Assembly (NCBI GenBank): GCA_965655095.1
Contig: OZ296652.1
Location: 39,742,001 to 39,806,000, forward strand
Direction of reading: 5' to 3'
DNA length: 64,000 nucleotides
Origin: Haplodiscus bocki
Lineage: Eukaryota
Made by a program: the position numbers and the translations under genes. Below, piece after piece: positions 1 through 64,000 of the stretch. The notes beneath the pieces were generated by a model. It searched no databases, was not told the DNA's origin, and saw nothing but the letters and a program-made list of their open reading frames with translations. The number at the start of each line of letters is the position of its first letter. Positions within the stretch are counted from its first letter, which is position 1.

Positions 1-3000
1 TTTGGGGAAGCAACATGGTCAATTTATCTTGCGAGTAGAAGGAAAGGTTGAAAACCTCAATATGGTTCTGTGACCAAAATTTGTGTATCTGCTCATCTGA
101 ACCTGGCCTTTAATTAAAGTATCCCAAACATAGTGAATGTGAAATGAACATAACTCTTTATCGATGGTATTGTTTTTCGTATAAAACCAGAGATATACGA
201 AAAACAAGCTCTAACAAATGATAGAGAACCACTTTAGGTATTCTGTGATAACGTTTCGGTCACCTATCTTTTTTGGGGCGTCAACGTGGTTACCCCAACT
301 TCAAACTAACAGCGCTTTTTTATCGGTATGTGACCAGTATTTTGTTCTGTGGTATTTCTACGTTTGAGATAGTATAAAGTGTAGCAGTTGCTACATATCT
401 TTAAGCCATTCTCTTCCATGTGAAGCTACATTCAAGGTGCTCCGATCTTTAGATTAGTTTCTATTTGTTTCGTTACACCATTCATTCTGAAATGCCCTCT
501 CTCGGTGGCGAGGAAAAAATTACTTGTGACAATTGTGTTAACCAGACCACAAGATGCCATGTTGGCTCACAAAGGACATTCTGCTGGATCCCTTACTTGT
601 CCCTCTGGTACCAATTTCTCAACACAATTTCAAGTTGAATTGAAATATCACATTGCCAACAAATTTTCACCAGCAAATCCTAGAACTGTGGTAAGAATCG
701 GGATGGAAAATGTTGAAATCTTCTGTAAGTTTGAATTGATCCACCTGTAGTTCAAACTTGTCAATGAAAAAAAGCAATTTTGAATATATTGAAAATGGGT
801 TGATAAACGCATTTGTCTGTTTGAGAGTTCGATGTTCTGTTTAAAGCAAAGAAAAGGGACCTTGTTTTGTGATTTGCTAGATCTAATCTCATCTTCGGGT
901 TTCGGCTGTCGAATCTGTAATAAAATGTCAGCTTCAGTAATTGTTTTTCTAAAAATCACGCAAATCGCGGAGTGGGGAACCAAAGTCCTGTCTGGAGATA
1001 CTTATTCTTTTAGAGGATGTAACACTTCTTTGTCTTCAAAACTCAAAAAAGGAATTTTTTTTTCAAGAAGACGTTCCGTTGCGGCCTTTGCTATCTCGTG
1101 CTATTCAATGCCGGGAGTAGGAAACGTCGAGAACAATGTTGTAGAAAAAATTTTGTACGTCCAACTGTCCCTAAAGTTTTTTTGAAACTCTTCGTGAAAA
1201 GATTCATTTTGCACTAACTGGGAAGTGTTTTTTCGACAGCCAACAATAGTTTTACAGTCAATAAGTTCTGGAAAAAATGTTTTTGCATGGATTTTAGTGA
1301 ACGCAATGCGTTTGGATAAACAATGCGACTTCCAGCCTTCCAGTGACGGCAACGATTTTCTTTTGACCAATCGTTTTTACACGTCTCACTTTTAACGGTA
1401 AATTGCAAAACTGTGGCATATTGATCGAGCAGAAAAAGTTTAACTAGGTCACTAGAAGAAAATACATCAACAAATCTAAGAATCAGAAATTTTTCAGCAA
1501 TCAACTTCACAGTCTACGCTATTTTCGATTTTTGTTCTTTTTGTAGAAGTCCATCTGATTGGCAGTTGAATCTAAATTAGACATGATAACCAAAATCTAA
1601 ATCTCACACAATCTGTCCCCCTATCAGGGGAACTTGCTCCAATTGTGCGTTTTTCTCCAACGATTTATCGCGCGACCGCAGCATCTTCTTTGGACTTGAA
1701 TTTTCTGAGACTACATGTCATCTTGGCTAAGGGAAAATGTTTCATGTGAGTGGTCTTCTCAACCACTCTGTCATAATATGGCAGCATCATATTTCTACTT
1801 GATTGCTTTCATCCAACAGACTGTCCCTTCTTGCAAATTCTAGTTGCTTTCGTTTCACTCGGAAAAAAAGAACAAAAATGTGGCTCACAAATTTGATAGA
1901 GAACAACCTCACAAAATTTGTGCTAGAACTTCACTTGTCTATGATTTTTGGTGAAGCAACATGGTCAATTTATCTTGCGAGTAGAAAGAAAAATTGAACA
2001 CCTCAAGATGGTTCTGTGACCAAATTTTGTGTATCTGCTCATGTGAACCTGGCCTTTAATTAAAGTATCCCAAACATAGTGAATGTGAAATGAACATAAC
2101 TCTTTATCGATGGTATTGTTTTTCGTATAAAACCAGAGATATACGAAAAACAAGCTCTAACAAATGATAGAGAACCACTTTAGGTAGTCTCTGATAAAAT
2201 TTCGGTCACCTATCTTTTTTGGGGCGTCAACGTGGTTACCCCAACTTCAAACTAACAGCGCTTTTTTATCGGTATGTGACCAGTATTTTGTTCTGTGGTA
2301 TTTCCACGTTTGAGATAATATAAAGTGTAGCAGTTGCTACATATCTTTAAGCCATTCTCTTCCATGTGAAGCTACATTCAAGGTGCTCCGATCTTTAGAT
2401 TAGTTTCTATTTGTTTCCTTACACCATTGATTCTGAAATGCCCTCTCTCGGTGGCGAGGAAAAAATTACTTGTGACAATTGTGTTAACCAGACCACAAGA
2501 TGCCATGTTGGCTCACAAAAGACATTCTGCTGGATCCCTTACTTGTCCCTCTGGTACCAAATTCACAACAGAATTTCAAGTTGAATTGAAATATCACATT
2601 GCCAACAAATTTTCACCAGCAAATTCTAGAACTGTGGTAAAAATCGAGATGGAAAATGTTGAAATCTTCTGTAAGTTTGAATTGATCCACCTGTAGTTCA
2701 AATTTGTCAATGAAAAAATGCAATTTTGAATATATTGAAAATGGGTTGATAAACGCATTTGTCTATTTGAGAGTTCGATGTTCTGTTTAAAGCAATGAAA
2801 AGGGACCTTGTTTTGCGATTTGCTAGATCCAATCTCATCTTCGGGTTTAGGCTGTCGAATCTGTAATAAAATGTCAGCTTCAGTAAATGCTTTTCAAAAA
2901 ATCACGCAAATCGCGGAGTGGGGAACCAAAGTCCTGCTCGGAGATACTTATTCTTTTAGAGGAGGTAACACTTCTTTGTCTTCAAAACTCAAAAAAGGAA

Positions 3001-6000
3001 ATTTTTTTTCTAGAAGACGTTCCGTTGCGGCCTTTGCTATCTCGTGCTTTTCATTGCCGGGAGTAGGAAATGTCGAGAACAAAGTTGTAGAAAAAATTTT
3101 GTACGTCCAACTGTCCCAAAATTTTTTCTGAAGCTCTTCATAAAATGATACATTTTGCACTAACTGGGAAGTGTTTTTTCGATAGCCAACAATAGTTTAC
3201 AGTCAATAAGTTCTGCAAAAAATGTTTTTGCATGCATATTAGTCAAAGCAATGCGTTTGGATAAACAATGCGACTTCCAGCCTTCCAGTGACGGCAACGC
3301 TTTTCGTTTGGCCAATCGTTTTTACACGTCTCACTTTTAACGGTAAATTGCAAAACTGTGGCATATTGATTGAGAAGAAAAAGTTTAACTAGGTCAATAG
3401 AAGAAAATACATCAACAAATCCAAGAATCAGAAATTTTTCAGCAATCAACTTCACAATCTGTGCTATTTTCGATATTTGTTCTTTTTGTAGAAGTCCCTC
3501 TGATTGGCAGTTGAATCTAAATTAGACATGATAACCAAAATCTAAATCTCACACAAGCTGTCCCCCTATCAAGGGAACTTGTTCCAATTGTGCGTTTTTC
3601 ACCAACGATTTATCGCGCGACCGCAGCATCTTCTTTGGACTTGAATTTTCTGAGACTACCTGTCATCTTGGCTAGGGGGAAATGTTTCATGTGAGTGGTC
3701 TTCTCAACCACTCTGTCATAATATGGCAGCATCATATTTCTACTTGATTGCTTTCATCCAACAGACTGTCCCTTCATGCAAATTCTAGTTGCTTTTGTTT
3801 CCCTCAGATAAAAAAAAACAAAAATGTGGCTCACAAATTTGATAGAGAACAACCTCACAAAATTTGTGCAAGAACTTCACTTGTCTATGATTTTTGGGGA
3901 AGCAACATGGTCAATTTATCTTGCGAGTAGAAGGAAAGATTGAAAACCTCAATATGTTTCTGTGACCAAATTTTGTGTATCTGATCATGTGAACCTGGCC
4001 TTTAATTAAAGTATCCCAAACATAGTGAATGTGAAATGAACATAACTCTTTATCGATGGTATTGTTTTTCGTATAAAACCAGAGATATACGAAAAACAAG
4101 CTCTAACAGATGATAGAGAACCACTTTAGGTAGTCTGTGATAAAAATTCGGTCACCTATCTTTTTTGGGGCGCCAACGTGGTTACCCCAACTTCAAACTA
4201 ACAGCGCTTTTTTATCGGTATGTGACCAGTATTTTGTTCTGTGGTATTTCCACGTTTGAGATAGTATAAAGTGTAGCAGTTGCTACATATCTTTCAGCCA
4301 TTCTCTTCCATGTGAAGCTACATTTAAGGTGCTCCGATCTTTAGATTAGTTTCTATTTGTTTCGTTACACCATTCATTCTGAAACGCCCTCTCTCGGTGG
4401 CGAGGAAAAAATTACTTGTGACAATTGTGTTAACCAGACCACAAGATGCCATGTTGGCTCACAAAAAACATTCTGCTGGATCCCTTACTTGTCCCTCTGG
4501 TACCAATTTCTCAACAGAATTTCAAGTTTAATTGAAATATCACAATGCCAACAAATTTTCACCAGCAAATCCTAGAACTGTGGTAAAAATCGGGATGGAA
4601 AATGTTGAAATCTTCTGTAAGTTTGAATTGATCCACCTGTAGTTCAAACTTGTCAATGAAAAAATGCAATTTTGAATATATTGAAAATGGGTTGATAAAC
4701 GCATTTGTCTGTTTGAGAGTTCGATGTTCTGTTTAAAGCAAAGAAAAGGGACCTTGTTTTGTGATTTGCTAGATCTAATCTCATCTTCGGGTTTCGGCTC
4801 TCGAATCTGTAATAATATGTCAGCTTCAGTAATTGCTTTTCAAAAAATCACGCAAATCGCGGAGTGGGGAACCAAAGTCCTGTTCGGAGATACTTATTCT
4901 TTTAGAGGAGGTAACACTTCTTTGTCTTCAAATCTCAAAAAAGGAAATTGTTTTTCTAGAAGACGTTCCGTTTCGGCCTTTGCTATCTCGCGCTATTCAA
5001 TGCCGGGAGTAGGAAATGTCGAGAACAATGTTGTAGAAAAAATTTTGTACTTCCAACTGTCCCAAAAGTTTTTTTGAAACTCTTCTTAAAATGATACATT
5101 TTGCACTATGTGGGAAGTGTTTTTTCGACAGCCAACAATAGTTTACAGTCAATAAGTTCTGCAAAAAATGTTTTTGCATGCATATTAGTCAAAGCAATGC
5201 GTTTGGATAAACAATGCGACTTCCAGCCTTCCAGTGAAGGCAACGATTTTCTTTTGACCAATCGTTTTTACACGTCTCACTTTTAACGGTAAATTGCAAA
5301 ACTGTGGCATATTGATGGAGAAGAAAAAGTTTAACTAGGTCACTAGAAGAAAATACATCAACAAATCCAAGAATCAGAAATTTTTCAGCAATCAACTTCA
5401 CAGTCTGTGCTATTTTCGATATTTGTTCTTTTTGTAGAAGTCCCTCTGATTGGCAGTTGAATCTAAATTAGACATGATAACCAAAATCTAAATCTCACAC
5501 AAGCTGTCCTCCTATCAGGGGAACTTGTTCCAATTGTGCGTTTTTCACCAACGATTTATCGCGCGACCGCAGCATCTTCTTTGGACTTGAATTTTCTGAG
5601 ACTACCTGTCATCTTGGCTAAGGGAAAATGTTTCATGTGAGTGGTCTTCTCAACCACTCTGTCATAATATGGCAGCATCATATTTTTACTCTATTGTTTT
5701 CATCCAACAGACTGTCCCTTCATGCAAATTCTAGTTGCTTTCGTTTCCCTCAGAAAAAAAAGAACAAAAATGTGGCTCACAAATTTGATAGAGAACAACC
5801 TCACAAAGTTTGTGCTAGAACTTCACTTGTCTATGATTTTTGGGGAAGCAACATGGTCAATTTATCTTGCGAGTAGAAGGAAAGATTGAAAACCTCAATA
5901 TGGTTCTGTGACCAAATTTTGTGTATCTGCTCATGTGAACCTGGCCTTTAATTAAAGTATCCCAAACATAGTGAATGTGAAATGAACATAACTCTTTATC

Positions 6001-9000
6001 GATGGTATTGTTTTTCGTATAAAATCAGAGATATACAAAAAATAAGCTCTAACAAATGATAGAGAACCACTTTAGGTAGTCTGTGATAAAGTTTCGGTCA
6101 CCTATCTTTTTTGGGGCCTCAACGTGGTTACCCCAACTTCAAACTAACAGCGCTTTTTTATCGGTATGTGACCAGCATTTTGTTTTGTGGTATTTCCACG
6201 TCTGAGATACTATAAAGTGTAGCAGTTGCTACATATCTTTCAGCCATTCTCTTCCATGTGAAGCTACATTCAAGGTGCTCCGATCTTTAGATTAGTTTCT
6301 ATTTGTTTCCTTACACCATTGATTCTGAAATGCCCTCTCTCGGTGGCGAGGAAAAAATTACTTGTGACAATTGTGTTAACCAGACCACAAGATGCCATGT
6401 TGGCTCACAAAAGACATTCTGCTGGATCCCTTATTTGTCCCTCTGGTACCAAATTCACAACAGAATTTCAAGTTGAATTGAAATATCACATTGCCAACAA
6501 ATTTTCACCAGCAAATCCTGGAACTGTGGTAAAAATCGGGATGGAAAATGTTGAAATCTTCTGTAAGTTTGAATTGATCCACCTGTAGTTCAAACTTGTC
6601 AATGAAAAAATGCAATTTTGAATATATTGAAAATGGGTTGATAAACGCATTTGTCTATTTGAGAAATCGATGTTCTGTTTAAAGCAATGAAAAGGGACCT
6701 TGTTTTGCGATTTGCTAGATCTAATCTCATCTTCGGGTTTCGGCTGTCGAATCTGTAATAAAATGTCAGCTTCAGTAATTGCTTTTCAAAAAATCACGCA
6801 AATCGCTGAGTGGGGAACCAAAGTCTTGTTCGGAGATACTTATTCTTTTAGAGGAGGTAACACATCTTTGTCTTCAAAACTCAAAAAAGGAAATTGTTTT
6901 TCTAGAAGACGTTCCGTTGCGGCCTTTGCTATCTCGTGCTATTCAATGCCGGGAGTAGGAAATGTCGAGAACAATGTTGCAGAAAAAACTTTGTACTTCC
7001 AACTGTCCCAAAAGTTTTTTTGAAACTCTTCGTAAAATGATACATTTTGCACTAATTGGGAAGTGTTTTTTCGACAGCCAACAATAGTTTACAGTCAATA
7101 AGTTCTGCAAAAAATGTTTTTGCATGCTTATTACTGAAAGCAATGCGTTTGGATAAACAATGCGACTTCCAGCCTTCCAGTGACGGCAACGCTTTTCTTT
7201 TGACCAATCGTTTTTACACGTCTCACTTTTAACGGTAAATTGCAAAACTGTGGCATATTGATTGAGAAGAAAAAGCTTAACTAGGTCAGTAGAAGAAAAT
7301 ACATCAACAAATCCAAGAATCAGAAATTTTTCAGCAAGCAACTTCACAATCTGTGCTATTTTCGATATTTGTTCTTTTTGTAGAAGTCCCTCTGATTGGC
7401 AGTTGAATCTAAATTAGACATGATAACCAAAATCTAAATCTCACACAAGCTGTCCTCCTATCAGGGGAACTTGTTCCAATTGTGCGTTTTTCACCAACGA
7501 TTTATCGCGCGACCGCAGCATCTTCTTTGGACTTGAATTTTCTGAGACTACCTGTCATCTTGGCTAAGGGAAAATGTTTCATGTGAGTGGTCTTCTCAAC
7601 CACTCTGTCATAATATGGCAGCACCATATTTTTACTTGATTGCTTTCATCCATCAGACTGTCCCTTCATGCAAATTCTAGTTGCTTTCGTTTCCCTCAGA
7701 AAAAAAAGAACAAAAATGTGGCTCACAAATTTGATAGAGAACAACCTCACAAAGTTTGTGCTAGAACTTCACTTGTCATCTATGATTTTTGGGGAAGCAA
7801 CATGGTCAATTTATCTTGCGAGTAGAAGGAAAGATTGAAAACCTCAATATGGTTCTGTGACCAAATTTTGTGTATCTGCTCATGTGAACCTGGCCTTTAA
7901 TTAAAGTATCCCAAACATAGTGAATGTGAAATGAACATAACTCTTTATCGATGGTACTGTTTTTCGTATAAAACCAGAGATATACGAAAAATAAGCTCTA
8001 ACAAATGATAGAGAACCACTTTAGGTAGTCTGTGATAAAGTTTCGGTCACCTATCTTTTTTGGGGCGTCAACGTGGTTACCCCAACTTCAAACTAACAGC
8101 GCTTTTTTATCGGTATGTGACCAGCATTTTGTTCTGTGGTATTTCCACGTCTGAGATACTATAAAGTGTAGCAGTTGCTACATATCTTTCAGCCATTCTC
8201 TTCCATGTGAAGCTACATTCAAGGTGCTCCGATCTTTAGATTAATTTCTATTTGTTTCCTTACACCATTGATTCTGAAATGCCCTCTCTCGGTGGCGAGG
8301 AAAAAATTACTTGTGACAATTGTGTTAACCAGACCACAAGATGCCATGTTGGCTCACAAAAGACATTCTGCTGGATCCCTTACTTGTCCCTCTGGTACCA
8401 AATTCACAACAGAATTTCAAGTTGAATTGAAATATCACATTGCCAACAAATTTTCACCAGCAAATCCTGGAACTGTGGTAAAAATCGGGATGGAAAATGT
8501 TGAAATCTTCTGTAAGTTTGAATTGATCCACCTGTAGTTCAAACTTGTCAATGAAAAAATGCAATTTTGAGTATATTGAAAATGGGTTGATAAACGCATT
8601 TGTCTATTTGAGAGTTCGATGTTCTGTTTAAAGCAATGAAAAGGGACCTTGTTTTGCGATTTGCTAGATCTAATCTCATCTTCGGGTTTCAGCTGTCGAA
8701 TCTGTAATAAAATGTCAGCTTCAGTAATTGCTTTTCAAAAAATCACGCAAATCGCTGAGTGGGGAACCAAAGTCTTGTTCGGAGATACTTATTCTTTTAG
8801 AGGAGGTAACACATCTTTGTCTTCAAAACTCAAAAAAGGAAATTGTTTTTCTAGAAGACGTTCCGTTTCGGCCTTTGCTATCTCGCGCTATTCAATGCCG
8901 GGAGTAGGAAATGTCGAGAACAATGTTGTAGAAAAAATTTTGTACTTCCAACTGTCCCAAAAGTTTTTTTGAAACTCTTCTTAAAATGATACATTTTGCA

Positions 9001-12000
9001 CTAACTGGGAAGTGTTTTTTCGACAGCCAACAATAGTTTACAGTCAATAAGTTCTGCAAAAAATGTTTTTGCATGCATATTAGTGAAAGCAATGCGTTTG
9101 GATAAACAATGCGACTTCCAGCCTTCCAGTGACGGCAACGCTTTTCTTTTGACCAATCGTTTTTACACGTCTCACTTTTAACGGTAAATTGCAGAACTGT
9201 GGCATATTGATTGAGAAGAAAAAGCTTAACTAGGTCAGTAGAAGAAAATACATCAACAAATCCAAGAATCAGAAATTTTTCAGCAAGCAACTTCACAATC
9301 TGTGCTATTTTCGATATTTGTTCTTTTTGTAGAAGTCCCTCTGATTGGCAGTTGAATCTAAATTAGACATGATAACCAAAATCTAAATCTCACACAAGCT
9401 GTCCCCCTATCAAGGGAACTTGTTCCAATTGTGCGTTTTTCACCAACGATTTATCGCGCGACCGCAGCATCTTCTTTGGACTTGAATTTTCTGAGACTAC
9501 CTGTCATCTTGGCTAAGGGAAATGTTTCATGTGAGTGGTCTTCTCAACCACTCTGTCATAATATGGCAGCATCATATTTCTACTTGATTGCTTTCATCCA
9601 ACAGACTGTCCCTTCATGCAAATTCTAGTTGCTTTCGTTTCCCTCAGATAAAAAAAAACAAAAATGTGGCTCACAAATTTGATAGAGAACAACCTCACAA
9701 AGTTTGTGCTAGAACTTCACTTGTCTATGATTTTTGGGGAAGCAACATGGTCAATTTATCTTGCGAGTAGAAGGAAAGATTGAAAACCTCAATATGGTTC
9801 TGTGACCAAATTTTGTGTATCTGCTCATGTGAACCTGGCCTTTAATTAAAGTATCCCAAACATAGTGAATGTGAAATGAACATAACTCTTTATCGATGGT
9901 ATTGTTTTTCGTATAAAACCAGAGATATACGAAAAATAAGCTCTAACAAATGATAGAGAACCACTTTAGGTAGTCTGTGATAAAGTTTCGGTCACCTATC
10001 TTTTTTGGGGCGTCAACGTGGTTACCCCAACTTCAAACTAACAGCGCTTTTTTATCGGTATGTGACCAGCATTTTGTTCTGTGGTATTTCCACGTCTGAG
10101 ATACTATAAAGTGTAGCAGTTGCTACATATCTTTCAGCCATTCTCTTCCATGTGAAGCTACATTCAAGGTGCTCCGATCTTTAGATTAGTTTCTATTTGT
10201 TTCCTTACACCATTGATTCTGAAATGCCCTCTCTCGGTGGCGAGGAAAAAATTACTTGTGACAATTGTGTTAACCAGACCACAAGATGCCATGTTGGCTC
10301 ACAAAAGACATTCTGCTGGATCCCTTACTTGTCCCTCTGGTACCAAATTCACAACAGAAATTCAAGTTGAATTGAAATATCACATTGCCAACAAATTTTC
10401 ACCAGCAAATCCTGGAACTGTGGTAAAAATCGGGATGGAAAATGTTGAAATCTTCTGTAAGTTTGAATTGATCCACCTGTAGTTCAAACTTGTCAATGAA
10501 AAAATGCAATTTTGAGTATATTGAAAATGGGTTGATAAACGCATTTGTCTATTTGAGAGTTCGATGTTCTGTTTAAAGCAATGAAAAGGGACCTTGTTTT
10601 GCGATTTGCTAGATCTAATCTCATCTTCGGGTTTCAGCTGTCGAATCTGTAATAAAATGTCAGCTTCAGTAATTGCTTTTCAAAAAATCACGCAAATCGC
10701 TGAGTGGGGAACCAAAGTCTTGTTCGGAGATACTTATTCTTTTAGAGGAGGTAACACATCTTTGTCTTCAAAACTCAAAAAAGGAAATTGTTTTTCTAGA
10801 AGACGTTCCGTTTCGGCCTTTGCTATCTCGCGCTATTCAATGCCGGGAGTAGGAAATGTCGAGAACAATGTTGTAGAAAAAATTTTGTACTTCCAACTGT
10901 CCCAAAAGTTTTTTTGAAACTCTTCTTAAAATGATACATTTTGCACTAACTGGGAAGTGTTTTTTCGACAGCCAACAATAGTTTACAGTCAATAAGTTCT
11001 GCAAAAAATGTTTTTGCATGCATATTAGTGAAAGCAATGCGTTTGGATAAACAATGCGACTTCCAGCCTTCCAGTGACGGCAACGCTTTTCTTTTGACCA
11101 ATCGTTTTTACACGTCTCACTTTTAACGGTAAATTGCAGAACTGTGGCATATTGATTGAGAAGAAAAAGCTTAACTAGGTCAGTAGAAGAAAATACATCA
11201 ACAAATCCAAGAATCAGAAATTTTTCAGCAAGCAACTTCACAATCTGTGCTATTTTCGATATTTGTTCTTTTTGTAGAAGTCCCTCTGATTGGCAGTTGA
11301 ATCTAAATTAGACATGATAACCAAAATCTAAATCTCACACAAGCTGTCCTCCTATCAGGGGAACTTGTTCCAATTGTGCGTTTTTCACCAACGATTTATC
11401 GCGCGACCGCAGCATCTTCTTTGGACTTGAATTTTCTGAGACTACCTGTCATCTTGGCTAAGGGAAAATGTTTCATGTGAGTGGTCTTCTCAACCACTCT
11501 GTCATAATATGGCAGCATCATATTTTTACTTGATTGTTTTCATCCAACAGACTGTCCCTTCATGCAAATTCTAGTTGCTTTCGTTTCCCTCAGAAAAAAA
11601 AGAACAAAAATGTGGCTCACAAATTTGATAGAGAACAACCTCACAAAGTTTGTGCTAGAACTTCACTTGTCTATGATTTTTGGGGAAGCAACATGGTCAA
11701 TTTATCTTGCGAGTAGAAGGAAAGATTGAAAACCTCAATATGGTTCTGTGACCAAATTTTGTGTATCTGCTCATGTGAACCTGGCCTTTAATTAAAGTAT
11801 CCCAAACATAGTGAATGTGAAATGAACATAACTCTTTATCGATGGTATTGTTTTTCGTATAAAATCAGAGATATACAAAAAATAAGCTCTAACAAATGAT
11901 AGAGAACCACTTTAGGTAGTCTGTGATAAAGTTTCGGTCACCTATCTTTTTTGGGGCCTCAACGTGGTTACCCCAACTTCAAACTAACAGCGCTTTTTTA

Positions 12001-15000
12001 TCGGTATGTGACCAGCATTTTGTTTTGTGGTATTTCCACGTCTGAGATACTATAAAGTGTAGCAGTTGCTACATATCTTTCAGCCATTCTCTTCCATGTG
12101 AAGCTACATTCAAGGTGCTCCGATCTTTAGATTACTTTCTATTTGTTTCCTTACACCATTGATTCTGAAATGCCCTCTCTCGGTGGCGAGGAAAAAATTA
12201 CTTGTGACAATTGTGTTAACCAGACCACAAGATGCCATGTTGGCTCACAAAAGACATTCTGCTGGATCCCTTACTTGTCCCTCTGGTAACAAATTCACAA
12301 CAGAATTTCAAGTTGAATTGAAATATCACATTGCCAACAAATTTTCACCAGCAAATCCTGGAACTGTGGTAAAAATCGGGATGGAAAATGTTGAAATCTT
12401 CTGTAAGTTTGAATTGATCCACCTGTAGTTCAAACTTGTCAATGAAAAAATGCAATTTTGAATATATTGAAAATGGGTTGATAAACGCATTTGTCTATTT
12501 GAGAGTTCGATGTTCTGTTTAAAGCAATGAAAAGGGACCTTGTTTTGCGATTTGCTAGATCTAATCTCATCTTCGGGTTTCGGCTGTCGAATCTGTAATA
12601 AAATGTCAGCTTCAGTAATTGCGTTTCAAAAAATCACGCAAATCGCTGAGTGGGGAACCAAAGTCTTGTTCGGAGATACTTATTCTTTTAGAGGAGGTAA
12701 CACATCTTTGTCTTCAAAACTCAAAAAAGGAAATTGTTTTTCTAGAAGACGTTCCGTTGCGGCCTTTGCTATCTCGTGCTATTCAATGCCGGGAGTAGGA
12801 AATGTCGAGAACAATGTTGTGGAAAAAATTTTGTACTTCCAACTGTCCCAAAATTTTTTTCGAAACTCTTCGTAAAATGATACATTTTGCACTAACTGGG
12901 AAGTGTTTTTTCGACAGCCAACAATAGTTTACAGTCAATAAGTTCTGCAAAAAATGTTTTTGCATGCATATTAGTGAAGGCAATGCGTTTGGATAAACAA
13001 TGCGACTTCCAGCCTTCCAGTGACGGCAACGCTTTTCTTTTGACCAATCGTTTTTACACGTCTCACTTTTAACGGTAAATTGCAGAACTGTGGCATATTG
13101 ATTGAGAAGAAAAAGCTTAACTAGGTCAGTAGAAGAAAATACATCAACAAATCCAAGAATCAGAAATTTTTCAGCAAGCAACTTCACAATCTGTGCTATT
13201 TTCGATATTTGTTCTTTTTGTAGAAGTCCCTCTGATTGGCAGTTGAATCTAAATTAGACATGATAACCAAAATCTAAATCTCACACAAGCTGTCCTCCTA
13301 TCAGGGGAACTTGTTCCAATTGTGCGTTTTTCACCAACGATTTATCGCGCGACCGCAGCATCTTCTTTGGACTTGAATTTTCTGAGACTACCTGTCATCT
13401 TGGCTAAGGGAAAATGTTTCATGTGAGTGGTCTTCTCAACCACTCTGTCATAATATGGCAGCATCATATTTTTACTTGATTGTTTTCATCCAACAGACTG
13501 TCCCTTCATGCAAATTCTAGTTGCTTTCGTTTCCCTCAGAAAAAAAAGAACAAAAATGTGGCTCACAAATTTGATAGAGAACAACCTCACAAAGTTTGTG
13601 CTAGAACTTCACTTGTCTATGATTTTTGGGGAAGCAACATGGTCAATTTATCTTGCGAGTAGAAGGAAAGATTGAAAACCTCAATATGGTTCTGTGACCA
13701 AATTTTGTGTATCTGCTCATGTGAACCTGGCCTTTAATTAAAGTATCCCAAACATAGTGGATGTGAAATGAACATAACTCTTTATCGATGGTATTGTTTT
13801 TCGTATAAAATCAGAGATATACGAAAAATAAGCTCTAACAAATGATAGAGAACCACTTTAGGTAGTCTGTGATAAAGTTTCGGTCACCTATCTTTTTTGG
13901 GGCCTCAACGTGGTTACCCCAACTTCAAACTAACAGCGCTTTTTTATCGGTATGTGACCAGCATTTTGTTTTGTGGTATTTCCACGTCTGAGATACTATA
14001 AAGTGTAGCAGTTGCTACATATCTTTCAGCCATTCTCTTCCATGTGAAGCTACATTCAAGGTGCTCCGATCTTTAGATTAGTTTCTATTTGTTTCCTTAC
14101 ACCATTGATTCTGAAATGCCCTCTCTCGGTGGCGAGGAAAAAATTACTTGTGACAATTGTGTTAACCAGACCACAAGATGCCATGTTGGCTCACAAAAGA
14201 CATTCTGCTGGATCCCTTACTTGTCCCTCTGGTACCAAATTCACAACAGAATTTCAAGTTGAATTGAAATATCACATTGCCAACAAATTTTCACCAGCAA
14301 ATCCTGGAACTGTGGTAAAAATCGGGATGGAAAATGTTGAAATCTTCTGTAAGTTTGAATTGATCCACCTGTAGTTCAAACTTGTCAATGAAAAAATGCA
14401 ATTTTGAATATATTGAAAATGGGTTGATAAACGCATTTGTCTATTTGAGAGTTCGATGTTCTGTTTAAAGCAATGAAAAGGGACCTTGTTTTGCGATTTG
14501 CTAGATCTAATCTCATCTTCGGGTTTCGGCTGTCGAATCTGTAATAAAATATCAGCTTCAGGAATTGCTGTTCAAAAAATCACGCAAATCGCTGAGTGGG
14601 GAACCAAAGTCTTGTTCGGAGATACTTATTCTTTTAGAGGAGGTAACACATCTTTGTCTTCAAAAATCAAAAAAGGAAATTGTTTTTCTAGAAGACGTTC
14701 CGTTGCGGCCTTTGCTATCTCGTGCTATTCAATGCCGGGAGTAGGAAATGTCGAGAACAATGTTGTGGAAAAAATTTTGTACTTCCAACTGTCCCAAAAT
14801 TTTTTTCGAAACTCTTCGTAAAATGATACATTTTGCACTAACTGGGAAGTGTTTTTTCGACAGCCAACAATAGTTTACAGTCAATAAGTTCTGCAAAAAA
14901 TGTTTTTGCATGCATATTAGTGAAGGCAATGCGTTTGGATAAACAATGCGACTTCCAGCCTTCCAGTGACGGCAACGCTTTTCTTTTGACCAATCGTTTT

Positions 15001-16176
15001 TACACGTCTCACTTTTAACGGTAAATTGCAAAACTGTGGCATAATGATTGAGAAGAAAAAGCTTAACTAGGTCAGTAGAAGAAAATACATCAACAAATCC
15101 AAGAATCAGAAATTTTTCAGCAAGCAACTTCACAATCTGTGCTATTTTCGATATTTGTTCTTTTTGTAGAAGTCCCTCTGATTGGCAGTTGAATCTAAAT
15201 TAGACATGATAACCAAAATCTAAATCTCACACAAGCTATCCTCCTATCAGGGGAACTTGTTCCAATTGTGCGTTTTTCACCAACGATTTATCGCGCGACC
15301 GCAGCATCTTCTTTGGACTTGAATTTTCTGAGACTACCTGTCATCTTGGCTAAGGGAAAATGTTTCATGTGAGTGGTCTTCTCAACCACTCTGTCATAAT
15401 ATGGCAGCATCATATTTTTACTTGATTGCTTTCATCCAACAGACTGTCCCTTCATGCAAATTCTAGTTGCTTTCGTTTCCCTCAGAAAAAAAAGAACAGA
15501 AATGTGGCTCACAAATTTGATAGAGAACAACCTCACAAAATTTGTGCTAGAACTTCACTTGTCTATGATTTTTGGGGAAGCAACATGGTCAATTTATCTT
15601 GCGAGTAGAAGGAAAAATTTAAAACCTCAATATGGTTCTGTGACCAAATTTTGTGTATCTGCTCTTGTGAACCTGGCTTTTAATTAAAGTATCCCAAACA
15701 TAGTGAATGTGAAATGAACATAACGCTTTATCGATGGTATTGTTTTTCGTATAAAACCAGAGCTATTCGAAAAACAAGCTCTAACAAATAATAGAGAACA
15801 ACTTTAGGTAGTCTGTGATAAAGTTTCGGTCGCCTATCTTTTTTGGGGCGTCAACGTGGTTACCCCTACTTCAAACTAACAGCGCTTTTTTATCGGTATG
15901 TGGCCAGTATTTTGTTCTGTGGTATTTCCACGTTTGAGATAGTATAAAGTATAGCAGTTGCTACATATCTTTCAGCCATTCTCTTCCATGTAAAGCTACA
16001 TTCAGGGTGCTCCGATCTTTAGATTAGTTTCTATTTGTTTCAATACACCATTGATTCTGAAATGCCCTCTCTCGGTGGCGAGGAAAAAATTACTTGTGAA
16101 AATTGTGTTAACCAGACCACAAGATGCAATGTTGGCTCACAAAAGACATTCTGCTGGATCCCTTACTTGTCCGTCT
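1..16176. repeat. Sub-array 1: homogeneous monomer type A (period mostly 1946 bp)
   Basis: Units share diagnostic motifs (CGGTGGCGAGGAAAAAATT, TGTGTTAACCAGACC, TTTATCTTGCGAGTAGAA). Spacings are 1946, 1946, 1946, 1949, 1945, 1946, 1946, 1946. Translated ORFs are near-identical between units. Confidence 0.9.
492..684 (+). pseudogene. 5' fragment of Polinton-type PolB gene (zinc-finger N-terminus); representative of the copy in every array unit
   Basis: Reads MPSLGGEEKITCDNCVNQTTR, then (frameshift) LAHKGHSAGSLTCPSGTNFSTQFQVELKYHIANKFSPANPR. It is collinear with 47,899-48,091, which continues into the PolB pseudogene. Confidence 0.8.
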
Positions 16177-19100
16177 GGTACCAAACTCTCAACAGAATTT
16201 CAAGTTGAATTGAAATATCACATTGCCAACAAATTGTCGCCAATAAATCGTAGAACTCTGGTAAAAAACGGGATGGAAAATGTTGAAATCTTCTGTAAGT
16301 TTGAATTGATTCACCTGTAGTTCAAACGTGTCAATGAAAAAATGCAATTTTGAAAAAATTGAAAATGGGTTGAAAACGCATTTGTCTGTTTGAGAGTTCG
16401 ATGTTCTGTTTAAAGCAATGAAAAGGGACCTTGTTTTGTGATTTGCTAGATCCAATCTCATCTTCGGGTTTCGGCTGTCGAATTTGTAAAAAAATGTCAG
16501 CTTCAGGAATTGCTTTTCATCAAATCACGCAAATCGCGGAGTGGGTAACCAAAGGCCTGTTCGGAGATACTTTTTCCTTTAGTGGAGGTAACACTTCCTT
16601 GTCTTCAAATCTCAAAAAAGGGAATTTTTTTCTAGAAGACGTGCCGTTGCGGCCTTTGCTATCTCGTGCTATTCAATGCCGGGAGTAGGAAACGTCGAGA
16701 ACAATGTTGTAGAAAAAATTTTGTACGTCCAACTGTCCCTAAAGTTTTTTTGAGACTCTTCGTGAAATGATTCATTTTGCACTAACTGGGAAGTGTTTTT
16801 TCGACAGCCAACAATAGTTTACAGTCAATAAGTTCTGCAAAAAATGTTTTTTGCATGCAAATTAGTGAAAGCAATGCGTTTGGATAAACAATGCGACTTC
16901 CAGCCTTCCAGTGACGGCAACGCTTTTCTTTTGTCCAATCGTTTTTACACGTCTCACTTTTAACAGCAATTTGCGAAACTGTGGCATAATGATTGACAAG
17001 AAAAGGTTTAACCAGGTCACTAGAAGACAAGACATCAACAAATCCAAGAATCAGAAGTTTTTCAACAATCAAGTTCACAAACTCTGCTGTTTTAAATATT
17101 TGTTCTCTTTGTAGAAGTCCGTCTGATTGGCAGTTGAATCTCAATTGGACAAGATAACCAAAATCTAACTCTCACACAAGCTGTCCTCCTATCACGGGAA
17201 CTTGTTCCAATTGTGCGTTTTTCTCCAACAATTTGTCGCCCGACCGCAGGATCCTTTTTGTACTTCAATTTCCCGAGACCACCTGTCATCTCAGCTAAGG
17301 GAAAATGTTTCATGTGAGTGGTCTTCTCAACCACTCTGTCGCCATATGGCAGCATCAGTTTTCTACCTGTTGCTTTCATCAAACAGACTGTCTCTTCATG
17401 CAAGTTCTACTTGTTTCATTTCCCTCACAAATAAACAAAAAATGTGGCTCACAAATTTGATAGAGAACAACCTCACAAAGTTTGAGCTAGAGTTTCATTT
17501 TTGTATGAATTTTGCGGGAAGCAAAGTGCTCAATTTAACTCGCGAGTGGAAATATTGATTGCAGAAATCAGTGTGGTAATGTGACCAGTTCTTATGTATC
17601 TGCTCATGTAAACCTGGTTTTTTTAAAGTCTCCAAAACATAGTGAAAATGAAATCAACCTAACTTTTTATCGATGGTACTGTTTTTTGTATAAAACCAGA
17701 GCAATACGAAAAACTACCTCTAACAATCGATAGAAAACAACTTTTGGTGGTTTGTGATAAAGTTTCGGTCGCTTGTCAATTATGGGCGCCAACGTGGTCA
17801 CTCCAACTTCAGACTAACCGCGCTTTTTTATGGGTATGTGACCAGTATTTTGTTCTTGGGTATTTCCACATTTGGGATAATTTAAAGTGTAGCCGTTGCT
17901 ACATATCTTTGAGCCGTTCTCTTTCCTGTAAAGTTACAGTCAATGTGCTCCGATCTTTAGATTAATTTTCAAATGTTTCGTTACACCATTCATTCTGAAA
18001 TTGCCTCTCTCGGTCGCTACGAAGAAATTAATTGTGACAGTTGTGGTTACCAAACCACAAGAAGCCATGTTGGCTCACAAAAGACATTCTGCTGGATCCC
18101 TTAATTGTCCCTCTGGTACCAATTTCTCAACAGAATTTCAAGTTGAATTGAAATATCACATTGCCAACAAACTTTCACCAGCAAATGCTAGAACTGTGGT
18201 AAAAATCGAGATGGAAAATGTTGAAATCTTCTGTAAGTTTGAATTGATTCACCTCTAGTTCAAACTTGTCAATGAAAAAATGCAATTTTGAATATATTGA
18301 AAATGGGTTGATAAACGCATTTGTCTGTTTGAGAGCTCGATGTTCTGTTTAAAGCAATGAAAAGGGACCTTGTTTTGTGATTTGCTAGATCCAATCTCAT
18401 CTTCGGGTTTCGGCTGTAGAATCTGTAATAAAATGTCAGCTTCAGGAATTGCTTTTCAGCAAATCACGCAAATCGCGGAGTGGGTAACCAAAGTGCTGTT
18501 CGGAGACACTTTTTCTTTTAGAGGAGGTAACACTTCCCTGTCTTCAAATCTCAAAAAAGGAAATTTTTTTTCTAGAAGACGTTCCATTGCGGCCTTTGCT
18601 ATCTCGTGCTATTCAATGCCGGGAGTAGGAAAGGTCGAGAACAATGTTGTAGAAAAAATTTTGTACATCCAACTGTCCCAAAAGCTTTTTTGAAACTCTT
18701 CGTAAAATGATACATTTTGCACTAACTGGGAAGTGTTTTTCCGACAGCCAACAATAGTTTACAGTCAATAAGTTCTGCAAAAAATGTTTTTGCATGCATA
18801 TTAGTGAAAGCAATGCGTTTGGATAAACAGTGCGACTTCCAGCCTTCCAGTGACGGCAACGCTTTTCTTTTGTCCAATCGTTTTTACACGTCTCACTTTT
18901 AACAGCAATTTGCGAAACTCTGGCATAGTGATTGACAAGAAAAGGCTTAACTAGGTCACTAGAAGACAATACATCAACAAATCCAAGAATCAGAAGTTTT
19001 TCAACAATCAATTTCACAATCTGTGCTGCTTTCGATAACTGTTCTCTTTGTAGAAGCCCTCTGATTGGCAGTTGAATCTAAATTAGACAAGATAACCAAA

Positions 19101-22100
19101 ATCTAACTCTCACACAAGCTGTCTCCCTATCAAGGGAACTTGTTCCAATTGTGCGTTTTTCTCCAACAATTTGTCGCCCGACCGCAGGATCCTTTTTGTA
19201 CTTCATTTTTCCGAGACTACCTGTCATCTCAGCTAAGGGAAAATGTTTCATGTGAGTGGTCTTCTCAACCACTCTGTCGCCATATGGTAGCATCAGTTTT
19301 CTACCTGTTGCTTTCATCAAACAGACTGTCTCTTTATGCAAGTTCTACTTGTTTCATTTCCCTCACAAAATAAACAAAAAATGTGGCTCACAAATTTGAT
19401 AGAGAACAACCTCACAAAGTTTGAGCTAGAGTTTCATTTTTGTATGAATTTTGTGGGAAGCAAAGTGCTCAATTTAACTCGCGAGTGGAAATATTGATTG
19501 CAAAATTCAGTGTGGTAATGTGACCAGTTCTTGTGTATCTGCTTATGTAAACCTGGTTTTTATTTAAGGTCTCCAAAACATAGTGAATATGAAATCAACC
19601 TAACTTTTTATCGATGGTACTGTTTTTTGTATAAAGCCAGAGCAATACGAAAAACTACCTCTAACAATCGATAGAAAACAACTTTAGGTGGTTTGTGATA
19701 AAGTTTTGGTCGCTTGTCAATTATGGGCGCCAACGTGGTCACTCCAACTTCAGACTAACAGCGCTTTTTTATGGGTATGTGACCAGTATTTTGTGCTGTG
19801 GTATTTCCACATTTGGGATAATTTAAAGTGTAGCCGTTGCTACATTTCTTTGAGCTGTTCTCTTTCTTGTAAACTTACAGTCAATGTGCTCCGATCTTTA
19901 GATTAATTTTCAAATGTTTCGTTACACCATTCAATCTGAAATGCCCTCTCTCGGTCGCTACGAAGAAATTACTTGTGACAATTGTGGTTACCAAACCACA
20001 AGAAGCCATGTTGGTTCTCCAAAGACATTCTGCTGGATCCTTTGGTTGTCCCTCTGGTACCAACTTCTCAACAGAGTTTGAAGTTGAATTGAAATATCAC
20101 ATTGCCAACAAACTTTCACCAGCAAATGCTAGAACTGTGGTAAAAATCGAGATGGAAAATGTTGAAAACTTCTGTGAGTTTGAATTGATTCACCTCTAGT
20201 TCAAACTTGTCAATGAAAAAATGCAATTTTGAATATATTGAAAATGGGTTGATAAACGCATTTGTCTGTTTGAGAGCTCGATGTTCTGTTTAAAGCAATG
20301 AAAAGGGACCTTGTTTTGTGATTTGCTAGATCCAATCTCATCTTCGGGTTTCGGCTGTAGAATCTGTAATAAAATGTCAGCTTCAGGAATTGCTTGTCAG
20401 CAAATCACGCAAATCGCGGAGTGGGTAACCAAAGTCCTGTTCGGAGATACTTTTTCTTTTAGAGGAGGTAACACTTCCTTGTCTTCAAATCTCAAAAAAG
20501 GAAATTTTTTTTCTAGAAGACGTTCCATTGCGGCCTTTGCTATCTCGTGCTATTCAATGCCGGGAGTAGGAAATGTCGAGAACAATGTTGTAGAAAAAAT
20601 TTTGTACATCCAACTGTCCCAAAAGCTTTTTTGAAACTCTTCGTAAAATGATACATTTTGCACTAACTGGGAAGTGTTTTTCCGACAGCCAACAATAGTT
20701 TACAGTCAATAAGTTCTGCAAAAAATGTTTTTGCATGCATATTAGTGAAAGCAATGCGTTTGGATAAACAGTGCGACTTCCAGCCTTCCAGTGACGGCAA
20801 CGCTTTTCTTTTGTCCAATCGTTTTTACACGTCTCACTTTTAACAGCAATTTGCGAAACTCTGGCATAGTGATTGACAAGAAAAGGCTTAACTAGGTCAC
20901 TAGAAGACAATACATCAACAAATCCAAGAATCAGAAGTTTTTCAACAATCAATTTCACAATCTGTGCTGCTTTCGATAACTGTTCTCTTTGTAGAAGCCC
21001 TCTGATTGGCAGTTGAATCTAAATTAGACAAGATAACCAAAATCTAACTCTCACACAAGCTGTCTCCCTATCAAGGGAACTTGTTCCAATTGTGCGTTTT
21101 TCTCCAACAATTTGTCGCCCGACCGCAGGATCCTTTTTGTACTTCATTTTTCCGAGACTACCTGTCATCTCAGCTAAGGGAAAATGTTTCATGTGAGTGG
21201 TCTTCTCAACCACTCTGTCGCCATATGGTAGCATCAGTTTTCTACCTGTTGCTTTCATCAAACAGACTGTCTCTTTATGCAAGTTCTACTTGTTTCATTT
21301 CCCTCACAAAATAAACAAAAAATGTGGCTCACAAATTTGATAGAGAACAACCTCACAAAGTTTGAGCTAGAGTTTCATTTTTGTATGAATTTTTTGGGAA
21401 GCAAAGTGCTCAATTTAACTCGCGAGTGGAAATATTGATTGCAAAATTCAGTGTGGTAATGTGACCAGTTCTTATGTATCTGCTCATGTAAACCTGGTTT
21501 TTTTTAAAGTCTCCAACACATAGTGAAAATGAAATCAACGTAACTTTTTATCCATGGTACTGTTTTTTGTATAAAGCCAGAGCAATACGAAAAACTACCT
21601 CTAACAATCGATAGAAAACAACTTTAGGTGGTTTGTGATAAAGTTTTGGTCGCTTGTCAATTATGGGCGCCAACGTGGTCACTCGAACTTCAGACTAACA
21701 GCGCTTTTTTATGGGTATGTGACCAGTATTTTGTGCTGTGGTATTTCCACATTTGGGATAATTTAAAGTGTAGCCGTTGCTACATATCTTTGAGCTGTTC
21801 TCTTTCTTGTAAACTTACAGTCAATGTGCTCCGATCTTTAGATTAATTTTCAAATGTTTCGTTACACCATTCAATCTGAAATGCCCTCTCTCGGTCGCTA
21901 CGAAGAAATTACTTGTGACAATTGTGGTTACCAAACCACAAGAAGCCATGTTGGTTCTCCAAAGACATTCTGCTGGATCCTTTGGTTGTCCCTCTGGTAC
22001 CAACTTCTCAACAGAGTTTGAAGTTGAATTGAAATATCACATTGCCAACAAACTTTCACCAGCAAATGCTAGAACTGTGGTAAAAATCGAGATGGAAAAT

Positions 22101-25100
22101 GTTGAAAACTTCTGTGAGTTTGAATTGATTCACCTCTAGTTCAAACTTGTCAATGAAAAAATGCAATTTTGAATATATTGAAAATGGGTTGATAAACGCA
22201 TTTGTCTGTTTGAGAGCTCGATGTTCTGTTTAAAGCAATGAAAAGGGACCTTGTTTTGTGATTTGCTAGATCCAATCTCATCTTCGGGTTTCGGCTGTAG
22301 AATCTGTAATAAAATGTCAGCTTCAGGAATTGCTTGTCAGCAAATCACGCAAATCGCGGAGTGGGTAACCAAAGTCCTGTTCGGAGACACTTTTTCTTTT
22401 AGAGGAGGTAACACTTCCTTGTCTTCAAATCTCAAAAAAGGAAATTTTTTTTCTAGAAGACGTTCCATTGCGGCCTTTGCTATCTCGTGCTATTCAATGC
22501 CGGGAGTAGGAAATGTCGAGAACAATGTTGTAGAAAAAATTTTGTACATCCAACTGTCCCAAAAGTTTTTCTGAAACTCTTCGTAAAATGATACATTTTG
22601 CACTAACTGGGAAGTGTTTTTTCGACAGCCAACAATAGTTTACAGTCAATAAGTTCTGCAAAAAATGTTTTTGCATGCATATTAGTGAAAGCAATGCGTT
22701 TGGATAAACAATGCGACTTCCAGCCTTCCAGTGACGGCAACGCTTTTCTTTTTTCCAATCGTTTTTACACGTCTCACTTTTAACAGCAATTTGCGAAACT
22801 GTGGCATAATGATTGACAAGAAAAGGCTTAACTAGGTCACTAGAAGACAATACATCAACAAATCCAAGAATCAGAAGTTTTTCAACAATCAATTTCACAA
22901 TCTGTGCTGCTTTCGATAACTGTTCTCTTTGTAGAAGCCCTCTGATTGGCAGTTGAATCTAAATTAGACAAGATAACCAAAATCTAACTCTCACACAAGC
23001 TGTCTCCCTATCAAGGGAACTTGTTCCAATTGTGCGTTTTTCTCCAACAATTTGTCGCCCGACCGCAGGATCCTTTTTGTACTTCATTTTTCCGAGACTA
23101 CCTGTCATCTCAGCTAAGGGAAAACGTTTCATGTGAGTGGTCTTCTCAACCACTCTGTCGCCATATGGTAGCATCAGTTTTCTACCTGTTGCTTTCATCA
23201 AACAGACTGTCTCTTTATGCAAGTTCTACTTGTTTCATTTCCCTCACAAAATAAACAAAAAATGTGGCTCACAAATTTGATAGAGAACAACCTCACAAAG
23301 TTTGAGCTAGAGTTTCATTTTTGTATGAATTTTGTGGGAAGCAAAGTGCTCAATTTAACTCGCGAGTGGAAATATTGATTGCAAAATTCAGTGTGGTAAT
23401 GTGACCAGTTCTTGTGTATCTGCTTATGTAAACCTGGTTTTTATTTAAGGTCTCCAAAACATAGTGAATATGAAATCAACCTAACTTTTTATCGATGGTA
23501 CTGTTTTTTGTATAAAGCCAGAGCAATACGAAAAACTACCTCTAACAATCGATAGAAAACAACTTTAGGTGGTTTGTGATAAAGTTTTGGTCGCTTGTCA
23601 ATTATGGGCGACAACGTGGTCACTCCAACTTCAGACTAACAGCGCTTTTTTATGGGTATGTGACCAGTATTTTGTGCTGTGGTATTTCCACATTTGGGAT
23701 AATTTAAAGTGTAGCCGTTGCTACATATCTTTGAGCTGTTCTCTTTCTTGTAAACTTACAGTCAATGTGCTCCGATCTTTAGATTAATTTTCAAATGTTT
23801 CGTTACACCATTCAATCTGAAATGCCCTCTCTCGGTCGCTACGAAGAAATTACTTGTGACAATTGTGGTTACCAAACCACAAGAAGCCATGTTGGTTCTC
23901 CAAAGACATTCTGCTGGATCCTTTGGTTGTCCCTCTGGTACCAACTTCTCAACAGAGTTTGAAGTTGAATTGAAATATCACATTGCCAACAAACTTTCAC
24001 CAGCAAATGCTAGAACTGTGGTAAAAATCGAGATGGAAAATGTTGAAAACTTCTGTGAGTTTGAAATGATTCACCTGTAGTTCAAACTTGTCAAGGAAAG
24101 AATTCAATTTTGAATATATTGAAAATGGGTTGATAAACGTATTTGTCTGTTTGAGAGTTCGATGTTCTGATTAAAGCAATGAAAAGGGACCTTGTTTTGT
24201 GATTTGCTAGATCCAAGCTCGTCTTCGGGTTTCGGCTGTCGAATCTGTAATAAAATGCCATCTTCAAGAATTGCTTTTCAACAAATCACGCAATTCGCGG
24301 AGTGGGGAACCAAAGTCCTGTTCGGAGATACTTACTTCTTTTAGAGGAGGTAACACTTCTTTGTATTCAAATCTCAAAAAAGGAAAATTTGTTTTCTAGG
24401 AGACGTTCCTTTGCGGCCTTTGCTATCTCATGCTATTCCATGCCGGGACTAGGAAATGTCGAAAACAATGTTGTAAAATAATTTTGTACGTCCAACTGTT
24501 CCAAAATTTTTTTGAAACTATTCGTAAAAATAAGCAATTTGCACTAACTGGGAAGTGTTTTTTCGACAGCCAACAATTGTTTCCAGTCAGTAGGTTCTGA
24601 AAAAATGTTTTCTGCATGCATAATCGTGCAAGCAATGCGCTTGGATAAACAATGCGACTTCCAGCCTTCCAGTGACGCCAACGTTTTTCTTTTGACCAAT
24701 CGTTTTTACACGTCTCACTTTTAACGGTAAATTGCAAAACTGTGGCAAAATGATTGAGAGGAAAAGGGTTAACTAGGTCACTAGAAGAAAACACATCAAC
24801 AAATCCAAGAATCAGAAATTTTTCAGCAAGCAACTTCACCATCTGTGCTATTTTCGATATTTGTTCTTTTTGTAGAAGTCCCTCTGATTGGCAGTTGAAT
24901 CTAAATTAGACATGATAACCAAAATCTAAATCTCACACAAGCTGTCCTCCTATCAGGGGAACTTGTTCCAATTGTGCGTTTTTCACCAACGATTTATCGC
25001 GCGACCGCAGCATCTTCTTTGGACTTGAATTTTCTGAGACTACCTGTCATCTTGGCTAAGGGAAAATGTTTCATGTGAGTGGTCATCTCAACCACTCTGT

Positions 25101-28100
25101 CATAATATGGCAGCATCAATTTTCTACTTGATTGCTTTCATCCAACAGACTGTCCCTTCATGAAAATTCTAGTTGCTTCCGTTTCCCTCACAAAAAAAGA
25201 ACAAAAATGTCGCTCACAAGTCTGATAGAGAATAACCTCACAAAGTTTGTGCTAGAATTTCACTTGTGTATGATTTTTGGGGAAGCAAAATGGTCAATTT
25301 AACTTGCGAGTTGAAATAAAAATTGAAAACCTCAGTATGGTTCTGTTACCGAATTTTGTGTATCTGCTCATGTGAACCTGGCTTTTAATTAAAGTATCCC
25401 AAACATAGTGAATGTGAAATGAACATAACTTTTTATCGACGGTAGTGTTTTTTGTATAAAACCAGAGCAATACGAAAAACTACCTCTAACAATCGATAGA
25501 AAACAACTTTTGGTGGTTTGTGATAAAGTTTCGGTCGCTTGTCAATTATGGGCGCCAACGTGGTCACTCGAACTTCAGACTAACAGCGCTTTTTTATGGG
25601 TATGTGACCAGTATTTTGTGCTGTGGTATTTCCACATTTGGGATAATTTAAAGTGTAGCCGTTGCTACATATCTTTGAGCCGTTCTTTCTTGTAAAGTTA
25701 CAGTCAATGTGCTCCGATCTTTAGATTAATTTTCAAATGTTTCGTTACACCATTCAATCTGAAATGCCCTCTCTCGGTCGCTACGAAGAAATTACTTGTG
25801 ACAATTGTGGTTACCAAACCACAAGAAGCCATGTTGGTTCTCCAAAGACATTCTGCTGGATCCTTTGGTTGTCCCTCTGGTACCAACTTCTCAACAGAGT
25901 TTGAAGTTGAATTGAAATATCACATTGCCAACAAACTTTCACCAGCAAATGCTAGAACTGTGGTAAAAATCGAGATGGAAAATGTTGAAAACTTCTGTGA
26001 GTTTGAATTGATTCACCTCTAGTTCAAACTTGTCAATGAAAAAATGCAATTTTGAATATATTGAAAATGGGTTGATAAACGCATTTGTCTGTTTGAGAGC
26101 TCGATGTTCTGTTTAAAGCAATGAAAAGGGACCTTGTTTTGTGATTTGCTAGATCCAATCTCATCTTCGGGTTTCGGCTGTAGAATCTGTAATAAAATGT
26201 CAGCTTCAGGAATTGCTTGTCAGCAAATCACGCAAATCGCGGAGTGGGTAACCAAAGTCCTGTTCGGAGACACTTTTTCTTTTAGAGGAGGTAACACTTC
26301 CTTGTCTTCAAATCTCAAAAAAGGAAATTTTTTTTCTAGAAGACGTTCCATTGCGGCCTTTGCTATCTCGTGCTATTCAATGCCGGGAGTAGGAAATGTC
26401 GAGAACAATGTTGTAGAAAAAATTTTGTACATCCAACTGTCCCAAAAGTTTTTCTGAAACTCTTCGTAAAATGATACATTTTGCACTAACTGGGAAGTGT
26501 TTTTTCGACAGCCAACAATAGTTTACAGTCAATAAGTTCTGCAAAAAATGTTTTTGCATGCATATTAGTGAAAGCAATGCGTTTGGATAAACAATGCGAC
26601 TTCCAGCCTTCCAGTGACGGCAACGCTTTTCTTTTTTCCAATCGTTTTTACACGTCTCACTTTTAACAGCAATTTGCGAAACTGTGGCATAATGATTGAC
26701 AAGAAAAGGCTTAACTAGGTCACTAGAAGACAATACATCAACAAATCCAAGAATCAGAAGTTTTTCAACAATCAATTTCACAATCTGTGCTGCTTTCGAT
26801 AACTGTTCTCTTTGTAGAAGCCCTCTGATTGGCAGTTGAATCTAAATTAGACAAGATAACCAAAATCTAACTCTCACACAAGCTGTCTCCCTATCAAGGG
26901 AACTTGTTCCAATTGTGCGTTTTTCTCCAACAATTTGTCGCCCGACCGCAGGATCCTTTTTGTACTTCATTTTTCCGAGACTACCTGTCATCTCAGCTAA
27001 GGGAAAACGTTTCATGTGAGTGGTCTTCTCAACCACTCTGTCGCCATATGGTAGCATCAGTTTTCTACCTGTTGCTTTCATCAAACAGACTGTCTCTTTA
27101 TGCAAGTTCTACTTGTTTCATTTCCCTCACAAAATAAACAAAAAATGTGGCTCACAAATTTGATAGAGAACAACCTCACAAAGTTTGAGCTAGAGTTTCA
27201 TTTTTGTATGAATTTTGTGGGAAGCAAAGTGCTCAATTTAACTCGCGAGTGGAAATATTGATTGCAAAATTCAGTGTGGTAATGTGACCAGTTCTTGTGT
27301 ATCTGCTTATGTAAACCTGGTTTTTATTTAAGGTCTCCAAAACATAGTGAATATGAAATCAACCTAACTTTTTATCGATGGTACTGTTTTTTGTATAAAG
27401 CCAGAGCAATACGAAAAACTACCTCTAACAATCGATAGAAAACAACTTTAGGTGGTTTGTGATAAAGTTTTGGTCGCTTGTCAATTATGGGCGCCAACGT
27501 GGTCACTCCAACTTCAGACTAACAGCGCTTTTTTATGGGTATGTGACCAGTATTTTGTGCTGTGGTATTTCCACATTTGGGATAATTTAAAGTGTAGCCG
27601 TTGCTACATATCTTTGAGCTGTTCTCTTTCTTGTAAACTTACAGTCAATGTGCTCCGATCTTTAGATTAATTTTCAAATGTTTCGTTACACCATTCAATC
27701 TGAAATGCCCTCTCTCGGTCGCTACGAAGAAATTACTTGTGACAATTGTGGTTACCAAACCACAAGAAGCCATGTTGGTTCTCCAAAGACATTCTGCTGG
27801 ATCCTTTGGTTGTCCCTCTGGTACCAACTTCTCAACAGAGTTTGAAGTTGAATTGAAATATCACATTGCCAACAAACTTTCACCAGCAAATGCTAGAACT
27901 GTGGTAAAAATCGAGATGGAAAATGTTGAAAACTTCTGTGAGTTTGAAATGATTCACCTGTAGTTCAAACTTGTCAAGGAAAGAATTCAATTTTGAATAT
28001 ATTGAAAATGGGTTGATAAACGTATTTGTCTGTTTGAGAGTTCGATGTTCTGATTAAAGCAATGAAAAGGGACCTTGTTTTGTGATTTGCTAGATCCAAG

Positions 28101-31100
28101 CTCGTCTTCGGGTTTCGGCTGTCGAATCTGTAATAAAATGCCATCTTCAAGAATTGCTTTTCAACAAATCACGCAATTCGCGGAGTGGGGAACCAAAGTC
28201 CTGTTCGGAGATACTTACTTCTTTTAGAGAAGGTAACACTTCTTTGTATTCAAATCTCAAAAAAGGAAAATTTTTTTTCTAGGAGACGTTCCTTTGCGGC
28301 CTTTGCTATCTCATGCTATTCCATGCCGGGACTAGGAAATGTCGAAAACAATGTTGTAAAATAATTTTGTACGTCCAACTGTTCCAAAATTTTTTTGAAA
28401 CTATTCGTAAAAATAAGCAATTTGCACTAACTGGGAAGTGTTTTTTCGACAGCCAACAATTGTTTCCAGTCAGTAGGTTCTGAAAAAATGTTTTCTGCAT
28501 GCATAATCGTGCAAGCAATGCGCTTGGATAAACAATGCGACTTCCAGCCTTCCAGTGACGCCAACGTTTTTCTTTTGACCAATCGTTTTTACACGTCTCA
28601 CTTTTAACGGTAAATTGCAAAACTGTGGCAAAATGATTGAGAGGAAAAGGGTTAACTAGGTCACTAGAAGAAAACACATCAACAAATCCAAGAATCAGAA
28701 ATTTTTCAGCAAGCAACTTCACCATCTGTGCTATTTTCGATATTTGTTCTTTTTGTAGAAGTCCCTCTGATTGGCAGTTGAATCTAAATTAGACATGATA
28801 ACCAAAATCTAAATCTCACACAAGCTGTCCTCCTATCAGGGGAACTTGTTCCAATTGTGCGTTTTTCACCAACGATTTATCGCGCGACCGCAGCATCTTC
28901 TTTGGACTTGAATTTTCTGAGACTACCTGTCATCTTGGCTAAGGGAAAATGTTTCATGTGAGTGGTCATCTCAACCACTCTGTCATAATATGGCAGCATC
29001 AATTTTCTACTTGATTGCTTTCATCCAACAGACTGTCCCTTCATGAAAATTCTAGTTGCTTCCGTTTCCCTCACAAAAAAAGAACAAAAATGTCGCTCAC
29101 AAGTCTGATAGAGAATAACCTCACAAAGTTTGTGCTAGAATTTCACTTGTGTATGATTTTTGGGGAAGCAAAATGGTCAATTTAACTTGCGAGTTGAAAT
29201 AAAAATTGAAAACCTCAGTATGGTTCTGTTACCGAATTTTGTGTATCTGCTCATGTGAACCTGGCTTTTAATTAAAGTATCCCAAACATAGTGAATGTGA
29301 AATGAACATAACTTTTTATCGACGGTAGTGTTTTTCGTAAAAAACCAGAGCAATACGAAAAACAAGCTCTAACAATTGATAGAGAACAACTTTAGGTAGT
29401 TTGTGATAAAGTTTCGGTCGCCTATCTTTTTTGAGGCTTCAAAGTGGTTACCCCAATTTCAGACTAACAGCGCTTTTTTATTGGTATGTGACCAGTATCT
29501 TGTTCTGTGGTATTTCCACGTTTGAGATAGTATAAAATGTAGCAGTTGCTACATATCTTTGAGCCATTCTCTTCCTTGAAAAGCTATATTCAAGATGCTC
29601 CGATCTTTAGATTATTTTCTATTTCTTTCGTTACACCATTGATTCTGAAACGCCCTCCCTCGTTGGCGAGGAAAAAATTACTTGTGACAATTGTGTTAAC
29701 CAGACCACAAGATGCCATGTTGGCTCACAAAAGACATTCTGCTGGATCCCTTACTTGTCCCTCTGGTACCAACATCTCAACAGAGTTTCAAGTTGAATCG
29801 AAATATCACATTGCCAACAAATTTTCACCATCGAATCATAGAACTGTGGTAAAAATCGAGATGGAAAATGTTGAAATCTTCAGTAAGTTTGAATTGATTC
29901 ACCTGTAGTTCAAACTTGTCAATGAGAAAATGCAATTTTGAATATATTGAAAATGGGTTGATAAACGCATTTGTCTGTTTGAGAGTTCGATGTTCTGAAT
30001 AAAGCAATGAAAAGGGACCTTGTTTTGTGATTTGCTAGATCCAATCTCGTCTTCGGGTTTCGGCTGTCGAATCTGTAATAAAATATCAGCTTCAGGAATT
30101 GCTGTTCAAAAAGTCACGCAAATCGCGGAGTGGGGAACCAAAGTCCTTTTCGGAGATACTTATTCTTTTAGAGGAGGTAACACTTCTTTGTCTTCAAATC
30201 TCAAAGAAGGAATTTTTTTTTCTCGAAGACGTTCCGTTGCGGCCTTTGCTATCTCGTGCTATTCAATGCCGGGAGTAGGAAATGTCGAGAACAATGTTGT
30301 AGAAAAAATTTTGTACGTCCAACTGTCCCAAAAAGTTTTTGAAACTCTTCGTAAAATGATACATTTTGCACTAGCTGGGAAGTGTTTTTTCGACAGCCAA
30401 CAATAGTTTACAGTCAGTAAGTTCTGCAAAAAATGTTTTTTGCATGCATATTAGTGAAAGCAATGCGTTTGGATAAACAATGCGACTTCCAGCCTTCCAG
30501 TGACGGCAACGCTTTTCTTTTGACCAATCGTTTTTACACGTCTCACTTTTAGCAGCAATTTTTGAAAGTGTGGCATAATGATTGACAAGAAAAGGCTTAA
30601 CTAGGTCACTAGAAGACAATACATCAACAAATCCAAGAATCAGAAGTTTTTCAACAATCAGCTTCACAATCTGTGCTGTTTTCGATGTTTGTTCTCTTTG
30701 TAGATGTCCCTCTGATTGGCAGTTGAATCTAAATTAGACATGATAACCAAAATCTAACTCTCACACAAGCTGTCTCCCTATCAGGGGAACTTGTTCCAAT
30801 TGTGCGTTTTTCTCCAACAATTTGTTGCCCGACCACAGGATCCTTTTTGTACTTCAATTTTCCGAGACTACCTGTCACCTCAGCTAAGGGAAAATGTTTC
30901 AAGTGAGTGGTCTTCTCAACCACTCTGTCATCATATGGCAGCATCAGTTTTCTACTTGATGCTTTCATCAAACGGACTGTCCCTTTATGCAAGTTCTACA
31001 TGCTTTTTTTTCAGAAAATAAACAAAATTTGTGGCTCACAAATTTGATAGAGAACAACCAAACAAAGTTTGAGCTAGAGTTTCGTTTTCGTATGAATGTT

Positions 31101-34100
31101 GTGGGAAGCAACGTGCTCAATTTAACTCGCGAGTGGAAATATTGATTGCAAAAATCAGTGTGGTAATGTGACCATTTTTTTGTATCTGCTCATGTAAACC
31201 TGGTTTTTATTTAAGGTCTCCAAAACATAGTGAATATGAAATCAACCTAACTTTTTATCGATGGTACTGTTTTTTGTATAAAACCAGAGCAATACGAAAA
31301 AGTATCTCTAACAATCGCTAGAGAACAACTTTAGGTGGTTTGTGATAAAGTTTCTGTCGCTTGTCAATTATGGGGTGCCAACGTGGTCACTCCAAGTGAA
31401 GACTAACAGCTCTTTTTTACGGAAATGTGACCAGTGTTTTGTTCCTTGGTATTTCCACATTTGAGATAAAATAATGTGTAGTCGTTGCTACATATCTTTG
31501 GGCTATTCTCCTTCTTGTAAACTTACAGTCAATGTGCTCCGATCTTTAGATTAATTTTCAAATGTTTCGTTACACCATTCATTCTGAAATGCCCGCTCTC
31601 AGTCGCTACGAAGAAATTACTTGTGACAGTTGTGGTTACCAAACCACAAGAAGTCATGTTGGTTCTCCAAAGACATTCTGCTGGATCCTTTAGTTGTCCC
31701 TCTGGTACCAAACTCTCAACAGAATTTCAAGTTGAATTGAAATATCACATTGCCAACAAATTGTCGCCAATAAATCGTAGAACTCTGGTAAAAAACGGGA
31801 TGGAAAATGTTGAAATCTTCTGTAAGTTTGAATTGATTCACCTGTAGTTCAAACGTGTCAATGAAAAAATGCAATTTTGAAAAAATTGAAAATGGGTTGA
31901 AAACGCATTTGTCTGTTTGAGAGTTCGATGTTCTGTTTAAAGCAATGAAAAGGGACCTTGTTTTGTGATTTGCTAGATCCAATCTCATCTTCGGGTTTCG
32001 GCTGTCGAATTTGTAAAAAAATGTCAGCTTCAGGAATTGCTTTTCATCAAATCAAGCAAATCGCGGAGTGGGTAACCAAAGGCCTGTTCGGAGATACTTT
32101 TTCCTTTAGTGGAGGTAACACTTCCTTGTCTTCAAATCTCAAAAAAGGGAATTTTTTTCTAGAAGACGTGCCGTTGCGGCCTTTGCTCTCTCGTGCTATT
32201 CAATGCCGGGAGTAGGAAACGTCGAGAACAATGTTGTAGAAAAAATTTTGTACGTCCAACTGTCCCTAAAGTTTTTTTGAGACTCTTCGTGAAATGATTC
32301 ATTTTGCACTAACTGGGAAGTGTTTTTTCGACAGCCAACAATAGTTTACAGTCAACAAGTTCTGCAAAAAATGTTTTTTGCATGCAAATTAGTGAAAGCA
32401 ATGCGTTTGGATAAACAATGCGACTTCCAGCCTTCCAGTGACGGCAACGCTTTTCTTTTGTCCAATCGTTTTTACACGTCTCACTTTTAACAGCAATTTG
32501 CGAAACTGTGGCATAATGATTGACAAGAAAAGGTTTAACCAGGTCACTAGAAGACAAGACATCAACAAATCCAAGAATCAGAAGTTTTTCAACAATCAAG
32601 TTCACAAACTCTGCTGTTTTAAATATTTGTTCTCTTTGTAGAAGTCCCTCTGATTGGCAGTTGAATCTCAATTGGACAAGATAACCAAAATCTAACTCTC
32701 ACACAAGCTGTCCTCCTATCACGGGAACTTGTTCCAATTGTGCGTTTTTCTCCAACAATTTGTTGCCCGACCACAGGATCTTTTTTTCCGAGACTACCTG
32801 TCACCTCAGCTAAGGGAAATTGTTTCAAGTGAGTGGTCTTCTCAACCACTCTGTCATCATATGGCAGCATCAGTTTTCTACTTGATGCTTTCATCAAACG
32901 GACTGTCCCTTTATGCAAGTTCTACATGCTTTTTTTTCAGAAAATAAACAAAATTTGTGGCTCACAAATTTGATAGAGAACAACCAAACAAAGTTTGAGC
33001 TAGAGTTTCGTTTTCGTATGAATGTTGTGGGAAGCAACGTGCTCAATTTAACTCGCGAGTGGAAATATTGATTGCAAAAATCAGTGTGGTAATGTGACCA
33101 GTTCTTATGTATCTGCTCATGTAAACCTGGTTTTTTTAAAGTCTCCAAAACATAGTGAATATGAAATCAACCTAACTTTTTATCGATGGTACTGTTTTTT
33201 GTATAAAACCAGAGCAATACGAAAAACTACCTCTAACAATCGATAGAAAACAACTTTTGGTGGTTTGTGATAAAGTTTCGGTCGCTTGTCAATTATGGGC
33301 GCCAACGTGGTCACTCCAACTTCAGACTAACCGCGCTTTTTTATGGGTATGTGACCAGTATTTTGTTCTTGGGTATTTCCACATTTGGGATAATTTAAAG
33401 TGTAGCCGTTGCTACATATCTTTGAGCCGTTCTTTCTTGTAAAGTTACAGTCAATGTGCTCCGATCTTTAGATTAATTTTCAAATGTTTCGTTACACCAT
33501 TCATTCTGAAATTGCCTCTCTCGGTCGCTACGAAGAAATTAATTGTGACAGTTGTGGTTACCAAACCACAAGAAGCCATGTTGGCTCACAAAAGACATTC
33601 TGCTGGATCCCTTAATTGTCCCTCTGGTACCAATTTCTCAACAGAATTTCAAGTTGAATTGAAATATCACATTGCCAACAAACTTTCACCAGCAAATGCT
33701 AGAACTGTGGTAAAAATCGAGATGGAAAATGTTGAAATCTTCTGTAAGTTTGAATTGATTCACCTCTAGTTCAAACTTGTCAATGAAAAAATGCAATTTT
33801 GAATATATTGAAAATGGGTTGATAAACGCATTTGTCTGTTTGAGAGCTCGATGTTCTGTTTAAAGCAATGAAAAGGGACCTTGTTTTGTGATTTGCTAGA
33901 TCCAATCTCATCTTCGGGTTTCGGCTGTAGAATCTGTAATAAAATGTCAGCTTCAGGAATTGCTTTTCAGCAAATCACGCAAATCGCGGAGTGGTTAACC
34001 AAAGTGCTGTTCGGAGACACTTTTTCTTTTAGAGGAGGTAACACTTCCCTGTCTTCAAATCTCAAAAAAGGAAATTTTTTTTCTAGAAGACGTTCCATTG

Positions 34101-37100
34101 CGGCCTTTGCTATCTCGTGCTATTCAATGCCGGGAGTAGGAAAGGTCGAGAACAATGTTGTAGAAAAAATTTTGTACATCCAACTGTCCCAAAAGCTTTT
34201 TTGAAACTCTTCGTAAAATGATACATTTTGCACTAACTGGGAAGTGTTTTTCCGACAGCCAACAATAGTTTACCGTCAATAAGTTCTGCAAAAAATGTTT
34301 TTGCATGCATATTAGTGAAAGCAATGCGTTTGGATAAACAGTGCGACTTCCAGCCTTCCAGTGACGGCAACGCTTTTCTTTTGTCCAATCGTTTTTACAC
34401 GTCTCACTTTTAACAGCAATTTGCGAAACTCTGGCATAGTGATTGACAAGAAAAGGCTTAACTAGGTCACTAGAAGACAATACATCAACAAATCCAAGAA
34501 TCAGAAGTTTTTCAACAATCAATTTCACAATCTGTGCTGCTTTCGATAACTGTTCTCTTTGTAGAAGCCCTCTGATTGGCAGTTGAATCTAAATTAGACA
34601 AGATAACCAAAATCTAACTCTCACACAAGCTGTCTCCCTATCAAGGGAACTTGTTCCAATTGTGCGTTTTTCTCCAACAATTTGTCGCCCGACCGCAGGA
34701 TCCTTTTTGTACTTCATTTTTCCGAGACTACCTGTCATCTCAGCTAAGGGAAAATGTTTCATGTGAGTGGTCTTCTCAACCACTCTGTCGCCATATGGTA
34801 GCATCAGTTTTCTACCTGTTGCTTTCATCAAACAGACTGTCTCTTTATGCAAGTTCTACTTGTTTCATTTCCCTCACAAAATAAACAAAAAATGTGGCTC
34901 ACAAATTTGATAGAGAACAACCTCACAAAGTTTGAGCTAGAGTTTCATTTTTGTATGAATTTTTTGGGAAGCAAAGTGCTCAATTTAACTCGCGAGTGGA
35001 AATATTGATTGCAAAATTCAGTGTGGTAATGTGACCAGTTCTTATGTATCTGCTCATGTAAACCTGGTTTTTTTTTAAAGTCTCCAACACATAGTGAAAA
35101 TGAAATCAACGTAACTTTTTATCCATGGTACTGTTTTTTGTATAAAGCCAGAGCAATACGAAAAACTACCTCTAAGAATCGATAGAAAACAACTTTAGGT
35201 GGTTTGTGATAAAGTTTTGGTCGCTTGTCAATTATGGGCGCCAACGTGGTCACTCCAACTTCAGACTAACAGCGCTTTTTTATGGGTATGTGACCAGTAT
35301 TTTGTGCTGTGGTATTTCCACATTTGAGATAATTTAAAGTGTAGCCGTTGCTACATATCTTTGAGCTGTTCTCTTTCTTGTAAACTTACAGTCAATGTGC
35401 TCCGATCTTTAGATTAATTTTCAAATGTTTCGTTACACCATTCAATCTGAAATGCCCTTTCTCGGTCGCTACGAAGAAATTACTTGTGACAAATGTGGTT
35501 ACCAAACCACAAGAAGCCATGTTGGTTCTCCAAACACATTCTGCTGGATCCTTTGGTTGTCCCTCTGGTACCAACTTCTCAACAGAGTTTGAAGTTGAAT
35601 TGAAATATCACATTGCCAACAAACTTTCACCAGCAAATGCTAGAACTGTGGTAAAAATCGAGATGGAAAATGTTGAAATCTTCTGTAAGTTTGAATTGAT
35701 TCACCTCTAGTTCAAACTTGTCAATGAAAAAATGCAATTTTGAATATATTGAAAATGGGTTGATAAACGCATTTGTCTGTTTGAGAGCTCGATGTTCTGT
35801 TTAAAGCAATGAAAAGGGACCTTGTTTTGTGATTTGCTAGATCCAATCTCATCTTCGGGTTTCGGCTGTAGAATCTGTAATAAAATGTCAGCTTCAGGAA
35901 TTGCTTTTCAGCAAATCACGCAAATCGCGGAGTGGGTAACCAAAGTGCTGTTCGGAGACACTTTTTCTTTTAGAGGAGGTAACACTTCCCTGTCTTCAAA
36001 TCTCAAAAAAGGAAATTTTTTTTCTAGAAGACGTTCCATTGCGGCCTTTGCTATCTCGTGCTATTCAATGCCGGGAGTAGGAAATGTCGAGAACAATGTT
36101 GTAGAAAAAATTTTGTACATCCAACTGTCCCAAAAGTTTTTCTGAAACTCTTCGTAAAATGATACATTTTGCACTAACTGGGAAGTGTTTTTTCGACAGC
36201 CAACAATAGTTTACAGTCAATAAGTTCTGCAAAAAATGTTTTTGCATGCATATTAGTGAAAGCAATGCGTTTGGATAAACAATGCGACTTCCAGCCTTCC
36301 AGTGACGGCAACGCTTTTCTTTTTTCCAATCGTTTTTACACGTCTCACTTTTAACAGCAATTTGCGAAACTGTGGCATAATGATTGACAAGAAAAGGCTT
36401 AACTAGGTCACTAGAAGACAATACATCAACAAATCCAAGAATCAGAAGTTTTTCAACAATCAATTTCACAATCTGTGCTGCTTTCGATAACTGTTCTCTT
36501 TGTAGAAGCCCTCTGATTGGCAGTTGAATCTAAATTAGACAAGATAACCAAAATCTAACTCTCACACAAGCTGTCTCCCTATCAAGGGAACTTGTTCCAA
36601 TTGTGCGTTTTTCTCCAACAATTTGTCGCCCGACCGCAGGATCCTTTTTGTACTTCATTTTTCCGAGACTACCTGTCATCTCAGCTAAGGGAAAATGTTT
36701 CATGTGAGTGGTCTTCTCAACCACTCTGTCGCCATATGGTAGCATCAGTTTTCTACCTGTTGCTTTCATCAAACAGACTGTCTCTTTATGCAAGTTCTAC
36801 TTGTTTCATTTCCCTCACAAAATAAACAAAAAATGTGGCTCACAAATTTGATAGAGAACAACCTCACAAAGTTTGAGCTAGAGTTTCATTTTTGTATGAA
36901 TTTTGTGGGAAGCAAAGTGCTCAATTTAACTCGCGAGTGGAAATATTGATTGCAAAATTCAGTGTGGTAATGTGACCAGTTCTTGTGTATCTGCTTATGT
37001 AAACCTGGTTTTTATTTAAGGTCTCCAAAACATAGTGAATATGAAATCAACCTAACTTTTTATCGATGGTACTGTTTTTTGTATAAAGCCAGAGCAATAC

Positions 37101-40100
37101 GAAAAACTACCTCTAACAATCGATAGAAAACAACTTTAGGTGGTTTGTGATAAAGTTTTGGTCGCTTGTCAATTATGGGCGCCAACGTGGTCACTCCAAC
37201 TTCAGACTAACAGCGCTTTTTTATGGGTATGTGACCAGTATTTTGTGCTGTGGTATTTCCACATTTGGGATAATTTAAAGTGTAGCCGTTGCTACATATC
37301 TTTGAGCTGTTCTCTTTCTTGTAAACTTACAGTCAATGTGCTCCGATCTTTAGATTAATTTTCAAATGTTTCGTTACACCATTCAATCTGAAATGCCCTC
37401 TCTCGGTCGCTACGAAGAAATTACTTGTGACAATTGTGGTTACCAAACCACAAGAAGCCATGTTGGTTCTCCAAAGACATTCTGCTGGATCCTTTGGTTG
37501 TCCCTCTGGTACCAACTTCTCAACAGAGTTTGAAGTTGAATTGAATTATCACATTGCCAACAAACTTTCACCAGCAAATGCTAGAACTGTGGTAAAAATC
37601 GAGATGGAAAATGTTGAAAACTTCTGTGAGTTTGAAATGATTCACCTGTAGTTCAAACTTGTCAAGGAAAGAATTCAATTTTGAATATATTGAAAATGGG
37701 TTGATAAACGTATTTGTCTGTTTGAGAGTTCGATGTTCTGATTAAAGCAATGAAAAGGGACCTTGTTTTGTGATTTGCTAGATCCAAGCTCGTCTTCGGG
37801 TTTCGGCTGTCGAATCTGTAATAAAATGCCATCTTCAAGAATTGCTTTTCAACAAATCACGCAATTCGCGGAGTGGGGAACCAAAGTCCTGTTCGGAGAT
37901 ACTTACTTCTTTTAGAGGAGGTAACACTTCTTTGTATTCAAATCTCAAAAAAGGAAAATTTTTTTTCTAGGAGACGTTCCTTTGCGGCCTTTGCTATCTC
38001 ATGCTATTCCATGCCGGGACTAGGAAATGTCGAAAACAATGTTGTAAAATAATTTTGTACGTCCAACTGTTCCAAAATTTTTTTGAAACTATTCGTAAAA
38101 ATAAGCAATTTGCACTAACTGGGAAGTGTTTTTTCGACAGCCAACAATTGTTTCCAGTCAGTAGGTTCTGAAAAAATGTTTTCTGCATGCATAATCGTGC
38201 AAGCAATGCGCTTGGATAAACAATGCGACTTCCAGCCTTCCAGTGACGCCAACGTTTTTCTTTTGACCAATCGTTTTCACACGTCTCACTTTCAACAGTA
38301 AATTGCAAAACTGTGGCATAAGGATTGAGACGAAAAGGGTTAACTAGGTCACTAGAAGAAAATACATCAACAAATCCAGGAATCAGAAGTTTTTCAACAA
38401 TCAACTTCACAATCTGTGCTGCTTTCGACATTTGTTCTCTTTGTAGAAGTCCCTCTGATTGGCAGTTGAATCTAAATTAGACAGAATAACCAAAATCTAA
38501 ATCTCACACAAGCTGTCTCCCTATCAGGGGAACTTGTTCCAATTCTGCGTTTTTCTCCAACGATTTATCGCCCGACCGCAGCATCTTTTTTGTACTTGAA
38601 TTTTCTGAGACTACCTGTCATCTTGGCTAAGGGAAAATGTTTCATGTGAGTGGTCATCTCAACCACTCTGTCATAATATGGCAGCATCAATTTTCTACTT
38701 GATTGCTTTCATCCAACAGACTGTCCCTTCATGAAAATTCTAGTTGCTTCCGTTTCCCTCACAAAAAAAGAACAAAAATGTCGCTCACAAGTCTGATAGA
38801 GAATAACCTCACAAAGTTTGTGCTAGAATTTCACTTGTGTATGATTTTTGGGGAAGCAAAATGGTCAATTTAACTTGCGAGTTGAAATAAAAATTGAAAA
38901 CCTCAGTATGGTTCTGTTACCGAATTTTGTGTATCTGCTCATGTGAACCTGGCTTTTAATTAAAGTATCCCAAACATAGTGAATGTGAAATGAACATAAC
39001 TTTTTATCGACGGTAGTGTTTTTCGTAAAAAACCAGAGCAATACGAAAAACAAGCTCTAACAAATGATAGAGAACAACTTTAGGTAGTTTGTGATAAAGT
39101 TTCGGTCGCCTATCTTTTTTGAGGCTTCAAAGTGGTTACCCCAATTTCAGACTAACAGCGCTTTTTTATTGGTATGTGACCAGTATCTTGTTCTGTGGTA
39201 TTTCCACGTTTGAGATAGTATAAAATGTAGCAGTTGCTACATATCTTTGAGCCATTCTCTTCCTTGAAAAGCTATATTCAAGATGCTCCGATCTTTAGAT
39301 TATTTTCTATTTCTTTCGTTACACCATTGATTCTGAAACGCCCTCCCTCGTTGGCGAGGAAAAAATTACTTGTGACAATTGTGTTAACCAGACCACAAGA
39401 TGCCATGTTGGCTCACAAAAGACATTCTGCTGGATCCCTTACTTGTCCCTCTGGTACCAACATCTCAACAGAGTTTCAAGTTGAATCGAAATATCACATT
39501 GCCAACAAATTTTCACCATCGAATCATAGAACTGTGGTAAAAATCGAGATGGAAAATGTTGAAATCTTCAGTAAGTTTGAATTGATTCACCTGTAGTTCA
39601 AACTTGTCAATGAGAAAATGCAATTTTGAATATATTGAAAATGGGTTGATAAACGCATTTGTCTGTTTGAGAGTTCGATGTTCTGAATAAAGCAATGAAA
39701 AGGGACCTTGTTTTGTGATTTGCTAGATCCAATCTCGTCTTCGGGTTTCGGCTGTCGAATCTGTAATAAAATATCAGCTTCAGGAATTGCTGTTCAAAAA
39801 GTCACGCAAATCGCGGAGTGGGGAACCAAAGTCCTTTTCGGAGATACTTATTCTTTTAGAGGAGGTAACACTTCTTTGTCTTCAAATCTCAAAGAAGGAA
39901 TTTTTTTTTCTCGAAGACGTTCCGTTGCGGCCTTTGCTATCTCGTGCTATTCAATGCCGGGAGTAGGAAATGTCGAGAACAATGTTGTAGAAAAAATTTT
40001 GTACGTCCAACTGTCCCAAAAAGTTTTTGAAACTCTTCGTAAAATGATACATTTTGCACTAGCTGGGAAGTGTTTTTTCGACAGCCAACAATAGTTTACA

Positions 40101-41396
40101 GTCAGTAAGTTCTGCAAAAAATGTTTTTTGCATGCATATCAGTGAAAGCAATGCGTTTGGATAAACAATGCGACTTCCAGCCTTCCAGTGACGGCAACGC
40201 TTTTCTTTTGACCAATCGTTTTTACACGTCTCATTTTAGCAGCAATTTTTGAAAGTGTGGCATAATGATTGACAAGAAAAGGCTTAACTAGGTCACTAGA
40301 AGACAATACATCAACAAATCCAAGAATCAGAAGTTTTTCAACAATCAGCTTCACAATCTGTGCTGTTTTCGATGTTTGTTCTCTTTGTAGAAGTCCCTCT
40401 GATTGGCAGTTGAATCTAAATTAGACATGATAACCAAAATCTAACTCTCACACAAGCTGTCTCCCTATCAGGGGAACTTGTTCCAATTGTGCGTTTTTCT
40501 CCAACATTTTGTTGCCCGACCACAGGATCCTTTTTGTACTTCAATTTTCCGAGACTACCTGTCACCTCAGCTAAGGGAAAATGTTTCAAGTGAGTGGTCT
40601 TCTCAACCACTCTGTCATCATATGGCAGCATCAGTTTTCTACTTGATGCTTTCATCAAACGGACTGTCCCTTTATGCAAGTTCTACATGCTTTTTTTTCA
40701 GAAAATAAACAAAATTTGTGGCTCACAAATTTGATAGAGAACAACCAAACAAAGTTTGAGCTAGAGTTTCGTTTTCGTATGAATGTTGTGGGAAGCAACG
40801 TGCTCAATTTAACTCGCGAGTGGAAATATTGATTGCAAAAATCAGTGTGGTAATGTGACCATTTTTTTGTATCTGCTCATGTAAACCTGGTTTTTATTTA
40901 AGGTCTCCAAAACATAGTGAATATGAAATCAACCTAACTTTTTATCGATGGTACTGTTTTTTGTATAAAACCAGAGCAATACGAAAAAGTATCTCTAACA
41001 ATCGATAGAGAACAACTTTAGGTGGTTTGTGATAAAGTTTCTGTCGCTTGTCAATTATGGGGTGCCAACGTGGTCACTCCAAGTGAAGACTAACAGCTCT
41101 TTTTTACGGAAATGTGACCAGTGTTTTGTTCCTTGGTATTTCCACATTTGAGATAAAATAATGTGTAGTCGTTGCTACATATCTTTGGGCTATTCTCCTT
41201 CTTGTAAACTTACAGTCAATGTGCTCCGATCTTTAGATTAATTTTCAAATGTTTCGTTACACCATTCATTCTGAAATGCCCGCTCTCAGTCGCTACGAAG
41301 AAATTACTTGTGACAGTTGTGGTTACCAAACCACAAGAAGTCATGTTGGTTCTCCAAAGACATTCTGCTGGATCCTTTAGTTGTCCCTCTGGTACC
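16177..41396. repeat. Sub-array 2: higher-order repeat of monomer variants, order C-D-D-D-E-D-E-F then C-D-D-E-F
   Basis: Variant-specific ORFs recur at fixed offsets: 16189/31716 and 16782/32309 (15,527 = 8 units); 22251/26134 and 24423/28306 (3,883 = 2 units); 28306/37994, 29177/38865, 29546/39234 and 30020/39708 (9,688 = 5 units). Confidence 0.85.
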
Positions 41397-44300
41397 AACT
41401 TCTCAACAGAGTTTCAAGTTGAATTGAAATATCACATTGCCAACAAACTTTCACCAGCAAATGCTAGAACTGTGGTAAAAATCGAGATGGAAAATGTTGA
41501 AAACTTCTGTAAGTTTGAAATGATTCACCTCTAGTTCAAACTTGTCAAGGAAAAAAATGCAATTTTGAATATACTGAAAATGGGTTGATGAACGCATTTG
41601 TCTGTTTAAGAGTTCGATGTTCTGTTTAAAGCAATGAGAAAGGACCTTGTTTTGTGATTCGCTAGATCCAATCTCGCCTTCTGGGAGATGTTTGATCGAC
41701 AGCCAAGAATAAAATTCAGTCAGCAATTTCTGTAAAACTAGTTTTTTGCATGCATAATCGTGAAAGCAATGCGTTTGAATAAACAATGCAACTTTTGGCC
41801 TTCCAGTGATGGCAACGCTTTTCTTTTGACCACCTGCATTTAAATGTCTCACTTTTAACAGTAAATTGCAACACTGTGGCATATTGATTGAGAAGAAAAG
41901 GGTTAACTAGGTCACTAGAAGAAAATACATCAACAAATCCAAGAATCAGAAAATTTTCAACAATCAATTTCACAATCTGTGCTGCTTTCGATAACTGTTC
42001 TCTTTGTAGAACCCCTCTGATTGGCAGTTGAATCTAAATTAGACGTGATGACCAAAATCTAACTCTCACCCAAGCTGTCTCCCTATCAGGGGAACTTGTT
42101 CCAATTGTGCATTTTTCTCCACCAAATTGTCGTCCGACCGCAGGATCCTTTTTGTCCTTGAAATTTCCGAGACTACCTGTGATCTTAGCTAAGAGAAAAT
42201 GTTTCATGCGAGTGGTCTTCTCAACCACTCTGTCATAATATGGCAGCATCAATTTTCTACTTGATTGCTTTCATCCAACAGACTGTCCCTTCATGAAAAT
42301 TCTAGTTGCTTCCGTTTCCCTCACGAAAAATAGAACAAAGATGTGGCTCACAAATTTGATAGAGAACAACCTCACAAAATTTGTGCTAGAACTTCACTTG
42401 TCTATGATTTTTGGGGAAGCAACATGGTCAATTTATCTTGCGGGTAGAAGGAAAGATTGAAAACCTCAATATGGTTCTGTGACCAATTTTTGTGTATCTG
42501 CTCATGTGAACCTGGCCTTTAATTAAAGTATCCCAAACATAGTGAATGTGAAATGAACATGACACTTTATCGATGGTATTGTTTTTCGTATAAAACCAGA
42601 GATATACGAAAAACAAGCTCTAAGAAATGATAGAGAACCACTTTAGGTAGTCTGTGATAAAGTTTCGGTCACCTGTCTTTTTTGGGGCGTCAACGTGGTT
42701 ACCCCAACTTCAAACTAACAGCGCTTTTTTATCGGTATGTGACCAGTATTTTGTTCTAATGTATTTCCACATTTGAGATAATATAAAGTGTAGCAGTTGC
42801 TACATACCTTTAGGCCATTCTCTTTCTTGTAAAGCTACAGTCAAGGTGTTCCGATCTTCAGATTAGTTTCTGTTTGTTTCGTTACACCATTGATTGTGAA
42901 ATGCCCTCTCGGTCGCTCCGAAAAATTTGCTTGTGACAGTTGTGGTAATCAAACCACAAGAAGCCATGTTGGCTCACAAAAGACATTCTGCTGGATCCCT
43001 TACTTGTCCTTCTGGTACCAACATCTCAACAAAGTTTCAAGTTGAATCGAAATATCACATTGCCAACAAACTTTCACCAGCAAATGCTAGAACTGAGGTA
43101 TAAATCGAGATGGAAAACGTTGAAATCTTCTGTCAGTTTGAATTAATTCATTTGTAGTTCAAACTTGTCACGGAAAAAATGCATTTTTGAATAAATTGGA
43201 AATGGATCGATAAACGCGTTTGTCTGTTTGAGAGTTTGATGTTCTGTTTAAAGCAATGGGAAAGGACCTTGTTTTGTGACTCGATATATCCAATCTCGTC
43301 TTCGGGTTTCGGCTGTCGAATTTGTAATAAATTGCCAGCTTCAGGATTTTTTTTTCGAAAAATCACGCAAATCGTGGAGTGGGGAACCAAAATCCTGTTC
43401 GGATATATATACTTCTTTTAGAGGAGATAACACTTCTTTGTCGTCAAGTCTCAAAAAGAGAAAAACTTTTTTGTGGAAAACGTAATGTTCCGGCCTTTGC
43501 TATCTCGTGCTATTCGATGCCGGCACTAGGAAATGTCGAAAACAATTTTGTAAAAACATTTGTATACGTCCAACTGTCCCAAAAGTTTTTTGAAACTATT
43601 CGTAAAAATAAACAATTTGCACTAACTGGGAAGTGTTTTTTCGAAAGCCAACAACAGTTTACAGTCAGTAAGTTCTGCAAAAAAATGTTTTTTTTTGCAT
43701 GCATAAACGTGAAAGCAATGCGTTTGAATAAACAATGCAACTTTCGGCCTTTCATTGATGGAAACTCTTTTGTTTTGACCAATCGCTTTTCAACGTCTCA
43801 CATTTAACAGTAAATCGTGAATCTGTGGCATAATGATTGAAAAGAAATTGGTTAACTAGGTCACTATAAGAACAAACATCAACAAATCTAAAAATCAGAA
43901 GTTTTGCAACAATTGACTACATAGTCTTTGCTAATTTCGATATCCTTTTCTTTTGTAGAAGTCCTTCTGATTGGCAGTTGAATCTAAATTAGACATGATA
44001 ACCACAATCTAAATCTCACACAAACTGTCTCCCTATCAGGGGAACTTGTTCCAATTGTGCGTTTTTCTCCAGCAACTTGTCGCCCGACCGCGGGATCCTT
44101 TTTGTACTTGAAATTTCCGAGACCACCTGTCTTCTTAGCTAAGGGAAAATGTTTCATGTGAGTGGTCTTCTCAACCACTCTGTCGCCATATGGCAGCATC
44201 AATTTTCTACTTGATTGCTTTCATCAAACAGACTGTCTTTTAATGCAAATTCTAGTTGCTTTCTTTTCCCTCAGAGAAACAAAGAATGAAATTGTGACTC

Positions 44301-46130
44301 ACAAATTTGATAGAGAACAACCTCACAAAGTTTGTGCTAGAACTTCACTTGTGTATCATTTTTTGGGAAGCAACATGGTCAATTTAAATTGCGAGTAGAA
44401 ATATTGATGGATAACTTCAATGTGGTTATCTGAGCAAACGTTGTTCATCTGCTCCTGCGAACCTGGCTTTTATTTAAAGTCTCCAAAACATAGTGAATGT
44501 GAAATGAACTTAACTTTTTGTAGATGGTAGTGTTTTTTGTAAAAAACCAGAGCAGTACGAAACACTAGCTCTGACAAATGATAGAAAACAACTTTAGGTA
44601 GTTTGTGATAAAGTTTCGGTCGCTTAACGTTCATGGGACGCCAACTTGGTCACTCCAACTCCAGACAAACAGCGATGTTTATGGGTATGTGACCAGTATT
44701 TTGTTCTGTGGTATTTCCACTTTTGGGATAATATAAAGTGTAGCAGTTTCTACATACCTTTAGGCCATTCTCTTTCTTGTAAAGCTACAGTCAAGGTGCT
44801 GCGATCTTCAGATTAGTTTCTGTTTGTTTCGTTACACCATTGATTCTGAAATGCCGTCTCTCGGTTGCGCCGAAAAAATTACTTGTGACAGTTGTGGTAA
44901 TCAAACCACAGGAAGCCATGTTGTCTCACAGAAGACATTCTGCTGGATCCCTTACTTGTCTTTTTTGTACCAACATCTCAACAGAGTTTCAAGTTGAATT
45001 GAAATATCACATTGCCAACAAACTTTCACCAGCAAATGCTAGAACTGAGGTAAAAATCGAGATGGAAAACGTTGAAATCTTCTGTCAGTTTGTATTGATT
45101 CATTTGTAGTTCAAACTTGTCAAGGAAAAAATATTTGTGTGTTTTTCTCCAACAATTTGTCACCCGACCGCAGGATCTCTTTTGTACCTGAATTTTCCGA
45201 GGCTACCTGTTATCTTAGCTAAGCGAAAATGTTTCGTGTGAGTGGTCTTCTCAACCACTCTGTGGCCATATGGCAGCATCATTTTTCTATTTGAATATTT
45301 TCATCAAACAGACTGTCTCTTTGTGCAAGTTCTACTTGCTTTATTTAACCTCAGAAAAACAAGGAACGAAAATGTTTGTCGAAATTTTGATAAAGAGCAA
45401 CCTCACAAAGTTTGTTGCTAGAATTCCAATTGTGTATGATTTTTGGGGAAGCAACGTGGTCAATTCAAATTGTGAGTGGAAATATTGACTGAAAACCTCA
45501 TTGTTGTTATGTGATCAGAGTTTGTATGTCGTATGTCTTCTCCTGTGAACCTGGTTTTTATTTGAAGCGTCCAAAACATAATGACTGTGAAATAAACATA
45601 ACTTTTTATCGCTTATAGTGTTTTTCGTATAAAACGAGAGGTATACCAAAAACTAGCTGCAACAAACGATAGGGAACAACTTTTGTTAGTTTGTGATCAA
45701 TTTATATTTTCGTATGCTTTTTGGCGCGCCAACGTGGTCACTCCAGCTTCAAACTAACAGCACGTTTTCATGGGTATACGATGCGTATTTCGTTCTAGGG
45801 TATTTCCACATTTGAAATATTATAAATTTCGACAGTTGCTACGTATCTTTCAGAGATTATCTCTGTTGTAAATCTACATTCAAGGTGCTTCGATCTCTAG
45901 GTTGATTTCAGAATGTTTCCCTATACTTTTGTTTCTGAAATGTCCTCTGTCAGTCGCACCAGAAAAGTCACTTGTGACAGTTGTGGTACCCAAACCACAA
46001 GAAGCGTTATTGGCTCACAAAAAGTTCTGCTGGATCGTTTACATGTCTGTCTGGTACCAACTGCTCAACGGAGTATCGACTTGAAATCAAATGTCACATT
46101 GCCAACAAAATTACTGCAGCAATTTCCAGA

Positions 46131-46520
46131 GCCGCGGTAAATATCGCAAGGGGTAATGTTGACATTTTCAATTTCAATAAGGTTCAATTGAATGACATCT
46201 GGTTCAAACTTTTCAACGGGAAAGAAGCATGCTTGATTTCTTTGTAATTAGACTGATAAACGCATTTCTCCCTTTGATGCTTCAATGATATGTTTATAGC
46301 AAAGAAAAAAGACCGTGTTTTGGTATTCGATAGATCCACTCTCGATTTGGGTTCCGGCAGTCGAATCTTTGATAATTTGCCAGCTTCAGGAATTGCTTTG
46401 AAAAGTTCACGCGAATCACGGAGTGGGGATTCAAGTTGTTGTTCGGAGATACCTAATTATTTTAAAAGAGATAACACTTCTCTGTCTTTAAATCTCAAAA
46501 AAGGAAAAATTTGTTTCTAG
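46131..46520 (+). pseudogene. 3' remnant of an uncharacterised element ORF ('ORF A'); present in each intact unit
   Basis: One frame reads ...AVNIARGNVDIFNFNKVQLNDIWFKLFNGKEACLISL*...MFIAKKKDRVLVFDRSTLDLGSGSRIFDNLPASGIALKSSRESRSGDSSCCSEIPNYFKRDNTSLSLNLKKGKICF* (track ORFs 45981 and 46290 share a frame). Homologous frames occur in other units. No recognisable family. Confidence 0.45.
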
Positions 46521-47890
46521 AAGATGTTTTGTTGCGGCCTTCGCTAACTTATGCTGTTCGATTCAAAAAATTGGAAATGGAATTGGAAATGTCAAAAACA
46601 GTATTGTATAATTAACTATCTACGTCCAGCTGTCCCAGAATTTTTAGTAACTGTTCTTTAAACTATAGATTTTACACCAGCTGGGACGTGTTTTTTCGAC
46701 GGTCAACAATAGTTTCTAGTCAGTAATTTCTGCAAAAATAGTTTTCTGGATGCATAATCGTGAAAGCGATGCGTTTGAATAAACAATGCAACTTCCGGCC
46801 CTTCAGTGATGGCAACGCTTTTCGTTTGTCCAATCGCTTTTTAACGTCTGACATTTAACAGTAAATTGTGAAACTGTGGCATAATGAATGAGAAAAAAAG
46901 GGTTAACTAGGTCACCAGAAAAACATACATCAGCAAGTCCACAAATCAGAAGTTTTTCAGCAATCAACTTCAAAATCTGTGCTATTTTCGATTCTTGTTC
47001 CTTTTGTAGAAGTCCTTCTGATTGGTAGTTGAATCTAAATTAAACCTTGTAACCAAAATCTAATTCTCGCGCAAACTTTCGTTCTATCGGGGGAATTTGG
47101 TGCAATTGTGCCTTTTTCTCCGACAAATTGTCGCCCTACCGCAGGATCCTTTTTGTACTTGAAATTTCCGAGACTACTTGTCTTCTTAGCTGAGGGGAAA
47201 TGCTTCATGTGAGTGGTCTTCTCAGCCACTCTTTCGCCATATGGCGGCAACGATTTTCCACTTGAATTTTTTCATCAAACTGAGTGTCTCTTTATGCAAG
47301 TTCTACTTGCTTTATTTTCCCTCAGCAAAACAAAGAACAAAAATGTCGCCCACAATTTTGAGAGAAAACAACCTCACAAAGATTGTGCTCGAATTTCACT
47401 TGTGTTTGAATTTTGAGAAAGCAACGTGATCAATTCAACTTGCGGGTGGAAATAATGATTGAAATCTTCAATGCGGTTTTGTGACCAAATTTTGTGTATC
47501 TGCTCATGTTAACCTGGCTTTCACTTAATGTCTCCAAAACACATTGAATGTGAAATGAACACAACTTTTCATCGATGCTAGTGTGTTTCGTATAATCCAA
47601 GAACTGTACGAAAGAAGAGCTCTACCAATCAATAGGGAAACACTTTAGGTAGTTTCTGATAAAATTTCGGTCGCGTATCGTTTTCGGGGCGCCAACTTGG
47701 TCACTTCAACTTCATAATAACAGTTTTTTATTGGGTATGTGACCAGTATTTCGTTCTATGGTATTTCCACATTTGAGATGATAGAAAGTTTAACAGTTTC
47801 TACGTATCTTTGGGCCATTATCTTTATCGTAATGCTATAGTTAAGGTGCCTCCAAGTTTAGATTCAATTCACATTCGTTGTTACACTATT
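46517..47890 (-). pseudogene. Decayed ~450-codon uncharacterised ORF ('ORF B'), head-to-head with PolB; present in each intact unit
   Basis: Minus-strand fragments join across frameshifts and stops into one Cys/Trp/His-rich reading: ...SQMWKYHRTKYWSHT...TIDKKLCSFHIHYV...MSRYTKFGH...QVQKGSCGRAT...RFWLQGLI/RFNYQSEGLLQKEQESKIAQILKLIAEKLLICGL...DLVNPFFLIHYATVSQFTVKCQTLKSDWTNEKRCHH...RLCIQKT...FWDSWT...RPQQNIF* (mostly from this copy; the TIDKKLCS block is from other units). The start codon is uncertain. Confidence 0.6.
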
Positions 47891-47898
47891 GATTCTGA

Positions 47899-50800
47899 AT
47901 GACTCTTTCTCAATCGCAACGACAAAATTACTTGCGACAGTTGTGGTACCCAAACCACAAGAAACCATTTTGGCTCACAAAAATGGTCTGCTGGATTCCC
48001 TAAACGTCTTTCATGTACCAACTTTTCAAAAGAGTCTCAATTAGAAATGAATTATCACCCTGCCAAAAAACGGTCTGCAGCAAAACCTAGAGATGTTTAT
48101 AACTACAATCGTTTTGATAAACAATTTCACAAATTTTTTATTGCGAGGACATAAACTGAAGGAGCTTGAGCACCGAAAGGATCAAGAAATCAAAAAGCAG
48201 ACATTACAAAAAAACTGGGAGCCATTGAAGTCAGTCGTCCGAAGAAAGAACCAGAAAAAGTGAAGAATCTCATCGTGCACATCGAGAAAAACAACGAGAA
48301 ACAGTGTGTCTTCAATTTTGCTATTAACTTTCTGGAGCCAATAATTTGGCTGGAAAAATATGACACTCCTTTGACATCGCTTCAAATGTACAGTTTAGCT
48401 GAATCTAGCCTTTGACGTTGTGCCCAAAGGTGTAGATAGAACATGGGAGATGTTGGTATGATTACGCACACGAGAATAAGAAACTGCTGGAACGATCTAA
48501 ACTTGCAGCTAAAAATAAGACTTTACAGAAATCAAACTCTTTTGAATTGAAAACAGTGTCTAGAAATTGTGTACAAGAGATTGACCAAATGCAAAATAGA
48601 AATTCTACACGCTAACGAACGTTGCAATCTTTGCTACACTGCTCAAAGAAACTCCGATGGAGTGTAGAGATGCTTTAATGAGAGATCCCCGAATAAAATT
48701 CAGTCTGTCAATTAATTAACATTCGAAGAGAAAATCCCAAAAACATAAAACAGTATTAGCGTTAGATTTGGTTGCAAATGAGAGATCGGAGGATAAAACT
48801 ACCTAAATAACTCAATTTTTTTATCAAAAGAAATCAGTGGAATTGGTCCCGCAATCTACCGATGTGTTTTGAGGGAAGTTTTTTGCAAAAACGGAGGACT
48901 GTGTTCAAGCAGACATGATCTGGTGCAGCACTGACTTCTATTCATGTCTATGTTTGGCGAGCTTGTGAGAAGAACACGGAAGAACCATAAGGCTGTACTA
49001 CTAGAACAAAAACATGGGCACAGTTGCTTTGTCTCTGATAGTAAAATAAACATCAACGCCTATCGTTGCTGTTCCTCTGGTCAATTCATCAAGAAGACTC
49101 CGGACTTTGAGCAAAATGTGACAACCTGCAAAAAAGAACTTAACATAATTTTCCGAAAACTGTGTATCAACTGCGAAAACCATCTTTCTGGGAAATTAGC
49201 TTCCCTGAGTATGTCTTACGCCAATGTCCAAAAACTCTTCAAAGACATGGAAATTTTTGATTTTGAATCAATTTGTGTGCAGGAAGACCAATTCCGCGAT
49301 TCCGATACTGCAACCTGGATCGGTATGCGCGTTCCAATATCTCGGCCAATTTTCTCCAACTTGAATGAACAACGAACCTTTTAATGCCATTTCAATCTAA
49401 AAAATTTGGTTGAGTGGTTTGTAAATGCTCTCGATGGAGTAGAACACCAAGCAAAGCTCAGATGAATTGGAAGTTTTCGCAGATTGAGACTAGTGTAATC
49501 AGCAAACTTGATCAAATTTTTTCTTTTTTTTTCAACGTAGCTGTCGCAATGAACCATCAATGGAAATTCGAGATGGCTGTATCGAAAAAGAAGAGCAAGA
49601 TGTATCGACACAGTCTTTACAACCACTCAAGAATCAAATAATTGAATTGCAGAATCACTTGAAAATGTATTGAAACGTTCTTTTTGTCAATGGCTTCAAC
49701 AGCGCAAAGTACGACACTTATTGAAGAAAGAGAAACATACTGGCTCCCATCGTTATTAAACGAAGTGTTGAGCCAATGGTGATCACGAAGGCTAATCAGT
49801 TTGAATCTTTCAAGTTCGGTGATGTTCAGTTGCTAGAAATGATGAACTTTTTCGGAGATACCACGAATCTTCTTTCTTGAAAGCGTACAAGACATGAGAT
49901 AGAAAAGTTTTTTATTCAGTTGAATGGTTCGATTATCCAAGAGAGCTGCAGAGTCTTCAAATCCTTCATTATGAAGCCTTCTTCAGCACACGCCACAACA
50001 TTAATCTTCAAGGAAAAGACTATTCAGAGTTTTAAAGTTTAATTGATGGGGGTATGACATCCAAGGAAGCCTGATCAAATCCAAAAGTAAGTGAACCATC
50101 TCTATCTGGAAAAAAACTATGAATAACTGAAAGGTGTGTGTGAACAAGAGGAAATATGTACGTTCAATATCATTTTGAGCTGGTATAACAGCAATGATGT
50201 TGCTCCAAGTTAGCAGCTAATCAAAAGTTGGCTGACTTTTACCACAAGAAAAGAACGTTGCGGGTTTGCCTTGCCAATTCTTGAAATTTTTTTTCTGCAT
50301 AAGTTAACTAATCCGAGGAAATATCCCTCCACAGAGAGCGAAAAAACTTTGTTGGAGAAAAAATTGAGGATTTGGTTGGTGGAGCAACCATTGTATTTAC
50401 ATGCAATGCTGTTTTAGACAAGACTGTTACTCGTGATTTAACAAACTGGTGCAAGGCATTTGTCGGAAATGGTGCAGGGCAGCATTATCCTTAACCTATG
50501 TGTCAACTGATTTTTGTGGGTCAGTACGCAAAATGGGGGCTAGATTCTGCATGTGGCAAGATTAAACCACGTCAAAAAATAGGACGCGGAGTTTTGAAAA
50601 CTTGATCATGTCATAACCTCAGAGAGTCTGACGAAGGCGAAAGTGGCCGTTTCTACACAACAGGCAGACAGAGACAAATTGGCACTTGTAGCCTTGAATG
50701 CATTTTTGGATACTGTAACAGTGTGTTTTAGGCTAAGGCATGCTATCATCATGTTTATCCCGGTGACGAAGTACGTCCTTCTCTCACTGACAGTAAAATT

Positions 50801-52190
50801 CAGCGAGCCCTAAAAAGACAGAACTACACGAACTACGAAAACGGTATAAACAAGAAAAGGGTTTTCACATCATGAAGGTTTACTAATGTGAACCGTGGAA
50901 AATATGCGAGACAGACAGTGCTGTTAAGCAGACTCTGACTGAATTTTCCCCCAACAAAACGCCACTCAGAAAAGGAAGACATTTCCAAAATAAGAAAAAG
51001 GAATTCTGTATGGTCAAGTTCAATGAATCAATCAAGTACCAGAGGAACTTCGTCTAAACTTTGCGAACTTTTCACCAATCATTAGTAACAAAAATGTTTG
51101 CAGTGATGAAATTCGCCAGCTTATAAAAACAATAGGTCTAAAGAGAAGTTTTAAATTCAATTTAGAAAAATATTAATATCAAATTACCCGTTAGGCAGAA
51201 GAACACTCATTACAACCTTGTTGTTCTTTCAGTTGGATTTGGGGCCACTTACGGAAAAACAATCGCTATCTGCAATACACATTGGTGAAATGTTTCAAGT
51301 TTTTTCAGTCCGCAGTGAATGATAGAAGGTAGAGCGACTGAAATCCAATCCCTGACGTTGAGGCAGGCACAGATATGAAGATACTAGCTAACAGTTTTCA
51401 TGGTTTCCAAAATTTGTTTCGGACCTGACATAGAATCACAAAAGATCTGGGACCCAAAAATACAATGAACAACCAATAAGAAAACAGTTTGAGCGTTTGG
51501 CTTTTCATAATTTATTATTTGTTTGAGGTAGAGATTGTCAGGTCTGAAATTGAACACGAAGAGTCGTTACTTGTCGGTTTTCTCATGCTGTAGTATGCAA
51601 AACTGAGAATGCTAGAGCTTTTTAAAATTTTTAGACATGTATTGCAATGTTTTAGTGTTTGAGGAGCTGGCGAGCGACGAAGACTCGCTCTATTTAACTT
51701 TAATCGAGCAAAAATATTATGACTGTATTTCCACATCATTGGAGAATGAATGGAAATATTTGGGAAGGGGAGACTGTACGCATGAGTTTTCGGCTATTCC
51801 AATAACCTTTTTACTTCCTCATACTTGTTGCACTAAGCATAAAGAATGCAAAAAAGCGAACCTGGCCCTTTTAAAGACAAAATCAGCTTCATGGAGAGAC
51901 TCTGCTTAGCTTTTTTGTGTTGCTATGACTTTCAGGTTCTGGACGGAAATCAACGTTAGCAGAAGAAGCGTGACCGAAAGAACGCTTGAAGACTGTGGTG
52001 ATGCTTCCCTGTCCTTGTATTGCAAAAAATGGAAGAGATTGTTATTGTATAGTCGGCAAGTGGAGACTTGAGCACAAAACAACATACTGTGGCCACAAAG
52101 TAGCAAGAAAATAAGAGATTGTCGTATATTTATCCCTGAAGGAATACTCAACAAGATTATATACACACTCACCTCCAAAAATTTAAAAAA
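47899..52190 (+). pseudogene. polB: Protein-primed family B DNA polymerase pseudogene (Polinton/Maverick/adintovirus-like)
   Basis: Motifs occur in the correct order: N-terminal CDSC zinc finger; ExoI IFDFESICV (49253-49279); ExoII GFNSAKYD (49692-49715); ExoIII WYNSNDV (50181-50201); DLVGG (~50369); motif A remnant VGNGAGQHYP*PMCQ (50462-50506, consensus DxxSLYP); motif B MKILANSFHGFQ (51375-51410, KxxxNSxYG); YAKLRMLE; motif C EELASDEDSLY (51661-51693, DTDS); C-terminal LSYIYP*RNTQQDYIHT. There are many stops and frameshifts. Confidence 0.9.
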
Positions 52191-53843
52191 AATCAGTTCA
52201 TGATAAGGCTTGAGTGTTTTGGAACTTAAAAAAAGGCTTCGTTACTTCTCAGCCTCTCTGGACAATTATTTCAACTTTATTGCATGGTAGTTACAAAGCT
52301 TCAAATCACATCAATATGCGCAGCTGTAAAATTCAACAACTGGTGTCATAAAAGATCCGCACACGTCATAAAAATCCACGGGGCTCAAACAAATCATATA
52401 AAAGCATTTTCGGGAAAACGTCTCACTTTGCCGAATGTGAACTTTATCTTTATATATTGATCCTTATTTTAATATATTACCTGTTGCGGACAATGCTCGG
52501 ATCACTGTGTTCTTACATTACCTAAATCGGACAAAACTTGGGTAACTATCAGAATACATTGCCTGATTTTTAACATTGAAGCGGACCTTTTATCTTGAAA
52601 CATTGAGTCAGATGTTGCCGAGGCACAAACACATGCCCTACTTTGATATATTCCCGAACTTTAGATTACCTTAAATACATTGGTGGATGACCAAACTCGA
52701 GATCCAGGGTGTGAAGTCTATCATGGTACATGGAAGTTCAACCAAAGCCCCTCCCGCCATCTGATCACCTCACTCTCTGATTACTAACGAGTGGATTGTC
52801 CTTTGACTGAGACACCTTTCAAGTCGGAGCCTACTATTATACAATGAAAATACGAAAGTTTTTAGTCGGTACAACTAACTTTTCAACGATGAATTTATTT
52901 TCCTGGAATCGATGGATGAGAACTTCATTGCGTGAACTGGATGATGTCGGAATGTTTTGTTTCTTTCCAGAAGACTTGAACTGATGGACCACTTTTGATC
53001 ATGTGAAACGTCATGATGTGATACGTAAGATATCATGTGTTTACCTCAATTCATAAAAGGATGAACCACCACGTGGTCTAGGGTCTATAATCTATCTTAA
53101 TACATGGAAGGTCGTCCATTCCACCTCACTTGATCGACTCACTCTTCTACTCTTCTCCTTCATAAGAGAGACTAGAGCGAAGAGAAAGTGCTGCTTCGTT
53201 GTTGTGCGAGACACGAGGAAAGTGAACTATTTCGTGGTGACGAGGGATTGAGAACTTTTCAAACAAGGTGTCTTCCTCTAAGCAAGCTTTGCTGAGACCT
53301 ATAACAGACGGCCTGTTACCCAAAATGGTGACTAGCGAATTGATCCGTCATTATTGTTGTTCAAGGACCGAATAATTGTTTGTTGAAGCGAGGTATCGTT
53401 GTCATCTTGTAACATGTTACTACGGGGACCCTTCTCAATGGTTCAAAGATTTGAAGGGAGCTGAAGAAAACTTCAATTGGGAGTTTCACGGGCAGTGGAG
53501 AATAACAGCGGATCGACCACACCTTTTTAACATATAAAAACATGTCAAAAAACAGCATCCCCATATTAGTTAGGAAGGCGTATCTCTGTTCCGTGACTGA
53601 ATTTATCCGTTTTACTTGAAGGTTGTGTTCAGAAACCCGTCACGAAAAACAGCCACGAAAAACAACCGTAGAAAAACGTGACGTGTACCAGTGCAATTAT
53701 TTTCAAAAGAGCTACCTCTATTTGTAAACGATCAAATAACTTTGATTAGAAGGCATTGAGTACCTTTTCTTTTTCTTAAAGAGTTGATCAGGACAACGTC
53801 AAAGAAATATTTGGTCTAAATTGGTGTTAGTTCAAATTCGTAT

Positions 53844-53860
53844 TAGTAGTAGTAGTAGTA
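53844..53860 (-). repeat. (CTA/TAC)n microsatellite 3' tail of the LINE
   Basis: TAGTAGTAGTAGTAGTA on the plus strand lies ~55 bp downstream of the ORF2 stop in LINE orientation. Short tandem-repeat tails are typical of CR1-group LINEs. Confidence 0.8.
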
Positions 53861-53913
53861 AAAGACTTAATTCCTGGAGAGAGGATAATAGGTGAAAACA
53901 AGAAAGCAATAAC

Positions 53914-56750
53914 TCAAGACCGACAGGTTTCACAAAACCATTTGACAAAATAGGAGCATGAGCGATCAATATTAAAAGTAGACTTGGTTTTGAACGTTAG
54001 AAAATTATTTAAGGCTGATTTGAAGATTCCAACGGGCATTTCGAATGAAATGAATCGTTGGCGAATGAGTTCATTTGCAGCACGGGGGGCCCGCACGAAG
54101 AAGTTGTGTTCACTCGAGAACGTATGAGTCTTTGGGACAACGAAGAGGTTATTTGTGGAAGATCGCGTTGGTAGTGACATTGTACCTAGGTTGAAGTCAA
54201 CATCGATTTGGTTGTTGTAGAGCTTCCATAGAAGGATGATGTCATCTTTGATGAGTACGTAAGAGATGGGGAGTAGATCTAGTTGCGACAACCCTGAAAC
54301 ATAAGATGGACAAGCTTTAATCCACCGTATTGCTTTGTACTGAGAAAGTTCCATTCTTTTTAGGTCTACTACTGAAGGACACCAGACAGGAGTACCATAG
54401 AGCAAGAATGGAAGCAATAGAGACTTCACGAGTAACTTCTTTCAGTTGACTGATATGACATGAGGGATATTTCTCTTAAGTAATTGGAAGACTCTGCTGC
54501 TTTTCAGGAGTTTGATGTTGATATGTTCCTTCCAAGTTAGATTTCTTGTGACGATAAAACCCAAGTTTTCGATTTTATCGACGTATGGTAGGCAATGAGA
54601 ACTCAATATCACCTGTATGTTTTTGTCAAACCCACCGAATTTCAGGGCTTTGCACTTCAAGGGATGGAGTTCGAGGCAATTGAGAGAACACTACCGTTGT
54701 AGAGAATCGATATCATTCTGAACAAGGGACTCATCTGCAGAGGTAAAAATTTCGAGATCATCAGCACACAAATAGAAGTGACTGTTTGAAATATCATCGG
54801 CAATGTCGTTGATGAATAAAACGAATAGAAGTGGGCCCAGTACACTACCTGGGGACACACCAGAGGTAACAGGGAGTGGAAAAGAAACAGATTTGTTGAA
54901 CCTGACACATTGATATCGGTTGATCAAGTACGAGTTGAACTAGTGAAGGATACCCAGATCAAATCCGAAGTTTTCCAGTTTAGATAGCAACAAGTGATCC
55001 GGGACAGTGTTAAATGCTTTTCGAACATCAAAATATGTGGACAAGGCCGGAATATTGTTATCACGAGAAGAGTATACTAGATCAAGGTATGTAATCATTT
55101 GACTGACTGTACCGAGGGACTTCAAAAGACCATGTTGTTCACGTTTGATCAAATGCCTAAGTTTTGGGGAAATGAAATCAAAAAGAAATTTTTCCAGGAT
55201 CAAACACAGGAAAGGTAGAATTCTTATAGGCCTGTAATTGGTTATATCATTGAGGGCACCACTGTTGAACAGAGGTGTAACTAACGAAAGTTTCCATTGT
55301 TCAGGCCAGTTCTTCCAATTGAGAATTCAATAAAAGCGATCAAGGATTACCGGAGAAAGGGCTTCTGCAAAGTTGAATAAAACGAACGAGGGTACAAGGT
55401 CTGCCACTGCATTACTGGAATCTTGACACTTTTTCAATAACAATGTGATGTTCTCGAGAGTTAAACATTTGACGAAGAAGTATTATCAGGAAGCGGTGAC
55501 TTAACTTTGTCATTAAACACAGACGCAAAATAATTGTTGAATTCAGAGGCTATTTCAAACTGCTTGTGGAAAGTTGCACCATTGTGAAACATTGTTGTAG
55601 GTAAGTTGGTTGAAAAACCAAGTTCTCTCAGAAGTTTAAAACAGTGGCTATTTGAAGAGAGATTGAACTGGTCGTTGAACAATTCTTTGTCGAACTCGAT
55701 GGATTCTGAAAGTTCTTTCAAGAGTTCACTCAATTTGATTGCTTGAAGGAGAGATCTTTCTCTGGGAAGCCTGCGAAGAGTAATTTCTTTCTGATTGATC
55801 AGATGCACTCTGTGGTAGGAATAGAATAGAGGGAAGTTCATCCTTTTTGATCGCTTGAACTCTTGAACTTGACAGCTGAGGTGAAACAACCAAAAAGACA
55901 GCTATATCACTGATCGGGATAATGTGGCTTCAGAGAGTTGTCAGTTGACATGAGTTCGAAGAGCCCATGTAAGTTGGTAATAAAAATCTGATTGTTGAAT
56001 GAAGATTTGGAAAAGGAGCTCCCATGTGACTGTGACCTGAAGTTAACAAAGTCAAGGTTAAAGAAGATGGGATAGTGGTCGGAGAACAGCTGCTTCCCAT
56101 TGGATAATGACACATTTTGGTTCGAAAGTACTAGATCAAGAATGTTAGTACTTCTATCTGAGGCTTCGCTGACAAATTGTGACAAACCGTGGTCGACTAT
56201 AAAATCAATGAATTGACATTCAGACGCAATTGAGGAAGAATATGTGTTCCAATCAATGGAGGGGAAGTTAAAATCACCCAGTAGATAGTTATTAAAACTT
56301 GTGCCGCAAGCGACCTGCCGTAATACTTCTTGAAACTTAGGGAAGTAAGCATCAAGGCACTTCACTAACTCTTCGATGTCAATAGAGTGGGCTGATGATG
56401 AAGGAGGATTGTAGACAAGAACGAAGAATGATGGTGTATCACTGAAAACGACACAAGAAACGGCAAACTTGAATGCAGGAATAGAAATGTCTAATACTTT
56501 CAGGATGTCCTTCGTACACTGTGCAATCAGACAGCCACCATGTTTACCACGATCATGTCTGGCAATGATGTTGAAGGTGGAACCTAAGAAAATTTCAGGA
56601 TTGGATATTTCAGAGTAGAGCCAGGTTTCAGTCAGAAAAACCAAGGAACCGAATTTATATTAAAGTTTCGTTAACGCGTAGCGTTTTTCAAAGGAACAAA
56701 TAGATTGACAGTTGACCAGTAAACATGTGCGTGGGCATAATCATTGAGTG
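53914..56750 (-). pseudogene. LINE ORF2 (apurinic endonuclease-reverse transcriptase), disrupted
   Basis: EN motifs: CLLVNCQSI, LTETWL, GGCLI, VYNPP, LLGDFNFPSIDW, NILDLVL, FSDHYPI. RT motifs: NYRPIRILP, QHG, YFDVRKAFNTV, SGVSPGSVLGPLLFVLFIND, CADD (YADD mutated). The frame is split over six or more track ORFs by stops and frameshifts. Confidence 0.93.
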
Positions 56751-59700
56751 GAGATTTCAACCAGTTCGTTCTTGTAGTAGAGCTTCAAATTTATTAAGAG
56801 GACGTTGCATGCTCAAAGATTGCCCAGGTTCGTTTACTTCAATTTCACTCTGGAAACATCAAAAATGGTTTTTTGTTGCATTTGAAAAACAATGTAATGA
56901 TTCGAAGCTTTTGATCCTTTCGGCCAACTTGAACATCCAAATTACACAAAATCTGTTGCACGAAAAAGAATCCATTTCAAGGAAGACATGTTTGCAAATT
57001 GAGAAAAAAAAACAGAAACAAGAGAAGTTGCCAGATGAAATTGAAGATCATGAGGATTGGGGTGCCTTCGGTGGGCTAGAAGACCCGCGGGATTGTTCGA
57101 CAGCGAAATTCATCTCTGGTGCTTGAACCCAGGTTTCGGACGTCAAATGTAGGGCGCTTCAAGGGTCATGAGTTTTTCGTTGATCGTAGAGTCCAAGGTC
57201 TTCACATCATTCAATGTTACAACTCCATTGCATCCTTTAAGTTGGTTGGACACGGGGTATTCTGTGCTCTGTTTTTTGTTTCTCTAAGCTAGGTATTGCG
57301 ATATTTTCCCGACGAAGAAGGACAGGTAGTTTTATGGAACAAGTTTTTTTCCAGTGAGAAGGGTACAGAATTTTGAAGGAAATTGATATTATTTTCCGTT
57401 TTAGCAATAGACCGTTGGGAGTACCAAGTTATTCGCTGTGACGGCAAAGTGTGTAAACAATTTTCCAAGAATTTTCAAATTCATAAAAACTTCAAACCGT
57501 AAACGTCACAGTTTTTCTGCGAGTCTTCACCCGTCATTGTTTCATCTCCAGTAAGTTTGAAAGCGTACTTTTGAAAGTTTTGACCAAGAAGCATTTTGGC
57601 TACTGCTTCTTTTCTTGTGTCACCGCATTTTCCTGTTAACTGATTTGGAACTCGTTACGTTTTGAAAATCAGTTGAAAATCATCGGGACAAATTCGGACA
57701 CCTTACCAGAAAGAGAACTTTTTGAAATCACTGAGTTGAAATTTAACAGAATTCTTGTAAGTGCTTTCCGATAACACCGCGGAACAAAGCCTTTTTCTGA
57801 CTTCTGTGTCAATTCAATAGCAATCAACCTTTATTGTTTTTTTCCAATAGAAATTTCAAACTTTCTTACGAAAACATTTTCAAAAGTGTTAGCGCTGTAG
57901 CGGGGTTAGCCTTGTTTATGGTTTGGTGCTTATTCACTTCACTCAGTATGCACGCTACGAAAATTGGTGGACGTTCGAGTGGTGCATAATAGAAGGCTAG
58001 GGGAACGTATCGCAAAATGTTTCAACGCTTGCCTAGAACAGTTCGTTTTATCAAGGTAGCACATTCCAAAGCAATGCATTTTTTATTATAAACAAAAAAT
58101 GGACTGATTCGAAACGAGTCTGATGGAGCTCAGAGAAGGAAAGAAAAAAATAGTTTGATAGTCTGAACGCTTCCTCAGAACGCCGACTGAAAACTAAAAA
58201 CAACAAAAGGTACATGAATAAAATCTGGCAGAAGCAACAGTTGTTTTGATCTTCTAAACACTTGGTCACTGTCGATTATCGCGTTCCTTGTATGTCATCA
58301 TTTAATAATATTTTTCAATTAATTCAATCAATAATATATCTCAATTGGAGGCCAAGGGTTCCGGTAATTGGATCAATTTTGACCCTTTGCCTGTCCCATA
58401 GTTGTCGCCTACTTTATATTCTGCCATGCAATGCCTAATTTTGACTCAAAATTGTTCAAAGACTCTGGCTTACACATCATCAGGTGGATTTTTTCAACCC
58501 TTTGCCCCTTGCACCGTGTAAAAGTTTTTCCTGATTGCTGTTGTCGACAAATGTGTTGTTTTCTGTGAATGTTCTCTCTTTCAATGCTAATGTCATTTTT
58601 ATCTTCCTCATCCAAAACATTAGGCTGCTCTGTCATTCATTCTCTTTTCCCCCGTTAACCAATGGTTAACTAATTTGGTCGGTATCCTGAATTGGTTGTG
58701 CGGCAGAAAAGGCAGGAAGGAAATCACTTTTATGTCTCGTTTCTGTATTTCTGTGACTCCATTCAGGAGATGACAGCATTGGAAAAAACTTGTGAGGAGT
58801 GATTAGTGCTTTTTGGACTCGCTAAAACTTGTGCTGAAGTTGTTGGAAGATTTAAACCTTCAGTAGAAGTTTTGTGAGGTGAACTTCCAGAGCGGCGATT
58901 ATTCAGAAAGCCAAAAGTTTTAGAATATTCAAAGCGTCGAAACTGTGGGAGCAAGCAATGGTCTATTGGTAAATTTGCGACGGCTGGAAAAGTCCGCACA
59001 GTTTTTGCGCTCTGGGAAACGATTTTTGTTCGGCGCAATGAAAAGTCACTTGAAAAATTGAGAAAATTCATAAAATTCATTATTCGAGAATGGAGATGAA
59101 GATCAATGAAAGTTAAAGTGAAGGTGGAGAGTATTGGGAGCATGGTTCAAGGAACAAATCAAATGACAAAACATCTCAGTTCGATTTTAAAGCCGCTATC
59201 ACCAGGAAAATTTGGCAATGTTCAATTTTACAAGCAAAATCAATATACTTGAGCCGCCATTTCACGCGTCAGTTCCGAGCTGTTCATATTATCGCGTTAC
59301 GAAAAACACTCAAACTTAATGAAAAATCGCAGTTTTATAGATATAAAATAACGAAAAGTTGAAAATAACCTGAAGAGACTTCAGCCCAAAATGAGGATCT
59401 CCAGAATTACAAGATTTCATATGAATAACCAAATTGATTGGTGCAGTTTGTTTATTTGTTAATTTTACGGGAAACACGAACTAGTTAGGATTATCATGAA
59501 GGAAAATTTACTGAGCAAACTTAAGTTCACCAGCAGAGAAGATAACCCAGGAAATGACTAAATAAAGGGCCCTGGCTGAGGCATACCCGAGTATACAGAA
59601 AGAGCGAAAATCTCGACTATATGGCTACACAGTGGATACAAGTTAATGCTAGATATTTGCCAATAAATATTTGACGACTTTACGGCGTCATGAATAAATT

Positions 59701-59829
59701 CGGAGTTTACTCGATTGGAATTGCACAAATTGACGATAAAACTGAAGAAAAATTAACATTTCGAATTTGCCCAAGTTCTATCAAGCTATTTATTGGTCAG
59801 TAGGTCTGTCTGACATGTTTAACATGCGC

Positions 59830-60902
59830 TGTTTTTCTAAGGGTTGCAGGCATGAAAAATCAGCGTGATGCCATTTCAGAGTCATTTGGCACAACTGAAG
59901 AAATCATAATTTCACTCACTCGCTTACCGTCAACAACTTACTCTCTTCTTTTCTCCTTGCTCTTCTCAATCTTCGAAATTTTTCTCAGTCAAATTTTGAA
60001 TGAACCGCAAAATCGCTTTTATCAAAATTATTCCAAGTGAAAAAATGACATGGCCGCAAAACGCTCATCATCGAAAATATTCAAGGTCGAAATATGACTC
60101 AGCCGCAAAACCTCCATGTTCGTAAAAAAACCGCCATTCCTCACCTCCTCATATGACTAAATGATCCTAAGGTAAACATTTCTATCTGCAGCGCTTTCCC
60201 ATTAGAAGATTACTCGACGACGCCAAAGACGAGCATAAAAACCCCATGCACCCTCATTATACTCATTTGCTCTCTACAGTTAACTAGCCTACTTCCCCGA
60301 GGCGAAACTCTCTTCCACTTCACCCTCTCAATGATTTCAGAGCAAAATTCTCATCATTGAAATTATTACAGGACAAAATTTTCATCGAAATTTTTCTAAG
60401 TCAAATTTATCCTAGAACAAAACTTGTCTTAGCTTCAAATTTTGATCTGCAGAACCAACTTCCTCGGTCTCGATTTGCTCACCGAATCTTTCTATTGGCT
60501 CTCGTCCAAAATTTCAAGGACACGTGACCATCCGGGTATAAATACCCAGTGCACGTCCATAATATTCTTCAGCTCGGTCTATTTCACCTGCTCAGTTCCA
60601 CGGGGTTAAAATCTTCTCGACCTCCTTCTGAATTCCTAGCTTCTCTTACTCGAATCTTCTCATTATCACTTCTCAGCGAGCAAAACCTAACATTGACTAT
60701 CAACCAACACCCACCTGAAGAACCCGAACATTAACGCAATCCTTCAACTTCTATGATTGTACCAGTGAGTCTTTCATTTCAATTACTAGTAGAGTAAACC
60801 TCGCTGGAAAATCTTAATAGATTTTTGCATTTCAAATCCAGTCGGTTAATAATCTACTGGTTATTCCAAATTTGTGAAAATAAAAGATAAACCCTCTCAA
60901 CA
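59830..60902 (+). mobile_element. Possible solo LTR
   Basis: It has an upstream 24-bp direct repeat (59973/60385), a TATA module, AATAAA at 60879 and a terminal ...CTCTCAACA at 60902. The 5' TG boundary and TSD are not secure. Confidence 0.3.
60494..60575 (+). promoter_or_regulatory. Pol II core-promoter-like cluster (CCAAT, E-box, TATA, Inr-like)
   Basis: ATTGG at 60494, CACGTG at 60521, TATAAATA at 60537 (inside the dyad GGGTAT-AA-ATACCC), and TCAGCT at 60569. Confidence 0.4.
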
Positions 60903-61127
60903 TTTTCGCGAGTTAATTAGCGCGTTTGAGATAAAGGGATATAGGAGAAGTAGCTCAGTAAACGTGAAAACGAGTGACACTGAGTCTTAGATAAAATCTA
61001 AAAAGTTAAAAGAATTCAGACCCCTCCAACAAATCCGAGGACTATATCACGGTATGGGACAAAAAGGGAACTAAGATCTCTAGACCACTTCTATGCTAAG
61101 CAAGTACTGAGTCGTTAAATAAAAAGC

Positions 61128-61518
61128 TAAAATACATGAAAGCGCCTCGTCAGTGGATTAACACTTGACTAAAAGACGACCCCAAGAAACTTGAGTTGGT
61201 TAACTGTTTTGTTGTATGTTACTACAGTCGTAGACAAAAACCTAAAACGGACAACTTATTAACATAAAAGTAAAATACATGAAAATGCCTCGCCAGTGGA
61301 TTAACACTTGAATAAAGGAGGACCCTATGAGACTTGACTTGGTCGACTGCTTATGCATGTCTTAGATGAAAAAGTGATATCCCGTTCAATAAACTCCGTT
61401 TGACTTTTGTCACGGTCTGAACTAAAGGGATTTAAGAAAATTGACTTGGTTAACTGCTTCATTGTACCTTACCGAAGTCTTAGCTAAACTGATTACATAT
61501 AACATAAGAGTAAAACTA
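61128..61518. repeat. Degenerate ~143-bp tandem repeat (two copies plus a partial third)
   Basis: TAAAATACATGAAA..GCCTCG.CAGTGGATTAACACTTGA.TAAA starts at 61128 and 61271. A third match (TTGACTTGGTTAACTG...TAACATAAGAGTAAAA) lies at ~61421-61518. Confidence 0.75.
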
Positions 61519-64000
61519 AAAAGAAACAAAAGGCAAAAACGCTGAGCTAGAAACAACGGATGTAACCATTCGTCGTTGCTCCAAAAGTAAAAAAGGGCCA
61601 AAAACTTACCTCAACTGAATCATGATAAAAATTTCCAATAATTTACGGAAAGATTTGTAAATTTATTGTTATCAATTGCTGTATTCTCATTTATTCAAAT
61701 AATTAAAATATCAGCTAAACTTAATATCTAATTTGATGTATTACGCAATATCAAAAACAGCGATGCCTTAAATTTCGAGTTTATCATAAAAATTCGTCGA
61801 ATACTTTGAATTTTCGGGTATATACTTTGAATATTGTAATGCTGGAGGATATTCTTTTGACTGTTGATACTGATATTCTGTTAACTGTGGAAGACTGCTT
61901 GAGGGGAATAAATATACAGTGGAGAGAGGCCTAATTCGTTGGATTTCGGGGATAAATTTGCTTGTTCTACAGTACAGTTGAATGATACAAAATTAATCTA
62001 TTACAGTCGACTTGTGGTGGATATTAGATTCGATTTATAAAATTTGGGAGATAGCTGAAGTTTATTAATTTAGATTTCTCAAATCTCACCCCTAATAATC
62101 TCACCCATCCGAAATTTCATTTTATCTTGTACACATTTGCATTGTACAAGTTGATTGCCATTTCCGTATATTCATCAAATAATTCATCTCTTACTTCAAA
62201 CTCTTTCTTGGCTCACCAAGTCCTTGCTAGTGATAATTACGCAACTTTGTTCACGCGGTTCAGCAAGGCAAGTTTACAGAGCTAATAACAGTGTAAGCAT
62301 CTGAAACTTTCTTACACGATAATGCAAACGTATGGCCGCACACGCTGCTCAGCAATATTAGGCAGCGAGAACAATAGTAAACAACTAATAACACCCCCAG
62401 TAGACCCGCGACAATATCGAAATGTTTGAGGGACTATAAACAGTTACATGCATGCGAGGAACAAAATCCTACACCCAACAGGGCAGAAATCACTCAAAAA
62501 TGAATGCCAATGGTGTCAACTCCGTCGATTAGACAGGTGTACTCATCTTCCAAAAAATAATGAGTGAATTGACTTGAAACCTTAATTAACGTCACCCTTG
62601 TCCATCAGATAGAATATTGGAAGTTCAAAGTTGCTAGATCGCCACATTCTGGTGGGCTTTGAACACGATTAGTGTAATATTCTGACGAATATTTTAAAAT
62701 TAATTAAATCCTACAATGTGGGAAAGCATGATCTTAATCTAATCCATTTTTGAATCATTAAATCTTGGCGCTATTAAATTAATTGACGTATCTTTTCTTG
62801 ACAAAAAACCCTCCCCTAACCGGAATTTTTTTGAAACCCATTTAACACACCACATTCTTCCTTCACATACCCGTTCCTTACAAAGAGAACCATTCAGCTT
62901 ATTTCACAGTTTTTCAACTTCTATGTTTTGTTGTTTTTTTTTGACAAAACATGTAGAAAGCTAATCAAGCAGCTGACATTTTTTGACTATGATGGCCCTA
63001 TTAGCTTAGGGTTAACGTTAATTTGTGTTTGATCCATGTCATTTCCAGAACCTAATCTTTTTCCTCGCTCAAGTGAACAAAAGTTTTCAGCTGCATGAGA
63101 ATTTCTCACCATTTCTGGTGCCAATTTCATTTGGCGTGCTTAGTTCTATTATCTCACAATCTAAAGCTTGTAGTAGTTACCATCCGGTTTCAAATATATG
63201 CTGATTTTCTTTTCCCTTTATGCAACGGAAAATCAGTCAGTTTTATCAGTCTCAACCAGCAAAAACTAAAAAACTTTTCAAAATTACTAAAACCGCATTC
63301 ATTGATTAGACGAAAAGCCGGTTGCATTTATAAACTTTCTCTTCAAATTGTTCCTCAATCCAGAACGGAGCCAAGGAACCAATTTTCATTTTAGAAGAGA
63401 ATTGATATCTTGAGGATGTGCATCAGTTGAGAATAGTTTGCGTCACAAAATTGAATATATCAACATATGGGCTAAGCTTGAATTGCAAAACTATTCTTTG
63501 AATTCAATAGAGCCCCTTTGACATGATAGAGATTTGGAGTTGATCGCAAGCAAAACATACGATCCGTCCTGAAGTTTAGATCTGTTTTTTTTTGGTCCAG
63601 CATCTGTTACATCATTGACTTTATTACGGAAGGAAAACTTCCGATCTTATCATCAGAAAATTGTCCGAAACTTCCCGTGTTCCCTAGCCGAACCCCAGTT
63701 TTTTTGCTTCATCCCCAACATAGACGCAACTTATAATAGTCAGTCGTTGACGCATTTCGATAGGTCGTTACTGTCTTTTAAAAAACGAACCGTATTGTCA
63801 AGCATTGTCATCCTACGACGAGTTGCGACACTATCATGATTAGCACTCACTACAACGCAAATTTTCGTTTTTTTTTACATAGTTGTAATAGGCTATGGAC
63901 TAGCGGAGTGTTCCCATATACAGTAGTGTCAGAAAAGAAGGGAACCTTTATTTGTGAATTAATACTGGAACGCTACATATACTTGCGTAATACTCAAAAA

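Follow-up and report, generated by a model that had tools for sequence, protein, structure and literature searches.

Structure of the tandem array

The window analysed here, a 64,000-nucleotide stretch of the Haplodiscus bocki genome, carries the right half of a tandem array, a decayed protein-primed B-family DNA polymerase gene into which the last unit of that array continues, and the right terminal inverted repeat of a Polinton (Table 1). The units lie head-to-tail, with k-mer offsets of 1,938-1,949 bp (window 1-48,091), and their 76-100% identity over ~1.9 kb excludes a chance resemblance. The whole array covers ~94.9 kb (G000:C5:39,695,201-39,790,091), 46.8 kb of it left of the window, and comprises 54 junctions and 55 copies, 42 of them full-length and all in one orientation; the junction count comes from 55 matches after exclusion of a weak off-register one. 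The window holds 25 junction-started units (23 full-length and two shortened, at 41,469 and 45,044) besides a partial unit at 1-684. The preliminary description of this DNA, which spoke of a >48-kb array amplified at least 25-fold, was thus right about the array and understated its size. Its claim that the unit ends ~190 bp into a gene and that the last copy passes this breakpoint was borne out: each full unit of ~1.95 kb contains most of ORF A, the start of the divergently oriented polymerase gene (~190 bp) and all that separates these two genes, and the last copy reads through at 48,092 into the remainder of that gene, which is single-copy here. The genome yielded no second array of the same unit.

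Table 1. Position and nature of the features in the window
Feature	Position	Strand	Description
Right half of tandem array	1..48091	+	k-mer offsets, junction matches
Subfamily block 1	685..16254	+	eight 1,945-1,949-bp units, 95-99% identical mutually, 88-89% to main units of block 2
Subfamily block 2	16255..41468	+	thirteen units; multi-unit duplications, mosaic units
Older edge units	41469..46130	+	three units, two shortened
Last unit	46131..48091	+	junction at start; continues into polymerase gene
ORF A remnant in last unit	46131..46706	-	in all full units; frameshifted Polinton gene, ~188 of 208 codons kept
Region between divergent ORF A and polymerase genes	46707..47898	.	~100-bp and ~270-bp internal repeats; "ORF B" falls here
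Decayed protein-primed B-family DNA polymerase gene	47899..52170	+	aligns to relatives up to ~52,170
Right terminal inverted repeat	52291..53154	+	52,291-53,009 matches left repeat

The array has the traits of a satellite, being non-coding and showing concerted evolution with subfamily blocks, higher-order duplications and older edges. In block 2, positions 27,898-31,781 and 37,586-41,468 are 98.9% identical, and 16,255-22,073 and 31,782-37,585 are 98.4% identical. The edge units consist of one without ~320 bp (41,469-43,091), a full one that is 84-87% identical to the core (43,092-45,043) and one without ~865 bp (45,044-46,130). The last unit is the most diverged, with 76-79% identity to every other unit and a K2P distance of 0.25 to the nearest, and the oldest units are found at both array edges. 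Short units of ~805 bp (n=7) had one common deletion in all six tested.

Gene content of the unit

An intact relative of ORF A has a predicted two-repeat PUR/Whirly/PC4-like fold, based on a structure model with a pLDDT of 56 and middling scores throughout fold matching. The top match was Pur-alpha (3k44; Z 7.9, rmsd 4.5, 116 aligned), followed by 2it9 and 2nvn (Z 6.9) and MRP1/2 (Z 5.5); Foldseek gave no match at E <= 0.001, with Sub1/PC4 among the weak rows, and the ESM Atlas returned unnamed clusters only (scores 0.78 and 0.75). A compensated, working ORF A, in which three 1-bp deletions amount to one codon, was considered and rejected, because the homologous parts are in different frames and the units evolve neutrally. 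The "ORF B" of the preliminary description did not hold up either. The stretch has no codon periodicity among 16 relatives, and ~360 bp of it is absent from relatives and had no clear match in the loci compared, much of which is accounted for by the ~270-bp internal duplication. It was rejected as a gene for the missing periodicity and for a peptide with three weak outside matches, with the reservation that a small gene might be obscured by frameshifts.

The parent element

The polymerase gene contains at least nine frame changes, and direct Pfam scans of it gave no match, whether as stop-free segments or as six single frames with stops as X. It was therefore assigned by way of relatives: the pieces L045:8800-9999 and L046:2-754 pass Pfam DNA_pol_B_2 (PF03175) with 30.0 and 30.3 bits (cut-off 25.8), and their alignments with the window polymerase have E values of 6e-44 and 7e-23, respectively. 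A PDB sequence search with a piece of the polymerase gave no meaningful match. The left flank of the array carries the 3' part of the capsid-like gene (E 1e-16) together with remnants of several further Polinton ORFs, in the order and orientation of the family. These ORFs are mostly 32-49% identical to young relatives at the amino-acid level, and the right-hand polymerase mostly 29-45%.

The left half of the parent measures 6.3 kb, against 19.0 kb for a young element. Between the left repeat and the array there was no match to an integrase, and this block appears to be deleted; the packaging ATPase was not found in the parent copy, and the sequence originally on the left side of the first breakpoint has been deleted as well. 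At the right end a worn copy of the AGT-type terminus of the family lies near 53,151-53,154. The left terminus is lost, so that the target-site duplication of the parent is unreadable. The left repeat (G000:C5:39,688,901-39,689,633) is 66% identical to the right one over 749 columns and is its best non-self match (E 5.6e-42, the next being 1.1e-19, with 15 candidates across the 1.5 Gb of the genome). From ~19 kb, the element has grown to 106 kb. The earlier view that the progenitor is still in place applies to the parent, whose halves and inverted repeats are preserved on both sides, but not to the read-through copy itself, which is an array unit with a junction at its start and the lesions shared by the others.

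Polinton relatives in the genome

More than a thousand candidate Polinton pieces occur in the genome, and the neighbourhood of the array is rich in Polintons. The left part of the unit lies upstream of the polymerase, in the same order, in 13 of 15 elements chosen by polymerase similarity alone; together with the Pfam assignment of the relatives' polymerase, this agrees with the initial reading of the unit as an internal Polinton segment. We found no close relative of the parent, the best polymerase matches being 66-76% identical. Inverted repeats of young relatives were 818-951 bp long and 96-99% identical in three of eight locus pairs, and shorter, more worn or absent in the others; AGT-repeat termini and flawless target-site duplications of 6 bp were each present in all three young relatives examined. 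Among the proteins of the family, the integrase (rve) is above the Pfam cut-off in L043:2137-3099, and the packaging ATPase (Pox_A32) is below it (E 6.5e-4 and 3.8e-3). A 449-aa capsid-like protein had no Pfam or PDB sequence match, and its low-confidence model (pLDDT 38.6) matched many viral major capsid proteins (13 matches at E <= 0.001, with a TM of about 0.25). The integrase was the sole ORF named by PHROGs, and no Pfam or PHROGs label for a cysteine protease or minor capsid protein was obtained (60 and 19 ORFs scanned).

The hallmarks reported for Polinton/Maverick (adintovirus) fossils are a protein-primed polymerase, integrase, packaging ATPase and capsid-like gene, long inverted repeats (100-1,500 bp), AGT-type ends and a target-site duplication of 5-8 bp, typically 6, and most copies are degraded by mutation (PMC8097293, bioRxiv 10.1101/2023.08.22.554363, PMC8502044). 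The present family shares the polymerase, integrase, long inverted repeats, AGT-type ends and 6-bp duplications, with a candidate packaging ATPase and a capsid-like gene, and this copy is likewise decayed; it differs in being without most of the integrase-ATPase block and the left terminus, and the parts of those sources considered here make no mention of internal macrosatellites.

Probable decay before amplification

A frame-breaking 5-bp deletion in the 5' part of the polymerase (unit position ~1,827) is present in all 39 aligned units, the read-through copy included, and the units also have small ORF A deletions in common. Among relatives with sequence at the 5-bp site, 13 of 15 are full length there and the other two are gapped at different columns, an absence that refers to distant kin, since the parent has no close relative among the elements found. 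One of them, L073, has the same length as the units and was rejected as a carrier of the lesion since its gap is at other columns. Differences at codon positions 1/2/3 were 0.18/0.15/0.25 among relatives against 0.18/0.15/0.16 among units in ORF A, and 0.21/0.25/0.41 against 0.16/0.16/0.14 in the polymerase start. A lesion common to the units and missing from relatives, with no excess of third-position differences, suggests that the genes were probably dead by the time of amplification.

The inverted repeats of the parent give K2P distances of 0.32-0.42 (SE 0.03), two edge units 0.25-0.28 (SE 0.014) and core neighbours 0.001-0.04. The gap between repeats and edge units is modest and alignment-dependent (0.32 +/- 0.03 vs 0.25 with lenient gap costs), and homogenisation would make the between-unit distances too small; the repeats were older under every gap setting tried.

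Origin of the array

With a probability of about 0.8, we consider that ~55 copies of a 1.95-kb internal segment of a single old Polinton arose, probably in place, after the element had been broken, by one microhomology-seeded duplication followed by host unequal exchange. The order of events would then be insertion, decay, first duplication and expansion. Because both parent halves and both end repeats still flank the array, the locus likely records how, once the element had died, ordinary recombination of the host gave birth to a satellite in place. Between the two breakpoints, 8-9 of 10 bases agree in 10 of 12 relatives, compared with 8 of 10 in 1.7% and 9 in 0.17% of random position pairs; this is one event, seen through non-independent relatives with 58-68% identity to the unit, and the junction lies ~2 bases off register. 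A short imperfect microhomology of this kind may have seeded the first duplication. Multi-unit blocks of 98-99% identity and short units with one common deletion point to unequal exchange, and unequal crossover or break-induced copying could have driven the expansion. There is a second array at a distance of 48 kb, with a period of ~2.0 kb and derived from another element, which argues for a host-level process that is not specific to this Polinton. The array itself would be neutral and without function; it is probably neutral DNA, with no new molecular machine indicated.

It is unlikely that the element's own replication made the first duplication, as in a lesioned, defective Polinton with internal tandems that was integrated by a helper and expanded by the host later. 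Such a history would fit a parent without most of its integrase-ATPase block, as a non-autonomous element might be, a family that forms internal repeats here and one whole-element tandem (17,085 bp), and repeat and edge-unit distances that nearly overlap in the lenient alignment. However, the junction was seen in this array alone (40/40 scored matches, of 89 candidates), the unit peptide from the "ORF B" stretch had 54 of its 57 matches there and three weak ones elsewhere (all 122 candidates scored), and the age order of repeats and edge units held at all gap settings. The array might also be kept by selection, because overlapping transcripts of both strands and small RNAs would act against Polintons, or because it would serve as DNA of a centromere-like or heterochromatin-seeding kind. 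Domesticated virus DNA with ~50 divergent promoter regions would then yield dsRNA and small RNAs curbing Polintons, or centromere-like chromatin, in a chromosome region where dead elements become ~2-kb macrosatellites; we regard this as improbable. Each full unit does keep the whole region between the two divergent genes, core turnover is very recent (nearest neighbours K2P 0.001-0.02), the layered ages resemble those of centromeric arrays in the part of PMC13011684 considered, and potential targets are numerous in this genome. Yet units just 58-68% identical to dispersed elements would probably be poor silencing guides, 12 units of the array are shortened, nine of them by ~865-1,150 bp, 95 kb at a single locus is small, and an unrelated array of similar period adjoins; CpG ratios (0.64-0.92 in units vs 0.71-0.98 in relatives) point to a slight footprint only.

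The halves could also derive from two Polintons, with an ectopic crossover at non-matching positions as the first duplication, in which case the repeat distance would not date the insertion. As a route to satellites, unequal crossover of homologous elements has been proposed (review PMC12628747, in part), and the 66% repeat identity, the unreadable target-site duplication and the Polinton-rich surroundings would all accommodate it, but no other genomic match of the right repeat comes near the left one, the halves are equally decayed and collinear, and edge units on both sides have the same lesions, all of which makes a double origin very unlikely. That most of the array is an artefact of assembly is hardly credible: although identity exceeds 99% between some neighbouring units, no exact repeat in the window's part of the array is longer than 1,796 bp, which is less than one unit, no N letters occur in the window or in 20 neighbouring stretches checked, and unit identities range from 72 to 100%, in a nested tree with inherited deletion variants. 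In the youngest blocks, the number of copies may still deviate by a few units.

Relation to other satellites

The initial statement that no such case had been described was too strong, as Polinton-similar satellites are reported in PMC4935994 and PMC8268682. CgiSat52 of Crassostrea gigas is, as here, a kilobase Polinton-labelled monomer at one chromosome (1,656 bp, DNA/Polinton, 17 or 6 monomers depending on the assembly; PMC8268682). Its label is a Repbase similarity only, non-Helitron similarities there being fragmentary, and parent, junction and timing are not given in the sections of that paper considered; the array described here has about three times more copies, is bracketed by its parent and has a unit collinear with a Polinton except for ~360 bp. 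LmiSat34-299 of Locusta migratoria is also homologous to Polinton coding sequence, that of Polinton-1_LMi, but has a 299-bp monomer whose copy number was put at about 1,000-1,300 on the basis of short reads, with no locus anatomy in the portion considered (PMC4935994).

Satellites are further known to arise from internal transposon parts, with arrays growing inside MITEs and Helitrons (PMC12628747), and internal-to-internal tandems occur in Drosophila (PMC5932611). As far as these two sources were covered, such arrays are alike in their two-stage birth, surviving element ends and proposed microhomology seed, but have short units or involve rolling-circle replication or double insertion in a mobile element, whereas here the 1.95-kb unit joins gene and intergenic sequence and the element was likely already dead. 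The review (PMC12628747) has no occurrence of Polintons or Mavericks. In the openly available full-text literature, we found no description of an array within a Polinton with both ends kept, and passages of PMC12694884, PMC13130569, PMC7859515 and bioRxiv 10.1101/2021.06.02.446622 contained nothing pertinent. Polinton-related satellites are already catalogued, and what is new is the preserved parent with its internal clock.

As a rule, the earliest stages of satellite DNA leave no trace, and here they stay readable: at one locus the inverted repeats clock the insertion, the shared lesions indicate that the genes were probably dead before amplification, and edge-to-core divergence gives the later turnover. 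The timing and rate of satellite birth thereby become testable across individuals and related species. For genome annotation, the 95-kb array may be labelled as dozens of Polinton insertions.

Array structure and extent

Within the window, k-mer offsets of 1,938-1,949 bp define a tandem array in one orientation, and the sequence rightward of 48.1 kb is free of self-repeats. When a natural unit was aligned end to end against the window, 23 full-length copies, two shortened copies and a partial first copy were recovered. The size of more than 48 kb given in the preliminary description holds, but covers only the window's portion of an array that neighbouring stretches extend leftward to about 94.9 kb. 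Probing for the junction yielded 55 matches and, with one weak off-register match excluded, 54 junctions; the whole array comprises 55 copies, namely 41 internal units of full length, 12 shortened ones, the read-through copy that continues into the polymerase gene, and the partial first copy. Exact repeats in the window's part of the array reach at most 1,796 bp, a length that speaks against duplication by the assembler, and on the sequence as assembled we regard the tandem repeat as real. Searches of the 1.5-Gb assembly placed all 43 matches of the unit middle inside the array (40 of 53 candidates scored), as well as all 40 scored matches of the junction (of 89 candidates) and 54 of the 57 matches of the unit peptide (all 122 candidates scored).

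Features of the array, its parent element and other loci (bare positions are those of the window; G000, assembly; C5, the window's contig; C1, another contig; L numbers, neighbouring or dispersed stretches)
Feature	Position	Description
Window	G000:C5:39,742,001-39,806,000	
Array, window portion	1-48,091	
Array, left limit	G000:C5:39,695,201	
Natural unit	20,134-22,073	
Left parent remnants	G000:C5:39,689,787-39,695,182	capsid-like gene, several further ORFs
Terminal inverted repeats of parent	52,291-53,009 and G000:C5:39,688,901-39,689,633	492/749 columns identical
Right end of parent	near 53,151-53,154	worn version of family terminus
Broken LINE	53,914-56,659 (minus strand)	endonuclease (PF14529) and reverse transcriptase (PF00078) pieces
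Younger Polintons	L013-L015, G000:C5:39,658,800-39,675,500; L021	13 kb and ~125 kb left of parent, opposite orientation
Old mid-array units	L007:2893-6789 (G000:C5:39,734,893-39,738,789)	nearest K2P 0.19 and 0.16
Cysteine-rich small ORFs	L045:5142-5639; L042:5733-6149	adjacent, upstream of unit
Second array	G000:C5:39,611,718-39,646,857 (L019:9718 via L076, L018, L017 to L016:4857)	~35 kb, 2.0-kb period, ~17 units, 87-91% identity
Third array	L024 (G000:C5:39,442,001-39,452,000)	937-bp period
Fourth array	L058 (G000:C1:28,940,001-28,950,000)	778/1,555-bp period
Head-to-tail duplication	L033-L037 (G000:C1:117.10-117.14 Mb)	17,085-bp period, 99.4-99.9% identity

Origin of the repeat unit

The derivation of the array from an internal Polinton segment was right in outline. 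The last unit and the DNA following it on the right align collinearly, at about 57-69% identity, with 13 of the 15 elements retrieved via the polymerase alone and with the seven element copies retrieved via the unit. Pieces of these relatives score above the Pfam thresholds for DNA_pol_B_2 and for rve, and match Pox_A32 weakly. All three relatives examined have AGT-type termini and are flanked by perfect target duplications of 6 bp, both being Maverick/Polinton features (PMC8097293; bioRxiv 10.1101/2023.08.22.554363). The family's 449-aa protein gives a poor structure model, yet matches many viral major capsid proteins.

Three parts make up the unit: some 188 of the 208 ORF A codons, on the minus strand; a stretch of about 1.2 kb that separates ORF A from the divergently oriented polymerase gene; and the initial ~190 bp of that polymerase gene. 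Database searching gave 1,793 relatives of ORF A; among the 120 matches listed, none carries a name. Its model shows two beta-sheet-plus-helix repeats and, since the top structural match (Pur-alpha) has a middling Z of 7.9, single-strand nucleic-acid binding is a prediction only. The gene 'ORF B', proposed between ORF A and the polymerase, is not supported: codon-position differences among 16 relatives are flat (0.24/0.22/0.24), about 360 bp of the region is confined to the units, and it contains internal repeats of about 100 and 270 bp. The two cysteine-rich ORFs resemble each other at 31-46% and are likely a duplicated zinc-binding gene pair of the family.

The parent element

The gene right of the array had been read as a decayed protein-primed polymerase and, although direct Pfam scans gave no match, this stands by way of the relatives, to whose polymerases it aligns with E-values down to 6e-44 and at least nine frame changes. 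The left-flank remnants keep the family's order and orientation, most of them showing 32-49% identity to young relatives; no integrase-ATPase block was recovered from this flank. The left inverted repeat is the best non-self genomic match of the right one among all 15 candidates. The left terminus is lost, and the target duplication is therefore unreadable. The parent now spans 106 kb, versus 19.0 kb in a young relative. The family's inverted repeats carry a ~30-bp minisatellite, the broken LINE sits just outside the right one, and the younger Polintons to the left are much less decayed than the parent.

Order of events and turnover

The alignment combined 16 relatives with those full-length units, 39 out of 42, that a single sequence stretch contained in full. 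All 39 units, both edge units included, lack 5 bp around unit position 1,827, within the polymerase frame, and none of the 15 relatives with sequence there shows this deletion at those columns; small ORF A deletions near positions 324, 496 and 517 are also common to the units. Third codon positions are the most variable among relatives, but not among units. K2P distances are 0.32-0.42 between the parent's inverted repeats, depending on gap costs, 0.25-0.28 between the two edge units and 0.001-0.04 between core neighbours. Together, the common lesions, codon pattern and distance ladder suggest insertion, decay, a first duplication and continued turnover, in that order, the clock alone not being decisive.

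In the tree, the units form one clade with a star-like base and position-linked subfamilies, the longest branches being those of both array edges and two old mid-array units. The latter, unhomogenised and stranded between the left and right subfamilies, suggest two separate expansion centres. Multi-unit blocks are 98-99% identical, and the ~805-bp short units share one deletion (six of six tested); unequal exchange or break-induced copying would yield such block duplications and inherited deletion variants. Older layers at array edges have been described (PMC13011684). The two breakpoints agree at 8-9 of 10 bases in 10 of 12 relatives (chance rate 1.7% for 8 bases, 0.17% for 9), which is only suggestive of microhomology as the seed, given a single event and a junction about 2 bases off register.

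The likely mechanism behind the array is ordinary. The clock leaves room for a defective Polinton genome integrated with the duplication already present, but this is improbable, dispersed carriers having so far not been found. Slightly less probable is maintenance by selection for a role: identity between the units and dispersed elements is only 58-68%, and internal deletions affect many units; a function is unlikely. That the parent is a chimera of two elements is very doubtful, as it conflicts with the left inverted repeat being the best genomic match of the right one, and an assembly artefact, at odds with the nested variation among units, is the least credible.

Known satellites and other arrays

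Internal and coding regions of transposons are known to give rise to satellites (PMC12628747; PMC5932611). The preliminary description knew of no comparable case, but Polinton-linked satellites already feature in catalogues: LmiSat34-299 shows a match to coding DNA of a Polinton (PMC4935994), and CgiSat52 has a 1,656-bp monomer, a Polinton label and 17 or 6 copies on one chromosome (PMC8268682). For Triatoma, Polinton-like DNA adjoining satellite arrays has been noted (PMC5983683). In the literature searched (supplements: that of PMC4935994), no description turned up of an array lying between the two ends of the Polinton from which it came, a novelty that may shift with the alignment position of LmiSat34 and further supplements. 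The locus is a cleaner fossil record than was first recognised.

The second array lies 48 kb from the one studied and has a similar period; 1.2 kb of its unit matches a dispersed sequence whose copies are paired in inverted orientation at a spacing of 5-8 kb and which is likely an end repeat belonging to a different element. Polinton inverted-repeat DNA touches both flanks of this second array. Given these further arrays, a tendency to amplify pieces of elements in tandem seems to belong to the Haplodiscus bocki genome rather than to Polintons. The fourth array is found immediately past a Polinton polymerase gene, and the 17,085-bp duplication includes a Polinton gene set and is preceded by a further polymerase gene.
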